Both the position numbers and the translations under genes were made by a program. 64,000 bases of DNA from Flavobacteriales bacterium (GTDB lineage: Bacteria > Bacteroidota > Bacteroidia > UBA10329): NCBI GenBank assembly GCA_020635535.1, contig JACJZP010000013.1:16358-80357 (forward strand), given 5' to 3'. Positions 1 through 64,000 of the stretch are shown here, in pieces; positions within the stretch are counted from its first letter, which is position 1; the number at the start of each line of letters is the position of its first letter. A model generated the notes under the pieces. The model worked only from the letters and a program-made list of their open reading frames with translations, was not told the DNA's origin and ran no database searches.

Positions 1-1131
1 TTCTTCCATTTCTGTCATGAGTACGCCCTACCGCAGGCCATTTTCATCGTGATACTGGAAGTAGTTCTTGGCGTGGCCATTCTTGTTCGATTCCGCACAC
101 GGTTAACAGCTTGGTTGCTGTTGTTGTTGATCCTGTTCTTCACGGCTTTAACGTTCGCATCGGCCTATTTCGGTATCGTAAAAACCTGTGGTTGCTTCGG
201 TGATGCGATTCCACTCACAGCTTGGGAAAGTTTCTACAAGGACGTAGTTCTAACTGTGCTCATCGTCATCATTTTCATCCGTCAGAAGCAGATAAGCATC
301 TCCGAAACGGGAATGAACGATTTTGTGCTGGCAGGAGTCGGTTCATTGGTCATGTTAAAGCTATCTTACGACTTAGAGTGGTTCTTCCCATTCTGGTTCA
401 CGTTTGTAACATTCACAGTGTTCTTCTTAGTACGATTGGTAGACCACATCAAAGCACCATGGATTACTACAGTGTTGGCAACTGTTGCGATGAGCTTCTT
501 CACGTTCTACACGTACAGTTACCTGCCAGTGAAAGATTTCCGTGCTTATGCATCGGGTAAGAGTATTTCTGAACAGATGCAAGGCGTTCCGGATAAACTG
601 AAGTACTTCTATATCCTTCGCGACAAGGAAACGGGTGAAGAGAAAGAGTTCGAGAAATTCCCTGATAATTATCAAGAGAAATACGAGTATGTTGATTCTC
701 GAACCGAGGTACTTGAGAAGGGAGTCGAGCCGAAGATTATGGATTTCTCCATCATGACGGCCGAAGGTGAAGACCTGACTGAAGATTTCTTGCAGAGTGA
801 GAATTTCACCTTCTTCGTCATTTCAAACGACCTGACAAAAGCCGTTGAGCAGCCGCAGCAACGAATCAACGAGTTGGCCAAAAATCTTCAGGAGCGCGGT
901 TACAGAATTGTGGGTCTTACAGCCAGTACACCAGATATTGCTATTGACTTTGCACAACGAAATGGGAATCCGTTCAATTACCTGTTCTGTGATCAGATCG
1001 TGCTAAAGACCATTATTCGTTCAAATCCAGGTCTGATGCTGATCAAAGACGGAAAGGTTTATGGCAAATGGCACTACAACGACCTGCCTGAACTACAAGT
1101 GTTGGAATTGGAATATTTGAACAAGGAGTGA
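1..1131 (+). CDS. DoxX/MauE-family membrane protein with C-terminal thioredoxin-fold-like domain (5' end probably outside window)
   Basis: Frame 1 is open from base 1 with no stop before the first ATG at 49. The N-terminal half has several hydrophobic helices and a CGCFGD motif typical of MauE/DoxX-type proteins. The soluble C-terminal half (FFVISNDLTKA...GYRIVGLTAS) looks TlpA-like but has no CxxC. Confidence 0.55.
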   Translation, partial: FFHFCHEYALPQAIFIVILEVVLGVAILVRFRTRLTAWLLLLLILFFTALTFASAYFGIVKTCGCFGDAIPLTAWESFYKDVVLTVLIVIIFIRQKQISISETGMNDFVLAGVGSLVMLKLSYDLEWFFPFWFTFVTFTVFFLVRLVDHIKAPWITTVLATVAMSFFTFYTYSYLPVKDFRAYASGKSISEQMQGVPDKLKYFYILRDKETGEEKEFEKFPDNYQEKYEYVDSRTEVLEKGVEPKIMDFSIMTAEGEDLTEDFLQSENFTFFVISNDLTKAVEQPQQRINELAKNLQERGYRIVGLTASTPDIAIDFAQRNGNPFNYLFCDQIVLKTIIRSNPGLMLIKDGKVYGKWHYNDLPELQVLELEYLNKE

Positions 1132-1222
1132 GTTTGAAGAAAATCCTCCGCCTCGTTCCTCGGCACCTCCTTTTAGAAGGAGGAATGGACTTGTTCCCCC
1201 TTGAAAAGGGGGTGGTTCGAAA

Positions 1223-2371
1223 ATGGAGCTTGCGGAACTTTTCGAATCGGGGGATTTTTTGCTTCATCCCTTCATTTCCTCAAAACTTCATCACTTGTTA
1301 AGCTACATCACACGGAAATTACTCTACAGCTTCACGGTGCTGTTGGGTATCGTGACTGTGGTATTCTTGCTTTTTACAGCACTACCGGGTGATCCCGCAA
1401 GATTGATGCTTGGCCAACGGGCCGATCAATCTGAAGTGGAGATGATTCGAAAAGACCTTGGCCTTAATCTGCCGATCTTTACGCAGTATCTGGTTTACCT
1501 GAATGACCTTTCGCCATTGGCATTTTATAATCATGCGGATGAAGAAAGTCCATACTATTTCAAACCAACGGAGCACGAAAGTTCCAATGTTCTTTGGTCT
1601 GGAAGTTCAACCAACGTAGTGCTGAAAGCTCCTTATTTGAGGCGGTCATATCAATCGCAGCAAACCGTTACCGCCATTGTTTTGGAAGCCTTGCCAAGCA
1701 CCGCTGTTTTGGCGGTTTCAGCAATCACCTTTGCTACCATTCTCGGAATCCTTTTTGGAATAGTCGGAGCACTATTTAAGGGGCAATGGCCAGATAAGCT
1801 GCTAATGGTGGTTTCCATTTTTGGGATGAGTCTACCATCATTTGTGGCTGCTATTCTCATCATGTGGCTGTTTGCTTATTTGCTCGGTCACATAACAGGT
1901 CTGGAAGTGACGGGAAGCCTCTATGAAATTGATGAGTTTGAAGGCAAGAAACTCGTGCTGAAGAATCTGATTCTTCCAGCCATCACGTTGGGTGTGCGTC
2001 CCTTGGCGGTATTCATGCAACTAACGCGAAATTCCATGCTAGAAGTCCTTTCGATGGACTACGTTCGGACCGCAACAGCAAAAGGTCTATCCTTCAGAAC
2101 GGTGGTGATGAAACACGCGCTTCGCAACGCGCTGAATCCTGTTATAACCGCTATTTCTGGTTGGTTGGCATCGCTTCTTGCTGGAGCTGTTTTCGTAGAG
2201 ATTGTCTTTGGCTGGAAAGGCCTTGGGCTCATCATGCTCAATGCGCTAAACACGTATGACCTGCCTGTGGTCATGGGTTGCATCATTCTGGTGGCGGTCA
2301 TCTTTGTGGTTATCAACATGCTGGTTGATATCCTCTATGGTATATTTGACCCACGAGTGAGTATTAGCTAA
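1223..2371 (+). CDS. ABC transporter permease, DppB/OppB (peptide/nickel) family
   Basis: Multiple TM segments. The EAA-loop region DYVRTATAKGLSFRTVVMKHALRNALNPVIT is close to the DppB/OppB consensus. ATG 1223 gives an atypical leader, and in-frame TTG 1295 (LSYITRKLL...) is an alternative start. No ATPase or binding-protein gene is adjacent. Confidence 0.8.
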   Translation: MELAELFESGDFLLHPFISSKLHHLLSYITRKLLYSFTVLLGIVTVVFLLFTALPGDPARLMLGQRADQSEVEMIRKDLGLNLPIFTQYLVYLNDLSPLAFYNHADEESPYYFKPTEHESSNVLWSGSSTNVVLKAPYLRRSYQSQQTVTAIVLEALPSTAVLAVSAITFATILGILFGIVGALFKGQWPDKLLMVVSIFGMSLPSFVAAILIMWLFAYLLGHITGLEVTGSLYEIDEFEGKKLVLKNLILPAITLGVRPLAVFMQLTRNSMLEVLSMDYVRTATAKGLSFRTVVMKHALRNALNPVITAISGWLASLLAGAVFVEIVFGWKGLGLIMLNALNTYDLPVVMGCIILVAVIFVVINMLVDILYGIFDPRVSIS

Positions 2372-2440
2372 AACGAAAAAAGAATAAGGGGAAAGCGGAC
2401 TCAAGTTTTTCATTTTCTCCTTTTTCATTTCAACTGATCA

Positions 2441-3187
2441 ATGAGAAAGAAAATTGTTGCCGGAAACTGGAAAATGAACCTCACAAAAAATGAGGGACTG
2501 TTGCTGGTAGAAGGCGTTCTGAATGGAGTAGGAGATACCGATACAAAAGTGATTCTTGGAGTTCCGTTTCCGTTTATTTCAGATGCCGTTTCTGGGGTTG
2601 ATGGAAGTGCCATTTCTGTGGCGGCACAGAATTGTCATCAAGAGGAAAAAGGAGCGTTTACAGGCGAGGTTTCTGTAGAAATGTTGAAGTCGTTCGGAGC
2701 GGAATACTGTATAGTTGGCCATTCGGAAAGACGGCAGTATTTCGGTGAAACGGACGAACTCATCAACCAGAAAATTCAGCGTTTACTCGCAAGCGGAATT
2801 ATTCCGATCTATTGCTGTGGCGAATCTCTGGAAGAGCGCGAGTCCGAAAGGCATTTCAAGGTGATGGAGGAGCAGATTCAATCCGCGCTTCAAGGGTTCC
2901 AAAAGGATGAATTGAAGAAGATCGTCATCGCTTATGAACCGGTTTGGGCTATTGGAACAGGCGTTACGGCAACTCCCGAACAGGCGCAGGAAATGCACAA
3001 ATTTATTCGAGAGAAACTGGCGCAGGTGCTGGTGGATGAGGCCGAAGAGGTTTCCATTCTTTACGGTGGAAGCGTGAAGCCGAACAATGCCAAAGAGCTT
3101 TTCTCGCAAAAGGACATTGATGGTGGCCTTATTGGTGGTGCTTCTCTTAGCGCTCCAGACTTTTTAGAAATCATTCATTCTTTCTGA
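2441..3187 (+). CDS. tpiA: triosephosphate isomerase
   Basis: Canonical TIM motifs: N-terminus KIVAGNWKMN, IVGHSERR, AYEPVWAIGTG, GGASL. Length 248 aa. Confidence 0.95.
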   Translation: MRKKIVAGNWKMNLTKNEGLLLVEGVLNGVGDTDTKVILGVPFPFISDAVSGVDGSAISVAAQNCHQEEKGAFTGEVSVEMLKSFGAEYCIVGHSERRQYFGETDELINQKIQRLLASGIIPIYCCGESLEERESERHFKVMEEQIQSALQGFQKDELKKIVIAYEPVWAIGTGVTATPEQAQEMHKFIREKLAQVLVDEAEEVSILYGGSVKPNNAKELFSQKDIDGGLIGGASLSAPDFLEIIHSF

Positions 3188-3188
3188 T

Positions 3189-4022
3189 ATGGCACACGCA
3201 GTGCTCGCAATCGCGGTCAGCCCACAGGAGCCAGGGCGCGACATCGTAATTTCTGAACTCACGGATATTGGCTTTGAGGGGTTTCTTGAAACGGATGAAG
3301 GCGTGGATGCTTACATCGAAGAAGCAGAACTCGATCTGGATGCAGTGAAGGAGGTTCTTTCCCGCATTCGCGATGCTGAGTTTGAGGTTTCGTATTCCAC
3401 TTCGGTTGCTGAAGAGAAGAACTGGAATGAGGAATGGGAAAAGAACTTCGATCCAGTTGAGATCAAAGACCTGTGCCGCATCCGTGCGCCATTCCATGAA
3501 CCGAGATCGGGTTTCAAACTCGAAATTGTTATCATGCCGAAGATGAGTTTCGGAACGGGGCACCACGCCACTACTTCACTTATGACCGAATATCTCATGA
3601 CCACCAAAGTGGAGGGTCCGCTTTTAGATATGGGTTCGGGAACGGCTGTGCTTGCCATTGTGGCGCACAAGCTTGGTGTCAAGGATATCACGGCCATCGA
3701 TATTGACGATTGGGCGTTTGAGAATGCTCCCGAAAACTGCGAGTTGAATGACATTGATGATATCGTCATTCTACAGGGCGATGCAAGCCTGTTGGGTAAG
3801 AAGAAATTCAATACAGTTCTTGCCAATATCAACCGCAACGTGCTGTTGGAAGACATCCCGAAATATGTTGATGTGCTTAACACAAACGGCCAGCTTTTTG
3901 TGAGTGGATTTTATTCAGAAGACCTTAACATGATCCGTGATGTGGCTCAAAAAGCAGGTCTTATCTTTAACGGAAATCTTGAAAAGAACAATTGGGTTTC
4001 GGCCCGATTCATCAAACAATAA
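3189..4022 (+). CDS. prmA: ribosomal protein L11 methyltransferase
   Basis: PrmA-like length and motifs: FGTGHHATT, SAM motif I LLDMGSGTAVLAI, and ANI downstream. Starts 1 nt after the tpiA stop. Confidence 0.85.
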   Translation: MAHAVLAIAVSPQEPGRDIVISELTDIGFEGFLETDEGVDAYIEEAELDLDAVKEVLSRIRDAEFEVSYSTSVAEEKNWNEEWEKNFDPVEIKDLCRIRAPFHEPRSGFKLEIVIMPKMSFGTGHHATTSLMTEYLMTTKVEGPLLDMGSGTAVLAIVAHKLGVKDITAIDIDDWAFENAPENCELNDIDDIVILQGDASLLGKKKFNTVLANINRNVLLEDIPKYVDVLNTNGQLFVSGFYSEDLNMIRDVAQKAGLIFNGNLEKNNWVSARFIKQ

Positions 4023-4023
4023 C

Positions 4024-7000
4024 ATGAGAAAAATTCTCTTTCTACTGGGCTTTTTCGTGCTCAACTCAATCACTGCAACACAGGCGCAGCAGCTCAAATC
4101 CTTCACACACGACAACGAAAAGTACATCGAAGAACTTCAGGGTTTCTTTGCGCAGGGCGACCCGAAAGCGGCCAAGAAACTGATTGAGGAAACCTTTCTG
4201 CCGGTTTGGAACAGTGGTCATTACAATACGCAGCAGAAAGAGCGTGTTTACAAGATGTCTGACCTGATGTTGGATAAGCGCAAGAAGGCGGTGGATTTTG
4301 AAAACTACCTCTACGCGCTGATGAGTTTTGCGCATAGTATGAAGCCGGCTTCTGATTTCGATGCTTTTCATGATGGGATGGAGAAGACCATTACAAAGCT
4401 GTCGCGAAAACAATTTACCGAGTATTTGGAAGTGTGCAAAGGCCTCTTTACAGAGTATGTGCTTTTCGAATCTCCTGCTGTGAAATGGGTTGCCCGTTAT
4501 GATCCGTACAAGATCGAGTTCGACTCGCTGCCAAAGATCGTATTCGGCAAACTGGACCTTAGAGCCTACTCCAAGCGAGATAGCTCTGTGATCTACGGAA
4601 CTGAAGGAGTGTATTATCCAACACTGGCCAAATGGGTAGGAAAGGGCGGCAAAGTGGACTGGAGCCGTGCAGGTTTTGATCCGAATAAGACCTATGCTGA
4701 AATTGGGAATTATGTGCTCAATACAAGCAAATCGCAGTATGTGATCGATTCGGTTACTTTCCATCATCCTGATTATTTGGATAAACCACACTTGGGCCGT
4801 CTGACGGAAAAGATCTTGGCCGATGTGGAACAGGAAGATGCCTCGTATCCTCGCTTCGATTCTTATAACAAGCGCATTCTTATTGAGAACATGTACAAGG
4901 ACATTGATTATTCAGGAGGCTTCTCGCAGCATGGAATCAAGTTCATAGGTTCTGGAGATGCCGATCAACCAGCTACGCTCATCTTCAAGAAGATGAATCA
5001 CATAACTAAGAAGAATGAGCAGTTCATTGAGGCGCGTTCCAAATCGTTTGTCATAAGGCCTGAAAAGGTGCTTTCCAGCAAGGCTGAGGTTTCCATGTAT
5101 TATGAGGGCGATTCCATCTATCATCCGGGCCTTCGGGTCAATTACAATGTAGAGGACCATGAGGTTTCCTTCAGTAAGGATCAGGAAGGTTCTGGTCTGA
5201 GTCCCTTCTTCGACAGCTTTCACAAGGTTGATATGCACGTGGATGAAATAAAGTGGAACATGATAGAGGATTGGATGACCCTTCAGAACACCTCAGGAGG
5301 TTCGGACAATAGTGCGCTCTTCGAATCGGAGACCTATTATGATGAGTACCGCTACGATAGATTGAGAGGAACGGCCGATACACACCCGCTGTGGAAGATC
5401 AGAGACTACGCCAAGAAGGTGGGGCAGGAGGAATTGACAGTTGATCAGGTGGCTCAACTTTTTCATGCCGATATCAGCGATACCAAAGTGTTCCTGATCA
5501 ATCTTTCCAATTCCGGATTCATGACCTATAACTATGACAAGGATCGAGTGGTCATCAATCCGCGATTGCACCATTATGTGCTTTCACGTTCAAAGAAGAC
5601 CGACTACGATATCATTCAGTTCGAGTCGACCATAGAAGGACTTCCAAATGCAAAACTGAACCTGCTGAATTGGGATATGGACATGAGCGGAGTGGGGCGC
5701 ATTTTCCTTTCAGATTCTCAGAATGTGGTCGTTTTCCCTTACGAACAGCAACTTACCCTTAAAAAGAATCGCGACTTTGTTTTCGATGGTAAGGTAATTG
5801 GAGGGCGTTTGGATTTCTTCGGGCATGATTTTCAGTTCAGTTTCGATGATTTCAAGATCAACATGACCAAGATTGATTCTCTGCGTCTCAAGGTTCCCGA
5901 TGGAGAACCGGATGAAAGAGGTCGTCAAAAACTGCGTGCCGTTAAAACAGTGCTCAGAGATTTAACAGGAGAACTGTTGGTAGATAGGCCAGACAATAAA
6001 TCGGGGTTGGTGGATCACCCGCGGTATCCCGTGTTCAACAGCACCAGCGATTCATACGTTTATTATGACAGGCGCTCCATTCAAGATGGGGTTTACAATA
6101 AGGAGGATTTCTATATGCACTTGAAACCCTTCAGTATTGATAGTTTGGAAGATTTCACCAAGGAAGGCTTGGAGTTCGGTGGAACGTTCGTTTCAGCTGG
6201 CATTTTTCCAGATTTTGAGGAAACACTCAAACTACAACCCGATTTCTCGCTTGGTTTTGTGCGAGAGACCCCACCAGAGGGTTATGACATGTACGGTGGC
6301 AAGGGCAATTATAAGGCTACCATTAAACTTAGCCATGACGGTCTGAGAGGAGATGGCGATCTGGAGTATCTGACATCGGTTTCTAAGTCTGACGACTTCA
6401 TCTTTTATCCTGATTCTGTGAACGGTATTGCTCAGGATTTTACCATCAAAGAGCAGAAGTCGCCTGTTGAGTATCCTCCAGTTGTGGCAAAAGATGTGAA
6501 GGTGCATTGGATGCCAAAATTGGACCACTTCTACAGCTATAAGATTGAGAATCCGTTCGATATGTATGGTGGTGAGGTGGTGCATCATGGAGGTTTGGAT
6601 CTCACTCCAAAAGGGCTGGATGGCTTCGGAAATCTCGACTTTGCAGATAGCTATATGAGATCCGATAGATTCAACTTCCTATATCGGGACATTCACGCAG
6701 ACACGGCCGATTTCAAACTGAAGGGAACCTCAACCACGGCTGATGCCTTTAAAACGCAGAACGTACAAATGGACATTGATCTTGATGAAAGAAAAGGTCA
6801 CTTCAAATCGAATACTGGAGGAGATTTCGTTGATTTTCCAGTAAATCAGTACATCTGTTACATAGATGAGTTTGTTTGGAATATTGATGCCAAAGACATT
6901 GATGTTGTTTCTGATGGAGAAGGTTCGAGGTACGTATCCACAAATCCAAAGCAGGATTCTCTCGAATGGCGTTCGCCTCTTACCAAATTCGACCTGAAGA

Positions 7001-8445
7001 ATTTCATTATCTCGGCAGAGAAAGTAGATCACATTGACGTAGCGGATGCCATAGTTTATCCAGACAGTGGAAAGGTTACCATCCGTCAGGAAGCAAAAAT
7101 GGATCCGCTTACCGATGCAAAGATCGTGGCCAACAGGATCACCAAATTCCATACATTCTATGAGTCGAACGTCAATGTGCTGGGCAAGTGGAACTACAAC
7201 GCCACTGGTAAATACGATTACACAGATGTTACAGGCGGAAAGCAGTTGATCGAGTTCTCAACCATAGGGGTCGATTCAGCAAAACAGACCTTTGCACTCG
7301 GTCAGATCAAAGAGGAAGCAGCATTTACCCTCAGCCCGAATTTCGATTACAAGGGCAGTGCTAAGCTCTTTGCCAGCAAGGAGTTTCTCACTTATGATGG
7401 TAGTACACGTATCAAACACGATTGTCAGGGAATTACCCGCGATTGGTTGAAGTTTGAAGCTGATATTGATCCGAACGACATCTATATCCCCATACCTGCA
7501 GATCCAAAAGACGCCAGCGGAAAGGCAATGTCATCAGGAGTGGTCATTGCCAGAGATTCAACTAAGGTGTACCCAACATTCCTGTCGACCAAGGAGAATG
7601 CGAACGACATAGATATAGTTGCCGCAGAGGGCTATCTCCACTTTGACAATGAAAGTCAGGAATACCGTATCTCAAACAAGGATAAGCTACAGGGAGCGGT
7701 TGTTGGCGGCAACTACGTGAGCCTGAGTAACGAGTGTATTGCAAGAGGACAGGGCAAGCTCGAAATGGGACTTGACCTCGGACAGGTTGAACTTACGCCT
7801 CTCGGAACGGTTGAGCACAATATGAACAATGACTCTACCAAGTTCAATCTTTTCTTAGGGCTTGACTTCTTTTTCAGCGAAGAATGCTTGCGGATAATGG
7901 CTGACAAATTGACCAATCATTTCCCGCCCCTGGACGCTGTTTTCTACGGCACTGAATATGAAAAGGCGCTAATTGAATTGGTAGGTAAGGAAGAAGCCAC
8001 TAAGCTTATTCAGGACCTTAACCTTTACGGCTCATTCAAAAAGCTACCCAAGGAAATTCAGAAGAGTATTTTCCTTACTGATGTTAAACTTACTTGGGAT
8101 GCGCAAGCTGGTGCATATCGGTATAAAGGATTCATCGGAGTGTCGTCTGTAGACAAGTATCAGGTCAATAAGATGGTCTATGGCCTAATTGAGTTGAAGA
8201 AGAAACGCAATGGCGATGAGCTTGGTCTTTATTTGGAGCCGAGCGATGATAGCTGGTTCTATTTCAATTATAAGCGCGGAATATTGGGAGCGTTCTCATC
8301 ACATGATGATTTCAATGCTCAGATTCGTGATACCAAAGACGATGCGCGAACCAAGAAGGCTGAGAATGGTAAGCCGAAGATCACCTACGTGTTGAGCACG
8401 GCTATTCAGAGAAGAAACTTTGTGCGGTCTTTCGAAGAGGAGTGA
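4024..8445 (+). CDS. large secreted protein of unknown function (1473 aa)
   Basis: The ORF-track start 3937 overlaps prmA. ATG 4024, 1 nt after the prmA stop codon (4020-4022), gives a clean signal peptide MRKILFLLGFFVLNSITATQAQQ. The frame is uninterrupted for 4.4 kb. I recognise no named motif. Confidence 0.6.
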   Translation: MRKILFLLGFFVLNSITATQAQQLKSFTHDNEKYIEELQGFFAQGDPKAAKKLIEETFLPVWNSGHYNTQQKERVYKMSDLMLDKRKKAVDFENYLYALMSFAHSMKPASDFDAFHDGMEKTITKLSRKQFTEYLEVCKGLFTEYVLFESPAVKWVARYDPYKIEFDSLPKIVFGKLDLRAYSKRDSSVIYGTEGVYYPTLAKWVGKGGKVDWSRAGFDPNKTYAEIGNYVLNTSKSQYVIDSVTFHHPDYLDKPHLGRLTEKILADVEQEDASYPRFDSYNKRILIENMYKDIDYSGGFSQHGIKFIGSGDADQPATLIFKKMNHITKKNEQFIEARSKSFVIRPEKVLSSKAEVSMYYEGDSIYHPGLRVNYNVEDHEVSFSKDQEGSGLSPFFDSFHKVDMHVDEIKWNMIEDWMTLQNTSGGSDNSALFESETYYDEYRYDRLRGTADTHPLWKIRDYAKKVGQEELTVDQVAQLFHADISDTKVFLINLSNSGFMTYNYDKDRVVINPRLHHYVLSRSKKTDYDIIQFESTIEGLPNAKLNLLNWDMDMSGVGRIFLSDSQNVVVFPYEQQLTLKKNRDFVFDGKVIGGRLDFFGHDFQFSFDDFKINMTKIDSLRLKVPDGEPDERGRQKLRAVKTVLRDLTGELLVDRPDNKSGLVDHPRYPVFNSTSDSYVYYDRRSIQDGVYNKEDFYMHLKPFSIDSLEDFTKEGLEFGGTFVSAGIFPDFEETLKLQPDFSLGFVRETPPEGYDMYGGKGNYKATIKLSHDGLRGDGDLEYLTSVSKSDDFIFYPDSVNGIAQDFTIKEQKSPVEYPPVVAKDVKVHWMPKLDHFYSYKIENPFDMYGGEVVHHGGLDLTPKGLDGFGNLDFADSYMRSDRFNFLYRDIHADTADFKLKGTSTTADAFKTQNVQMDIDLDERKGHFKSNTGGDFVDFPVNQYICYIDEFVWNIDAKDIDVVSDGEGSRYVSTNPKQDSLEWRSPLTKFDLKNFIISAEKVDHIDVADAIVYPDSGKVTIRQEAKMDPLTDAKIVANRITKFHTFYESNVNVLGKWNYNATGKYDYTDVTGGKQLIEFSTIGVDSAKQTFALGQIKEEAAFTLSPNFDYKGSAKLFASKEFLTYDGSTRIKHDCQGITRDWLKFEADIDPNDIYIPIPADPKDASGKAMSSGVVIARDSTKVYPTFLSTKENANDIDIVAAEGYLHFDNESQEYRISNKDKLQGAVVGGNYVSLSNECIARGQGKLEMGLDLGQVELTPLGTVEHNMNNDSTKFNLFLGLDFFFSEECLRIMADKLTNHFPPLDAVFYGTEYEKALIELVGKEEATKLIQDLNLYGSFKKLPKEIQKSIFLTDVKLTWDAQAGAYRYKGFIGVSSVDKYQVNKMVYGLIELKKKRNGDELGLYLEPSDDSWFYFNYKRGILGAFSSHDDFNAQIRDTKDDARTKKAENGKPKITYVLSTAIQRRNFVRSFEEE

Positions 8446-8467
8446 TTATTCAAAGGAACTTTATAAG

Positions 8468-8475
8468 TATATTTG
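8468..8475 (+). promoter_or_regulatory. candidate Bacteroidota -7 promoter box (TAnnTTTG) for tRNA-Arg
   Basis: TATATTTG matches the TAnnTTTG consensus and ends 19 nt upstream of the mature tRNA 5' end. Confidence 0.3.
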
Positions 8476-8493
8476 CCGCCCCAAAAAAGGGAT

Positions 8494-8567
8494 GGCTCTG
8501 TAGCTCAACTGGATAGAGCACCTCACTACGGATGAGGAGGTTTGGGGTTCGAATCCCTACAGGGTCA
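8494..8567 (+). tRNA. tRNA-Arg (anticodon ACG)
   Basis: Hand-folded cloverleaf. Acceptor GGCTCTG/CAGGGTC (two G-U pairs); D arm GCTC-AACTGGATA-GAGC; anticodon arm CCTCA-CTACGGA-TGAGG (ACG); variable AGGTT; T arm TGGGG-TTCGAAT-CCCTA; discriminator A. CCA is not encoded. Confidence 0.9.
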
Positions 8568-8570
8568 CAC
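8556..8570 (+). repeat. attL core (direct repeat, overlaps tRNA-Arg 3' end)
   Basis: CCTACAGGGTCACAC is identical to 32144-32158. It extends to 18 nt with one mismatch (ATCCCTAC.. versus ATTCCTAC..). Confidence 0.75.
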
Positions 8571-8581
8571 CTAATGTTGTT

Positions 8582-8615
8582 AAGTCCTTGATTTTCAATT
8601 GAAAATCAAGGACTT
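8582..8615 (+). terminator. island-borne hairpin terminator now serving tRNA-Arg
   Basis: Perfect 14-bp stem AAGTCCTTGATTTT / AAAATCAAGGACTT around CAATTG, followed by TTCTTTT. Starts 12 nt after the att core. Confidence 0.5.
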
Positions 8616-8622
8616 TTCTTTT

Positions 8623-8645
8623 ATGGGTGAAACATAGGTAAAACA
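8623..8645 (+). repeat. tandem arm-type repeats, left island end
   Basis: ATGGGTGAAACA followed by TAGGTAAAACA. The same motif pair occurs at 32003-32026. Confidence 0.5.
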
Positions 8646-8889
8646 TTACACCAGTTCGCTCATAGAGCTGTTGCATTATCCGTCATGTTTAATGCAGTTG
8701 GTCGTTTGCCGAGAAATTGAATTGCTGCGTGAAGTGGCAATTCCAGAGTGTTTAATACACCTTGTGCAGTAAAGTTCATCAGTCATTCAATATTTTAACA
8801 ATGAACTTATGAAAGAAGATCGTTGCATTGATTTACTTATTTTTCGTCCGAATGTCAGCGAATAGGTCGCTTTGTTCAACCAACCCCAA

Positions 8890-11800
8890 ATGAGAACACT
8901 TATACTTTTCTTATTGCTTACGCTTTTTGTGGGAAACACCCACATTCAGGCACAGACTCAACCACAGGACACCTCCCTCTATTACTATTACAAAGGCGAG
9001 AAGATTTTTCTCGAGCGGGTACCAGAAGAACTGACAATTACGTTCCGCGAACCAACTTCTCTTAGTCAGGCAGTTGCAGCGTTAACGAAGAACGCTGAGA
9101 GGTTTGAATTTTCAATCGACTCTTCGCGGTTTGAAGATGGTGTCCTGACCATCGGTCTAAAGACACGGTTGACTTCGCTGGCAGGTCAAAGAATGCTCCA
9201 AAGAATGATGCGAGATGAAGCGATAAGCTCGGTATCATCCATCAGGAATGAAGTTCATCTTGAACTTAGGGAGTACTCATCGGTGTTTTATGGCGGTAAG
9301 GCTTTGAAGTTTTCTATTGACACCGACCACCTCTTTGTTTCCTTCAACAATCCAATGGATTTTGAGCGTTTTAAAACCAAAGGAGTGAAAGGGCTCGACC
9401 ATTCCGTTGAGTGGACTTCGCTAAACTCAGCCAAGGCAAGACAGATACCATTGATATTTGACGGTCAAAGGGGGTATCTCGCAACAATGGCCAGACTGGA
9501 ACATTTACAAGAGGTATCCTACATATCTCCTGTACTATTTGATGAAGATGGTGAAACTTTATGGCTATATGAGGATTTTTATGTGGAATTGGGCGCGCAG
9601 GGGAATCTTGATACATTGCTTCACTACGCGCAAGTTTTAGGGTTTTCTGTTTCGCATTGGAGAAATGATGTGTTCCGTTGTACAGTAGACAAATTCTCAC
9701 TTGGTAATTCATTCGAGGTAGCACGATACCTATACAATCTTGATATATTCAATTTTGCCGAACCGGATTTTATTTTTCGGGTATATCCGACCAATGAACA
9801 TTACAGTGAACAATGGGGACTAAACAATTCAGGAACAAATTATCCTGGATATGGATTCTCGTCCCCACCAACTGGTGACCCAAATGCTTCAATTCATGCT
9901 GAAGATGCATGGGCCTTGGTTGGGGGCGGGGATTCAGATCTGATTGTAGCGGTTTTAGACGTATTCCCATCACAAGCCTTGACACACCCTGATAACCCAA
10001 TCGATTACTCTTATGATGCAACCCAGTCAAGTTTTCAAATAATAAATGATGATGAAGATCATGGTGCCCATGGAATTGCTTGTTCTGGAATAATTGCAGC
10101 TGACAACAATAACATAGGTACAAAAGGTGTAGCTTATCTGGTCAAGACTCTTGCAGTCAATGTTGCTTCTGAGTTAACCGCCAATGGTGGTTATGAAACT
10201 AGTCCGGCAATTATTGCAAATGCAATTAACTGGGCTTCGAACTTCAATTGTTCTGTTATTTCTTGTTCTAACAGATGGCCTTTTGAATATAGCTCATTGG
10301 TCAATCCTGCGATAAACAACGCGGTGAACAATGGACGTGACGGCAACGGGATTCCATTTCTGGCGAGTTCAGGTAATGATAACCTGGGCTCTGTTTACTA
10401 TCCAGCATCTGCTGATGGTACTATCGCGGTTGGTGCTTCGACCATGTGTGATGAACGAAAAAGCCCAACCTCGTGTGACGGTGAAACCAGCTGGGGTAGT
10501 CACGGTGGTCCATCATTGGACGTGGTTGCCCCAGGCGTTAAAATTTACACAACAGACATTGTCGGATTCGGAGGCTATAATCCAGCATTCGGAATATTAG
10601 GAGATGGTGCCTATCATTCTCATTTTAGCGGCACTTCTGCCGCGTGTCCGATGGCCGCTGGCGTTATGGCCCTTATTCTATCGGCCAATCCCAACCTCAC
10701 AGCCGACCAAGCACGTTACGTTTTAGAATCAACCTGCGACAAAGTCCGTCCTGACCTTTACGATTATAACACCACTATGCCCAATGGTGAGAGCTGGAAT
10801 GAGGAAGTTGGTTATGGCCGTATCAATGCAGGCAGGGCTGTGGAAAAGGTTATCTACAACAGTTTCTGTCCTGAATTCGATTTCCCCATCATACCCAACA
10901 CATCGTGGCAAACGCACCATTCAATAATTTACGATGATTACTGGAGTCTCTATCGCTTCACTGCAACAGCAGGTGAGACCTATGAGTTCAAAACGTGCTG
11001 TGGAGACGGAGCATCGTCAGATTTTTCTGCCATACTGGAGTTGTCTGATGGATCTTGCGAGTTTATTGCCAACGGGTCTTCTCAACTCACTTGGACAGCC
11101 AATTATTCGGGTAGTGTCTATCTCAAAATTCGCGCAAGCTCTGGAGATGGTCAATATACCATGGCATATAGACGGGTTCTTCCAGAACCGGAGCCTTGTA
11201 CACTTTCTGTCTCTCCTTCGGTCTCGAGTACTTCAACCGGGTACAATGAAGGCTCCAATACCTTTACAGTGAATGCAACCGACAGTTGGAGCATCACCTC
11301 GCCCAACTGCAATTGGATAATTGGTATGGGCCCACTTTCGGGCTTTGGTACTGAGAACGTGACCGTGTACTACGGAGGAAATACCTCTCTCAGTAGTAGG
11401 CAGTGTGATTTCAGTGTGAGTTGTGGCGTCAGTTCTGCAACCTATTCGCTGGTTCAGGCAGGTCCTCAGCTTAGTCTGGGGTCACCTTCAAATGGAGCGA
11501 CCGTTTCCTGTTCTTCAGGGGTAAACTTCAGTTGGTCTTCCAATGTCAGTCCTGTGGAATACCGCATACAGGTTTCCACCGTAAACGACTGGAATCCGGA
11601 AACAGGTTTCTCCAATCCGATCGTTAGCGTTAATACGGGCAGCAATGCATTCTTCAATTGGCAGGGGGCGTCATCGAGCACAACTTATTACTGGACCGTT
11701 CACGTGTACGATGCCGGAACCTATCTTACTTCTGATTATACTCAGCCAAGGGTTTTTACTACAGGTAATTGTGGTGGGGGTAGTGGAGGCTGTAGTGGCA

Positions 11801-14800
11801 CCCCTCAGGTGCTGCTTCAAAGCCCCTCAGATTATACAGTATTTATGGGTTGTGCTGGTACGAGTATTCCATGGAGTTGGACCCCAGTTTCTGGATGTGC
11901 TGTAACGGAATACCAAATCGAGTTTGCTACACAACCTACATTTAACGGAAGTAATGTTGCTACTGAGACGGACAACTTTTTCACGTTCGTGTTCAATTCG
12001 GATTACACATCAAATGTGACCATTTACTGGCGGGTTAGAGGACGCAACCAAAATGGTTGGGGCAGTTGGAGTCAGACAGGAACATTCTACATCAATGCCT
12101 GTGGTGGAGTTGATTGTAATGACCCCTACGAATCGAATAACGACCCATCGATCGGTGATGATTACGAGATTTCTCCAGTGGTCTTTACGAATGACGAGTT
12201 CACATTTAAGACCAGTGGGGCGTGTACGGGTTACTCTGAAAGTAACGAACAGGACTATTTTAAGCTGTCGTTACCATCTGGGTATGACTACACGATAAGT
12301 TCAAGACTGCAGACGGCCTTCGGGTCCACTGATGGTATCAACTATTCTGGCTATACACAATACGCCTCTTGGTCATCTCAGACAGGGAACTGGTCAAATT
12401 GGGATACTCAACAACTTGCTAGTTTTTCGTTGAGCGATGGTGGTACCGCCTATTTTGTTGTTGGGGATTACTACAGCGACCCCAATTTCAGAGGTAGCTA
12501 TTCATTGGAGGTGACAGTGACGAGGGTTGAACTTCCAAAGCCTGATCTCCGTCCCTATACCGCTAGTGGTTGGACAGCTCCAATTATTGCCTCCACCGTT
12601 ACGGGAACCACTTACAGTTCGGGTGTGTACAATACGGATCAGGAGATCTTCATTGATATTGGGTTTTGGAACGCAAGCTCCTCCAGTTGCGGCCCCTTCG
12701 TTACAATGCTGTACTTGGACAATCAACCCCAATTTGGGGCTGCCCCCGGGGGGCTTGCGGGTTACGATGATGAATCGCTGATGGATATTTCCATTGGTAA
12801 CCTATCTGCCGGGTATCATGAACTTAGATTGGTTGTGGATGCGAATTCTGAGGTCATTGAAAGCAATGAGTATAATAATGAATACTCTCTTGTGATATAT
12901 GTGGATCAGGTGTTGCCTAACCTGCGGCCCTTCACACCATCAGGTTACTCATCACCTCTGGTAGTTTCCAACGTTAGCGGCACCACAACAGATGCAGTTG
13001 TTATTAACCAGTTGGACAATGTTTATCTCGACCTTTCTCAGATAAACGATGGATCGGTCAACGCATCGGCCTTTACATCAAAGCTTTATCTAGACAACGT
13101 TGAAATTCTTGATTGGGCCGGTGGTTCCGGTGGGCTACCTGCGGGCAACTATAATCTGTGGAATGACTATAGTTTAGGTAGCGTTTCGGCAGGATTGCAC
13201 GAACTCAAGCTGGTTGTTGATGCAAACAATGCTGTTTCTGAATCCAATGAGTTGGACAATACCTATACAAGAACGTTCAATGTAAGTTGTCAGGCCCCCT
13301 CTCAGCCATCCTCCATATCAGGCAGCGGGGGAGCATGTCAAAATGATGTGTTCACATATTCGGTCTCCGAAGAACCGGGCATTGTTTACTCATGGTCGGT
13401 AAGCGGTGGACAGATCATATCCGGTCAGGGCAACCATATTATTGGGGTCATTTTTAACACACCTGGTAGCCAAGTGGTATCAGTTAGTGCTCTCAATAGC
13501 TGTGGTCAAAGTATTGTTCGTTCCATGAATGTTTTTGTGCATCCAACGATACCTACCACTTATCTGGTCGATACGATTTGTGCTGGGTCCAATTACGAAG
13601 GATATTACAGTTCTGGCAGTTATACTGACACCTATACGGCACAAAGTGGATGTGACAGTGTGCGCGTGTTAAACTTGACCGTCATGCCTAGCGTCAGTGC
13701 GGGATGGCAGTTGCAATCATCAGCTGCTGACATATATTGGAGGTCTGTATCATACGGAAACGGGCTATTCGTGGCTGTGGCAAACAGCGGATCGCAAGAC
13801 GGAAGAATAATGACCAGTCCTGATGGCGCAAATTGGACATTGAGAACAAGCCCTGGAACTGGTTCATGGATGTCTGTATGCTACGGCAATGGGACATTTG
13901 TGGCTGTTGGCGTTGATAATGTAATGACAAGCAATGATGGTCTTACTTGGACTCTACGAACACCCGCTACAGACAATTTTTGGAAATCCGTTACTTATGG
14001 GAATGGACTTTTTGTTGCCGTAGCAAACTCTGGATCCGGGGACCGTATAATGACCAGCTCAGATGGTATTAATTGGGCCTCACAGGTGGTTCAGTATGAT
14101 AAGGCATGGAATTCAGTTGTCTATGGAAGTGGTCGCTTTGTTGCGGTTTGTGGAACCACATTGGGAAGCCAAGTTCTGACAAGTACTGATGGAATCACCT
14201 GGAGCTTTTATAACAGCTCGGTAACACGCAATTGGAGATCTGTTACATATGGCAACGGGCTATTTGTTGCAGTTGCAAACAGTGGCACTAACGATAGGGT
14301 AATGACCAGTTCTAATGGAATCAATTGGACCACCAGACTCGCTGCTACCGACAATAATTGGGAATCTGTTACATATGGTAACGGTAGGTTTGTGGCAGTG
14401 GCCGCATCTGGATCAGGCAATAGGGTAATGACCAGCCCCAATGGCATCAATTGGACATTGGGTGTATCGGCAGCCGACAACAATTGGGAATCTGTAGTAT
14501 ATGGTAATGACCTTTTCGTGGCTGTTGGTAGTACTGGTTCAGGTAATAGGGTCATGGTCTTTACCTTCCCGATTGTAGATACAAGAACATCCTGTGGACC
14601 ATTCACATGGATAGACGGCAATACATATTCACAAAACAACACCACGGCCACCCAATTATTGACCAGCACATTCGGCTGTGATTCATTGGTTCAGTTGAAC
14701 CTCACTGTAAGTGCGCCTGTGAGTACATCTTTCGCCCAGACTATCTGCGCGGGGGAAAGCTACGAGGGCTATTCTATAGCAGGTATTTATACCGATACTT

Positions 14801-17589
14801 TTACTGCAAATAATGGCTGTGATAGTATCCGAACGGTCAATCTTAGTGTACTTCCTTCATACACTACATCTCATGCAGATACGATATGTGCTACAGAAAC
14901 ATTCAATGGTTATTCCAACTCGGGCATCTATACGGACACATTGATAGCTGTCAATGGGTGCGACAGTATCAGAACACTTGATTTGACTGTTTTGCCGCTC
15001 AGTGATTGTTTCAGTCTTTGCCCGGATGGAATTGTTGTTGATTGCTCAAATTTAATCCTCCACCAGAATGGCCCCGTGGCAACTGACGAAGGAGTTGCCT
15101 TTGAGGGTTTTGACGCAAGCACCTTACAAACATCGTTGGGGCATAATTTTTTGGGTTCGAATGCTACGCAAGGTTCATTTATGGTTGCGGATGATTTCGT
15201 GGTTACGAATCCAACTGGGTGGGTTCTTAACGAAGTTGTTCTATTCGGGTACCAAACCGGTTCAAGTTTCACGTCCACGATAACTGGGTTGTATGTGCGT
15301 ATTTGGGATGATATTCCGGGGGTCGGCAACGTGATTTTTGGTGACCTCGCCACAAATATCCTTTCCTCATCCGAATGGACCGGAGTGTATCGGGCGTCAG
15401 AACAAAACATTAGTAGTACCCAGAGACCCATTATGCGGGTACATGGTTCATTACCTAATCTGCAACTGCCCCAAGGCACTTATTGGCTGGAGTGGTCGCT
15501 TCAGGGATCCCTAAATGCACCCGTGTGGGTGCCAGCACTTTCACAACATAATGTTGCCGTTACTGGTAATGGCCTAATTTCTTCAAGTACTAGCAATACC
15601 TACACTCCGACAACACATAACAATGGAGACACTTATGGGCTGTCGTTCCAACTTCTTGGAAATGAGCAGATGGTGTTTTCTACAACTGAGTTTGGCTGTA
15701 CAGCAAACATTCAATTACCAACACCTTCCATACTTGAATGTCGGAATGCCGCTTTGGTCAACAGTTTCAACGGGACGGATAATGCATCTGGCATATATCC
15801 CGTTGGTCTGACAACTGTGTTATGGGAAGTTACTGACCCACAGGGAATACAATCTACCTGTAGCTTTGATGTTCAGGTTGATTTGACCGATTCCTTATCC
15901 GTATCGCCACCAGTAAGTATGGGAGATGTGTCATTCTGTTCTGGCTCACCAACCGTTGCGCTCTCCGTTACCCCTCCGCAAGGGGCCACGGTAGATTGGT
16001 ACGATGCAAACGAAACTCTTGTTGCCTCAAGCACGAATTCGTTCACACCAACAACCTCTGGGGTGTATTTCGCAGAGTCCCGAGTGCACAGTGAACTATC
16101 TGTAGGAGATTATTATGAAGGCGGGATAATCGCACACATTTTACAACCTGGAGATATTGGGTATGTTCAGGGTGAGGTAAATGGGTTTATTGTTTCAGAT
16201 TCTGATTTGGGATTGGCAGAGTGGGGATGTGGTGGAACTTTGGCTGGAGGGACACTCCTTACTTTAGGTTCAGGTAAAGACAATACTGAATCTATTCTAA
16301 GTTTTCATGATAATTTAACAGATTACTACACCAATCCTACTCAATGTCATGTTGAAAATGATGGAACGGTAGCTGCAAAACTTGTAGCGGATACGGTCAT
16401 TGGTGGTTACGATGACTGGTATTTGCCGAGTAAAGATGAGCTGAATAAGTTGTTCATGAATCTTCATGCTCAGAGTATCGGTGATTTTCAGAAGAACACT
16501 TATTATAGCTCCAGTGAGACCAGTGCAACTGGGGCCGCGGGTCAGGTTTTTGGTACTTTTCTTTCTTTCGGTCCTGGAGACCAGATTAACTTTACCAAAT
16601 ATGGTGCTCATGGCATCCGGGCTGTACGATCATTCAGAACAACTGGTATTGGCTGTACAAGTGAAAACAGAACTCCTGTAGAATTACATGAAATTCCCGC
16701 AATCACTTCCAATGTCACGCAGAGCATCTGCACAGGGCAGAGTTTTGAGGGGTATTCTGCCACAGGTACCTACACGGACACGTTCATCTCACAGGGCGGT
16801 TGTGACAGTACGCGCACACTCGACCTGACGGTTGTCCCTGCCATCACCAGTGCGTTTGCCGAGACCATCTGCACGGGTCAGAGCTTCGAGGGATACACGT
16901 CCACGGGCATTTACACGGACACGTTCATCTCACAGGGCGGTTGTGACAGTACCCGAACACTCGACCTGACGGTTGTCCCTGCCATCACCAGTTCGTTTGC
17001 CGAGACCATCTGCACGGGTGAGAGCTTCGAGGGATACACGTCCACGGGCATTTACACGGACACGTTCATCTCACAGGGCGGTTGTGACAGTACGCGAACG
17101 CTCGACCTGACAGTACACAACCTTCCTTCAGCGCCTGTAATTACCGATTTAGGCGGTTACTTGCAATCATCTTATGCAACCGGTAACCAGTGGTACTTGA
17201 ATGGGCAGGAATTATCTGGAGAAACAGGACAGGTATTGAACAATCCCACCTCAGGTAGCTACACCGTGGAATATACTGACGCTAATGGTTGTACTGAAAT
17301 TTCAAGCCCAGTGGTTGTGATGGTTACTGGATTGTCAGACATGAACAGTACTGGTTTGATTGAGGTGTATCCGAATCCAAATAGCGGGTCGTTTTTAGTC
17401 AATACGGGAACGTTAGAGGTTAGGGAAATCAGAGTGTTTAATTCGTTAGGAAAATTGGTTGAATTCAAATCTGACCTATCGTCACAATCGGGAGGTTCTT
17501 ATGATTTCTATCTCAATGCAGCAGGGGTTTACTCCATTGTTATTGTTGGCGAATCTGAAGTTTACGCAAAAAAGGTTGTGGTTAATTAA
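8890..17589 (+). CDS. giant secreted multidomain protein: S8 subtilisin-like peptidase plus adhesin-type modules plus T9SS type A C-terminal sorting domain (2899 aa)
   Basis: ATG 8890 gives signal peptide MRTLILFLLLTLFVGNTHIQAQ (the track start 8872 is TTG). S8 triad contexts: VAVLDV, HGAHGIACSG, SGTSAACPMAAG. Two CARDB-like units (LRPYTASGW.., LRPFTPSGY..). Seven propeller-type repeats. HYR-like segment (..VGLTTVLWEVTDPQGIQSTCSFDVQV). DUF1566/Lcl-C-like segment (GGYDDWYLPSKDELNKL). Seven Cys-motif modules. C-terminal EVYPNPNSGSFLV...YAKKVVVN. Confidence 0.85.
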   Translation: MRTLILFLLLTLFVGNTHIQAQTQPQDTSLYYYYKGEKIFLERVPEELTITFREPTSLSQAVAALTKNAERFEFSIDSSRFEDGVLTIGLKTRLTSLAGQRMLQRMMRDEAISSVSSIRNEVHLELREYSSVFYGGKALKFSIDTDHLFVSFNNPMDFERFKTKGVKGLDHSVEWTSLNSAKARQIPLIFDGQRGYLATMARLEHLQEVSYISPVLFDEDGETLWLYEDFYVELGAQGNLDTLLHYAQVLGFSVSHWRNDVFRCTVDKFSLGNSFEVARYLYNLDIFNFAEPDFIFRVYPTNEHYSEQWGLNNSGTNYPGYGFSSPPTGDPNASIHAEDAWALVGGGDSDLIVAVLDVFPSQALTHPDNPIDYSYDATQSSFQIINDDEDHGAHGIACSGIIAADNNNIGTKGVAYLVKTLAVNVASELTANGGYETSPAIIANAINWASNFNCSVISCSNRWPFEYSSLVNPAINNAVNNGRDGNGIPFLASSGNDNLGSVYYPASADGTIAVGASTMCDERKSPTSCDGETSWGSHGGPSLDVVAPGVKIYTTDIVGFGGYNPAFGILGDGAYHSHFSGTSAACPMAAGVMALILSANPNLTADQARYVLESTCDKVRPDLYDYNTTMPNGESWNEEVGYGRINAGRAVEKVIYNSFCPEFDFPIIPNTSWQTHHSIIYDDYWSLYRFTATAGETYEFKTCCGDGASSDFSAILELSDGSCEFIANGSSQLTWTANYSGSVYLKIRASSGDGQYTMAYRRVLPEPEPCTLSVSPSVSSTSTGYNEGSNTFTVNATDSWSITSPNCNWIIGMGPLSGFGTENVTVYYGGNTSLSSRQCDFSVSCGVSSATYSLVQAGPQLSLGSPSNGATVSCSSGVNFSWSSNVSPVEYRIQVSTVNDWNPETGFSNPIVSVNTGSNAFFNWQGASSSTTYYWTVHVYDAGTYLTSDYTQPRVFTTGNCGGGSGGCSGTPQVLLQSPSDYTVFMGCAGTSIPWSWTPVSGCAVTEYQIEFATQPTFNGSNVATETDNFFTFVFNSDYTSNVTIYWRVRGRNQNGWGSWSQTGTFYINACGGVDCNDPYESNNDPSIGDDYEISPVVFTNDEFTFKTSGACTGYSESNEQDYFKLSLPSGYDYTISSRLQTAFGSTDGINYSGYTQYASWSSQTGNWSNWDTQQLASFSLSDGGTAYFVVGDYYSDPNFRGSYSLEVTVTRVELPKPDLRPYTASGWTAPIIASTVTGTTYSSGVYNTDQEIFIDIGFWNASSSSCGPFVTMLYLDNQPQFGAAPGGLAGYDDESLMDISIGNLSAGYHELRLVVDANSEVIESNEYNNEYSLVIYVDQVLPNLRPFTPSGYSSPLVVSNVSGTTTDAVVINQLDNVYLDLSQINDGSVNASAFTSKLYLDNVEILDWAGGSGGLPAGNYNLWNDYSLGSVSAGLHELKLVVDANNAVSESNELDNTYTRTFNVSCQAPSQPSSISGSGGACQNDVFTYSVSEEPGIVYSWSVSGGQIISGQGNHIIGVIFNTPGSQVVSVSALNSCGQSIVRSMNVFVHPTIPTTYLVDTICAGSNYEGYYSSGSYTDTYTAQSGCDSVRVLNLTVMPSVSAGWQLQSSAADIYWRSVSYGNGLFVAVANSGSQDGRIMTSPDGANWTLRTSPGTGSWMSVCYGNGTFVAVGVDNVMTSNDGLTWTLRTPATDNFWKSVTYGNGLFVAVANSGSGDRIMTSSDGINWASQVVQYDKAWNSVVYGSGRFVAVCGTTLGSQVLTSTDGITWSFYNSSVTRNWRSVTYGNGLFVAVANSGTNDRVMTSSNGINWTTRLAATDNNWESVTYGNGRFVAVAASGSGNRVMTSPNGINWTLGVSAADNNWESVVYGNDLFVAVGSTGSGNRVMVFTFPIVDTRTSCGPFTWIDGNTYSQNNTTATQLLTSTFGCDSLVQLNLTVSAPVSTSFAQTICAGESYEGYSIAGIYTDTFTANNGCDSIRTVNLSVLPSYTTSHADTICATETFNGYSNSGIYTDTLIAVNGCDSIRTLDLTVLPLSDCFSLCPDGIVVDCSNLILHQNGPVATDEGVAFEGFDASTLQTSLGHNFLGSNATQGSFMVADDFVVTNPTGWVLNEVVLFGYQTGSSFTSTITGLYVRIWDDIPGVGNVIFGDLATNILSSSEWTGVYRASEQNISSTQRPIMRVHGSLPNLQLPQGTYWLEWSLQGSLNAPVWVPALSQHNVAVTGNGLISSSTSNTYTPTTHNNGDTYGLSFQLLGNEQMVFSTTEFGCTANIQLPTPSILECRNAALVNSFNGTDNASGIYPVGLTTVLWEVTDPQGIQSTCSFDVQVDLTDSLSVSPPVSMGDVSFCSGSPTVALSVTPPQGATVDWYDANETLVASSTNSFTPTTSGVYFAESRVHSELSVGDYYEGGIIAHILQPGDIGYVQGEVNGFIVSDSDLGLAEWGCGGTLAGGTLLTLGSGKDNTESILSFHDNLTDYYTNPTQCHVENDGTVAAKLVADTVIGGYDDWYLPSKDELNKLFMNLHAQSIGDFQKNTYYSSSETSATGAAGQVFGTFLSFGPGDQINFTKYGAHGIRAVRSFRTTGIGCTSENRTPVELHEIPAITSNVTQSICTGQSFEGYSATGTYTDTFISQGGCDSTRTLDLTVVPAITSAFAETICTGQSFEGYTSTGIYTDTFISQGGCDSTRTLDLTVVPAITSSFAETICTGESFEGYTSTGIYTDTFISQGGCDSTRTLDLTVHNLPSAPVITDLGGYLQSSYATGNQWYLNGQELSGETGQVLNNPTSGSYTVEYTDANGCTEISSPVVVMVTGLSDMNSTGLIEVYPNPNSGSFLVNTGTLEVREIRVFNSLGKLVEFKSDLSSQSGGSYDFYLNAAGVYSIVIVGESEVYAKKVVVN
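13738..14565 (+). repeat. seven in-frame ~42-aa repeats (W-x-SV-x-YGNG-x-FVAV ... MTS-x-DG-x-NW), probable 7-bladed beta-propeller
   Basis: Read from the translation: WRSVSYGNGLFVAVANSG.., WMSVCYGNGTFVAVG.., WKSVTYGNGLFVAVANSG.., WNSVVYGSGRFVAVCG.., WRSVTYGNGLFVAVANSG.., WESVTYGNGRFVAVAASG.., WESVVYGNDLFVAVGSTG.. Confidence 0.6.
16693..17115 (+). repeat. three tandem 141-bp (47-aa) coding repeats, copies 2 and 3 nearly identical
   Basis: Units start at 16693, 16834 and 16975. The peptide unit is VPAITS-FAETICTG-SFEGYTSTGIYTDTFISQGGCDSTRTLDLTV. The period was checked on the nucleotide sequence (GTTGTCCCTGCCATCACCAG recurs 141 nt apart). Confidence 0.9.
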
Positions 17590-17696
17590 TCAGGGATAGC
17601 CTAATTATACATTTCGGAGCAGCCCAACGCAAAAGCACCCAAAATTTTCTTCCGTTGTTGTAAGCAGATAGCTTCGTGTAACTAATTGTTACAACG

Positions 17697-18083
17697 ATGG
17701 CAAAACTTGTTACAACCAAAGAGAAGTACGGGATTTCGGTAGCAACCCGAATTGACCCGGAAATGGCCCACCAAATTTCAGAGAGAGCCGAACGGCTTGG
17801 TGTCAGCTTTGCAAAAATGTTAGGCATTCTTGTGTCTAAAGGTTTTAACCCTCAGGAACCTATTTACATTGAGAACAGGGAAGAGGAGGAGCGGCTGAAT
17901 AATCGGATTTCAGAATTGGAATCAGAAGTAGAAGAACTTCGAGATGATATCGATGAGCAGTCACAACTATACAGAAACACCGCTGCTGAGCTTATCAATC
18001 AAGTAGCAGTCAATGACACAGAGAAAATCGCGTATTCCGAACTGTATAATCAAATTCTAAATGAGCAACGAGATGGATTTTAA
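17697..18083 (+). CDS. small ribbon-helix-helix-like (CopG/Arc-type) protein with acidic coiled-coil tail
   Basis: The N-terminus ISVATRIDPEMAHQISERAERLGVSFAKMLGILVSKG has a beta-helix-helix pattern typical of RHH. The C-terminal heptad-like region is EEEERLNNRISELESEVEELRDDIDEQ. An AATTGTTACAA motif sits just upstream. Confidence 0.4.
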   Translation: MAKLVTTKEKYGISVATRIDPEMAHQISERAERLGVSFAKMLGILVSKGFNPQEPIYIENREEEERLNNRISELESEVEELRDDIDEQSQLYRNTAAELINQVAVNDTEKIAYSELYNQILNEQRDGF

Positions 18084-18294
18084 TGAACAAGGCTCAGCGG
18101 AGCTGGCCCAACCAAGATACACTAATGAACAGATTGCAATTGCCATCGGAATTGGTTTCATAGGCATAGTGGTGTTTTATATCCTTAGGAGGATGATTCG
18201 CTCTGGCAGTACAAGTGCAATTAAGGTAGTTGCCGAGGAATCTGTGAAGTCTGCCTTGAGTGCCGCGGACATTGCCGCGATGCTCCACGGATAA
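18061..18294 (+). CDS. small single-pass membrane protein, unknown function
   Basis: 77-aa ORF overlapping the previous ORF by 23 nt. One clear TM helix (IAIAIGIGFIGIVVFYIL) followed by RRMIR. No other support. Confidence 0.3.
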   Translation: MSNEMDFNEQGSAELAQPRYTNEQIAIAIGIGFIGIVVFYILRRMIRSGSTSAIKVVAEESVKSALSAADIAAMLHG

Positions 18295-18297
18295 ACG

Positions 18298-21200
18298 TTA
18301 CCCCACCAACGGCCAATCCTTGTACTGACCTTCGGCCTGTTCGATGACTTCTTTTAGGATTCTGTCCAGTTCGGAGAACGGGACTTTTCCTTTCAATTCC
18401 TTTTTAACGGCCAGACGGATGGCCGCTTTGGCGTTTCCTTTCTTGGTCCAGTCGAGTTCGAGGTTCTTTTTGAGGGAATCGACCACGCGATGCACCAAGT
18501 CTTGGATGGGGCCCTGCTCGTTGAGGATGCTGCAGTTGGCTGATAGCAGGTCGTAGAAGGCCAGTTCATCTTCGGTAAGACCGAGCTGCTTGGTGCGGAT
18601 GTCATCCTGCCTCAGTTCTTCAGCAAGTTCGAGCAGGTGTTTGATGGCCGCTATGCTGTCCAGACTGTTCTGGTGGTATTTGCTCAGGGTTTTCTCCAAC
18701 TCTGCTTTGAGGTTGGTCATGCGTTGGATGTTCTTACTCATGCGCACCTTTATCTCATCGTTGATGATGCGCCTCAGCAGTTCCACCTTGATGTTCTCCT
18801 CGCCCTTATCCTTCACCATGGCCTGAAAGCGGTCGTCCACAATGGAGATATCTATCTCATCAAGGTCGTACATGGCAGCAAGGTCAACAATGGCGTTGGC
18901 CTCCAACGATTTGCTGATAAGGTCTTTGATGCGCTCATTCTCCTTGCGCGACCTTCCGGGTGGAAACTTGATTTTGCGCACCGTTTCTCGGATCCGCTGC
19001 ACCACGGCCACATCTTCCTGAATCTCCCAGATGCGTGGGTCGGAGTTGGTCATGGCCACAAGGTCGGTTAGCTTGCGTTCTTCACGTAGAAAGTTCTCCG
19101 TGGTATTGTCGTTCACCATCAGGTCGTTGACCACCTTATTTGACCACGACATTTTCTGTGCTGCTGTCATGGCAGTCAATTCCTCAATGGTAAAACCGCC
19201 CATCAGACTTTTTACGGTTGCCAACTGCTCCAAGCACAGTTCCACGGCAGCATCAATATCAATGGTGGGTTTGCCTTGGCCTCCACCACCCGTGTATTTC
19301 TTAGTGGCTTTGGCAAGTAACCCTGAAATGCCGATGAAATCCACCACCAGACCGTTGGGCTTGTCCTGAAACACGCGGTTTACGCGGGCAATGGCCTGCA
19401 TCAGGTTGTGGCCTTTCATGATCTTGTCCACGTACATGGTATGCGCGCAGGGCGCATCGAAACCCGTAAGCCACATATCGCGCACAATCACCATTTTCAA
19501 TGGGTCGTCCGGATTGCGGAAGCGTTTCTTGATGGCCTCCATGGCATCTTTGGTGCGCATGTGCGGATTCCATTCCTTGGGGTCTTTGCAGGGGTTGCTG
19601 GTCATAATGACAGCAATCTCCGGGCAGCCGTCCAACGCCATCAGTGCATCGTACATCTTTACGCAGTTTCTGCGGCTCATGCATACCACCATGGCCTTGC
19701 CATCGAGCGACTTGGTGCGCTCGGTGAAATGCTCCAGAATGTCCTTGGCCACGCGCTCCACACGGTCTTTTGCACCTGCGGCATCCTCTATGGCCGCCCA
19801 TACGGCATTGGTGGCCGATTCTTCCGTTTCGGTCACTTCCTCCAGCTCTTCGGTGAACTCTGCCTTGATGTTGAGCGGCACCATCTTGGGCTCGTAATGG
19901 ATGGGCACGGTAGCACCATCTTCCACGGCCTGTTTGATGTCGTAGGTATGGATGGTTGTTCCGAATACCTGTTGCGTATCGGCATCCTTGCTATCAACGG
20001 GTGTTCCTGTAAAGCCAATGAACGAAGCATTGGGCAATGCCCTGCGGATGTTCTGCGCAAAGCCACCATCCTTAAAGCCGTATTGGGTGCGGTGGGCTTC
20101 ATCGGCCATCACAATGATGTTGTAACGCTCTGATAGCACAGGGTGCTCCACCTCTTTGCCTTCTTCCAATTCCTTCAATCGGAATTTCTCAATGGTGGTA
20201 AAGACCACGCCTCCACCATCGGTGCTGAGCAGGGCGCGCAGCTCGTCTGTGGATGTGGCGTGTTGCACATCGCCCACTAGGTCTTTGGCCAGTACGAAGT
20301 TGTCGTACAACTGCTCGTCAAGGTCGGAGCGGTCTACCTGAATGACAATGGTGGGGTTCTTCAGTTCGGGGCGCTGGCGCAAGATGCCCGTAAGAATGGC
20401 CATGCTGATGCTCTTGCCGCTGCCCTGTGTGTGCCAGATAACGCCCAAGCGGCCATCGCCCTGCGGTTTGATGTTCTGCACGGCACTGATAACCGCCTTG
20501 TTGATGCCCCAGAACTGGTGGTACTTGGCGCCTTTCTTTATGAGTTTGCCGTTGTGGTCTTCATGAAAGATGAAGTGCTGCACGTAATTGAGCAGCGTTT
20601 CCTTGGGGAACAGCCCGTTGATGAGCGTTTCCAATTGCAGGTCCTTGTTTTGCTCGGTATCGTCTCCGTGCAGGCTCTTCCATGGTGCATACCACTCCAT
20701 GCTGCTGCTGAACATGCCATGCAATGCCTCGCGGCCATCGCTTACCACGCAGAGGGCGTTGTAATCGAACAACTGCGGAATATCGAGCACGTAATGCTCT
20801 ATCTGCTGGTGGGCATTGTCGATGCCCACATTGGCATCGAAGGGGTTCTTGAACTCAAAGACCACCAGCGGCAGACCGTTGATGTAAATAAGCAGGTCGG
20901 TTCTGCGGGTGTTCTTGCCGATGATGGTCACCTCATCGGTACACACAAAGGTGTTGTGCTGCGGTTGGGCGTAATTGATGGGGTACAGATGCTCGGCCTT
21001 CTCGTTGCCCTGTGCGTCTTTCCATGCTATGTCTATGCCCTGCGTGAGTTTGCGGTGGAACTCGCGGTTGCGGTGCTCCACATCCATGCCCTCGTGTTGG
21101 GTAAAGATGGCCATGGCCTCGTTAATGGCCGTGGGCGGCACGTGCGGGTACGTGCGCTGCAAATGGCTGCGAAGCTCTTCCTGCAACACCACCTTTTTAA

Positions 21201-21300
21201 GGTCTCTTTTGAGTGCATTGCCCTCTTGGTAGGTGTAGCCCAATGCCTGCAACCACTCTATGGCGGCCTTTTGCACGGTATGTTCCAGCAGGGTGCTCAT
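18298..21300 (-). CDS. hsdR: type I restriction endonuclease subunit R
   Basis: 1000 aa. SF2 helicase motifs HTQGSGKS (Walker A) and MADEAHRTQ (DEAH box), plus FIGFTGTP and a TGFDAP-type motif VI region. 4-nt overlap with the upstream hsdS. Confidence 0.9.
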   Translation of the reverse strand: MSTLLEHTVQKAAIEWLQALGYTYQEGNALKRDLKKVVLQEELRSHLQRTYPHVPPTAINEAMAIFTQHEGMDVEHRNREFHRKLTQGIDIAWKDAQGNEKAEHLYPINYAQPQHNTFVCTDEVTIIGKNTRRTDLLIYINGLPLVVFEFKNPFDANVGIDNAHQQIEHYVLDIPQLFDYNALCVVSDGREALHGMFSSSMEWYAPWKSLHGDDTEQNKDLQLETLINGLFPKETLLNYVQHFIFHEDHNGKLIKKGAKYHQFWGINKAVISAVQNIKPQGDGRLGVIWHTQGSGKSISMAILTGILRQRPELKNPTIVIQVDRSDLDEQLYDNFVLAKDLVGDVQHATSTDELRALLSTDGGGVVFTTIEKFRLKELEEGKEVEHPVLSERYNIIVMADEAHRTQYGFKDGGFAQNIRRALPNASFIGFTGTPVDSKDADTQQVFGTTIHTYDIKQAVEDGATVPIHYEPKMVPLNIKAEFTEELEEVTETEESATNAVWAAIEDAAGAKDRVERVAKDILEHFTERTKSLDGKAMVVCMSRRNCVKMYDALMALDGCPEIAVIMTSNPCKDPKEWNPHMRTKDAMEAIKKRFRNPDDPLKMVIVRDMWLTGFDAPCAHTMYVDKIMKGHNLMQAIARVNRVFQDKPNGLVVDFIGISGLLAKATKKYTGGGGQGKPTIDIDAAVELCLEQLATVKSLMGGFTIEELTAMTAAQKMSWSNKVVNDLMVNDNTTENFLREERKLTDLVAMTNSDPRIWEIQEDVAVVQRIRETVRKIKFPPGRSRKENERIKDLISKSLEANAIVDLAAMYDLDEIDISIVDDRFQAMVKDKGEENIKVELLRRIINDEIKVRMSKNIQRMTNLKAELEKTLSKYHQNSLDSIAAIKHLLELAEELRQDDIRTKQLGLTEDELAFYDLLSANCSILNEQGPIQDLVHRVVDSLKKNLELDWTKKGNAKAAIRLAVKKELKGKVPFSELDRILKEVIEQAEGQYKDWPLVG

Positions 21301-22583
21301 AGGGCGTTGGCCACGGTTTGCTCCGCATCTTTTACACGTACCTCGCCACTGATGAGTTTGGGGAGAAGCGTGTCGCGGAGTTTTGATAGGGCTTTATTCT
21401 CTGAGAGATTTGAGTAAGTCTTCTGTAAAACAGGATATACCTGAGTGTTCAAAGCGCTAAGTTGTTCCTTAGGCGGAACTGGGATAGCAAACTCATAAAT
21501 GCGAGACGGAGAAGTATGCGAAACTGTTGAGCCTGTTTTCGAACCTCTGATGTATTCTCGAAAATCGTGTGAGTTGGCAATCAGGTACATTATCTCGTTT
21601 GTCAAGTACGACTGTTGTTGAACCAGGCCGAGGCGCTGATTGTGTAAATAGTGGAAGTCCTCGTCAGGTATAATTGCTGGAGCACCAAGAATTGCGCAGT
21701 CTTGTGTTAAATCCGTTAGAGCAAGAATCAGATCACCTTGGTTAAGAATGTACTCTTCAGGAAAATCTCCAGAGTAGAATTTCTGTTTTCCCCAATTGAA
21801 TTTTATTCCGCCTGATGCTTCGAAGTTACCTGGGGTAAGAAGAAGCTCCTTTCGTTCTTCCTGAGTGAACTGTTTTCCTTTAAAGGCAAACCCATGCTTT
21901 ATATGAATAAGTTCACCAAGCTTTTTAACCTCCCACCCCTTGGGAATGCTGCCCAACTCGGAGTCGATGAACTCTTGGTGTTGGAAGGGGCCGAAATCGA
22001 CAAACCAATGCTTGTAGAGGGCCATGGCCATTTCCTCCAAGGTGAAGTTCATGGCCAGGTTGTTCTCGATCTTGTCGTCTATGGCCGAGAGAATGGAGGC
22101 AATGGCTTTTTGTTCAGGGAGGGGTGGAACGGGAACATCAATATCCTGAATACTGTACAGAGGTAACTTCGGCTGAGTTGAACTAACAACCCCCTTGGCC
22201 ATTTCATGCTGGCCTTCTGATGACGTTAAAAAGTAGAAAAGATACTTTGGGTCGAGATTCGACAAATCAGTAATCTTATTGCAATTCTCCGTCAGATTAG
22301 ATCCGTCTAAATCCGAGTTGACAAAAGCCACATTGCCGATTGTACCAACAACTGAAACAATAACATCTTCTGTGTTGACTATATATCTGGAAATTTTTGG
22401 AAATACTTCTTCAGGCACATAAAGCAGTGCAGACTTATCAATTGTACGAGTTCCCATATCTCGCACTCTGATATACGGATGGTTGGTTTTGAACCCGACC
22501 AAATCCGTGCCCTTTGGCATTCGCTTTCCACCTTTGATAGAAGCAACTTCACCGAGCTTACATGTCTTCCAGTTTTGGGGCAT
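21297..22583 (-). CDS. hsdS: type I restriction-modification specificity subunit
   Basis: Bipartite HsdS layout. Two variable halves are separated by the central conserved helix LPEQKAIASILSAIDDKIENN, and the protein ends in the second conserved helix LSKLRDTLLPKLISGEVRV. Confidence 0.85.
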   Translation of the reverse strand: MPQNWKTCKLGEVASIKGGKRMPKGTDLVGFKTNHPYIRVRDMGTRTIDKSALLYVPEEVFPKISRYIVNTEDVIVSVVGTIGNVAFVNSDLDGSNLTENCNKITDLSNLDPKYLFYFLTSSEGQHEMAKGVVSSTQPKLPLYSIQDIDVPVPPLPEQKAIASILSAIDDKIENNLAMNFTLEEMAMALYKHWFVDFGPFQHQEFIDSELGSIPKGWEVKKLGELIHIKHGFAFKGKQFTQEERKELLLTPGNFEASGGIKFNWGKQKFYSGDFPEEYILNQGDLILALTDLTQDCAILGAPAIIPDEDFHYLHNQRLGLVQQQSYLTNEIMYLIANSHDFREYIRGSKTGSTVSHTSPSRIYEFAIPVPPKEQLSALNTQVYPVLQKTYSNLSENKALSKLRDTLLPKLISGEVRVKDAEQTVANAL

Positions 22584-22587
22584 TAGC

Positions 22588-24441
22588 TTACACTATGGTC
22601 AAATCATAAACTGAGTTTAGTAAATCCTTGTGCGCTTGAAACACCAGGCCATGTATAGGTATCATATTGGTATAGTCATTCACCAATTTCCCTGAGATGA
22701 ATTCATCTGAGTCATCTGTAGTGACGGGAACGATCTCAATACCTAAATGAGCCTCCAAAGCCTTCACGTATTTGCGAATATGCCACTTGTTCATAATGTA
22801 TTTCAGTGTATCTCTGTTCGCTGTTGCATCGAGTAGCATTTGGTTGTAAAGTGTGCCACTCATTTCCGGTCGATTGCGCTTTTGACTTTCAAATTTCACT
22901 TCCAGCTGTTGATATTCAGCTGACCCTATGTCACGTAGGTCCGAAAGCAAACCATCAAAGTAGTTCTCAGAAAATGTCCTTATATCAGCAACTGGCCTAG
23001 TTGATTTAAAAGCCAAGTAATCATATAGCACGTTCAAATCACTAAAAAGAGTGGATTCCAAGCAATATCCATCATGAGAGATCGCCTTTGACCCTGCACC
23101 AAGTCTTCCTACCAAATTGATGTTTAATTGATTGTTGTCGGTCACTTTGGTGAAGTCCTTGTCTGTAATTACCATGTAAGACTTATCCCGAAACAGTTGT
23201 GAAAGTGTTCTTTTGTTGTTATCAATCTTGGTTACCAGATTATCCTTTCCCCGAATCTGGAAGTACTGACAAATCGATGGGGAAGAGCCAGTTGGTATGA
23301 GGTTAGCCTCTTCATACTTTTTTAAGAACAACTCAATATTCTCTTTGTCATCAGTTCCTTCGACAAATACAACTTTACTAGAATGATTGAGTTTTTCTAA
23401 AGCAATAATCGGGTTACCGAAGTCTCTTTTGATTAAATCAAAATCGCCTAACGGTCTCAATTCACCAATAGATTTCGCATCGGAATTCAAATAAAAGAGT
23501 TCACCATTCTGTACTTCACTTACAAAAATGTCGTTGTGGGAAATAATGAAGGTTTGATTATCTGTTAGCTCCTTTATTTTACCAATGAGGCGTTTTTGTA
23601 AAGCCGCATGTATGTGACTGTCCGGTTCATCGATTAATAGGATGTTCAATTCCGCAGCTAAGTAGTTAATGGTGGCAAAGATCTCAGTTACCTGAACCAC
23701 CCCACTGCCCTGCATATACAATTCTCTTCCCCGACCTGTACCGTTTATCCTTAAATCTATGTGTTCATCAGTTTCCCTTCTGGACCTATTCGCCACCTGA
23801 AACTCGATAGTTTTGTTGAGTACATGCGAGACTTGTTCGTTAAGAACGACAATATTTTGATGTTTCATGATTTTATTCCTCAAGACCTCTTGGGACTTGC
23901 CTCGCATCATCTTTTTGTCGACTTGTCCCTTATTCATGAAAGGTTCCTGCGCTAAAACACTAGCGACAGGGCTGGTCTGATAAAGGAATATCGCGTTGTC
24001 TAAGCGAATACCATGATGTTGCATGCGTCTGGCAAAATCCTGAAACGGTGGATTTCGACTTTTGAGTATTCGATAGTAGGCATTTGAAATTCGTTGTGGC
24101 CGGTTAATCCTAAACACCAGCTCAAATTCATCCCCATCTTTACAAAGCGTCAACCCAATCTGGCATTCATTCGGAGCTTCTCTGAATAAGTCTAAATCAT
24201 CGTTTAAACGTAGAAAGTTCAAGTCTTTGTAGGCCATGTATAAGTTGTTCCCCGCATAGAACTGCCTTCTGTTTTGCTGTATGTAAAGGTGATAACACCG
24301 ATGCCATAGCTGTAGCGCCTCAAATACGGTGGTTTTTCCTTGACTATTCTCACCAATAATGACATTGAAGTTTTCATTTGGATAGATTTCAAGTTTGCGT
24401 ATGCACTTGAAGTTTTCAATCAGAATCTTTGAAATATGCAT
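22588..24441 (-). CDS. restriction-linked ABC-type ATPase with C-terminal Toprim/DUF4435/RloB-like region (OLD / RloA-RloB / PARIS-like)
   Basis: Walker A GENSQGKT (aa 30-37), Walker B ILLIDEPDSHIH (aa 267-278), SHND (aa 301-304). The C-terminal part has VVFVEGTDD (aa 357-365) and VITDKD (aa 424-429), resembling the Toprim E...DxD arrangement. It sits between hsdM/fic and hsdS on the same strand, 4 nt upstream of hsdS. Confidence 0.6.
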   Translation of the reverse strand: MHISKILIENFKCIRKLEIYPNENFNVIIGENSQGKTTVFEALQLWHRCYHLYIQQNRRQFYAGNNLYMAYKDLNFLRLNDDLDLFREAPNECQIGLTLCKDGDEFELVFRINRPQRISNAYYRILKSRNPPFQDFARRMQHHGIRLDNAIFLYQTSPVASVLAQEPFMNKGQVDKKMMRGKSQEVLRNKIMKHQNIVVLNEQVSHVLNKTIEFQVANRSRRETDEHIDLRINGTGRGRELYMQGSGVVQVTEIFATINYLAAELNILLIDEPDSHIHAALQKRLIGKIKELTDNQTFIISHNDIFVSEVQNGELFYLNSDAKSIGELRPLGDFDLIKRDFGNPIIALEKLNHSSKVVFVEGTDDKENIELFLKKYEEANLIPTGSSPSICQYFQIRGKDNLVTKIDNNKRTLSQLFRDKSYMVITDKDFTKVTDNNQLNINLVGRLGAGSKAISHDGYCLESTLFSDLNVLYDYLAFKSTRPVADIRTFSENYFDGLLSDLRDIGSAEYQQLEVKFESQKRNRPEMSGTLYNQMLLDATANRDTLKYIMNKWHIRKYVKALEAHLGIEIVPVTTDDSDEFISGKLVNDYTNMIPIHGLVFQAHKDLLNSVYDLTIV

Positions 24442-24486
24442 GTAATTAGGGGTTGGTTCAATTTTGAATCTTATAACCTGAGAAGT

Positions 24487-24564
24487 TTATGTTCTCTCAA
24501 AATTTTCAAGTATCCGTTTCTTCAATTCATCCCCTTTTTCAAACTGCTGGGTAAGGGTGGCTTT
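24487..24564 (-). pseudogene. relic copy of the hsdM 3' end (25 codons plus stop)
   Basis: The minus strand reads KATLTQQFEKGDELKKRILENFERT*. The real HsdM C-terminus is KATLTQQFEKGEELKRQILANFEKL*. 56 nt (24510-24565) match 25571-25626 with 3 mismatches. Confidence 0.6.
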
Positions 24565-25531
24565 GGCTCAAAAGGTTCACGGTTACTTTTATCATCATGT
24601 CTTTGTCGGCTGGGTTGCTCTGTGCGATCATCAGCGTAAGCGCAACAAGTGTGTTGTCATCAATAAGTCTTTGCCCATGACCATCGTACAGCAGGCCATT
24701 GCGTTCTAAGAACCAGACAAAAATGAATGCTGCAATGCGTTTGTTGCCATCCGTAAACGAATGGTTTTTGACAACGAAGTAGAGTAGGTTTGCGGCTTTC
24801 TCTTCTGTTGTAGGGTAGAGGTCTTTGCCTCCGAAGGTCTGGTAAATGGTGTCTAGAGAGCTTTTGAACGAGCTATCTTTTTCTTGGCCGAAAAGGCCTT
24901 TAAACTGTGTTTGCTTACCCAATTCCTGTATGGCTATTTTTGCTTCGGCATAGTCGATTCTCACTACTTCTTCGTTACCCTTTTCGGGCAATTTTAGGCG
25001 TTGGTGGTCGTAGTCGTCCAACAGGTCCAATGCTGTGGCGTAGGCGGTAATAACCTTAATTAGCCCTTGCGATTCGTCTGGTTCTAGCGTGTAAGAAGAA
25101 ATTACCTTGCCTTGCAATTGAGCCAACTTCTTGAATTCCTGTAGTTGTTGCTGGCTCTCCTGTAGGCGCTTTTCGTTAACCGCATAACCCTTTAGCAGAT
25201 AATCTCTGAGTACGTTGTTTGACCAAATTCTGAACTGTGTGCCCCTTTGTGATTTTACGCGATACCCTACTGATATAATGACATCCAGATTGTAGCTCTT
25301 TGTTCTATATTTTTTGCCATCGGAGGCAGTTATCAAGGATTCCTTGACAACTGAACCAGCATTCAATTCACCTTCTCTGAAACAGTTGTTTATGTGCAAG
25401 CTGATGTTCTGTTTGGTCTGTTCAAAAAGCTCAGCCATTTGGTTTTGGGTGAGCCAAACGGTTTCGCCATCAAACTGAACCCGAACCTCTACCGAATCAT
25501 CAGGCGTGTTGTATATGATCACTTCTTCCAT
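24539..25531 (-). CDS. RhuM-like N-terminal domain fused to Fic/Doc-family domain with Doc-type motif
   Basis: The motif HSFTDGNKRIAA (24737-24763, minus) fits the Doc-type HxFx(D/N)(A/G)NKR rather than the Fic HxFx(D/E)GNGRxxR. The N-terminus (VWLTQNQMAELFEQTKQNISLHINNCF) resembles RhuM-family proteins. The gene starts 16 nt after the hsdM stop. Confidence 0.65.
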   Translation of the reverse strand: MEEVIIYNTPDDSVEVRVQFDGETVWLTQNQMAELFEQTKQNISLHINNCFREGELNAGSVVKESLITASDGKKYRTKSYNLDVIISVGYRVKSQRGTQFRIWSNNVLRDYLLKGYAVNEKRLQESQQQLQEFKKLAQLQGKVISSYTLEPDESQGLIKVITAYATALDLLDDYDHQRLKLPEKGNEEVVRIDYAEAKIAIQELGKQTQFKGLFGQEKDSSFKSSLDTIYQTFGGKDLYPTTEEKAANLLYFVVKNHSFTDGNKRIAAFIFVWFLERNGLLYDGHGQRLIDDNTLVALTLMIAQSNPADKDMMIKVTVNLLSQSHPYPAV

Positions 25532-25547
25532 CCGATCGTTTGTCGCA

Positions 25548-27167
25548 CTATAACTTTTCGAAATTAGCCAGTATCTGTCTCTTCAATTCCTCCCCTTTTT
25601 CAAACTGCTGGGTAAGGGTGGCTTTGAGGGTTTCCATTTTTTCTTCAAATGGAATGCCGTCATCCTCTTCGGCTTCGGTGCCCACGTAGATGCCCGGGGT
25701 CAGTTTGTAGTCCTGTGCCTGCACTTCTTGCAGGGTGGCGGAGCGGCAGAAGCCGTCTTGGTCTGTATAAGGTTGAGATTGCCCCCCTGACGTTTCGAGA
25801 GCCTCAACGTCCGCTTCAGGGCTCGTGCGCCATGCGTGATAGGTGTCGGCAATGCGGGCAATGTCGGTATCGGTAAATACGCGCAGCTTGCGGCTGGCCA
25901 TGGTGCCCATTTTGCTGGCATCAATAAAGAGTATCTCATCCATACGCTGGCGGTGGGTGCCATCCTTGCCATCGCGGTTCTTGCTCAGTATAAAGAGGCA
26001 AGCGGGGATGCCTGTGGTAAGGAAGAGCTTATCGGGCAGGCGCACAATGGCATCTATCATACCGTTATCTACCATGTGCTGACGCACGGCCTTCTCGCCA
26101 CTGCTGTTGGAGGTCATGGCGCCATTGGCCATTACGATGCCTGCGGTGCCTGTATCACTGAGGTGGTGCCAGAAGGTCTGCATCCACATGTAGTTGGCGT
26201 TGCCATCGGTGGTAAAGGTTTCGCGCGGGCCAAAGAGGCGCGGGTCGTTCTCGGGCAGGTCTTCGGGGTGCCAGCCACTTACATTGAAGGGTGGGTTGGC
26301 TATCACGTAGTCGGCCTTCAGGTCGGGGAACTTGTCATCAAGCAAAGAGTTGCCCAGTTTGATGTCGAAACTAAGGTTGCGCAACATGAGGTTCATGAGG
26401 CACAGGCGCAGGGTCTGCGCGGTGCGCTCCTGCCCGTAAATAGAGATGTTGCTTTTGCTGCCGCCATGCTCGTTGATGAACTTGAGGCTTTGCACAAACA
26501 TGCCCCCGCTACCACAGGCCGGGTCGAAAATGCGGCCTTCGTAAGGCTCCAGCATTTCTACCAACAGGCGCACAATGCTGCCCGGGGTGAAGAACTGCCC
26601 TGCACCGCTGCCTTCGGCCATGGCAAATTTGCCGATGTAGTATTCGTAAATGCGGCCAAGGATGTCGCTTTCGGGGTTCTCCTTCTCCGAGAACTTGGGG
26701 TGGCTGAGCAGGTTGATGATGCCAGCGGTCTGCTTGGCTGAAAGTTCGCTCTTGACAAAAATCCTTGGTAGCAGGTTCTGCAACTGCGGGTTGTATTCGG
26801 TAAGCAGTCCTTGGAGCATGTCGAAGGCATCATCCACCAATACCTTGATGTTGTCCTGCTCGGCATTGTCCTTCAGGTATTGCCATGACGCCTTTTCGGG
26901 TATGACGAACGCATTCTTAGCGCGGTACTCGTCTGCGTCTTCCAACACGTAGTTTATCTCATCGGTATCGATGGTGTAGCGGTCAGACTTCGGGTCGTTG
27001 AGCTGCGCTTGCAGTTCTTCCTTCACCACATCGTGGCGTTCGCTGAGGTGCTTGAGGAACACCAGCGGCAGGATGTAGTTTTTGTAGTTGTTCTCCGATA
27101 CGGCACCGCGCAACTCATTGGCGGCATCCCAGAGTTCTTTTTCAAAGTTGATGTCTGCTTTGGGCAT
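25548..27167 (-). CDS. hsdM: type I restriction-modification methyltransferase subunit M (N6-adenine)
   Basis: SAM motif I IFDPACGSGGMF, catalytic motif IV VIANPPFN, and an HsdM N-terminal helical domain. 539 aa. Confidence 0.9.
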   Translation of the reverse strand: MPKADINFEKELWDAANELRGAVSENNYKNYILPLVFLKHLSERHDVVKEELQAQLNDPKSDRYTIDTDEINYVLEDADEYRAKNAFVIPEKASWQYLKDNAEQDNIKVLVDDAFDMLQGLLTEYNPQLQNLLPRIFVKSELSAKQTAGIINLLSHPKFSEKENPESDILGRIYEYYIGKFAMAEGSGAGQFFTPGSIVRLLVEMLEPYEGRIFDPACGSGGMFVQSLKFINEHGGSKSNISIYGQERTAQTLRLCLMNLMLRNLSFDIKLGNSLLDDKFPDLKADYVIANPPFNVSGWHPEDLPENDPRLFGPRETFTTDGNANYMWMQTFWHHLSDTGTAGIVMANGAMTSNSSGEKAVRQHMVDNGMIDAIVRLPDKLFLTTGIPACLFILSKNRDGKDGTHRQRMDEILFIDASKMGTMASRKLRVFTDTDIARIADTYHAWRTSPEADVEALETSGGQSQPYTDQDGFCRSATLQEVQAQDYKLTPGIYVGTEAEEDDGIPFEEKMETLKATLTQQFEKGEELKRQILANFEKL

Positions 27168-27251
27168 TTGTCACAATTGGAAAGACCAATGTAACCCGTT
27201 TTTGACAACGCGCAAACCAATTGTTACAATTGTTGCAGGTTCAAGCTGCTG

Positions 27252-28223
27252 TTAAGGGAAGTGGATCTCTCCCAGCGCATGCAATACTTCAGAAGGGTTC
27301 ATTCCAAGCCAAAAATTTGACTCTGGAGTGGTAGGGTCCAAGTTGGTATTCAGATCAAGGATGTAATCTGCCAGGTCCAGACCTTGTTGTCTTTCGCTAG
27401 CGCTTGCATGCTTTTCAAGCGTGTCGGCAACACGGACTGATCTTGCGTGAACAAGCGTTGCTTTGTGGTTCCAGCCATCAAACGCTCCAAGATCCGGAAA
27501 TAGGACAACGTGCCTGTCTGAAAACAGGCCAGAACTGGAATTCAATTGATGTAACGTTTTGCTGCCCGATGCAAGCCAAACAAAATCTGGAAATTGGATA
27601 GAAGCAATAATGGCGGTCTTTTCACTCTCTACAATTGCGACCACCTTATCGGGGAATTTTTGTAACAAGTGCTCCCCAAAGAAGCATTGCTTTAGATTGA
27701 AGTTTTGAAGGTGTAGTTCTGAATGCACCCAACAAATATGATTGTGCGGTTCCTTGACCCTTTTGCCGGTTGATTCGTAGAGCATGATTTTGCCAGTACG
27801 GACTTTAGATCCATGATCAACTTGCCAGAAAACTGTTGCGCCCGACCACTTTTTTGACGCACCGATCATGTATAGTTCGAGAGCCTCGTTCACCAGTTGC
27901 TTATCAAACCTGGAATAAAGGAATTCAGTGAGGTTGTTTTTGCGGTTTAACGTTGGGACTACGCGTTTCCAGTCGATTGTGTCAATTGCTCTGTTTGAAG
28001 GTTTTCCAGTTGTAACAAGTCTGTGGCCTTCTGCGAAAGCGGTTTCTTGGTAGGGGTTTAGGTGGTAACCGCAATTTACCTCTCTGTCACATCGTCCGAA
28101 TTTGTATTCCAAATATTCATTGGTCTGAGAGTCTTTGTAGCGCACATATCTCCTTTTGTTACAATGAGGACAGTGGTGTTTTTTGCTGCCTTTTTCGAGT
28201 TGGTATATGAACGCTTCAGCCAT
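27252..28223 (-). CDS. putative primase-like replication protein (N-terminal zinc ribbon, Toprim-like C-terminal half)
   Basis: CPHCNKRRY...CDREVNCGYH gives four Cys/His ligands. VAIVESEKTAII followed by VVLFPDLGAFDGW resembles Toprim E and acidic motifs. Its position in the int-xis-ATPase-primase module also supports the call. Assigned by eye only. Confidence 0.4.
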   Translation of the reverse strand: MAEAFIYQLEKGSKKHHCPHCNKRRYVRYKDSQTNEYLEYKFGRCDREVNCGYHLNPYQETAFAEGHRLVTTGKPSNRAIDTIDWKRVVPTLNRKNNLTEFLYSRFDKQLVNEALELYMIGASKKWSGATVFWQVDHGSKVRTGKIMLYESTGKRVKEPHNHICWVHSELHLQNFNLKQCFFGEHLLQKFPDKVVAIVESEKTAIIASIQFPDFVWLASGSKTLHQLNSSSGLFSDRHVVLFPDLGAFDGWNHKATLVHARSVRVADTLEKHASASERQQGLDLADYILDLNTNLDPTTPESNFWLGMNPSEVLHALGEIHFP

Positions 28224-28285
28224 TGCTTACGGATGTTTACAATTACAAAGTCCCTATATGGCCGTTGTAAATTGTAAACATTGAT

Positions 28286-29440
28286 TCAGCTCTTTGTAAC
28301 AGGGGAAAGTTTCAGCCAAACAGTTCGCCCAATTTTGTAGTCATCTAGCCTTTTGGTGGATTGATCTTCCTTTGCAACGATAGGAGTCTGGTCTTCAATG
28401 AGGTGATCAAGGCGTTCTCGGATGGTGTTTTCACTACATATGAACGATTCAGCGAGAATCGAAATCAAATCAGTTTTCTTGATGTCTTTCTTTTTGTTCA
28501 TGAGTACCCGAACGGCTTCTTTAACACCTTCTATTGGTGCCTTCAGTTGTCGCTCCTGTCTTGTCTGAACAATTTCATCTTCGCTTGCCGGTATTAGAGT
28601 GTGCTGCTCCTGGCAATATTTGACAAACAGGTCTGGGTGTCGTTGTGATCTTCTGCATTTCAGATAACTGATTTTGATGATGTCCGATTCTCCAGAGGAA
28701 TTGTCTGCGCGAGAAATCTGCATGACGGTTGACGCTTTATTGGAAAGCTCTGTTCCAAGATGCCCTCTTGCTTTTTGACTATTAGGGTTTTCGTGTATTA
28801 CTGCCACAAACGTTGCGTTGTGGTTGTTTACCGTACTATTCATCATATCAATCAGCTGGAGGCTGTCCTCGGCATTATTGAAGTCAGAAACACAATCTGA
28901 TAATACGTCCAGAATAACTACAATGTGGTTTTTAGAGCTATGTCTAATGTATTCAAGAAACTCATGGAGTGCTTCAAATCGTTCCGATCTCTTAAAGTCC
29001 AATAAGGATGAGTATCTCAGATTGGGAATGTCCTCCGTGGTTTTGATGCCACATAATTTCTGGATTGATTGTATAGCGGCTGCAAACTGATCTTTCCAGT
29101 TTCGTTCAGTGTCCAGATAAATGACATCAATAGGAGAATTCTTGTTGCCTCTAAAACCAACCGAGGAGCCCCCTGATAGAAGCGAAACACATATGATTTC
29201 AGCTAACCGGCTTTTATGTACGCCATGCTGCCCTTGAATAACGCTTATGGTGTTGGGAAATATCACAGGTAATTCTTCCCAAGTAATCAGCGGTGGAGCA
29301 AACCTGATGTTCGATTTTTTGGTTTCTCTTATTAGCTCTTCTGTCTTTAGTAGTTTTAGAAGCTTTTCTGAATGAGTAGGTGAGGAGTAGCTATTAACAT
29401 CCTTGGCCAGTTCTTCCATGTTTTTCAAAGGTTCAGACAT
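28286..29440 (-). CDS. P-loop (RecA-fold, RepA/DnaB-like) ATPase of the island replication module
   Basis: Deviant Walker A GQHGVHKS and Walker B-like HIVVILDVLSD. 1-nt overlap with the upstream HTH gene (29440). Confidence 0.45.
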   Translation of the reverse strand: MSEPLKNMEELAKDVNSYSSPTHSEKLLKLLKTEELIRETKKSNIRFAPPLITWEELPVIFPNTISVIQGQHGVHKSRLAEIICVSLLSGGSSVGFRGNKNSPIDVIYLDTERNWKDQFAAAIQSIQKLCGIKTTEDIPNLRYSSLLDFKRSERFEALHEFLEYIRHSSKNHIVVILDVLSDCVSDFNNAEDSLQLIDMMNSTVNNHNATFVAVIHENPNSQKARGHLGTELSNKASTVMQISRADNSSGESDIIKISYLKCRRSQRHPDLFVKYCQEQHTLIPASEDEIVQTRQERQLKAPIEGVKEAVRVLMNKKKDIKKTDLISILAESFICSENTIRERLDHLIEDQTPIVAKEDQSTKRLDDYKIGRTVWLKLSPVTKS

Positions 29441-29715
29441 TACTTGAAAGCTTGACGTTTGTGGTCATTCAGAAGTTTGTGGACATCCGAAAGTCGATAG
29501 TAAACTTTGGAGCCTATCTGAGAGAAGGATACTAACCCCTGATCTCGATAGGACTGAGCCGTCCGTTTTGAGATTTTCAGGAGTTGGCAGAACTCCTGAT
29601 TGTCGAGCCAGACATTTTCTGGGTCTGGTTCGTTTTCGAGTGCCTTTTTCTCGATTTCTTCAAGCCTTGTTAGAATAGCTTGAAATGCATCTGATTGTAT
29701 TGTAATTACTTCCAT
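29440..29715 (-). CDS. excisionase-type helix-turn-helix DNA-binding protein
   Basis: 91 aa. LLKISKRTAQSYRDQGLVSFSQIGSKVYYRLSDVHKLL is a MerR/excisionase-type HTH pattern. It lies in the integrase-proximal module. Confidence 0.55.
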   Translation of the reverse strand: MEVITIQSDAFQAILTRLEEIEKKALENEPDPENVWLDNQEFCQLLKISKRTAQSYRDQGLVSFSQIGSKVYYRLSDVHKLLNDHKRQAFK

Positions 29716-29811
29716 GACTCAATGTTTTAATGAAACGTTGAGCAAATTTTGGAAGAAGAAGGAAGGAGGTTTTTGGGTAGAAAAAATATTCTTTACAAGG
29801 TTTCTACCCAA

Positions 29812-30783
29812 TCATTTATCGAATTCGTTCATTTTGTGTTTGAACACGTCAGCAAAATATGCCTTACGTGAACTGTAACTTGCAAGATCTTCAGTTTGTC
29901 TTTTAAGGAACTCGTCTTCGCTCATCGCGTATTTTGAATCAACTAGTGATACTAATAGGCCAGTTATCCCTCGAGCCTCGTTTGTGCTCCTTGCGATTTC
30001 GTTGTTAACCAGAAACCTGTAGACGATATGCATCATCCTGTCTTTTCGTAATCGAAAAAACTTTGAGGGACTTCGGTTCATCTGATTTTCCAAATCTGGA
30101 TTATTCAAGTGTCTGTACAAGGCTTCGTTTAGTTCGGGTAATTTTCTGAGCGCATTAGTTAATGGAAGTAAAGCTCTTGAGGTTGAAACATTGAATGACT
30201 TGGTATCATAATAAGTATCCTCCAAAAACCTTGGGTCGAATCCAACATCTCGTTTTTTCTGATTCGGTTCCTTGAGGTTTGGCAGGCTTTGGGTTTTATA
30301 GTCTTTATGTTTTCCCAGCTTAAGACTGATGTTGACAATTTCTACTCCGTGTTCATTCAAATGTTCGAAGGCGTTGCGCAGGGAAATAGTATTCTCTGCA
30401 ACGATATGGTTATCATTGCCAAGTACATTGAAGTTTGTACGCCTAAAGTTTGACAAAGGCACACATAGATCATCGACATAGCTATGGTCAATAGATTGTT
30501 CTTTGCATAATTCAAGAACAGCCGAATACAAACCTTCCTCGACCCAGTAGTTGGAATAGAATTCAAACAGTACAGGGTTGTTTGTGAAATACGGGTCTTT
30601 CAACTCATCAACGATTCTCATTCCAAGCACAGGTTCCCAGTATTCTACATCTGGAAATATTTTGTGTCCCTTGATTTTAGGCTTTGCCTTGGCTTTGTCT
30701 TCGAATTCTACATCGACTTCTCCTTGGAAAAAATCGAGTCTATATATTGAGCTTTTCTCGGTTGGTTCTTCTTTATTCATCAT
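29812..30783 (-). CDS. hypothetical island protein (323 aa from ATG 30783)
   Basis: The track start 30816 overlaps int. An ATGATG at 30783 lies 1 nt after the int stop (TGA 30787-30785). No recognisable motif. Confidence 0.4.
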   Translation of the reverse strand: MMNKEEPTEKSSIYRLDFFQGEVDVEFEDKAKAKPKIKGHKIFPDVEYWEPVLGMRIVDELKDPYFTNNPVLFEFYSNYWVEEGLYSAVLELCKEQSIDHSYVDDLCVPLSNFRRTNFNVLGNDNHIVAENTISLRNAFEHLNEHGVEIVNISLKLGKHKDYKTQSLPNLKEPNQKKRDVGFDPRFLEDTYYDTKSFNVSTSRALLPLTNALRKLPELNEALYRHLNNPDLENQMNRSPSKFFRLRKDRMMHIVYRFLVNNEIARSTNEARGITGLLVSLVDSKYAMSEDEFLKRQTEDLASYSSRKAYFADVFKHKMNEFDK

Positions 30784-30784
30784 T

Positions 30785-31978
30785 TCAATCGTTGAATAGA
30801 TCAATAGCACTATCAAGATCCGCGTTTACAATTTTGGCGTAGACCTGAGTTGTTCGGATGGATTTATGGCCAAGTAGTTTTGAAACATGTTCAATTCGCA
30901 TGCCTCTTCGGAGCATTCGAGTAGCCCATGTGTGTCTTGACATATGAAAATGTAGATGCTTCTCAATACCTGCTTTCTTAGCTATTTCCCCCAAATTCTT
31001 ATTGACATAGGCATTCGCGGATGAGGTGTGTCTAAGAACTACTTTGTCATTCTGCAGGTCAGTTGTCTCTGGTATCAATCCAAAGATGAAGGATTCCTTA
31101 CTCCAATTTTCTGGAAGCGAGTCAATAATGGCAAGAGCGGTTTTGCCAAGTTTTATGTTCAGTTGTTGGCCGGTTTTTCGGGTGGTGAAGGTTAATCGTT
31201 CACCATCAAAGTTTTTCCATTTAAGGGTGAGCAGATCTGATATTCTGATGCCAGCTGTGTATGACGCAAAAACAAACAGATCTCGATGCCTGCACATTCT
31301 GGAATTTTCCTTGAGTTGTAAGTTTTTGAGCTTCTCTAGCTCCTCATCTGTCAAAAACTCTATTTCAACCTCTTTCTTTCTGATCTTATAAATGTCAAAT
31401 GGGTTCCTTCCTTGCTGCAGTATTCCTTCTCTAGAAGCTTCATTCAATATGGTTCTCAAACCACTCATATTTGAAGCTACAGTATTTGTTGAGTTTCCGA
31501 GATGATTCAGTAAATAGTGCTCATAGTTGTTGAGCCATTTGACATCTAAATGTTCGAGGATGATGTCCTTTCCGTTTAAGTAGGTTTCAACTTTTGCTAC
31601 AACGGTTCGCATTCTCTTGATCATGCCTGGTTTGTTGATACTTTCTCTTCGTTTAACGAATGAATCAGCATAGGTCAAGAAGCCAGTTGAACGATGGCGT
31701 AGAACATCTAAAGCCTCATTCTTTCTGTTTGTGGTCTCTGATTCAATTACGGCTTCTCTAACCTCAGCAAGCTTTTGTTGAACAAGGTGGTTGAAGCGCA
31801 CGGAGTTTGCGAAGGTTCTTTTCGCTTGTTCTTTAATTGGGTCCCAATACTTTGGTGGAATTGATACTCCAAGAGACTTGTATTTAGGTCTCCTGTCAAC
31901 GATTACTCTAACATAAAGAGGAGCTTCCCCGTTTGATTTAAGTTTATCTTCCCGGAGAATGGGTTTTATTGAAGGCAT
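30785..31978 (-). CDS. int: site-specific tyrosine recombinase (integrase) with N-terminal arm-binding-type domain
   Basis: The C-terminal catalytic region HMSRHTWATRMLRRGMRIEHVSKLLGHKSIRTTQVYAKI carries HxxR ... H ... Y. ASYTAGIRISDL carries the first Arg. The N-terminus (KSNGEAPLYVRVIVDRRPKYKSLGVSIPPKYWD) is typical of Bacteroidota integrases. Confidence 0.9.
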   Translation of the reverse strand: MPSIKPILREDKLKSNGEAPLYVRVIVDRRPKYKSLGVSIPPKYWDPIKEQAKRTFANSVRFNHLVQQKLAEVREAVIESETTNRKNEALDVLRHRSTGFLTYADSFVKRRESINKPGMIKRMRTVVAKVETYLNGKDIILEHLDVKWLNNYEHYLLNHLGNSTNTVASNMSGLRTILNEASREGILQQGRNPFDIYKIRKKEVEIEFLTDEELEKLKNLQLKENSRMCRHRDLFVFASYTAGIRISDLLTLKWKNFDGERLTFTTRKTGQQLNIKLGKTALAIIDSLPENWSKESFIFGLIPETTDLQNDKVVLRHTSSANAYVNKNLGEIAKKAGIEKHLHFHMSRHTWATRMLRRGMRIEHVSKLLGHKSIRTTQVYAKIVNADLDSAIDLFND

Positions 31979-32002
31979 GATTTTGAATTATTTCACTGCA
32001 AA

Positions 32003-32026
32003 ATAGGTAAAACAATGGGTAAAACA
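32003..32026 (+). repeat. tandem arm-type repeats, right island end (in the int upstream region)
   Basis: ATAGGTAAAACA then ATGGGTAAAACA, starting 25 nt upstream of the int start. A degenerate TAGGTGAAAAG lies at 32124-32134. Confidence 0.5.
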
Positions 32027-32143
32027 ATTGATTCATTATTGTGCTATTTGATACTTCGAATCATCTCTAAAGAAACTCGTTTGAGTTTATTATTAGGTTC
32101 AAAATGATGAAATTAGAAGAATCTAGGTGAAAAGTATGTGATT

Positions 32144-32158
32144 CCTACAGGGTCACAC
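32144..32158 (+). repeat. attR core (partial tRNA-Arg 3' end copy)
   Basis: CCTACAGGGTCACAC is identical to 8556-8570. No tRNA body lies upstream of it. Confidence 0.75.
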
Positions 32159-32160
32159 GG

Positions 32161-32186
32161 AAAAAGGAGGCAATTGCCTCCTTTTT
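32161..32186 (+). terminator. rho-independent terminator, probably the ancestral tRNA-Arg terminator displaced by the island
   Basis: AAAAAGGAGGC-AATT-GCCTCCTTTTT is a perfect 11-bp stem with a T-run. It starts 3 nt after the attR core. Confidence 0.5.
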
Positions 32187-32213
32187 TTGTTCTTGATTGG
32201 AAGCCACTTTCTT

Positions 32214-32221
32214 TACATTTG
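32214..32221 (+). promoter_or_regulatory. candidate -7 promoter box TACATTTG
   Basis: Matches TAnnTTTG and ends 15 nt upstream of ATG 32236. It supports that start over the TTG at 32197. Confidence 0.35.
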
Positions 32222-32235
32222 CAGCTAATCCCGAA

Positions 32236-32775
32236 ATGACCATTATAGCCTCTTCATTCCGTTCTTTATTCATCCTGTCGGTTGTTCTGCTATCGGCTTG
32301 CGGCTCGGGTAAAAAAGTCGTCTCTGTAATTGTAGAAGATAAGAGCGGTAATACCGAGTTGATCTACACGAAAGTTCAAGCTCCTGAAAATCTTGTCAAG
32401 GAGATCAGATACTACGCGAATGGCGATACGCTGAGCATTACTCCCATGATGAAGGGTGCAGTTCATGGCACGGTTAGCAGATATTGGAAAGGCAATAAAT
32501 TGAAGGAACGGATCACATTTGCAAATGGAGTTCAGAGCGGTTCCTTTGAGTGTTTTGATAACAATGGCACGTTGGTGTTTGAAGGGGAACTTGAAAATGG
32601 GCTGAAGACCGGAATTTGGACAACTTGGTATGATGATGTGCAAATGCAGGAGCAGCGTGTTTATGCTAATGATGTACCAAACGGAAAATGGACCTATTGG
32701 TATATTGATGGTAGCTTGAAGCGCGAAGAGGTTTATAAGGATGGCAAGCTAATTGAAGAGAAGAATTATGATTAA
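32236..32775 (+). CDS. YwqK/MORN-repeat-variant lipoprotein
   Basis: From ATG 32236: MTIIASSFRSLFILSVVLLSACGS (lipobox). Repeated G-x-W-x-x-W/Y-x-x-G motifs (GIWTTWYDD, GKWTYWYIDG) are typical of YwqK-family repeats. Confidence 0.6.
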   Translation: MTIIASSFRSLFILSVVLLSACGSGKKVVSVIVEDKSGNTELIYTKVQAPENLVKEIRYYANGDTLSITPMMKGAVHGTVSRYWKGNKLKERITFANGVQSGSFECFDNNGTLVFEGELENGLKTGIWTTWYDDVQMQEQRVYANDVPNGKWTYWYIDGSLKREEVYKDGKLIEEKNYD

Positions 32776-33568
32776 TCCACTCGCCATGAGGACTGTTTTT
32801 ACACTTTTCATCCTAATGTTGCCGTTTTGGGTCTGTGCACAGAAAACTGAGGAAGTAAAGGAATACTATGAATCTCGTAGGCTCAGATCTCAGGCAACAG
32901 TAGTTGATGGTGTAAAGAACGGCAAGTACACCGAATGGTATGAGAACGGCCAGAAGAGTTTGGAAGGAAACTATCTGAACGGCAAAAGGGAAGGTAAGTG
33001 GCAGGAATGGTATCAGAACGGAAAGCTATGGACGCTTTCCAACTATAAAGACGATCTGAGAGACGGCCGCTATGTAGATCATGATATGAATGGAGCCAAG
33101 GTGGAGGAAGGATATATGGTTCAAGGAATACCCAATGGTCCTTTTTATACCTTTTTCAACGATGGTACTCCGCGTAGTGAAGGAGTGCTGAAGAACGGGA
33201 TGAAGGTGGAGATATGGGTTACATACTACGAGAATGGTATTAAGCGCGATCAGGGAGAATATAAAATGAGTCGTAAGGTAGGTCAGTGGGAAGAATGGCA
33301 TGAGAACGGTAAGATAAAGTCCAGAGGGGTCTATTTTGCAGGACTTAAGCATGGCCCTTGGACCTACTGGTATGACAATGGAAGGAAGGAGAGTGAAGGC
33401 GAGTACTTTGAAGACAGACGTAAGGCTATTTGGACGTTCTGGCATGAGAACGGTCAAATGAAAAGCAAGGGAAACTACTTTGGTGAGACCAAGGTGGGTA
33501 AGTGGAAATATTGGAACAAGGAAGGAGAGCTCGAAAAGGAGGAATCATATCCTGTGCCCGACCAATAG
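32768..33568 (+). CDS. YwqK/MORN-repeat-variant protein, secreted
   Basis: Seven or more repeats of the G-K-x-x-E/T-W-Y/H-E-N-G type (GKYTEWYENGQ, GKWQEWYQNGK, GQWEEWHENGK, GPWTYWYDNGR, IWTFWHENGQ). Signal peptide ..MRTVFTLFILMLPFWVCAQ. The start is ambiguous (32753, 32768 or 32786). Confidence 0.6.
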   Translation: MINPLAMRTVFTLFILMLPFWVCAQKTEEVKEYYESRRLRSQATVVDGVKNGKYTEWYENGQKSLEGNYLNGKREGKWQEWYQNGKLWTLSNYKDDLRDGRYVDHDMNGAKVEEGYMVQGIPNGPFYTFFNDGTPRSEGVLKNGMKVEIWVTYYENGIKRDQGEYKMSRKVGQWEEWHENGKIKSRGVYFAGLKHGPWTYWYDNGRKESEGEYFEDRRKAIWTFWHENGQMKSKGNYFGETKVGKWKYWNKEGELEKEESYPVPDQ

Positions 33569-33647
33569 GTCAATATTACCGACCATCCTCTAAACAATGA
33601 TCGTTTTTTCACTTTCTTTAGTGCTTGCTAATCAAAGCAGGTGAACT

Positions 33648-36600
33648 GTGAAAAGATTTCTACTCCTCCTCATACCGTTTTTACTTCTTGGCACACTCAG
33701 ATTATCAGCAACACACATCGTTGGTGGTGAATTGGTATACACTTATCTGGGTGGTAGCCAGTATGCCATAACCCTTATCGTTTATCGCGATTGTTTAAGT
33801 GGTCAGGCAGCATTCGATAACCCTGCTGCAATTGGAATTTTCAATTCAAGCAATACACTCGTGCAGGATTTGAATTTTACGCTTGATTCGGTTGTCACCT
33901 TGCAGTCTACCATCAATTCCAGTTGCGTTACAGCACCCAATAACGTGTGCACAGAAGCAGGTTATTATACAGAGATAGTAACATTGCCTCCAATTGTTGG
34001 CGGGTATACAATTGCCTATCAGCGCTGCTGTAGGAATGCGGTTGTTCAGAATATTGTCGATCCGGGCAATGTTGGCGCTACTTACGTTGCCACCATACCG
34101 GGCTCTGAATCTCAACCGGCAAACTCAAGTCCTATCTGGTCCAACCTTCCTCCGCTGTACGTTTGTGCCAATCTTCCATTTCAGTTCGATCATTCCGCCT
34201 TCGATCTTGATGGCGATTCGTTGGTCTATTCGCTTTGTACACCTTACGAAGGAGCATCGAGTACGGCACCGCAACCTAATCCACCATCAAGTCCGCCTTA
34301 CACGCCAATTTCATGGCAAGCACCTTACTCACTCAATGATATGATGGGAGGTGTTCCACTTACCATAAACCCTCAAACAGGTCAGTTGAACGCAGTTCCG
34401 AATGCCATAGGAACTTATGTTATCGGCATCTGTGTGAGTCAGTACAGGAATGGCATCCTTTTGGGCGAGACCAGAAGAGGAATTCAGATCAACGTAGTGA
34501 ATTGCCAAGCGCCAGTTGCTTCACCTGATGATTTGAATGAGATCATCCCTAACAGTTTTATCAACTGTACTGAATACGTGGAGTTTCAGGCAAGTAGCTC
34601 ATCAGGTTTCAATATTTTATGGGATTTTGGCGATCCTACCACAACTTCCGATCAATCTACAAACGCTACCACCTCTTGGACCTACCCTGGTCCTGGGTCA
34701 TATGATCTCACACTTGTAGTTTACAATCCCATTAACCCAAGCGACCCGTTGTGTACCGACACTGTAGTTCAAACTATTACGGTTCAGGATACGGTAATAC
34801 CAGATGCGGGTCCAGATGTAGCCACTTGTCCTGGAATTCCAGTGCAGATTGGGGCTGCGGCTATTCCTGGTTGGACCTATCAATGGAGTCCTACCACTGG
34901 ATTGAATGATCCGAATAGCTCTCAGCCTACTGCTTCAATAACCGGTCAGATAACTTACGTTTTGACTGCTACAGATGCGGTTGGCTGCACGGGCTCGGAT
35001 TCGGTAACCGTGAGTTTGCTGCCCAATACAAGCGCAAATGCCGGTCCGGATGTTCAGATATGTTCAGGAGATTCCATTCAGCTTCAAGCATCGGGTGGGG
35101 TGGATTATCAGTGGTCTCCAAATCAGTTCATTGATGATGTCAATATTTCCGACCCCAACGTATTTCCACCTTCAGACCAAGCTTATGTTGTTTCAGTAAC
35201 CAATGCTGATGGATGTATAGGAACCGACACGGTATTGGTTCAGTTGTTCCAGTCTGTTCTAACAGTTTCATCGGATGTGACAATTTGCGTTGGCGACACT
35301 ACCCAACTATCGGTTGCTGGTGCAATCACGTATGCTTGGAGTCCTGTAACGGATATTTCAGACCCCAACATTGCTGATCCAGAAGTTTGGCCGTCTACCA
35401 CCACTACTTACGTGGTTGAGGCAGTTGATGCAAATGGCTGTGAGGTAACTGATTCGGTTGTTGTATCGGTTCAACCACTTCCATTGGCCAATGCAGGACA
35501 GGATGTCGAAATATGCGTAGGAGAATGTGTTCCGCTTCAGGCTTCTGGTGGCGATTCTTATGCCTGGAGTCCATCCATTGGTTTGTCAGACCCGAATTCC
35601 AGTAACCCAACGGCCTGTCCAGACTCTACTACAACTTATGTGGTAACTGTAACAAGCAGCTTGCAGGGAAGTGGTCAGAATTTGGTTGTGAATGGAGATT
35701 TTGAATTGGGAAATATTGGTTTTACAACCGATTATACTGAGTTTGTTCTGAATCCACCGCCACCACCCAATATCACCTTCGGACAGTACGTGGTAGTAGA
35801 TGATTTGGCAGATATTCAGCAATCCTGGTCTGGTCTTGGAGATCATACTTCTGGAACTGGTAATTTCATGGTGGCGGATGGTGCAACCACTCCAGGTCAG
35901 AACTTCTGGTGTCAGACCGTATCAGTTTCGCCCAATACTTGGTACGATCTTTCTGCATGGATTGCAACAGTGTTTGTCAATCCGAACTCTCAGGTCGCTA
36001 CGTTGCGATTCACTGTTAATGGAACTCCTGTCGGTAACGACTTTGTTGCTCCGTGGCCTTTCAATCAATGGCAGGAATTTTCGGCCACTTGGTATTCAGG
36101 TTCCGCTACCACTGCAACTATTTGTATGACGGATTTGGTTACGGTTGGTTCAGGAAATGATTTTGCCCTAGATGACCTGTTTTTTGGTCCACAAACTCCT
36201 GGTTGTTCAAGTACTGATACAATAACTGTTACTGTTAACCCGCTTCCAGCGGTAAATGCAGGAGCTGATCAGACCCTTTGCTTCGGGCAAACAGTTCAAC
36301 TTACAGCATCTGGTGCAGATACCTATCTGTGGTATCCTGGAACCGGATTGAGCGATTCAACTGTTTTCAACCCTAACGCTCAACCGAGCCTTCCGACCGA
36401 ATACGTGGTTGAGGGAACTGATGCCAATGGATGTAGCAATACAGACACGGTTTTCGTTGATGTATTCTTGGTTGATGCTATCGGAGATACCGTAATCTGT
36501 ATTGGTGATGAGGCTCAACTAAGTGTTGTTGGAGGTGTGAGCTGGAGTTGGAGTCCGACCACAGGGCTCAGTGATGCTTCAGTTCAGAATCCTACTGCTA

Positions 36601-39077
36601 ATCCAACTACCACCACCGTGTATACCGTTACAGCTGATGATGGTTCAGGCTGTTTAGCAACCGATACGGTTACTGTGGTTGTTAGTCAACTTCCTATTGC
36701 TTTTGCAGGCTTTGATCAGGGAGTGTGTGCAGGAAGCACCGCCCAATTGAACGCCTCAGGCGGAGTGAGCTATGAGTGGCAGCCTACCTCAGGTTTGAGC
36801 AACCCGAACATCGCAGCCCCCATTGTGACGTTCAGTTCAGATACGGTCACCTACTGGGTAACGGTAACAGACAACATCGGCTGTGAGAACACCGATACGG
36901 TAACGATATGGCAAGAGCCATTGCCCAATGCGGTTGCAGGTCCGGACACCACAGTATGTGCAGGGCAGAGCGTACAGCTCACCTCCAGCGGAGGGACCAC
37001 CTACAGCTGGAGCCCCGCAGCAGGACTGAACAACCCGAACGCACAGAACCCTACCGCCACACCACTTACCACCACCACCTATACGGTAACGGTCGGTCAG
37101 CCTACAGGCAACCTGATCTTCAACGGAGATTTCAGCCAAGGCAATGTCGGATTCAACAGTGATTACACCTACTATGACGGTCCACCGAACATGGGTGAAG
37201 CACTATTTTCAGTGGTGGCCAATGCCAACTCAATACACAACGCCTTTCAGGGAACAGGTCATACGGGCAATGCCCCGGTGGATAGCTTCATGGTGGTGAA
37301 CGGAGCAGGCACCCCGAATCAGAACGTCTGGTGTCAGACCATCTCCGTATCGCCCAACACCGACTACTTCTTCGGAGCATGGGTAAGTACGGTTGTTGCC
37401 AGCAGCCCGGCCATTCTGCAGTTCTCCATCAACGGACAGGTACTCGGAGCACCGTTCTCAGCACCTTTCAACATCAACAACTGGAGTCAGTTCTATCAGA
37501 CATGGAACTCAGGCACGGCCACCACGGCCACCATCTGTGTGGTGAACCAGAACACCAACACGGGCGGTAACGACTTCGCGTTGGATGACATCACCTTCAG
37601 TACCTACTGTACCAATACAGCAGAGGTAACGGTCACCATCAACCCATTGCCAGAGGCCGATGCAGGAGAGGATCAACAGATATGCTATGGCGATACCACC
37701 CAACTGGAAGGAGCAGGAGGCGTTACCTACGCCTGGGTGCCACCGATCGGCATTGCGGACCCCACAGACCCGACCACCGATGCCTACCCGAACCTGACCA
37801 CCACCTACACCCTGATAGTGGAAGACAACATCGGCTGTACGGATACTGATGAGATGACCCTGACGGTGAATCCATTGCCAGCGGCCAATGCAGGTCCTGA
37901 CCATGAGGTGTGTATAGGAGAAAGTGTCATCTTGGAAGGATCGGGAGGCACGATCTACCAGTGGACGCCACAGACCTACTTGGACGATGCCACAGCGCAG
38001 CTACCCGTTTCCACCGCAGAGCAGACCACCACGTACACGGTAACGGTAACGGACAACAACAACTGTACGGACAGCGACTCGACCACTGTTACGGTGAACC
38101 CGTTGCCGATAGTTGAGGCAGGCCCTGACAGCATGATATGCGCCAACGGCAGTCTCGTTCTCCAGGGAAATGGAGCGGCAAGCTATGCTTGGACCCCGCT
38201 TATCGGACTGAGCGACCCACAGAGCGCCACCCCCACGGCATCACCACTGAGCCCGACCACTTACTACGTAACAGGCACGGACATCAACGGCTGCATCGGT
38301 TCTGACTCGGTCAGTATTACCATATTTGGGATAACAGCTTGGCCTGACAGTGTGATCTGCCAGAACGATAGTGTGCAGGCATTTGTAAGTGGAGGTGTTT
38401 CGTTCAGTTGGAGTCCTTCTGAAGGCGTTAGCGATACTGCTTCGTCATCACCGTATCTGAGCCCATTCAATAGTACAGCATACACGGTTACGGTTTTGAG
38501 TGCGTATGGATGTGCGGCTTCTGCGGAGGTTGATATTGATATTCTGACGCTTCCTGTATCTGGATTTACGGCTGAGTTTGAACCAACTTGCGATGGCATC
38601 TATGCCGATTTCAGTAATACATCGGAAAACTCAGAAACATTCTATTGGAGTTTCGGGGATGGGGGGACATCTACCGAATTTGAACCAACCCACACATTTG
38701 AGCCGGGGGTGGGTAGCATTGTAACGTTGATCACCTACAACAACGATAGCCTATGTGTCGATTCGTCCGTTGTTGATTTCTCTGGGCAGTGGTTCGGTAA
38801 CGATACCATCGATATCAAGTACGGAAATGTATTCACTCCGAACTATGATGGAATCAATGATTGCTTCAAACCTGGGTTTGATGGACGGTTCAGCGACTGC
38901 TACGATCTAAAGGTTTATAACCGTTGGGGAGCACTTATATTCGAGTCTACTGGAGGTCAGAACCACTGTTGGGATGGAAGAACCAAAGGTGGAAAGCCTT
39001 GCGATGAAGGAACTTACTACTACATTGTATCTTTGAAAGGTTATGAGAATCATGGGTATGTTACCCTGATCTACTAA
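33648..39077 (+). CDS. giant T9SS cargo: Cys-rich N-domain, Ig-like (SprB-type) repeat array with two jelly-roll/CBM-like inserts, PKD, type B (gliding-motility-associated) C-terminal domain
   Basis: GTG 33648 gives MKRFLLLLIPFLLLGTLRLSA. Many repeats have the form ANAGPD-x-x-IC-x-GD-x-x-QL-x-ASGG-x-x-Y-x-WSP. CBM-like modules run from NGDFE/NGDFS to GNDFALDD. PKD motif YWSFGDGG. The C-terminus has VFTPNYDGINDCFKP...YNRWGALIFES...CWDGRTKGG...GTYYYIV. Confidence 0.85.
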   Translation: MKRFLLLLIPFLLLGTLRLSATHIVGGELVYTYLGGSQYAITLIVYRDCLSGQAAFDNPAAIGIFNSSNTLVQDLNFTLDSVVTLQSTINSSCVTAPNNVCTEAGYYTEIVTLPPIVGGYTIAYQRCCRNAVVQNIVDPGNVGATYVATIPGSESQPANSSPIWSNLPPLYVCANLPFQFDHSAFDLDGDSLVYSLCTPYEGASSTAPQPNPPSSPPYTPISWQAPYSLNDMMGGVPLTINPQTGQLNAVPNAIGTYVIGICVSQYRNGILLGETRRGIQINVVNCQAPVASPDDLNEIIPNSFINCTEYVEFQASSSSGFNILWDFGDPTTTSDQSTNATTSWTYPGPGSYDLTLVVYNPINPSDPLCTDTVVQTITVQDTVIPDAGPDVATCPGIPVQIGAAAIPGWTYQWSPTTGLNDPNSSQPTASITGQITYVLTATDAVGCTGSDSVTVSLLPNTSANAGPDVQICSGDSIQLQASGGVDYQWSPNQFIDDVNISDPNVFPPSDQAYVVSVTNADGCIGTDTVLVQLFQSVLTVSSDVTICVGDTTQLSVAGAITYAWSPVTDISDPNIADPEVWPSTTTTYVVEAVDANGCEVTDSVVVSVQPLPLANAGQDVEICVGECVPLQASGGDSYAWSPSIGLSDPNSSNPTACPDSTTTYVVTVTSSLQGSGQNLVVNGDFELGNIGFTTDYTEFVLNPPPPPNITFGQYVVVDDLADIQQSWSGLGDHTSGTGNFMVADGATTPGQNFWCQTVSVSPNTWYDLSAWIATVFVNPNSQVATLRFTVNGTPVGNDFVAPWPFNQWQEFSATWYSGSATTATICMTDLVTVGSGNDFALDDLFFGPQTPGCSSTDTITVTVNPLPAVNAGADQTLCFGQTVQLTASGADTYLWYPGTGLSDSTVFNPNAQPSLPTEYVVEGTDANGCSNTDTVFVDVFLVDAIGDTVICIGDEAQLSVVGGVSWSWSPTTGLSDASVQNPTANPTTTTVYTVTADDGSGCLATDTVTVVVSQLPIAFAGFDQGVCAGSTAQLNASGGVSYEWQPTSGLSNPNIAAPIVTFSSDTVTYWVTVTDNIGCENTDTVTIWQEPLPNAVAGPDTTVCAGQSVQLTSSGGTTYSWSPAAGLNNPNAQNPTATPLTTTTYTVTVGQPTGNLIFNGDFSQGNVGFNSDYTYYDGPPNMGEALFSVVANANSIHNAFQGTGHTGNAPVDSFMVVNGAGTPNQNVWCQTISVSPNTDYFFGAWVSTVVASSPAILQFSINGQVLGAPFSAPFNINNWSQFYQTWNSGTATTATICVVNQNTNTGGNDFALDDITFSTYCTNTAEVTVTINPLPEADAGEDQQICYGDTTQLEGAGGVTYAWVPPIGIADPTDPTTDAYPNLTTTYTLIVEDNIGCTDTDEMTLTVNPLPAANAGPDHEVCIGESVILEGSGGTIYQWTPQTYLDDATAQLPVSTAEQTTTYTVTVTDNNNCTDSDSTTVTVNPLPIVEAGPDSMICANGSLVLQGNGAASYAWTPLIGLSDPQSATPTASPLSPTTYYVTGTDINGCIGSDSVSITIFGITAWPDSVICQNDSVQAFVSGGVSFSWSPSEGVSDTASSSPYLSPFNSTAYTVTVLSAYGCAASAEVDIDILTLPVSGFTAEFEPTCDGIYADFSNTSENSETFYWSFGDGGTSTEFEPTHTFEPGVGSIVTLITYNNDSLCVDSSVVDFSGQWFGNDTIDIKYGNVFTPNYDGINDCFKPGFDGRFSDCYDLKVYNRWGALIFESTGGQNHCWDGRTKGGKPCDEGTYYYIVSLKGYENHGYVTLIY
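36861..38210 (+). repeat. ~1.35-kb tract with no mismatch found against 42197-43546 (copy 1)
   Basis: Offset 5336 nt. The encoded peptide is identical in both genes. Five shadow ORFs in other frames and on the other strand are also identical between the two loci. I checked the tract edges base by base: mismatches at 36842, 36851 and 36860 on the left and at 38211 on the right. Confidence 0.85.
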
Positions 39078-39088
39078 ACTTCATTGAT

Positions 39089-42000
39089 ATGTCGAATTTT
39101 GGAGTTTGGAGATGGCCGTTGGTCATGCTCCTTTTGCTTGTAGCTGTTGTAAATGTATTCGGAGAGGGTAACCCGAGGTTTGTAGAGAACAAGGGTCAGT
39201 ATCCTGAACAGGTTCATTTCAAGCTTCGGGTTGCCAATGCCGATCTGTATTTCGAGACTGGCGCGCTAACGTTTAATGTTTACGACCCTGAGGTTTTTGC
39301 GGATCATGCCGAACACCATCACAAAGGCTCTGAACCCGAAATGGGGCACGCTTACCGCATGCATTTTCTTGGGCATGATCCAAATGCTGATGTTCATGCA
39401 ACAGGTGAGAAATATCTTGACTATCAGAATTTTATTCTGAAGAATAGATCAGTTGGCCACGTCAGTTCGTTTGATCGAATTGAATACAATGAAATTTATC
39501 CGGGTATTGATATTGATTACTTCGGGTATGAAGGAAATCTGAAGTATGATGTGAAAGTGGCAGCAGGTGCCGATCCTTCTCAAATTCGGATGAAATATGA
39601 AGGAGTCAATTCCCTGAAACTGCGAAATGGGAAACTCATTGTTGAGAATAGTGTCAACTCCGTAGAGGAATCCATTCCGTTGGCGTATCAAAGGATAAAT
39701 GGTCTGAGAGTTCCTGTTGACTGTCGGTACAGATTGGAAGGTGAAATAGTCTCGTTTGAGTTTCCTAATGGTTATGATCAGAATCTGGAACTCGTTATTG
39801 ATCCAACACTCATTTTCTCAAGTTATACTGGCTCAACTTCAGACAATTTCGGATTTACCGCAACCTATGATGCATCTGGTGCGCTTTACGGTGGCGGAAT
39901 TGTTTTTGGAGGTGGTTATCCGTCTACCCTTGGTGCCTACTCAACGAGTTTCAGCGGTTTGATCGATATGGCGATTTCAAAATTCTCGCCTGACGGAAGT
40001 ACGCTGATCTATTCAACATACATCGGAGGTTCAAGTGCCGATGTTCCGCACAGTATGATTGTAAACAGTCAAGGTCAATTGGTGGTTTTGGGCAGCACCA
40101 GTTCGTTGAACTACCCAACAACTTCAGGTGCGTATGATACCGATTTCAATGGTGGTGTCGCGATTAACTATACCTCCAATGGAACCAATTTTCAGAATGG
40201 ATCCGACATAGTGGTTTCGGTTCTAAGTGCTGATGGTTCGGCTCTTATCGGTTCTACGTACTTGGGAGGTTCCCAGAATGACGGCTTGAATCAGGACACC
40301 GACCTTGCCTACAATTATGGAGACATTTTCCGTGGCGAGGTTATCGTTGATGATCTGGACAATATCTATATCGCCTCAAGTACAGGTTCTTCCGATCTAC
40401 CAGTTACTGCTGGAACCATCGGGCAGACACTGTCTGGTAATCAAGATGCATGTGTTGCCAAGTTCAGTCCTAATGTGTCTACGCTCATTTGGTGTACATA
40501 TTTAGGAGGAGATGGTGCTGATGCAGGATATTCAATGAAGCACAACTCTTTGAATGAGTTATATGTTACTGGAGGTACAGAAGGGCAGGGATTTCCAATT
40601 GTTGGCTCTACGCTCAATACAACCTATCAAGGTGGGCAATCAGACGGTTTTATTGTTCGGTTGAACAACAGTGCCACCTCAATTGTGGGTAGTACATTCA
40701 TTGGAACTTCCACCTACGACCAGTCTTATTTTGTGGAGGTTGACCATGATGATGATGTGTATGTATATGGTCAGTCTGAGGGAAATTATCCTGTTGTGGG
40801 AAGTGTCTACTCTAATCCGAACAGCAGGCAGTTCATTCAAAAGCTGTCAGCCGACCTGAGCACGTCCATCGTATCTACCGTATTCGGTAATGGAAGTACA
40901 GGGATCAACATTTCTCCAACCGCATTTCTGGTTGATGTCTGCAAGCGGATCTACATAGCTGGATGGGGTGGGGGAACCAACAACTTTTGGAATAACACAA
41001 CCAATAACACTTTTGGTCTTCCCACAACTCCGAACGGATTCCAGTTGACTACAGATGGAAGTGATTTCTATTTCATGGTGCTGGAGGCCGATGCATCTTC
41101 ACTGCTTTATGCCACCTTCTTTGGTGGTAATGGAGTAAATGAACATGTTGACGGAGGTACGAGTAGGTTCAATTCTGCTGGAGTAATTCACGAAGCAGTT
41201 TGTGCAGGTTGTGGTGGAAGTGATGCTTTTCCAACTACGCCAGGAGCGGTTTCCAACACCAACAATAGCCCGAACTGTAATCTCGGGGTTATCAAACTCG
41301 ACCTTGAGGTTCCACTGGTCGATGTCGGTATCAATTTAGATACGGTTCAAACAGGTTGTGTTCCGTTCACTTTACAGTTCATTGCAGACACGCTCATTGC
41401 TCCTGAATTCGTGTGGTACTTTGGAACGGGAGATTCATCAAACGCGGTAAATCCAACCTACACGTTCAATGTTCCTGGCACATATGAAGTGTTGCTGATA
41501 GGTCGCAATACAAACTGCGATGGTGCTCAATTCGTAGACACAGCTTCGGTAATGGTCAATGCCGTTACAAACAGCGATACTGTAAGTGCAGGGCCCGATC
41601 TGTTCATGTGTCCTGGAGATACGGTGCAGTTGGATGGCTTCGGGGTGGGAACTTTCAGCTGGATGCCAGCCGCTTTTGTTTCGGATCCGAACGCTGAAGA
41701 CCCGTTGGCTTTCCCTGATGTGACCACTGAATTTGTGCTTCAGCTGTTTGATACGGAAGGCTGCTCCGCATTCGACACAGTGCTTGTAGAGGTTGCTGGT
41801 CTGAGTGTGAATGTCTCTGCGGATACGACCATTTGTATTGGAGACACCATCAACTTGAACGCATCTGGAGGCATCAGTTATGCTTGGTCCCCGAATTCTG
41901 ATATCAGCGATGTAAGCATTCCGAATCCAGAGGTTTGGCCAAGCTCAACAAACACTTACTTTTTAGATGTAATAACTTCCGATGGCTGCGAAATCACGGA

Positions 42001-44419
42001 ATCTGTTCTTGTCGCAGTTCAGCAATTACCCAATGCATTTGCTGGCTACGATCAAGGCGTTTGTTCAGCTGGCACCGCCCAATTGAACGCTACAGGTGGA
42101 GTGAGCTATGAGTGGATGCCTACCGCAGGTTTGAGCAACCCGAACATCGCTGACCCTGTTGTAACGTTCAGTTCAGACACGGTCACTTACTGGGTTACGG
42201 TAACAGACAACATCGGCTGTGAGAACACCGATACGGTAACGATATGGCAAGAGCCATTGCCCAATGCGGTTGCAGGTCCGGACACCACAGTATGTGCAGG
42301 GCAGAGCGTACAGCTCACCTCCAGCGGAGGGACCACCTACAGCTGGAGCCCCGCAGCAGGACTGAACAACCCGAACGCACAGAACCCTACCGCCACACCA
42401 CTTACCACCACCACCTATACGGTAACGGTCGGTCAGCCTACAGGCAACCTGATCTTCAACGGAGATTTCAGCCAAGGCAATGTCGGATTCAACAGTGATT
42501 ACACCTACTATGACGGTCCACCGAACATGGGTGAAGCACTATTTTCAGTGGTGGCCAATGCCAACTCAATACACAACGCCTTTCAGGGAACAGGTCATAC
42601 GGGCAATGCCCCGGTGGATAGCTTCATGGTGGTGAACGGAGCAGGCACCCCGAATCAGAACGTCTGGTGTCAGACCATCTCCGTATCGCCCAACACCGAC
42701 TACTTCTTCGGAGCATGGGTAAGTACGGTTGTTGCCAGCAGCCCGGCCATTCTGCAGTTCTCCATCAACGGACAGGTACTCGGAGCACCGTTCTCAGCAC
42801 CTTTCAACATCAACAACTGGAGTCAGTTCTATCAGACATGGAACTCAGGCACGGCCACCACGGCCACCATCTGTGTGGTGAACCAGAACACCAACACGGG
42901 CGGTAACGACTTCGCGTTGGATGACATCACCTTCAGTACCTACTGTACCAATACAGCAGAGGTAACGGTCACCATCAACCCATTGCCAGAGGCCGATGCA
43001 GGAGAGGATCAACAGATATGCTATGGCGATACCACCCAACTGGAAGGAGCAGGAGGCGTTACCTACGCCTGGGTGCCACCGATCGGCATTGCGGACCCCA
43101 CAGACCCGACCACCGATGCCTACCCGAACCTGACCACCACCTACACCCTGATAGTGGAAGACAACATCGGCTGTACGGATACTGATGAGATGACCCTGAC
43201 GGTGAATCCATTGCCAGCGGCCAATGCAGGTCCTGACCATGAGGTGTGTATAGGAGAAAGTGTCATCTTGGAAGGATCGGGAGGCACGATCTACCAGTGG
43301 ACGCCACAGACCTACTTGGACGATGCCACAGCGCAGCTACCCGTTTCCACCGCAGAGCAGACCACCACGTACACGGTAACGGTAACGGACAACAACAACT
43401 GTACGGACAGCGACTCGACCACTGTTACGGTGAACCCGTTGCCGATAGTTGAGGCAGGCCCTGACAGCATGATATGCGCCAACGGCAGTCTCGTTCTCCA
43501 GGGAAATGGAGCGGCAAGCTATGCTTGGACCCCGCTCATCGGACTGAGCGATCCACAGAGCGCCACACCAACAGCATCACCTCTGAGCCCGACCACTTAC
43601 TACGTAACAGGCACGGACATCAACGGCTGCATCGGATCCGACTCGGTCAGTATTACAATTTTTGGAGTGGCTGCGAATTCAGGAAGTTATATCATCTGTT
43701 TAAATGATAGTGTTCAGGCCAGTGTTTCTGGTGGCGCTGGTTATGTGTGGTCACCTGCTATAGGAGTTAGCGATACGGTTTCTTCAGAACCATATTTGAG
43801 TCCTACCGTCTCAACGGATTATATCATTTCAGTGATCAGTCAGTTCGGATGTGTGGCGCAAACCGAGGTGAATGTGCAGGTGTTGAGTTTACCGATTGCT
43901 GCTTTCAGCGGAAGTTTTGATGCAACCTGTGATGGTGTTTATGCGCTGTTCGATAATCAGTCGAATAATGCACAATCATATTCTTGGAGTTTTGGCAATG
44001 GAGAAACCTCTTCAGATTTTGAACCATCGCAGGTGTATGAAAATGGGGCAGGACCAATTGTAACGCTCTACGCTTACAATAACGATTCGCTGTGTGTTGA
44101 TTCCATCACAATTGACTATTCAACACAATGGTTCAGCAATGACAGCATTGAGATTGAATACACCAATGTCTTCACACCCAATAATGATGGCCTGAATGAC
44201 TGCTTCAAACCGGATTTCGATGCACGGTTCAGCGAGTGTTATGAGCTGAAAGTGTTTAACCGCTGGGGTGAACTGATCTTTGAGTCGGTTGCTGGACAAG
44301 AACATTGTTGGGATGGAAGAACCAAAGGCGGTAATATGGTTCCAGAAGGAACTTACTACTACATCTCGGTTATACGTGGCATAGATCATGCTGGGTATGT
44401 GCAGGTGCTTTACGAATGA
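39089..44419 (+). CDS. giant T9SS cargo: SBBP-type beta-propeller repeats, PKD, Ig-like repeat array with jelly-roll/CBM-like insert, type B C-terminal domain
   Basis: Signal peptide WRWPLVMLLLLVAVVNVFG. Repeated ..YSTYIGGS.., ..GSTYLGGS.., ..WCTYLGGDG.., ..YATFFGG.. motifs are typical of SBBP propeller repeats. The C-terminal 750 aa are paralogous to the 33648 gene. The C-terminus has VFTPNNDGLNDCFKP...FNRWGELIFES...GTYYYI. Confidence 0.85.
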   Translation: MSNFGVWRWPLVMLLLLVAVVNVFGEGNPRFVENKGQYPEQVHFKLRVANADLYFETGALTFNVYDPEVFADHAEHHHKGSEPEMGHAYRMHFLGHDPNADVHATGEKYLDYQNFILKNRSVGHVSSFDRIEYNEIYPGIDIDYFGYEGNLKYDVKVAAGADPSQIRMKYEGVNSLKLRNGKLIVENSVNSVEESIPLAYQRINGLRVPVDCRYRLEGEIVSFEFPNGYDQNLELVIDPTLIFSSYTGSTSDNFGFTATYDASGALYGGGIVFGGGYPSTLGAYSTSFSGLIDMAISKFSPDGSTLIYSTYIGGSSADVPHSMIVNSQGQLVVLGSTSSLNYPTTSGAYDTDFNGGVAINYTSNGTNFQNGSDIVVSVLSADGSALIGSTYLGGSQNDGLNQDTDLAYNYGDIFRGEVIVDDLDNIYIASSTGSSDLPVTAGTIGQTLSGNQDACVAKFSPNVSTLIWCTYLGGDGADAGYSMKHNSLNELYVTGGTEGQGFPIVGSTLNTTYQGGQSDGFIVRLNNSATSIVGSTFIGTSTYDQSYFVEVDHDDDVYVYGQSEGNYPVVGSVYSNPNSRQFIQKLSADLSTSIVSTVFGNGSTGINISPTAFLVDVCKRIYIAGWGGGTNNFWNNTTNNTFGLPTTPNGFQLTTDGSDFYFMVLEADASSLLYATFFGGNGVNEHVDGGTSRFNSAGVIHEAVCAGCGGSDAFPTTPGAVSNTNNSPNCNLGVIKLDLEVPLVDVGINLDTVQTGCVPFTLQFIADTLIAPEFVWYFGTGDSSNAVNPTYTFNVPGTYEVLLIGRNTNCDGAQFVDTASVMVNAVTNSDTVSAGPDLFMCPGDTVQLDGFGVGTFSWMPAAFVSDPNAEDPLAFPDVTTEFVLQLFDTEGCSAFDTVLVEVAGLSVNVSADTTICIGDTINLNASGGISYAWSPNSDISDVSIPNPEVWPSSTNTYFLDVITSDGCEITESVLVAVQQLPNAFAGYDQGVCSAGTAQLNATGGVSYEWMPTAGLSNPNIADPVVTFSSDTVTYWVTVTDNIGCENTDTVTIWQEPLPNAVAGPDTTVCAGQSVQLTSSGGTTYSWSPAAGLNNPNAQNPTATPLTTTTYTVTVGQPTGNLIFNGDFSQGNVGFNSDYTYYDGPPNMGEALFSVVANANSIHNAFQGTGHTGNAPVDSFMVVNGAGTPNQNVWCQTISVSPNTDYFFGAWVSTVVASSPAILQFSINGQVLGAPFSAPFNINNWSQFYQTWNSGTATTATICVVNQNTNTGGNDFALDDITFSTYCTNTAEVTVTINPLPEADAGEDQQICYGDTTQLEGAGGVTYAWVPPIGIADPTDPTTDAYPNLTTTYTLIVEDNIGCTDTDEMTLTVNPLPAANAGPDHEVCIGESVILEGSGGTIYQWTPQTYLDDATAQLPVSTAEQTTTYTVTVTDNNNCTDSDSTTVTVNPLPIVEAGPDSMICANGSLVLQGNGAASYAWTPLIGLSDPQSATPTASPLSPTTYYVTGTDINGCIGSDSVSITIFGVAANSGSYIICLNDSVQASVSGGAGYVWSPAIGVSDTVSSEPYLSPTVSTDYIISVISQFGCVAQTEVNVQVLSLPIAAFSGSFDATCDGVYALFDNQSNNAQSYSWSFGNGETSSDFEPSQVYENGAGPIVTLYAYNNDSLCVDSITIDYSTQWFSNDSIEIEYTNVFTPNNDGLNDCFKPDFDARFSECYELKVFNRWGELIFESVAGQEHCWDGRTKGGNMVPEGTYYYISVIRGIDHAGYVQVLYE
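42197..43546 (+). repeat. ~1.35-kb tract with no mismatch found against 36861-38210 (copy 2)
   Basis: See copy 1. Flanking homology continues at lower identity to about 42026 on the left and about 43666 on the right. Confidence 0.85.
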
Positions 44420-45138
44420 GATTTTTTCTGTCTGTATTCTTCATTTCTTTCTCAGTTTCGGTTTGCGGGCAGTCGGTCGATTCGTTGCAATACGTGCTCG
44501 GACGGTTCGATTATACCAAGCATGCCGATTTTGTGAAGATTCCCTCGGCATACGCCAATAAAGATGGAATGTACTTGAGGAAAGAAGCATTGGACGCATT
44601 CAAACTCATGCGGCAAGCAGCGTTGAAGGATGGTATAGCTCTCACTATCATTTCCGCCACGCGAAATTTTGACCATCAGAAACGCATTTGGGAGGCCAAA
44701 TGGAACGGACAACGTTTGGTAAATGGCCAGAATCTGAGAACTGCCATTCCAGACAAGGCAGCACGCGCCAAGGAAATTCTGAAGTATAGTTCCATGCCTG
44801 GAACTTCCCGTCACCATTGGGGAACAGACATCGATATCAACTCACTCAATTCCAGTTATTTCAAAAATGGAAAAGGCAAAAAAGAGTACGAATGGCTGCG
44901 CGACCACGCTTACGAATTCGGTTTCTGCCAAGTGTATTCCCAAAAAGGAACAGACCGACCGAACGGTTACGAAGAAGAGGAATGGCATTGGAGTTACATC
45001 TCATTGGCTAGAGCCTTTCTCCGGCATCATCAAAAGAATGTAAAGGCAAGTGATGTTTCCGGTTTTGATGGAAGCGATGCTTTGCCGCTTTCCGAAGTAT
45101 CAAAGTATGTAAATGGAATTGCATCAGAGTGCAAATAG
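44416..45138 (+). CDS. M15B (VanY-like) D-alanyl-D-alanine carboxypeptidase family protein
   Basis: Zinc-site motifs SRHHWGTDIDIN (SxHxxGxAxD type) and EEWHWSY. N-terminal signal-like segment. The ATG overlaps the upstream stop (ATGA at 44416-44419). Confidence 0.75.
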   Translation: MRFFLSVFFISFSVSVCGQSVDSLQYVLGRFDYTKHADFVKIPSAYANKDGMYLRKEALDAFKLMRQAALKDGIALTIISATRNFDHQKRIWEAKWNGQRLVNGQNLRTAIPDKAARAKEILKYSSMPGTSRHHWGTDIDINSLNSSYFKNGKGKKEYEWLRDHAYEFGFCQVYSQKGTDRPNGYEEEEWHWSYISLARAFLRHHQKNVKASDVSGFDGSDALPLSEVSKYVNGIASECK

Positions 45139-45252
45139 CAGTCGATGAAACCGCCTGTTGCAAGTTTTCACTGCTTCTATAAATACGATGTTTAACGTAG
45201 CATCGGTGAGATATTCGAAGTGTAAAATTGTGGAAACAATTAACACAAGAAC

Positions 45253-46302
45253 ATGAGAACGTTAACCTTTACTCTAAGTACACTTTTAAGCCTTAATGCC
45301 TTTGCGCAGGCTCCCGTGGCCGGTTATTATTTCAATGGAAATGCTGATGATATTTCAGCAAACGCCATAAACGGTACACTCGAAACATATAAGATATCTG
45401 CATTTGCCGATGACAACCCACCTGTTTTGGTGGACGGGCATGATGGTACGTCAAACTCCGCCTATCGATTCCCTTCATTGGCTACTGGAGGTCAAGGTAG
45501 AATAGGATTTGGTCAGCCCGCAGAACTGGATTTTGGAACAAACAGTTTCTCCATTTCCTATTGGTTCAAACCAAGCAGCAGCTCAATTGCAGCGTCTGCC
45601 ATTGCCAATGGCGATGGCACTTCCAACGGATTCCGTTGTGGTACTAATGTGGTGAATGCGGTAAAAGAGGCCGTGTTTTACATGGGTTCTGGACCAGCGA
45701 TTCAGTTCGGTACATACAATGCCGACCTTCAAATGAACACTTGGTATCATTACACGGTAACCGTTGATAGAGAAAACAACATCATCAAATTGTATCTGGA
45801 TGGTGCTCAGCACGACATCCAGACATGGACGGTCAACTCTGGTGGAAACCCAACAGGCGGCAGTGTTACCGGGGCAGATTACACCATTACCAATGCCTCT
45901 GTCAGTGCAGCGCACCAAGGAAACCTGCAGTTCGGACTTTCAATGAATATTCCGTCAAGTCATTTTGTGAATGGTGCTTTGGATGATGTGTTTTTCTTTG
46001 ACCGTGTATTGAGTTCTTCTGAAGTAAGCGGCCTGTACAATGGCGTTGTTCCTGGTCAGGCTTCTGGAATTGCCGATGTTCGTGGTCTGGAGGTTCTTAA
46101 CCTGTATCCCAATCCTGCAACCGATGTGGTTATCGTATCTGATCTTGCCTCACAGAATTCTAATTACGCAGTTCTGAACAGTGTAGGAATGCAGGTGCTT
46201 TCAGGCAAACTGGTTGGAGGAACCATTGATGTGAGTTCACTTTCAAAGGGAGTATACATACTCAGAACAGACGAAAAGATAGGACGCTTTATTGTGAACT
46301 GA
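45253..46302 (+). CDS. LamG (concanavalin A-like lectin) domain protein with T9SS type A C-terminal sorting domain
   Basis: Signal peptide ..LLSLNAFAQA. LamG-like core (WYHYTVTVDRENNIIKLYLDG ... GALDDVFFFDRVLS). C-terminus LNLYPNPATDVVIV...GVYILRTDEKIGRFIVN. Confidence 0.7.
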   Translation: MRTLTFTLSTLLSLNAFAQAPVAGYYFNGNADDISANAINGTLETYKISAFADDNPPVLVDGHDGTSNSAYRFPSLATGGQGRIGFGQPAELDFGTNSFSISYWFKPSSSSIAASAIANGDGTSNGFRCGTNVVNAVKEAVFYMGSGPAIQFGTYNADLQMNTWYHYTVTVDRENNIIKLYLDGAQHDIQTWTVNSGGNPTGGSVTGADYTITNASVSAAHQGNLQFGLSMNIPSSHFVNGALDDVFFFDRVLSSSEVSGLYNGVVPGQASGIADVRGLEVLNLYPNPATDVVIVSDLASQNSNYAVLNSVGMQVLSGKLVGGTIDVSSLSKGVYILRTDEKIGRFIVN

Positions 46303-46326
46303 GAGTGCTCTCTCTTCGATTTGAGA

Positions 46327-46357
46327 ACGCCCGGAACCTTGGTTCCGGGCGTTTTTT
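46327..46357 (+). terminator. rho-independent terminator
   Basis: ACGCCCGGAACC-TT-GGTTCCGGGCGT is a 12-bp GC-rich stem followed by TTTTTT, 25 nt after the stop at 46302. Confidence 0.75.
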
Positions 46358-46443
46358 ATTCAGTTGATCGGTGATGGACCGCGGTCGTTAACAACTGTCT
46401 TGATAATTCCTTGTTCATCGTTGACCTTCCCCTTCGCAAAGGG

Positions 46444-46451
46444 TACATTTG
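46444..46451 (+). promoter_or_regulatory. candidate -7 promoter box TACATTTG upstream of guaA
   Basis: Matches TAnnTTTG and ends 20 nt upstream of ATG 46471. Confidence 0.35.
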
Positions 46452-46470
46452 CCCCTTGAAATTCCGATAG

Positions 46471-48000
46471 ATGCAAGAGACCATTCTGATTCTTGATTTC
46501 GGTTCGCAATACACACAGCTGATTGCTCGTAGAGTTCGCGAACTGAATGTTTACTGTGAGATTCATCCGTTCAATAAGATCCCTGAGCTTACGTCTGACA
46601 TCAAAGGGGTGATTCTTTCGGGTAGTCCATCTTCCGTTCGTGATGAAGGTTCGCCAACTCCAGAACTTGCCAATATCAAAGGCAAGTTGCCGTTGCTGGG
46701 CGTTTGCTACGGAGCGCAGTTCCTTGCCATGTCGAATGGTGGAAATGTGGAAGCCTCAGATTCTCGTGAGTATGGTCGTTCCAATCTTTCCTTCTCAGAC
46801 AGTGGAAATGCATTGATGAAGGGTGTTCCAGAAACATCTCAGGTTTGGATGTCGCATGGCGATACCATCACCAAACTTCCGAATGGTGCCAAGCTTATCG
46901 GAAGCACCAAGGATGTTGAAGTGGCGGCCTTCTGTTTTGAGAACGAACAGACCTATGGAATTCAGTTCCACCCAGAAGTAACGCACTCTTTGGATGGACT
47001 GACACTGCTGAGAAATTTCGTGGTTGGAATCTGCGGTTGTACGCAAGATCATACAGCTGATTCATTTATTGAGAGCACGGTTTCTCAACTGAAGGCTCAG
47101 TTGGGAGATGACCGCGTTGTTCTTGGTCTTTCCGGAGGAGTGGACAGTAGCGTTGCAGCCATGTTGCTCTCCAAGGCCATCGGGCATAATCTTTACTGCA
47201 TTTTCGTGGACAACGGATTGCTACGCAAGAACGAGTTTGAGACAGTATTGCAAACCTATCAGGGGCTGGGACTCAACGTGAAGGGTGTTGACGCCAAGGC
47301 AGCGTTTCTCGGTGAACTTGCCGGTGTGAGCGATCCTGAGACCAAGCGGAAGATCATTGGCCGTGTTTTCATTGACGTGTTCGATAAGGAGGCACATCTC
47401 ATAACAGATGTTAAATGGTTGGCGCAAGGCACAATTTACCCAGACGTAATTGAGTCTGTATCGGTAAACGGGCCGTCTGCCACCATCAAGTCGCATCATA
47501 ATGTTGGTGGCCTTCCCGAAAGAATGAAACTGAAAGTGGTGGAGCCGTTAAAGACCTTGTTCAAGGATGAAGTGAGAGAAGTTGGGAAGCACCTTGGTCT
47601 TCCAGAACGACTTCTTGGCCGACATCCGTTCCCTGGTCCGGGTCTCGCCATCCGAATTCTTGGAGATATTACCCCTGAGAAGGTCAGAATCCTTCAGGAG
47701 GTCGATCACATCTTCATTTCATCATTGTTGGAACACGATCTGTATGATGATGTTTGGCAGGCTGGAGCCATTTTCCTTCCTGTTAATTCGGTAGGTGTAA
47801 TGGGAGATGAGCGAACGTATGAGAATGCTGTGTGTCTAAGGGCGGTTACATCAAGAGATGGAATGACGGCCGATTGGTGCCATTTGCCTTATGAATTCTT
47901 GGCCAAGGTTTCTAACGAGATCATCAATAAGGTTCGTGGCATCAATCGTGTGGTTTACGACATCTCTTCCAAGCCACCTGCAACCATTGAGTGGGAATAG
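46471..48000 (+). CDS. guaA: GMP synthase (glutamine-hydrolysing)
   Basis: GATase domain ([14 protein letters not shown]), ATP-PPase P-loop [10 protein letters not shown], and the conserved C-terminal dimerisation end ..[10 protein letters not shown]. 509 aa. Confidence 0.95.
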
Positions 48001-48019
48001 AACGTAAGAAAGCCTCTGA

Positions 48020-49684
48020 ATGAGGAAACTGATCATCATAACATTTGCATGTCTTCTTTTCTGCACACAAATTTTGTTGGCGCAGGAAACGCAGGTCGCT
48101 AAAAGTGACAGTACTGCAAAGATCGAAGGTGAAGTTTATATCATCCACAAGGTTGAACCCAAGCAGACACTGTTTTCCATTGCCAAGACGTATGAGGTTA
48201 AACTCAGCCGCATTGCATTTGATAATACAGGTGTTCTTGATGGTCTGAAACTCGGTCAGTACCTCAAAATTCTTGAGAGTGCTGTTGGCGAAACGCGCGA
48301 AGAAAATAAGGAAACCGAAAAACTGGAGCTGGATGGTGAGTACGTACTGTACACCGTTCCGCCCCGACAAACGCTTTATGCCATTTCGAAGGAGTATAAC
48401 ACCACCATTGAAGCAATTGTGGATGCAAATCCGGAGTTGGCAGATGGACTGAAGGTTGGAATGAGTATTCGTATTCCTGTTCCGAAAATGCTGGGCGAGA
48501 AACATGTTGGAAAAGTGGAGATGGTCGGTTTGCCGGATATCATCAAGCAGCAGGTAGTAACGCAAACTGAGGCTCAAAGTCCCGTCTCAGTTGCTTCAAA
48601 AGGAGGAAAGATAGCTTTGATGCTGCCGCTTTATCTGGATGAGAACGATACGATTGCCACGCACCGTGTGGAAGGGGAGCCGGAGAAGGTCTTCGAGCGG
48701 TCTGAAATCGGTTTGGCATTCTATGAGGGTTTTTTGATGGCCCTTGATTCATTGAACAATGTCGGTTATGAGGTTGAAGTTTCAGTTTTCGACACGGAAA
48801 ACCGACCGTGGAAAGTGCAGCAGTTCATTAAACAGGGTAAACTGAAAGGTTTCGATCTGATCATTGGGCCGTTGTACGGTAAGGTCTTTTCTGAAGTGGC
48901 TGACTTTGCATACCAGAATTGTATTCCAGTTGTAACACCAACATTGAAAGGAAACAGTTCCATGAATGGAAATGATTTTGTTTTGAGGTTGATTCCATCT
49001 GAACCGGCCATGATTTCAGCCATGGGCAGATACTTGGCACTTTCAGATTCTACAGAAAACCTGATTGTTCATTATGGAGCAGCAAACGAGCTGGATTTGA
49101 TAAAGCAATTCAAATCAGGCGTTTCCAGTCTTGGAATGAAAACCGCCAAGTTCCGAGAAATGAACATCAACAAAGCTGGTTCAGACTCTGTTCGTAATGC
49201 GCTTTCAATTACAGGCCGAAATAATTTGATTCTACTTTCGGAGAATGAAGTGAGATTGGCAAGCTTGCTGCGCAAAATGTCCAATTGGTTGGAAGACGCC
49301 TATTTGGTTGGTTTTGCCCCCAATTCGTGGCAAGGATTCAAGAATATAGAAATGGATTACTTCGATAAGTTCCGAATTCATGTACCTACACCATTTCATG
49401 TTGATTACGAGCGGCTGGATGTGCAGTTTTTTGTAAAAGGTTTCCGTGAAAAGTTCAAGACGGAACCCAGCACATTTGCTTTCCGTGGTTATGATCTTGC
49501 CATGCATCTTGTGAGGAACCTTGCTGGAATCCGAGAATACGGTCCAAGTTACCTGGAGTCAGTTCAGGAAACGGGGCTTCAAAATGATTTTGCTTGGAAA
49601 CGGGCTCCAAACGGTGGTCTGGAGAATGCCGCCCCTCGGATGGTTGATTACACGAATTATGAACTGAAATTGGCCACAGATTGA
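48020..49684 (+). CDS. LysM-domain protein fused to a type 1 periplasmic-binding-protein-like domain
   Basis: Signal peptide. Two LysM units (YIIHKVEPKQTLFSIAKTYEV...GQYLKI and YVLYTVPPRQTLYAISKEYNT...GMSIRIP). A ~370-aa region follows that begins KIALMLPLYL, typical of Leu/Ile/Val-binding-type folds. Confidence 0.65.
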   Translation: MRKLIIITFACLLFCTQILLAQETQVAKSDSTAKIEGEVYIIHKVEPKQTLFSIAKTYEVKLSRIAFDNTGVLDGLKLGQYLKILESAVGETREENKETEKLELDGEYVLYTVPPRQTLYAISKEYNTTIEAIVDANPELADGLKVGMSIRIPVPKMLGEKHVGKVEMVGLPDIIKQQVVTQTEAQSPVSVASKGGKIALMLPLYLDENDTIATHRVEGEPEKVFERSEIGLAFYEGFLMALDSLNNVGYEVEVSVFDTENRPWKVQQFIKQGKLKGFDLIIGPLYGKVFSEVADFAYQNCIPVVTPTLKGNSSMNGNDFVLRLIPSEPAMISAMGRYLALSDSTENLIVHYGAANELDLIKQFKSGVSSLGMKTAKFREMNINKAGSDSVRNALSITGRNNLILLSENEVRLASLLRKMSNWLEDAYLVGFAPNSWQGFKNIEMDYFDKFRIHVPTPFHVDYERLDVQFFVKGFREKFKTEPSTFAFRGYDLAMHLVRNLAGIREYGPSYLESVQETGLQNDFAWKRAPNGGLENAAPRMVDYTNYELKLATD

Positions 49685-50583
49685 GTTTGTCTAAGGAAGA
49701 GATTGCAGATTGGTTCAGGCAGCTACAGCTCCATATTTGCTCAGAACTGGAATCTGAAGACGGTAAGGCCAAGTTTGAGGAAGACTCTTGGGAGAGACCC
49801 GGTGGAGGAGGGGGGCACACTCGGGTTATTCAGCACGGTAATGTGTTTGAGAAAGGAGGTGTGAACTTCTCTGCGGTGCATGGCGAACTGACTGAACCGA
49901 TCATGAAAGCACTGGAGTTGAATGATCGGAATTTCTTCGCCACGGGTGTGTCAATTGTTATCCATCCACACAATCCGTTTGTGCCCATCATCCACATGAA
50001 TGTGCGGTATTTTGAACTTGGAGATGGCACTTACTGGTTTGGTGGCGGTATAGATCTGACACCGCACTATGTTCAAACAGACGATGCAAAATTCTTTCAC
50101 CAGCAGTTGAAAAATACTTGCGATAGGTTTGATGCCAATTACTATCCTGAGTTCAAAAGGTGGGCAGACGATTACTTTTTCATCAAACACCGAAAGGAAA
50201 CACGAGGTATTGGTGGAATTTTCTTTGACAGACTCAAGGAAGATGCTGGTCACAGCAAACAGCAAATTTGGGAATTTGTTAAAGCCGTGGGCGAAACCTT
50301 TGCACCAACTTACCGAAGCATCGTATCGAGAAATAAGAATGCCAGTTACACTGATTCGAACTTGAAATGGCGTAATCTGAGACGAGGCCGATATGTGGAA
50401 TTCAACCTCGTTTACGACAAAGGCACCAAGTTCGGATTGGAGACCGATGGAAGAATTGAATCCATTCTCATGAGCCTTCCTGAAAATGCTTCATGGGTCT
50501 ATGATTTCAGGCCAACAAAAAACTCCCTTGAAGCGGATACCTTAAACCGCCTCATTAAAGGTGTGGATTGGGCAGCTGGCTGA
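49681..50583 (+). CDS. hemF: oxygen-dependent coproporphyrinogen III oxidase
   Basis: Conserved HemF blocks: WERPGGGGG, HPHNPFVPIIHMNVRYF, WFGGGIDLTP, RRGRYVEFNLVYDKGTKFGL. The TTG start overlaps the upstream stop. Confidence 0.9.
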   Translation: MSLSKEEIADWFRQLQLHICSELESEDGKAKFEEDSWERPGGGGGHTRVIQHGNVFEKGGVNFSAVHGELTEPIMKALELNDRNFFATGVSIVIHPHNPFVPIIHMNVRYFELGDGTYWFGGGIDLTPHYVQTDDAKFFHQQLKNTCDRFDANYYPEFKRWADDYFFIKHRKETRGIGGIFFDRLKEDAGHSKQQIWEFVKAVGETFAPTYRSIVSRNKNASYTDSNLKWRNLRRGRYVEFNLVYDKGTKFGLETDGRIESILMSLPENASWVYDFRPTKNSLEADTLNRLIKGVDWAAG

Positions 50584-50713
50584 CAGGTTTCGAGTTCAGT
50601 TTAGGTACTTTTGGTTGTGTCTGATTCCTGCATGGAACTCTGTCTTTTTCAGGCAACCGCAACCGAATTCAGGCGTTTTTGAATTAAACGCTAGCTGAGG
50701 CGTTTGGACCAAC

Positions 50714-53700
50714 ATGAGAAACCTTCTTTACCGCTGGTTGTTAGCGGTTTTTCCTGTCCTTCTGCTTATGTCTGAAAAGGCGGAGGCTTCTCATGCACTT
50801 GGTGCGGAGATCACATACGAATGTTTGGGTGGAGATCAGTATCGGGTCCGCTTGGTTTTCTATCGGGATTGTGGTGGAATTGCTGCTCCTACAGCGCCTA
50901 CTGTAAGCATTACATCTTCTTGCGGCAATCAGAATCTGGGAATGACGCTGTTGCCGCCAGAACCACCGTTTCCACCATTTGATCAGTATTTGGTTGATTA
51001 TGAGTTGCCTGTTTACTGTGCAGCATCTAATTGCGGCAGCGGATCCAATCCAGGAATTCAACAGTATGTGTATGAGGCCACGGTCAACCTTCCGCCTTGT
51101 GCAGATTGGACCATGAGTTATGACCTCTGTTGCAGGTCTGCCTCTATCACAACGATTAACGCGCCAGGCAGTCAGGACATTTACGTAAGTGCGTTTCTGA
51201 ACAATCAAGCGGCACCTTGCAACAGTTCACCGCAATTTGATGTACCAGCAAGAGGATTTCTCTGTTTGAATGAGGATAATACTGTTCTGGCTACAGCTAC
51301 TGACCCCGATGGTGACCTGCTGGTGTATAGCTTGTATACTCCATGGCATAATCCGGGGCAGAGTGTGAGTTACACCGGGGGCTTCAGCCCGAATAATCCA
51401 CTGAACAGCAGTTACTACAATTTCAACAATGGGGTCATTACCACACGGCCTACTTCAAACGGTCAGATTACCGTGGTTGGCGTTATGGTGGAGGAATACC
51501 GGAACGGAGTTCTGATTGGTAGAGTAGTGCGCGATATGCAGATTCGGGTGATCAACAACTGTCCTCAAAACCCGGGTAACAACTTTGACATCGATCAGGA
51601 TGGGATTTTTGATTCTGATACAATTGTTCTCTGTTCCAACAGTTCCATTCAGCTTGATGTGTACTTGAGCAATACTGTTCCCACCTTGAATTACAATATT
51701 GTGGTGGAGAATTTGAGCGACTTTTCCGGGGCTACTTTCACCAATGTTCCAGACCCTTCGGCCCCAGGCGGAATTGTCGGTCAGTTTGTTTGGACGCCTG
51801 ATCAAGGAACTGTCGGGACAAACCAAGTGGTCGTTTTCACAGCCTTTGATGACAACTGTCCCGTAGTGGGATTTGCCAATTTTACGTATGAGTTCATAAT
51901 TACTGGGCTGGAACTCGATGTGGATATTGATACCGTAGCAATTTCTTGTGCCGATTCTGTTGAAATGAATGCTTTGGTGTCGAACGGTTCACCGCCCTAC
52001 AGCTTTCTATGGAGTGATGGATTTGTTGGCCCGAGCCGTTGGGTTGGCGAAGGACAGTATGCCGTTGAAGTGACAGATGCCGAGGGTTGTACTGGAAGCG
52101 ACACCATTGAAGTGTACTATGTGGATGATCCGCAGGGGGCGTTTTTCGACCCGCCAAGTGCCTGTGTTGATTCGGTCATAAACTTTGTAGATCAATCGTT
52201 CAGTAACTATCCGGCAAATCTGCCTCCAATAAATATTGTGGATTGGGAATGGGATTTTGGGGATGGAACGGTGGTAACTGGTGTTCAGAATCCATCTCAT
52301 GCCTACGATACAGCGGGACTTTATCAGATTCAGCTCATTGTAACGAACGATCTCGGTTGCCGTGATACGGCTTGGAGCGAGGTATGGGCCAATCCACCGC
52401 CCAATGTGGGTTTCGTTTTTGAAAACGTATGTACCGATACGGTGTTCACATTCACAGATCAATCAACCATTGACACAGGAATGATCGTTGGTTGGGCTTG
52501 GGATTTTGGAGATGCATCTGCACCGGTTCAAGTCCAGAATACAACACATCAATACAGCAATCCGGGTTACTATGATGTAACCTTGTTGGCTGTTTCAGAC
52601 AGTGGGTGTCCGTCTTATTTAACGCAAGAGGTTTATTCATTTCCGTTGCCTGTGGCAGATTTCTCACCGACTGATGTCTGTATCGGCAATGTTTCAGGAT
52701 TCAATGATCTTACGGTAGTTTCTGCGGGTTCAGTAGAAGGTTGGCAATGGGATTTTGGCGATGGAAGTGGTATGTCATCGCTTCAAAACCCAGTATACAC
52801 CTATCAGGATACTGGGATTTTTGATGTGACATTGATTGTGACCACCGACTCTATTTGCAGAGATACGGTTACGCAGCAGGTTACTGTGCATCCATCCCCA
52901 ACTGCTGGCTTTTTCAATGACACTGTCTGTGCTCAACTGGAGTTGACCTTCACGGATACATCAACCGTTCCTACCGGAAACATTGTATCGTGGTCGTGGT
53001 ATTTCGGTGATGGAAGCGTTTCAGGTAATCAGAATCCGATTCATGTTTACAGTATTGGTGGGCAGTACACAGCGTCTTTGGCGGTGCAATCAGATCTCGG
53101 ATGCATCGATACTATGTCTCAGAACGTTATCGTCTATCCGAAGCCGAATGCAGAATTTCTGACCTATGCAGCTTGTCTGAATGATACCAACCAATTTACG
53201 GATCAGTCAACCGTTGCCACAGGTTCGCAAGTGGTGGGTTGGAACTGGGATTTCGGAGATAATATTGGCACATCAACCGATCAGAGCCCGTGGTACATTT
53301 TCAATAGTAATGGGATTTTCGATGTGGAGCTGATCACGGAAACCGACAATGGATGTTTGGACACGGTGTCGCATCCTACGCAGGTGTTCGTGCTTCCGGT
53401 TGCCGATTTCAGTTTTACCGATGTATGTGCTTACAATGCTGCGGTTTTTCAGAACAACTCAAACATACAGCAAGGTTCCATTACTGGATATTCGTGGACC
53501 TTTGGGAACGGTAATACATCCAGTGCGCAGCAGCCTGTTGGACAACTTTATGACTCTGCAGGATTCTATGATGTGGAATTGATCACGGTATCTAACAATG
53601 GTTGTTCAGACACGATTGAACAGAGCATTGAGATATTTCCGATACCCACAGCCATGTTCACATTCGATTCGGTGTGTTATCCATTTGCCACCCCGTTTAC

Positions 53701-54961
53701 AGATCTTTCCAGTTCAGGCGGTAGTTACCCAATTGCCAATTGGGTGTGGAAATTCGGTGATGGAATTACAATGAGTGGTGTTCAAAATCCGACCCATACC
53801 TACACCCATTGGGGAGATTACAGTGTAGAATTGATAATTACCACAGCTGCGGGATGCGTGGCCGACACAACGCTGGGACCTGCGAGGGTCTACCCAAAAC
53901 CTGAAGCTGATTTCAGCGATGCGATTGCCAACTGTTTGAATGATACCACGGTCTTTGAAGACCTATCGACCGTTGAAAACTACCCATACGATCAGATAAT
54001 TACTTGGAGTTGGGATTTTGCAGATGGCGCATTGAGTGCCGCACAGGATACACAACATCTCTATGCCAATGATGGGTTCTATGATGTGATGTTGGCCATT
54101 GCCACAAATAATGGCTGTCAGGACACCGTTTTTAAAGCAGTAGAGATCTATCCACTTCCAGAAGTTGCATTTACAGCAGATACAAATGCGGGTTGCCAGC
54201 CCTTCAGGGTGTGGTTTACGGATCTTACCACCATTCCTGATCCATATTTGCTGAGCACGTGGGAGTGGAATTTTGGAGATGAGCCAGGAACGGTTTCATC
54301 ACAGCACCCTGAGCATACGTACTGGGATGATGAACTGGGCGATTTTGACACTGGAATTTACTCTGTGTGGTTGCGGGTTACTTCGGCCAACGGCTGTGTT
54401 TCAGACACCACCTATGTTGACTACATTACCGAGTATCCTAAACCTGATGCGCTTTTCGCGGTAGATCCGTCAAGAACAGATATCATCTTCCCGAAGTTCC
54501 AAATAACTGATCTGGCCAGTCCGAATGTGGTTGATTGGTTCTACGAGTGGGGAGACGGTGACATTTCTCTTGAAGCTAACCCCGTACATGAATATGCAGA
54601 CACGGGTTATTATGACATAACACAGATCGTCAAAACCGAATTCGGTTGTGTGGATACAGCCATGGCCAAGGTTCGTGTAGACCCGGAATTCAGATTTTAC
54701 ATACCATCTGCTTTTACACCTGACGATGACGGTATCAATGAAACATTCTATGGTTCAGGAATAGGGATTCTGGATTATCAGATGCGCATTTACACCCGTT
54801 GGGGAGAACTCATTTTTGAATCGAACGAGCAGGATTACCCGTGGGATGGAACATACAGGAACAAACAGGTCCAAAAAGGAGTATACGTGTATCAATTCGA
54901 CCTTATGGACGTGAAAGGCGAGCCGCATAAATATCGCGGGCATGTAACCTTAACCAGATAG
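50714..54961 (+). CDS. giant T9SS cargo: Cys-rich N-domain, ~10 PKD repeats, type B C-terminal domain
   Basis: Signal peptide. The N-domain is homologous to that of the 33648 protein (YRDC, CCR, NSSP, D-DGD-LVYSL blocks). PKD motifs WEWDFGDGT, WAWDFGDAS, WQWDFGDGS, WSWYFGDGS, WNWDFGDN, YSWTFGNGN, WVWKFGDG, WSWDFADG, WEWNFGDE. The C-terminus has IPSAFTPDDDGINETF...YTRWGELIFES...GVYVY. Confidence 0.85.
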   Translation: MRNLLYRWLLAVFPVLLLMSEKAEASHALGAEITYECLGGDQYRVRLVFYRDCGGIAAPTAPTVSITSSCGNQNLGMTLLPPEPPFPPFDQYLVDYELPVYCAASNCGSGSNPGIQQYVYEATVNLPPCADWTMSYDLCCRSASITTINAPGSQDIYVSAFLNNQAAPCNSSPQFDVPARGFLCLNEDNTVLATATDPDGDLLVYSLYTPWHNPGQSVSYTGGFSPNNPLNSSYYNFNNGVITTRPTSNGQITVVGVMVEEYRNGVLIGRVVRDMQIRVINNCPQNPGNNFDIDQDGIFDSDTIVLCSNSSIQLDVYLSNTVPTLNYNIVVENLSDFSGATFTNVPDPSAPGGIVGQFVWTPDQGTVGTNQVVVFTAFDDNCPVVGFANFTYEFIITGLELDVDIDTVAISCADSVEMNALVSNGSPPYSFLWSDGFVGPSRWVGEGQYAVEVTDAEGCTGSDTIEVYYVDDPQGAFFDPPSACVDSVINFVDQSFSNYPANLPPINIVDWEWDFGDGTVVTGVQNPSHAYDTAGLYQIQLIVTNDLGCRDTAWSEVWANPPPNVGFVFENVCTDTVFTFTDQSTIDTGMIVGWAWDFGDASAPVQVQNTTHQYSNPGYYDVTLLAVSDSGCPSYLTQEVYSFPLPVADFSPTDVCIGNVSGFNDLTVVSAGSVEGWQWDFGDGSGMSSLQNPVYTYQDTGIFDVTLIVTTDSICRDTVTQQVTVHPSPTAGFFNDTVCAQLELTFTDTSTVPTGNIVSWSWYFGDGSVSGNQNPIHVYSIGGQYTASLAVQSDLGCIDTMSQNVIVYPKPNAEFLTYAACLNDTNQFTDQSTVATGSQVVGWNWDFGDNIGTSTDQSPWYIFNSNGIFDVELITETDNGCLDTVSHPTQVFVLPVADFSFTDVCAYNAAVFQNNSNIQQGSITGYSWTFGNGNTSSAQQPVGQLYDSAGFYDVELITVSNNGCSDTIEQSIEIFPIPTAMFTFDSVCYPFATPFTDLSSSGGSYPIANWVWKFGDGITMSGVQNPTHTYTHWGDYSVELIITTAAGCVADTTLGPARVYPKPEADFSDAIANCLNDTTVFEDLSTVENYPYDQIITWSWDFADGALSAAQDTQHLYANDGFYDVMLAIATNNGCQDTVFKAVEIYPLPEVAFTADTNAGCQPFRVWFTDLTTIPDPYLLSTWEWNFGDEPGTVSSQHPEHTYWDDELGDFDTGIYSVWLRVTSANGCVSDTTYVDYITEYPKPDALFAVDPSRTDIIFPKFQITDLASPNVVDWFYEWGDGDISLEANPVHEYADTGYYDITQIVKTEFGCVDTAMAKVRVDPEFRFYIPSAFTPDDDGINETFYGSGIGILDYQMRIYTRWGELIFESNEQDYPWDGTYRNKQVQKGVYVYQFDLMDVKGEPHKYRGHVTLTR

Positions 54962-54984
54962 AGGAGTAGAGGCGGTTTTTAGCG

Positions 54985-57900
54985 ATGCGCGCACAATCAT
55001 TCATTCGTATTTCATTGTTGCTGCTGTGCTTATTGAATAGCATGGTAACGGTGGCGCAATATCAGATAAATGGTGCCGCAAGTCAGATGTCGTGCAACTG
55101 CTTTCAGCTAACGCCCGATGCTCCCAATGTAGGCGGGTCGGTTTGGAATGTGAACCAGATTGATCTGACCAATCCATTTGATTATAGCTTCCAAGTTTTT
55201 CTTGGTTGTGATGAATGGGGTGCCGATGGAATCGGATTCGTTCTTCAGCCCGTCAATGTCAATCAGGGTGGGCCATCAAGTTCCTTGGGCTATGGCGGAA
55301 TTGTACCATCGCTTATCGTGGAAGTGGATACATGGCCGAATGACCAAACGATGAGCGACCCACAGGAAGATCACATTGCCATTCTTAGGAATGGTGATCC
55401 CAACCACGGTTCGGTCAACAATTTGGCAGGACCTGTTACGGCAAGTTCCACCCAGAACAACATTGAAGACTGCCAATGGCATCTTATTCGGATTGTTTGG
55501 AGTCCAAGCTTGAATTCGTTCACTGTCTATTTTGATGGGGTTTTCCGAACGAGTTACACTGGAGATATCATCAACAACATCTTCAATGGAAACCCGAATG
55601 TTTATTGGGGTTGGACAGGTGGAACTGGAAGTGCCAGTGCTGATCAACGTTTCTGCAATGCGATCTTTCCTGTCTATACGATTACCAGTAACTCATCTTG
55701 CGTTGGAGATCAGATCGTGTTTCAAGATGCATCGATCACTTCGTCTGGAAACATTACCAACTATAGCTGGAATTTCGGAGATGGATCCACTGGAACAGGA
55801 AATCCCGCTACGCATACATACTCCACTTCTGGCAACTTCAACGTAGAGTTGACCATTACTACAGAAGGTTGTACTGAAGACACGATCATTCCTATTACGA
55901 TAGACCCAACTCCTACCGTTAACCTTGGGCCTGATCTGAATATATGTTTGGGAGATAACGTGCAGTTGAACAATCCCAATAATCTCGGGAGTGGTACTTA
56001 TTCCTGGTCGCCAACCACGAGTTTGAGCAGTCCATCGGCACCCAGCCCGACCTCCGCAACCACGTCAACCATCAACTATACACTGACTTACACCTCTAAC
56101 AACGGTTGTTCTGGTTCAGACAATGTTCAAGTTATTGTCAATCCACTTCCAGTGGCCAATGCTGGTACAGATGCAACCATTTGTCAGAATGATCAGGCGC
56201 AATTACAGGCAACTGGTGGGGTGAATTATGCTTGGAGTCCAGCTGGTTCTTTGGATGACCCAACTTCAGCAACGCCCAACGCATCTCCAACTACAACAAC
56301 CACATACACAGTTACGGTTTCAGATGCAAACAACTGCACCGCCACCGATGATGTTACTGTAACGGTTGTGCCCGCACCAACCGTTGATGCAGGACAGAAT
56401 CAGAATATCTGCGAAGGAGACATGGTTCAGATGAATGCAACTGGTGTGGGAAACTTTTCATGGTCTCCTTCAGCGGGCTTGAGCAGCACAACCATTGCCA
56501 ACCCCAATGCGAACCCTATTGTAACAACCACATATTACGTGACACTTACAGATGCTAACAATTGCAGTGCTACTGATAGTGTAGTTGTTGATGTTGATCC
56601 GATACCTGTTGCAGATTTTCCTGACCCGGTTCCAGCCTGCGATGGAAATCCGGTTCAATTCAGTGAGAATTCCACCGGGAACGTTGTCAATTACCTTTGG
56701 ACATTCGGTGATGGACAGACAGGGACGGGAGCCAATCCTTCCCATGTTTATCCTGCCATTGGCACCTATAATGTTTCGCTAACTGTAACGAGTAACAATG
56801 GATGTACCTCAAGCACCAGTGGAACAGCAGAGGTGGTCAATGGTCCAACTCCAGATTTTTCGGTTGACAATGGCCCGGACATCTGCGTAGGGGAAGAGCT
56901 GGAGATCATTGATAATAGCTCTGGACCCATTGCCTCTTACGAATGGAATTTTGGTGATGGCAACACATCGGCATCTACGCAACCAGTTCAGGTATATTCA
57001 ACTCCAGGTACATATTCTGTGTTGTTGACACTGACCGCACCTGATCAATGTATGAATACACAAACGGTTGAAATTCAGGTTTATCCATTGCCCGTAGCGG
57101 ACTTTTCATTTACATCTGCTTGCGAAGGTCAATCAACTGGTTTTACCGACCATTCTACTGTTGCCACGGGCAGCGTTGTTGGTTGGGAATGGTATTTTGA
57201 TGATGGTTCGCCAATTGAATACAGTTCTACTCTGAACCATGCCTATGCTACTACAGGTAGCTATAACGTTATGTTGATATCGCAGACTGATGAAGGTTGT
57301 AGAGATACGGTCTATCATCAAGTATCTGTTAATCCAACACCAAATGTGCAGATTACGGCAGCAGACGGTTGTCTTGGAGATGAAACCTCGTTTACAAATT
57401 CAACTACTCCCAACAATACTATAGCAATGTGGGAATGGCAGTTTGGTGACGGTCAAGTTTCAAACCAGTTTGAACCGACTCACCTTTATGCAACTGCCGA
57501 TACGTTTCTGGTTCAGCTTACGGCTACTACTGACAGTGGCTGTGCAGCCGTGGGGTCAACCCAGCTGTCTGTTTATCCATATCCTGAGCCTGCATTCAGT
57601 GTGAGTGATATTGAGGGATGTACACCAATGGAGATCTCATTTACCAACGAATCTACCATTGATGGAGATTACGCTATTGGTAGCTACCAATGGATTTTCG
57701 GGGATGGAACGAGTTCTACAGAAACATCGCCAAACCATATATATGTAACTGATGGTCAGTTTGATGTAAGCTTGGTGGCTACAACAGATATCGGTGGATG
57801 TTCTGACACGATTACACTCAGCAGTCTTTTGAGTATCTATCTTACACCCAGAGCATCATTCACATTCAGACCAACTGATGCCAGCATGCTGGATCCAAGG

Positions 57901-58359
57901 ATATTTTTCAGGAACACATCAATCAATGCCGTGGATTTCTATTGGGATTTTGGGGATGAGAATGCATCAACAGAGTCTGATCCAATGAATGCCTATCCGG
58001 CCGAAGGGGATTATTTGGTTACGTTAGTGGCAAGCAATGGCATCTGCTCATCTACCACGGTACGAGAACTGCATATCGACCCGGAAACATTCCTCTATAT
58101 CCCCAATTCGTTTACCCCTAATGGCGATGGATTGAATGACGGTTTCATTCCAAAGGGTATTGGAATTGAAGATTTCAAGATGACCATTTTTGATAGATGG
58201 GGAAAAGAACTTTACTATACAAATACGATGGATCAGCCTTGGAGAGGCTGGTTCAATGGACTTGAACTTCCGATCGATACCTACGTGTACCGAATTGAAA
58301 TTCTGGATGTAAAAGGAGAGGTTAGGAAATTTCTTGGTAGTGTTAATCTGGTCCGTTGA
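54985..58359 (+). CDS. giant T9SS cargo: L-type (legume-like) lectin domain, Ig-like and PKD repeats, type B C-terminal domain
   Basis: Signal peptide. Lectin block GADGIGFVLQPV...LIVEVDTWPND...DHIAILRNG. PKD motifs YSWNFGDGS, YLWTFGDGQ, YEWNFGDGN, WEWYFDDGS, WEWQFGDGQ, YQWIFGDGT, YWDFGDEN. The C-terminus has IPNSFTPNGDGLNDGF...FDRWGKELY...DTYVYRI. Confidence 0.85.
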   Translation: MRAQSFIRISLLLLCLLNSMVTVAQYQINGAASQMSCNCFQLTPDAPNVGGSVWNVNQIDLTNPFDYSFQVFLGCDEWGADGIGFVLQPVNVNQGGPSSSLGYGGIVPSLIVEVDTWPNDQTMSDPQEDHIAILRNGDPNHGSVNNLAGPVTASSTQNNIEDCQWHLIRIVWSPSLNSFTVYFDGVFRTSYTGDIINNIFNGNPNVYWGWTGGTGSASADQRFCNAIFPVYTITSNSSCVGDQIVFQDASITSSGNITNYSWNFGDGSTGTGNPATHTYSTSGNFNVELTITTEGCTEDTIIPITIDPTPTVNLGPDLNICLGDNVQLNNPNNLGSGTYSWSPTTSLSSPSAPSPTSATTSTINYTLTYTSNNGCSGSDNVQVIVNPLPVANAGTDATICQNDQAQLQATGGVNYAWSPAGSLDDPTSATPNASPTTTTTYTVTVSDANNCTATDDVTVTVVPAPTVDAGQNQNICEGDMVQMNATGVGNFSWSPSAGLSSTTIANPNANPIVTTTYYVTLTDANNCSATDSVVVDVDPIPVADFPDPVPACDGNPVQFSENSTGNVVNYLWTFGDGQTGTGANPSHVYPAIGTYNVSLTVTSNNGCTSSTSGTAEVVNGPTPDFSVDNGPDICVGEELEIIDNSSGPIASYEWNFGDGNTSASTQPVQVYSTPGTYSVLLTLTAPDQCMNTQTVEIQVYPLPVADFSFTSACEGQSTGFTDHSTVATGSVVGWEWYFDDGSPIEYSSTLNHAYATTGSYNVMLISQTDEGCRDTVYHQVSVNPTPNVQITAADGCLGDETSFTNSTTPNNTIAMWEWQFGDGQVSNQFEPTHLYATADTFLVQLTATTDSGCAAVGSTQLSVYPYPEPAFSVSDIEGCTPMEISFTNESTIDGDYAIGSYQWIFGDGTSSTETSPNHIYVTDGQFDVSLVATTDIGGCSDTITLSSLLSIYLTPRASFTFRPTDASMLDPRIFFRNTSINAVDFYWDFGDENASTESDPMNAYPAEGDYLVTLVASNGICSSTTVRELHIDPETFLYIPNSFTPNGDGLNDGFIPKGIGIEDFKMTIFDRWGKELYYTNTMDQPWRGWFNGLELPIDTYVYRIEILDVKGEVRKFLGSVNLVR

Positions 58360-59025
58360 TCAACGGAAGTCTACCACATCAAAGTCCTGATCTTCAAATT
58401 TCTTTTTATCAAAGGCGAAAACCGAAGCAGGAACACTGGTGTCCGTTTTCATCTCCTTTACCTTCAGTAGATAGTTTGTGCCATCTTTTCCAAAGGTTTT
58501 AGAGTAAACGATGTGGTTGGTTTTCGCATCCACTCCTAATCTTACTCTTGAATAGGGCTTCTTGCCCGGGTCTTCAGGAAAGAGATCCACGGTCTCAACA
58601 GATTTTCCGTCAATTGTTTCCGATGCATGGAACTTGCTCTTGAAACCTTTATCATATTGATTGAAGATGTTACTTGGGTCGAGATCAGTTTCGGCTTTGA
58701 AATCTTCCAATGATTTAATCTGAACCTCAAGGTCTTCTTTCATCACATACCACACAATTTCACCATCGCTGTAGATGTCTTGCCCCATGAGTTGCAGATG
58801 GAATTTATTCCCAGAAAGCGTCAGTTGTCCATCTCGTGTATCATTAATGCCTGCTTCCTGATTTTCCAATGTGTAACTGAACTTCACCTGAATGTCTTTG
58901 TAAGCTTTGTTTGTATCGCTCACCTTCTTCAAAATGGCTTCGGCCTTCGGGTCATTCTGTGCCGCAACGGCAAATGGAATCAATAATATGGTTAGGATGC
59001 GTGTGATCATTTTCAATTCTTTCAA
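58360..59025 (-). CDS. lolA: LolA-like outer-membrane lipoprotein carrier protein
   Basis: ~220 aa with signal peptide ..ILTILLIPFAVAAQ and a LolA-like pattern (FSYTLEN...GQLTLSGNKFHL). It lies directly downstream of ftsK and overlaps it by 4 nt, a gene order also seen in E. coli. Confidence 0.6.
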   Translation of the reverse strand: MKELKMITRILTILLIPFAVAAQNDPKAEAILKKVSDTNKAYKDIQVKFSYTLENQEAGINDTRDGQLTLSGNKFHLQLMGQDIYSDGEIVWYVMKEDLEVQIKSLEDFKAETDLDPSNIFNQYDKGFKSKFHASETIDGKSVETVDLFPEDPGKKPYSRVRLGVDAKTNHIVYSKTFGKDGTNYLLKVKEMKTDTSVPASVFAFDKKKFEDQDFDVVDFR

Positions 59026-61454
59026 CTCTCGTTTTGCAACTTCTGTTCCAAACTCATTTCGTCCTGTATCAGCACTTGTCGCGCCTTACTTCCTTCATGT
59101 GGTCCAATGATGCCTGCGGCCTCTAATTGGTCCACAATTCTACCTGCGCGGTTATAGCCCAGTTTCAATCTGCGTTGAAGTAGGGACGCAGAACCCTGCT
59201 GGTGCTGAACAACGATTCTTGCGGCTTCTTCAAACAGCGCATCACGGTCACCCATATCGAAATCTCCGTAATCACTACTACTGTCATCGATATACTCAGG
59301 CAGTTCGTAAGTGCTTGGGTATGCCTGTTGCGATCCAATGTAATCCACCACTTTCTCAACCTCTGGAGTGTCTATGAACGCGCATTGAATACGTACCATG
59401 TCATTACCTGTGGAAAGGAGCATGTCTCCGCGTCCTATCAACTGATCGGCACCGCCCGCATCAAGAATGGTTCTTGAATCAATTTTGGAAGTAACACGGA
59501 ATGCAATACGTGCGGGGAAGTTGGCCTTAATGGTTCCTGTAATGATGTTTACCGAAGGTCGCTGAGTAGCAACGATCAAGTGAATACCAATGGCACGTGC
59601 TAACTGTGCCAAACGTGCAATAGGAGTTTCAATTTCTTTACCGGCCGTCATAATAAGGTCGGCAAACTCGTCAATTACCAGTACAATGTAAGGTAGGAAC
59701 TTGTGCCCTTCTCTGGGATTCAGTTTGCGAGCGATGAACTTGGCGTTGTATTCCTTCAAGTTGCGGCATTGCGCATTCTTAAGCAATTCGTACCGATTGT
59801 CCATCTCCAAACATAGAGAGTTAACTGTGGTTACCACTTTCTGTGTGTCGGTTATGATGGCCTCTTCAGAATCAGGCAATTTGGCCAAGAAATGTCGCTC
59901 GATCTTGTTGAACAGGGTGAGTTCAACCTTTTTCGGGTCAACCAGCACGAATTTGACCTGTGCGGGATGCTTCTTGTAAAGGATGGAAGCGAGGATACAG
60001 TTCAATCCTACCGATTTACCCTGACCCGTGGCACCGGCCATTAACAAGTGAGGCATCTTGGCAAGGTCTGCCACGTATGTTTCGTTGCTGATGGTCTTGC
60101 CCAATGCAATGGGCAGCTCCATTTTTGAATGCTGGAACTTTTCTGAACTCAACACTGCTTTCATAGAAACCGTGTCCGGGTTCTGATTCGGTACCTCGAT
60201 ACCGATAGTGCCCTTACCTGGAATCGGGGCAATGATCCGGATTCCAAGCGCAGATAGGCTCAGAGCGATATCATCCTCCAAATTCTTGATCTTGGAGATG
60301 CGGATACCCGGGGCTGGAACAATCTCGTAAAGCGTTACAGTTGGCCCAATGGTAGCTTTAATGCGATCTATCTCAATGTTGTAATTCTTAAGGGTGGAGA
60401 CGATTCTGTTCTTGTTCGATTCCAACTCCTCCTGATCCACGGAGATTTCTCCTTTCCCATAGGCTTCAAGTAGGTCGAGAGTGGGTTTCTTGTAGTGACT
60501 CAGGTCAAGGGTAGGGTCGTATTCGCCCATTCCTTCGCCATCATCCTCATCAACAGTTTCTTCTGAAACCACTGTTTGCTCAACTTCAAATGCCACGTCA
60601 GATTCATCTTCCACCATCTTAACCGTTTCAGTTTTGGTAACGGTTGTTTCTGGTGCTGATGTTTCCAACTCAAGTTCCGTATGCGGTTCATCAGGCTCTT
60701 CTTCCATCGTCAACTCAGCTTCTTCCTCAGCCTCTCGAACTTCTGCAAGGTTGAGCTCGTTGGTTTTAACCGTTACATCTGCAACGGGTGCAAAGTCTTC
60801 TTCTGCTTCCGAATCAATATCTGCAGATTCCTTTTTCGCAAACACGGACCGAATGGCATCAACCGAAAAATTGAACACAACCGCCATGTAAATTACGGCA
60901 AGGAAGAGCAGAAGCATTGCTGTACCGGCCGAACCGATCAGACTGCTTGTCCAGCGATTGAGTTGGAATCCGAGTGAGCCACTTAGGTTGGCGTTTTCGG
61001 TAAACAGGTAACCCATTGCCAATGGAACAAAATACAAGAAGAACAATGAATGTTTAACCGAGCGCCCCAAAGGCAAAAGCGCCTTTCTGAACATCACCTG
61101 AAAGCCAATGAGCAAGAACAGGAAAGGGAAGAGGAAGGCTGAAATGCCGAACCAACTATGAATGAACTTTTCCGCTACAATTGCCCCAAACTTACCCATC
61201 CAATTGTCAACCTTTTCTTCTGGGTTGATGAGCGTGTCGCCAAATTCCTGAAGTTGGCTTTGGTCGTTCATGCCAGCATCTACCAGATGCGAAATGAAGG
61301 AAAGTGTTAGAAACGCGGAAATGACAATGAAAAAGATGCCAAGAATGGTGCGCGTACGCGAATCTGCAAGGAATTCGAAGAGGCTATTCTTACCGTCTTT
61401 CTTTCCCTTGGAATTCGTCTTTTTTGAACTGGATTTTTCCTGTTTCTCGGCCAT
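59022..61454 (-). CDS. ftsK: DNA translocase FtsK
   Basis: N-terminal TM helices and an acidic linker. Motor domain with Walker A AGATGQGKS and Walker B IVLVIDEFADL, plus RLAQLARAIGIHLIVATQRPS. C-terminal gamma winged-helix GSASLLQRRLKLGYNRAGRIVDQLE. Confidence 0.95.
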   Translation of the reverse strand: MAEKQEKSSSKKTNSKGKKDGKNSLFEFLADSRTRTILGIFFIVISAFLTLSFISHLVDAGMNDQSQLQEFGDTLINPEEKVDNWMGKFGAIVAEKFIHSWFGISAFLFPFLFLLIGFQVMFRKALLPLGRSVKHSLFFLYFVPLAMGYLFTENANLSGSLGFQLNRWTSSLIGSAGTAMLLLFLAVIYMAVVFNFSVDAIRSVFAKKESADIDSEAEEDFAPVADVTVKTNELNLAEVREAEEEAELTMEEEPDEPHTELELETSAPETTVTKTETVKMVEDESDVAFEVEQTVVSEETVDEDDGEGMGEYDPTLDLSHYKKPTLDLLEAYGKGEISVDQEELESNKNRIVSTLKNYNIEIDRIKATIGPTVTLYEIVPAPGIRISKIKNLEDDIALSLSALGIRIIAPIPGKGTIGIEVPNQNPDTVSMKAVLSSEKFQHSKMELPIALGKTISNETYVADLAKMPHLLMAGATGQGKSVGLNCILASILYKKHPAQVKFVLVDPKKVELTLFNKIERHFLAKLPDSEEAIITDTQKVVTTVNSLCLEMDNRYELLKNAQCRNLKEYNAKFIARKLNPREGHKFLPYIVLVIDEFADLIMTAGKEIETPIARLAQLARAIGIHLIVATQRPSVNIITGTIKANFPARIAFRVTSKIDSRTILDAGGADQLIGRGDMLLSTGNDMVRIQCAFIDTPEVEKVVDYIGSQQAYPSTYELPEYIDDSSSDYGDFDMGDRDALFEEAARIVVQHQQGSASLLQRRLKLGYNRAGRIVDQLEAAGIIGPHEGSKARQVLIQDEMSLEQKLQNES

Positions 61455-61469
61455 TCCTCCCTAAGCTTC

Positions 61470-61477
61470 CAAATGTA
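61470..61477 (-). promoter_or_regulatory. candidate -7 promoter box TACATTTG (minus strand) upstream of ftsK
   Basis: The reverse complement of CAAATGTA matches TAnnTTTG and ends 16 nt upstream of the ftsK ATG at 61454. Confidence 0.3.
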
Positions 61478-61542
61478 AGAAAAACGCGAACAAGCGTGCT
61501 TACAGTACTTAGTTAAAGCAACAGGAAAGTGGTTATTCTGAA

Positions 61543-62244
61543 TTAGAAGCTTTGGAAGATGTCGGCCATCTCCTGAACAGAGATGGGCTGATATTGCTGC
61601 GTTATCACAAAATCTTCGTCAGGATACTCTTCTGCAACAACTTCTTTGGCGATCATATGCATGTCAATGTTGAACTTGTTGACGGTGGCTTCCATAAGAA
61701 CACCCTTAACTTCATGAAATGGTGTGCACCAGTTTGGCTCTTCAACTCCTATCTCAGTGGTATAGAATAGGCTGAAGTTTTTCGTAGAGTCTTCCACAAA
61801 CGTTACAAAAGCATGCTTGCACTCATAGCCGGCAATCATCTTTGTGCTGTCAGTTGGAGTAATTGTCATTCCATCTGGCTTCTTGCCATACTCCTCCATG
61901 ATCTCTACACTATCCATTTCAAGACCAGAGTACTTGTTTGCAATTTTCACAAGATGGGTAACCTTCTTTTCCTTGTTGTTGGCCAACAGCAACGTGCTGA
62001 ACACTGCCATAGAGGTTGTGAGTTCATTTCGAGTGTTATTGTCCTTGAAACGGAAGGTCATCTCACTCGGAAACATGGAAGTGAAAATGTTATCCTCCTT
62101 AAACTGCGGATAGGTTAGCGTGTAAACGATCTTGCCTTCGGTTATTCGCTTTTTACCAGTTGATTGATCCGAGTTTGACTGGCAGCCAGTGGAAATGATC
62201 AACACCCACATAGGCAATAACAGATACAGAAACTTAAGTCTCAA
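61543..62244 (-). CDS. lipoprotein of unknown function
   Basis: MRLKFLYLLLPMWVLIISTGCQS has a lipobox with Cys. 233 aa. No named motif recognised. Confidence 0.5.
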   Translation of the reverse strand: MRLKFLYLLLPMWVLIISTGCQSNSDQSTGKKRITEGKIVYTLTYPQFKEDNIFTSMFPSEMTFRFKDNNTRNELTTSMAVFSTLLLANNKEKKVTHLVKIANKYSGLEMDSVEIMEEYGKKPDGMTITPTDSTKMIAGYECKHAFVTFVEDSTKNFSLFYTTEIGVEEPNWCTPFHEVKGVLMEATVNKFNIDMHMIAKEVVAEEYPDEDFVITQQYQPISVQEMADIFQSF

Positions 62245-62400
62245 ATTCAGTTCTTTTAAGAAGTTTCAGTTCCCGATTCCTGTTTGTCCTAAGACGCCCG
62301 AAAATAATAACTAAGTCGGTTTTCCAAATTTCTCTTAGTCCATATTTACGAGTATCTCGTAACGTAAAACCATACTAAAGGTTACCGTTTGTCGAAAAAA

Positions 62401-63789
62401 TCAGTATCCCAAGGTTTCAAGCATTCCTTTATGTCCTTGCTCTTCTGAAAAGAGTTCGGATACGATCTTACCATTCTCATCCTTGTAAACCACGATCTGC
62501 TTGGGCGATGGAATGAGGCAATGCTGTATGCCACCGTAGCCGCCTAAGGCATTCTGGTAGGCGCCCGTATTGAAGAAGCCGATGTAAAGCGGTTCGTTTC
62601 TGCGGAATTCAGGTAGATAAATGTTGTTCACGTGGGCTTCCGTGTTGTAGTAGTCCTGACTGTCGCAGGTAAGGCCGCCTAGGTTGACCCGCTCATAAGT
62701 GCTGTCCCAACGGTTTACGGCCAGCATAATGAAACGCTGGTTGATGGCCCATGTGTCGGGCAGGGTGGTAATGAACGAACTGTCTATCATGTTCCACCAT
62801 TCCACATCGTTCTGTTTTTTCTGGTCGATGATGGAGTAGAGGGTGGCTCCGCTTTCCCCAACTGTGTAGCTACCGAATTCGGAGAAGATGTTCGGTTCCG
62901 GAACGCCTTCCTTCTCGCAGAACTCCTTTACCTGACGCACAATTTCGCCCGCCATGTACTGGTAATCGTACTCATCTGCCAACGAGTGTTTGATGGGGAA
63001 ACCGCCACCGATGTTCAACGAGTCCAACGTAGGGCATTCCTGCTTCAGGTCGCAGTACACGCGGAGGCATTTCTGCAACTCGTTCCAGTAGTAAAGACTG
63101 TCCTCAATACCATTATCGATGAAGAAGTGCAGCATCTTCAGTTTGAAGTGCTTCTCCTTGCGTAGCACGTTCATGTAGTAATCCTGTATCTCGCGATGTC
63201 GGATTCCCAAACGGGCCGTGTAGTAGTTCGATTGCGGTTCTTCGCCCGTGGCAATGCGGATACCCACGTTGCACTCGCGCTTCACCAACGGACGGAAATG
63301 CTCCAGCTCGTCCAAGTTATCGAGTACCGGAAGGCTGTTGAAACCATCGTTTATCAGTTCTGAAATGAGCTGAACATACAGATCGCGCTTGTAGCCGTTG
63401 TGTACCAGAAAGGTGTCTTTACTAATGCGGCCCTGCTCATACAGCTTGCGCACAATATGAATATCGAAGGCAGAGGAGGTCTCTATATGGATATCGTTCT
63501 TGAGCGCTTCGTTTAGCACGTAGCTGAAATGCGAACTCTTGGTGCAGTAGCAATAGGTGTAGTTGCCCTGGTAGTTGTACTGTTCCATGGCGGTGCTGAA
63601 GTAGACCTTGGCCTTCTGTATCTGCTCCGAAATGCGGGGCAGGTAGCTCAGTTTAAGCGGTGTTCCGTACTGTTTGATGATGGCCATCAGGTCGATGCCA
63701 TGGAAGTACAGTTGATTGTCCTTTACTTCAAAACCCTCTTGCGGAAACTCGAAGGTCTGATCGATGAGGTTGTAGTAGTTGTTCTCCAT
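62401..63789 (-). CDS. speA: arginine decarboxylase (PLP-dependent, alanine-racemase-fold Orn/Lys/Arg decarboxylase family)
   Basis: 462 aa. YGTPLKLSYLPRI near the N-terminus, YCTKS (PLP-Lys context), a GGGFPI glycine loop, and a GGLTCDS region. Length and layout fit the short Bacteroidota SpeA type. Confidence 0.7.
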   Translation of the reverse strand: MENNYYNLIDQTFEFPQEGFEVKDNQLYFHGIDLMAIIKQYGTPLKLSYLPRISEQIQKAKVYFSTAMEQYNYQGNYTYCYCTKSSHFSYVLNEALKNDIHIETSSAFDIHIVRKLYEQGRISKDTFLVHNGYKRDLYVQLISELINDGFNSLPVLDNLDELEHFRPLVKRECNVGIRIATGEEPQSNYYTARLGIRHREIQDYYMNVLRKEKHFKLKMLHFFIDNGIEDSLYYWNELQKCLRVYCDLKQECPTLDSLNIGGGFPIKHSLADEYDYQYMAGEIVRQVKEFCEKEGVPEPNIFSEFGSYTVGESGATLYSIIDQKKQNDVEWWNMIDSSFITTLPDTWAINQRFIMLAVNRWDSTYERVNLGGLTCDSQDYYNTEAHVNNIYLPEFRRNEPLYIGFFNTGAYQNALGGYGGIQHCLIPSPKQIVVYKDENGKIVSELFSEEQGHKGMLETLGY

Positions 63790-63888
63790 TTTGCTGCGTG
63801 CAAAGATGTAAGAAAACAGAAATGCTGCTTGTTTTTGGTGTTAAACTTTGGTGGCCGTTGGCCGAATGATGCACTACCTTCACGCATC

Positions 63889-64000
63889 ATGAAAAGACTG
63901 TTCATCATCGGGTCGGTAACATTGCTGATGTCATGCTCCAAAGAAGACCTCCCTTGGTATCAGAAAAAGGTGATAGAAGACCTAACGCCACAAGGGCAGC
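63889..64000 (+). CDS. lipoprotein, 5' fragment (continues beyond window)
   Basis: ATG 63889 gives MKRLFIIGSVTLLMSCSKEDLPWYQKK... with a lipobox. The frame stays open to the window end. It is absent from the ORF track because fewer than 60 aa lie in the window. Confidence 0.35.
   Translation, partial: MKRLFIIGSVTLLMSCSKEDLPWYQKKVIEDLTPQGQ

Follow-up and report, generated by a model that had tools for sequence, protein, structure and literature searches.

The question raised by this locus is whether a 23.6-kb block of DNA behind a tRNA-Arg(ACG) gene, at positions 8571-32158 of a 64,000-nt window (the whole stretch of DNA that was analysed), is a mobile genomic island and, if so, what kind of element it is and how it might spread. 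The source is a Flavobacteriales bacterium of an uncultured wastewater and activated-sludge lineage. The block is very probably an integrative genomic island that was put into the 3' end of the tRNA gene by its own tyrosine integrase, and because other strains of the species are without it, exactly at the predicted joints, it is regarded here as a real yet fairly ordinary island that leaves the current understanding of genomic islands unchallenged. As a mobile island it has sharp limits and is polymorphic in the population, and it is of a known kind, that of the Bacteroidota tRNA-targeting integrative elements with a relaxase-less NBU/Tn4555-like backbone.

Island Boundaries and Integration Site

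Both ends of the island carry attachment cores, terminator hairpins and candidate integrase-binding sites, as follows:

8494-8568, + strand: intact tRNA-Arg(ACG) gene, the integration target (ARAGORN)
8556-8570, + strand: attL core, a 15-bp direct repeat (CCTACAGGGTCACAC) over the tRNA 3' end; empty-site contigs diverge exactly after 8570
8582-8615, + strand: 34-bp perfect palindrome followed by a T-run, a predicted island-supplied replacement tRNA terminator (terminator scan)
8626-8645, + strand: tandem GGTGAAACA / GGTAAAACA, candidate arm-type integrase sites of the left arm (motif scan)
32006-32026, + strand: two tandem copies of GGTAAAACA, candidate arm-type sites of the right arm, just upstream of int (motif scan)
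32144-32158, + strand: attR core, a displaced copy of the tRNA 3' end with no tRNA body; empty-site contigs enter at 32144, with the tRNA body before it
32157-32190, + strand: original tRNA terminator hairpin, now cut off from the tRNA by the island (terminator scan)

ARAGORN finds this one tRNA only in the window, which places it at the left end of the island, as predicted, and leaves one core copy as part of an intact tRNA gene while no tRNA body accompanies the other, the expected attL/attR signature. The core occurs exactly twice in the 64 kb, where shuffled sequences would be expected to give 0.01 matches; over 17 nt the two copies differ at a single position, and a third copy is absent from the window even at three mismatches. 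The 15-mer is unique apart from its two att copies and is not a frequent sequence matched by chance. In nine related MAG loci, the same tRNA lies after the same 1473-aa flank gene.

The motif GGTRAAACA has only four matches in the 64 kb, all of them on the + strand and all at the two island ends, and the tandem TTGTTTTACC pair upstream of int recurs in four related loci (L002, L003, L005, and L006) and, farther afield, in no fewer than 13 others. These tandems are probably arm-type integrase sites. The 8582-8615 palindrome is conserved as part of the left att arm, with a depth of ~250 against 36 for the island in metagenome runs X1 and X2, and is kept in a sister island (L012) that shares the tRNA and the left arm and carries different cargo, which marks the site as a hotspot. 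Other T9SS-CTD genes lie beside this tRNA in L008 and L011, and L006 has lysozyme genes at the same site.

Base composition counts against an island, as the whole island and its flanks have the same G+C content (0.455). The expectation of housekeeping genes on both sides held for the left flank (tpiA, prmA) and failed for the right, which encodes MORN lipoproteins and giant CHU_C/T9SS surface proteins whose synteny is kept in relatives.

Empty Sites and Polymorphism

An unoccupied site was sought by comparing public activated-sludge and wastewater metagenome contigs with the junctions and by scanning genomes with a flank protein; exact-protein look-ups of two flank proteins gave no match. The search succeeded. 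A single 1467-nt contig from run X23 consists of window positions 7742-8570 and 32144-32776, overlapping only in the 15-bp core, and depth on the island is zero in this run. Empty junctions, in which the tRNA 3' end up to 8570 passes straight to 32159 onward, are also present in X1, X2, and X3. In a related Flavobacteriales genome (L013), the flank gene, tRNA-Arg, MORN1, MORN2, and the CHU_C genes follow one another, which is the ancestral, uninterrupted site in a related species. A single core therefore stands at the empty site in both conspecific and related genomes, and the 23.6 kb, predicted to be integrated at the tRNA 3' end, is polymorphic exactly at the repeats.

Occupied and empty forms occur together in one sample, X1, where depth is ~24-36 on the island, ~80-90 on the flanks and ~92 on the empty junction unitig, in a rough accounting that covers ~72% of the run and includes tRNA k-mers common to many organisms. 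Run X22 contains pieces 100% identical to the island along its whole length, together with an occupied attL on the same flank haplotype (seven shared SNPs) as the empty X23 contig. The junction of a circular form (…GTATGTGATT-core-CTAATGTTG…) is absent from the contigs of X1, X2, X3, X22, and X23, which as assembled contigs drop rare forms; loose ends, with right-end sequence before 8556 or left-end sequence behind 32158, are likewise absent from the contigs of these five runs, where rare forms are invisible.

The Integration Module

The genes adjoining the right end form a compact module on the - strand:

30785-31978, - strand: tyrosine integrase, 397 aa, with Arm-DNA-bind_5, SAM_5, and Phage_integrase domains (Pfam, alignment)
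29812-30783, - strand: orfX, 323 aa, occupying a conserved slot between int and xis (family comparison)
29440-29715, - strand: HTH_17 protein (Pfam; PHROG excisionase families)
28286-29440, - strand: AAA_25 ATPase, backbone gene (Pfam)
27252-28223, - strand: Zn_ribbon_16 + DUF6371 protein (PG0870-related), backbone gene adjoining the ATPase slot (Pfam, NCBIfam)

The integrase gene lies beside attR, whose core is found, as foreseen, 166 nt upstream of its ATG (31978), and alignment with a residue check shows the catalytic signature to be intact (R245, K268, H345, R348, H371, and Y380). The HTH_17 protein, which is 58-74% identical in relatives and has HTH_17 counterparts in 26 of 30 neighbourhoods surveyed, is by its domain and family matches probably the excisionase, or recombination directionality factor. 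The AAA_25 ATPase shares 45% identity with its L005 counterpart. The original prediction of an int/xis/ATPase/primase module agrees with the integrase, HTH_17, AAA_25, and Zn-ribbon + DUF6371 genes found, except that "primase" was a guess for the DUF6371 protein.

The orfX family has 29 representatives among 1.84 billion proteins. An AF2 model of orfX reached a pLDDT of 88.5 (an earlier one from a three-sequence alignment, at 35, was useless), and its fold has no match in the PDB or BFVD; a PDB sequence search and Pfam searches of 24 family members gave no function. Homology to the slot-2 "transposase" of the Tn4555-like element or to a hypothetical protein of pBUN2 was considered and rejected; between orfX and the slot-2 protein there was no similarity (hhalign probability <1%).

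Integration can be pictured from these parts. The catalytic and core-binding domains of the integrase would bind the core while the N-terminal Arm-DNA-bind_5 domain would bind the tandem GGTRAAACA candidate sites on both arms, and strand exchange inside the 15-bp identity would regenerate the tRNA, with the island hairpin at 8582-8615 replacing the original terminator at 32157-32190. For excision, the HTH_17 protein would have to act as directionality factor. In NBU1, excision depends on int, orf2, orf2x, orf3, and prmN1, and if the island resembles NBU1 and Tn4555 in this, orfX and the AAA_25 and DUF6371 proteins may be required here as well.

Such a module could still belong to a fixed remnant that integrated once and then lost excision, the empty sites representing lineages that never received the island. 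The lack of an attP junction in any contig set would fit this, as would the distribution of the exact integrase, which was found in only one other contig, a short one from the same kind of sample; evidence that another species carries the element is therefore lacking. Against a remnant stand the intact ORFs of all backbone genes, the complete catalytic set of the integrase, the identity of the att cores over 15 bp, the flank haplotype that has the island in X22 but is without it in X23, and the coexistence of both forms in X1, so that loss of mobility is considered unlikely.

Cargo Genes

The remainder of the integrative island holds the cargo and one small further ORF:

8890-17589, + strand: giant secreted S8 subtilase/adhesin, ~2900 aa (Pfam; signal peptide read from the translation)
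17697-18083, + strand: 128-aa ORF with an RHH-like N-terminus (judged by eye) and a coiled coil (translation)
18298-21300, - strand: HsdR, type I restriction subunit (Pfam HSDR_N, SWI2_SNF2, T1RH-like_C; PADLOC REase_I, E = 6e-248)
21297-22583, - strand: HsdS, type I specificity subunit (two Pfam Methylase_S domains; PADLOC Specificity_I)
22588-24441, - strand: AAA_15/AAA_21 ATPase, 617 aa, GajA/PtuA/AriA type, inside the R-M operon (domain searches, PADLOC)
24539-25531, - strand: RhuM + Fic/Doc protein, inside the R-M operon (Pfam; PADLOC candidate PDC-S23, E = 7e-136)
25548-27167, - strand: HsdM, type I methyltransferase (Pfam N6_Mtase, HsdM_N; PADLOC)

Both cargo blocks that the original prediction had named are present. 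The protease ORF comprises 2905 codons with S8 subtilase, CARDB, PKD, Lcl_C, and T9SS C-terminal sorting domains, and the type I R-M system is complete, with HsdR, HsdM, and HsdS each full length and with the AAA_15/AAA_21 ATPase (a probable defence gene, to judge by its domains) and the RhuM-Fic/Doc gene inserted in the operon. The 128-aa ORF has no Pfam or NCBIfam match; its identification as a MobC protein was rejected, as it bears no similarity to the MobC of pBUN2.

The block could be a protease element and an R-M/int element in tandem, or the protease gene could be chromosomal and only the right 14 kb mobile, and the G+C content within the island is indeed mosaic (0.54 in hsdR and hsdM, 0.39-0.45 in their neighbours and 0.46 in the protease gene); the assembly of the int module as a separate 5-kb Logan contig and the T9SS-CTD genes beside the tRNA in L008 and L011 point the same way. 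This composite reading was rejected because an internal core is lacking, even with three mismatches allowed, and is further contradicted by arm-site pairs at the two outer ends only, by an empty site that lacks the entire 23.6 kb, protease gene included, and by a depth in X1 that is uniform (~24-27) across the whole island, again with the protease gene; it is considered highly improbable. The GGTRAAACA tandems at both ends place the giant T9SS protease inside the element. The 8.7-kb gene for the T9SS protease/adhesin and the composite type I R-M/defence locus travel together under one integrase, a cargo relevant to how strains in wastewater communities differ in surface proteolysis and phage resistance.

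Relationship to Known Elements

Beyond what was originally predicted, the analysis adds the candidate arm-site pairs at both ends, the predicted replacement terminator, and a collinear backbone of the Tn4555/NBU type that is without a relaxase. In four relatives whose integrases are 61-71% identical to that of the window, a terminator hairpin and a displaced tRNA-3'-like fragment lie 100-210 nt upstream of int; the core of the fragment co-varies with the host tRNA, and the cargo differs. No tRNA was found downstream of int in any of 84 related loci; these stop 10 kb from int, and for this reason the search for the opposite (tRNA) end of the related islands found none.

Tn4555 was represented by CP103138.1, a 10-kb circular Bacteroides cfxA record, in which an int with Arm-DNA-bind_5, SAM_5, and catalytic domains is followed by a ~300-aa protein, HTH_17, AAA_25, DUF6371, and then cargo, the same order as in the window. 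The DUF6371 proteins of Bacteroides mobilizable elements are 35-45% identical to that of the window, whereas the integrases are only 24-30% identical, the AAA_25 proteins of CP103138.1 and the window share a Pfam domain and a slot but no BLASTP similarity, and the slot-2 protein is unrelated to orfX. Elements of the Tn4555/NBU type also differ in size (10-12 kb against 23.6 kb) and in setting, since they carry antibiotic resistance in gut Bacteroides while the window derives from environmental Flavobacteriales and carries a giant T9SS protease with R-M/defence genes. An IME region on the Bacteroides uniformis plasmid pBUN2 (NZ_AP019726.1) has int, HTH, DUF3987, and DUF6371 genes and then a type I R-M operon in which a RhuM gene is embedded, the DUF6371 protein being 45% and the RhuM domain 40% identical to those of the window, but it is plasmid-borne, has DUF3987 in place of AAA_25, and carries MobC and relaxase genes between DUF6371 and the R-M genes.

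Integration into tRNA gene 3' ends is established for NBU1 and NBU2, which use tRNA-Leu and tRNA-Ser (PMC5704250). Closer in host is the 10K island of Riemerella anatipestifer, which lies downstream of tRNA-Arg between direct repeats, is polymorphic among strains and excises to a circle, its integrase and attP sufficing for integration by experiment (PMC6764341). By its published description it shares with the window a Flavobacteriales host, a tRNA-Arg site, direct repeats, and an IntN1-like integrase, and it differs in its att repeat (53 bp including the terminator, against 15 bp) and in size (10 kb with 12 ORFs, against 23.6 kb). A site-specific integration tool for Flavobacteriales could possibly be built from the 15-bp core, the arm sites, and the integrase, as was done with the Riemerella island.

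Classical tRNA islands and P4-like elements likewise pair a direct repeat of the tRNA 3' end with a terminal integrase gene, carry accessory and defence genes, and are present in some strains and absent from others, but the integrase of the window is of the Bacteroidota arm-binding-domain (IntN1-like) type rather than the P4 type, and its gene lies at the far end from the intact tRNA. The combination of int, an HTH_17 (AlpA-like) gene, ATPase/primase-like genes, and defence cargo resembles P4-like satellites and could suggest a prophage remnant, or a P4/PICI-like phage satellite that relies on a helper phage for packaging, as could the VapE, DUF5906, and PriCT_2 primase-helicase genes of related neighbourhoods and the lysozyme genes of L006 at the same site. 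PHROGs matches on the island are nevertheless confined to the integrase, the excisionase, and a Doc-like protein; no capsid, terminase, portal, or size-redirecting genes were found by PHROGs and Pfam, no close integrase relative exists among 2.9 million IMG/VR contigs, and the orfX fold has no viral match. The lack of IMG/VR relatives and of PHROGs structural matches led to the rejection of a viral origin, which is very improbable.

Transfer Between Cells

In keeping with the original prediction, searches with Pfam, NCBIfam, and PHROGs found no relaxase, T4SS, or virion genes in the island, and no ORF in it matched a relaxase or MobC. The ORFs of at least 80 aa between 8571 and 32158, all of them accounted for, include no T4SS or T4CP gene, which sets the island apart from an ICE. 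In CP103138.1 and pBUN2, a mobilization or relaxase gene follows DUF6371; the window has no such gene and no recognisable oriT, and the gap between its DUF6371 gene and hsdM is 84 bp, leaving no space there for an oriT-mob region.

By the published definition (PMC5704250), an IME has its own integration/excision module, which the island possesses in its integrase and HTH_17 excisionase-like gene, and its own relaxase and/or oriT, which were not found. A canonical IME would excise and then be moved by a co-resident conjugative element that recognises its oriT. The match in gene order (int, unknown, HTH_17, AAA_25, DUF6371) to the circular cfxA element, the DUF6371 identity to Bacteroides mobilizable elements, the existence of relaxase-less IMEs (PMC5704250), and a conserved left-end palindrome far more abundant than the island all speak for such an element. 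The absence of a detectable relaxase or MobC, both in the island and, for 30 related loci, among the top 25 families listed within 6 kb downstream of int, the narrow 84-bp gap, and a window that shows no conjugative element weigh against it, and a canonical IME is considered unlikely.

The island yielded neither a relaxase nor an oriT, a T4SS, or a packaging gene, and its transfer from cell to cell could occur by mobilisation in trans via an unrecognised oriT, by transformation, or by transduction. The relaxase-less NBU/Tn4555-like backbone raises the modest question of how such elements spread. A bolder and distinctly doubtful reading is that the island represents a separate Flavobacteriales element family, combining an NBU/Tn4555 excision and replication backbone with family-wide relaxase loss, a fast-evolving orfX whose fold is unmatched in the PDB and BFVD, and a novel transfer route. 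This would signify that large T9SS substrates and defence systems are moved between cells by a route undescribed for Bacteroidota elements, and one possibility under it is that the abundant, conserved 34-bp palindrome of the left end is a transfer or packaging signal recognised in trans.

Island boundaries and gene content

The tRNA-Arg(ACG) gene at 8494-8568 on the + strand, identified by ARAGORN as the sole tRNA of the window, carries around its 3′ end one of two copies of the 15-mer CCTACAGGGTCACAC, located at 8556-8570 (attL) and 32144-32158 (attR). The original prediction that an integrative island lies between these cores is supported by the analyses below, and its observation of the repeat is confirmed: there are two copies and no more on both strands of the window, compared with 0.01 expected by shuffles, which answers the concern that the 15-mer might be a chance match. 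A search with 17 nt and up to three mismatches likewise found no further copy in the window, so the element contains no additional att-like site, internal or otherwise. The second core is, as predicted, devoid of a tRNA body and lies 166 nt upstream of the ATG of a 397-aa integrase composed of Arm-DNA-bind_5, Phage_int_SAM_5, and Phage_integrase domains. The residues R245, K268, H345, R348, H371, and Y380 are all present in this integrase and do not vary when it is aligned with 13 relatives.

Genes of the island, as called by Pfam, NCBIfam, PHROGs, and PADLOC
8890-17589, +, ~2900-aa S8 subtilase with CARDB, PKD, and T9SS C-terminal sorting domains and a signal peptide
17697-18083, +, 128-aa ORF with a ribbon-helix-helix-like N-terminus (by eye; no family match)
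18298-21300, -, hsdR
21297-22583, -, hsdS
22588-24441, -, AAA_15/21 ATPase of the GajA/PtuA/AriA kind
24539-25531, -, RhuM and Fic/Doc protein (PADLOC candidate PDC-S23, E = 7e-136)
25548-27167, -, hsdM
27252-28223, -, Zn_ribbon_16 and DUF6371 protein
28286-29440, -, AAA_25 ATPase
29440-29715, -, HTH_17 excisionase-like protein (xis)
29812-30783, -, orfX, 323 aa
30785-31978, -, integrase (int)

Pfam, NCBIfam, and PHROGs detect no relaxase, T4SS, capsid, or terminase gene in the island, in agreement with the earlier claim that the interval is free of relaxase, conjugation, and virion genes. The left flank encodes an ABC permease, tpiA, prmA, and a conserved protein of 1473 aa in which Pfam recognizes no domain, and the right flank two MORN lipoproteins followed by two giant CHU_C/T9SS proteins. 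The type I R-M operon (18298-27167) is a mosaic, with a G+C content of 0.54 in hsdR and hsdM and of 0.40-0.44 in hsdS and the embedded ATPase and RhuM-Fic genes.

Occupied and empty sites in metagenomes

The window sequence was traced in activated-sludge and wastewater metagenomes by aligning Logan contigs to both junctions. At the left junction, contigs from four runs (X1 and X2, from the source sample, X3, and X23) run along the tRNA as far as 8570 and from there pass into GGAAAAAGGAGGCAATTGCCTCC…, the sequence beginning at 32159, while at the right junction contigs from X1, X3, and X23 enter at 32144 after …GGTTTGGGGTTCGAATC, which belongs to the tRNA body. The empty site proposed earlier as an in-silico check, an attB for which the junction GGTTCGAATC-CCTACAGGGTCACAC-GGAAAAAGGAGG is predicted, was found with a single core in one 1467-nt contig of X23 that spans both junctions. 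Positions 1-829 of this contig correspond to window 7742-8570 with 20 differences and positions 815-1447 to window 32144-32776 with 3 differences, such that the two matches overlap solely in the 15-bp core; the depth of X23 on island sequence is zero. In X1, rough depths (they rest on only 72% of the run, and tRNA words are common to many organisms) are ~80-90 for the flanks, a uniform 24-27 throughout the island, and ~92 for the empty-junction unitig, which means that a single sample contains both the occupied and the empty form.

Run X22, from a different study and year, contains 100%-identical pieces along the whole island, and its occupied attL contig lies on the flank haplotype of the empty X23 contig, with which it shares 7 SNPs. 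The presence of both states on one haplotype argues for recent gain or loss over an ancient split. The circular form would have the attP junction GAAAAGTATGTGATT-CCTACAGGGTCACAC-CTAATGTTGTTAAG, which was absent from the contigs of five runs, though rare circles could escape contigs.

Variation was also seen at the left end. The occupied attL of X22 carries C8570T at the final core base, which could mark the edge of strand exchange or simply be strain variation. A 247-nt contig of X2 (depth 12.8) joins the island left end from 8561 on (window 8561-8605) to the unrelated upstream sequence …CTCCTCCAAGGGTTCGACTTTAGTCCTTTG, and could come from a related element, residing either at a secondary or different target or in another host.

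Candidate arm-type sites and terminators

The motif GGTRAAACA occurs four times in the 64 kb, always on the + strand, in tandem pairs at 8626/8637 and 32006/32018 whose distances inward from the respective cores are 56-75 nt and 118-138 nt, a placement whose probability by chance is ~6e-11 according to our own simple positional estimate. The arm-binding domain of the integrase is the reason for interpreting these pairs as candidate arm-type sites. The right pair may instead be a promoter or operator of int; the left pair is far from any int gene, which favors the arm-type reading. The left pair further shows that the element starts at the tRNA, and thus that the protease gene is inside it. A tandem TTGTTTTACC pair is found 35-80 nt upstream of int in four related loci (L002, L003, L005, and L006). 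Of 80 loci that are more distant, with integrases 35-48% identical, at least 13 have the pair as well.

The regenerated tRNA is followed immediately by a perfect 34-bp palindrome with a T-run (8582-8615), contributed by the island, and the original terminator hairpin of the tRNA is now located at 32157-32190. The k-mer depth of the palindrome is ~250 in X1 and X2, compared with ~36 for the island, indicating that the same hairpin occurs in many other elements or loci of the community.

Element family and relation to NBU/Tn4555-type elements

Integrases 64-71% identical to that of the window are encoded at L002 (CAYWET010000030.1; 69%), L003, and L005. In each of these, a terminator hairpin and a displaced tRNA-3′-like fragment (GTGACCC…GA.TCA) stand ahead of int, and the core of the fragment co-varies with the host tRNA sequences. 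After int come an orfX homologue or another slot protein, HTH_17, and then AAA_25 and DUF6371 or DUF3987, after which variable cargo comprises a gene for a ~1680-aa protein with STAND-like NTPase matches, type I R-M genes, or GIY-YIG genes. The ~1680-aa protein (L002, 14552-19609; L003, 9083-14125) lies directly after the DUF3987 gene, has only faint matches to nSTAND1/3 and AAA_16, and is possibly a defence NTPase. When the five ORFs closest downstream of int were surveyed at 30 loci, HTH_17 was present at 26, along with assorted primase- or helicase-type domains (DUF5906, BT4734-like_N, VapE, DUF3987, DUF6371, and PriCT_2), and no relaxase among the families listed.

Plasmid records from Bacteroides also carry DUF6371 homologues. 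The 10-kb circular B. fragilis record CP103138.1 is Tn4555-like, an identification of our own from its cfxA gene and gene content, and encodes, in order, an integrase sharing all three domains, a protein of 285 aa with no Pfam match, an HTH_17 excisionase, AAA_25, DUF6371, a mobilization protein, and cfxA. The window module is collinear with this record except for the mobilization gene, which only CP103138.1 has. In B. uniformis pBUN2, the IME backbone (int … HTH, DUF3987, DUF6371, MobC, relaxase) is adjoined by a comparable type I R-M operon, also with an embedded RhuM gene. The DUF6371 proteins of Bacteroides and the window are 35-45% identical, their integrases 24-30%.

The integration targets of NBU1 and NBU2 are tRNA-Leu and tRNA-Ser 3′ ends (PMC5704250), and excision and integration have been shown experimentally for the Riemerella (Flavobacteriales) 10K island, which uses tRNA-Arg and an IntN1-like integrase (PMC6764341). 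By comparison with these elements and Tn4555, the window element would be expected to integrate as they do. It lacks a relaxase and on this count does not qualify as an IME; the most fitting description is a genomic island integrated in a tRNA gene, whose backbone is of the NBU/Tn4555 type but relaxase-less. The island belongs to a known kind, of which it is a cleanly bounded example, and its local interest lies in this backbone, the T9SS protease cargo, the composite defence cargo, and the multi-occupant hotspot.

Excision of NBU1 and Tn4555 needs additional element-encoded products beyond Int and the directionality factor (PMC5704250). From its position alone, our guess is that orfX assists excision or targeting, as do the proteins encoded directly after int (slot 2) in those elements. 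It is not similar to the slot-2 proteins of the Bacteroides elements and has no Pfam match, and its confident AF2 model (pLDDT 88.5, from a 24-sequence alignment) has no structural neighbour in the PDB or BFVD. The family has only 29 representatives among 1.84 billion proteins. In L003 and L005, this slot holds homologues that are 25-27% identical.

The tRNA-Arg(ACG) site as an integration hotspot

The 1473-aa flank protein (4024-8445) has a signal peptide, no Pfam or NCBIfam domain, and 80-86% identity among ten Flavobacteriales MAGs. It was recorded there as always directly upstream of tRNA-Arg(ACG); the genome scan that used it as query counts the tRNA directly after the gene in nine of the ten loci. 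L013, with the order tRNA, terminator, MORN1, MORN2, and CHU_C genes, is the uninterrupted ancestral arrangement. L012 (JACJZQ010000006.1, 14553-24416) has a sister island in the same tRNA-Arg, whose first ~95 nt after the core, comprising the hairpin and tandem arm-like repeats, align to the window and beyond which all differs. Its arm repeats are the variants GGTGAGACG / GGTGTAACA in an otherwise near-identical left arm, and the cargo within the 10 kb covered, which stops short of the right end and integrase, includes genes for AraC, alpha-amylase, sulfotransferase, KAS III, GT2, and GNAT proteins; the L012-type left end also occurs in contigs of X1, X2, and X6 (window 8543-8623). At L006, a 61%-identical integrase adjoins the MORN genes at the same site with other content. 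The 3.6-kb insert of L008 (14452-18135), between tRNA-Arg and the MORN genes, lacks an integrase, is flanked by a 47-nt direct repeat of the tRNA 3′ end and terminator start, encodes a 502-aa T9SS-CTD protein, and is possibly a decayed island. Given these varied states, the tRNA-Arg(ACG) site is an integration hotspot.

The adjacent giant CHU_C/T9SS surface proteins of the right flank (33648-39077 and 39089-44419; 1809 and 1776 aa) both match the same segments of L008 and L013 at 63-77% identity, the pair being kept there, and appear paralogous. T9SS substrates adjoin this tRNA repeatedly in several genomes; at L011, the first gene after tRNA-Arg (8028-9605) encodes an S8 subtilase of 525 aa that carries a T9SS C-terminal domain.
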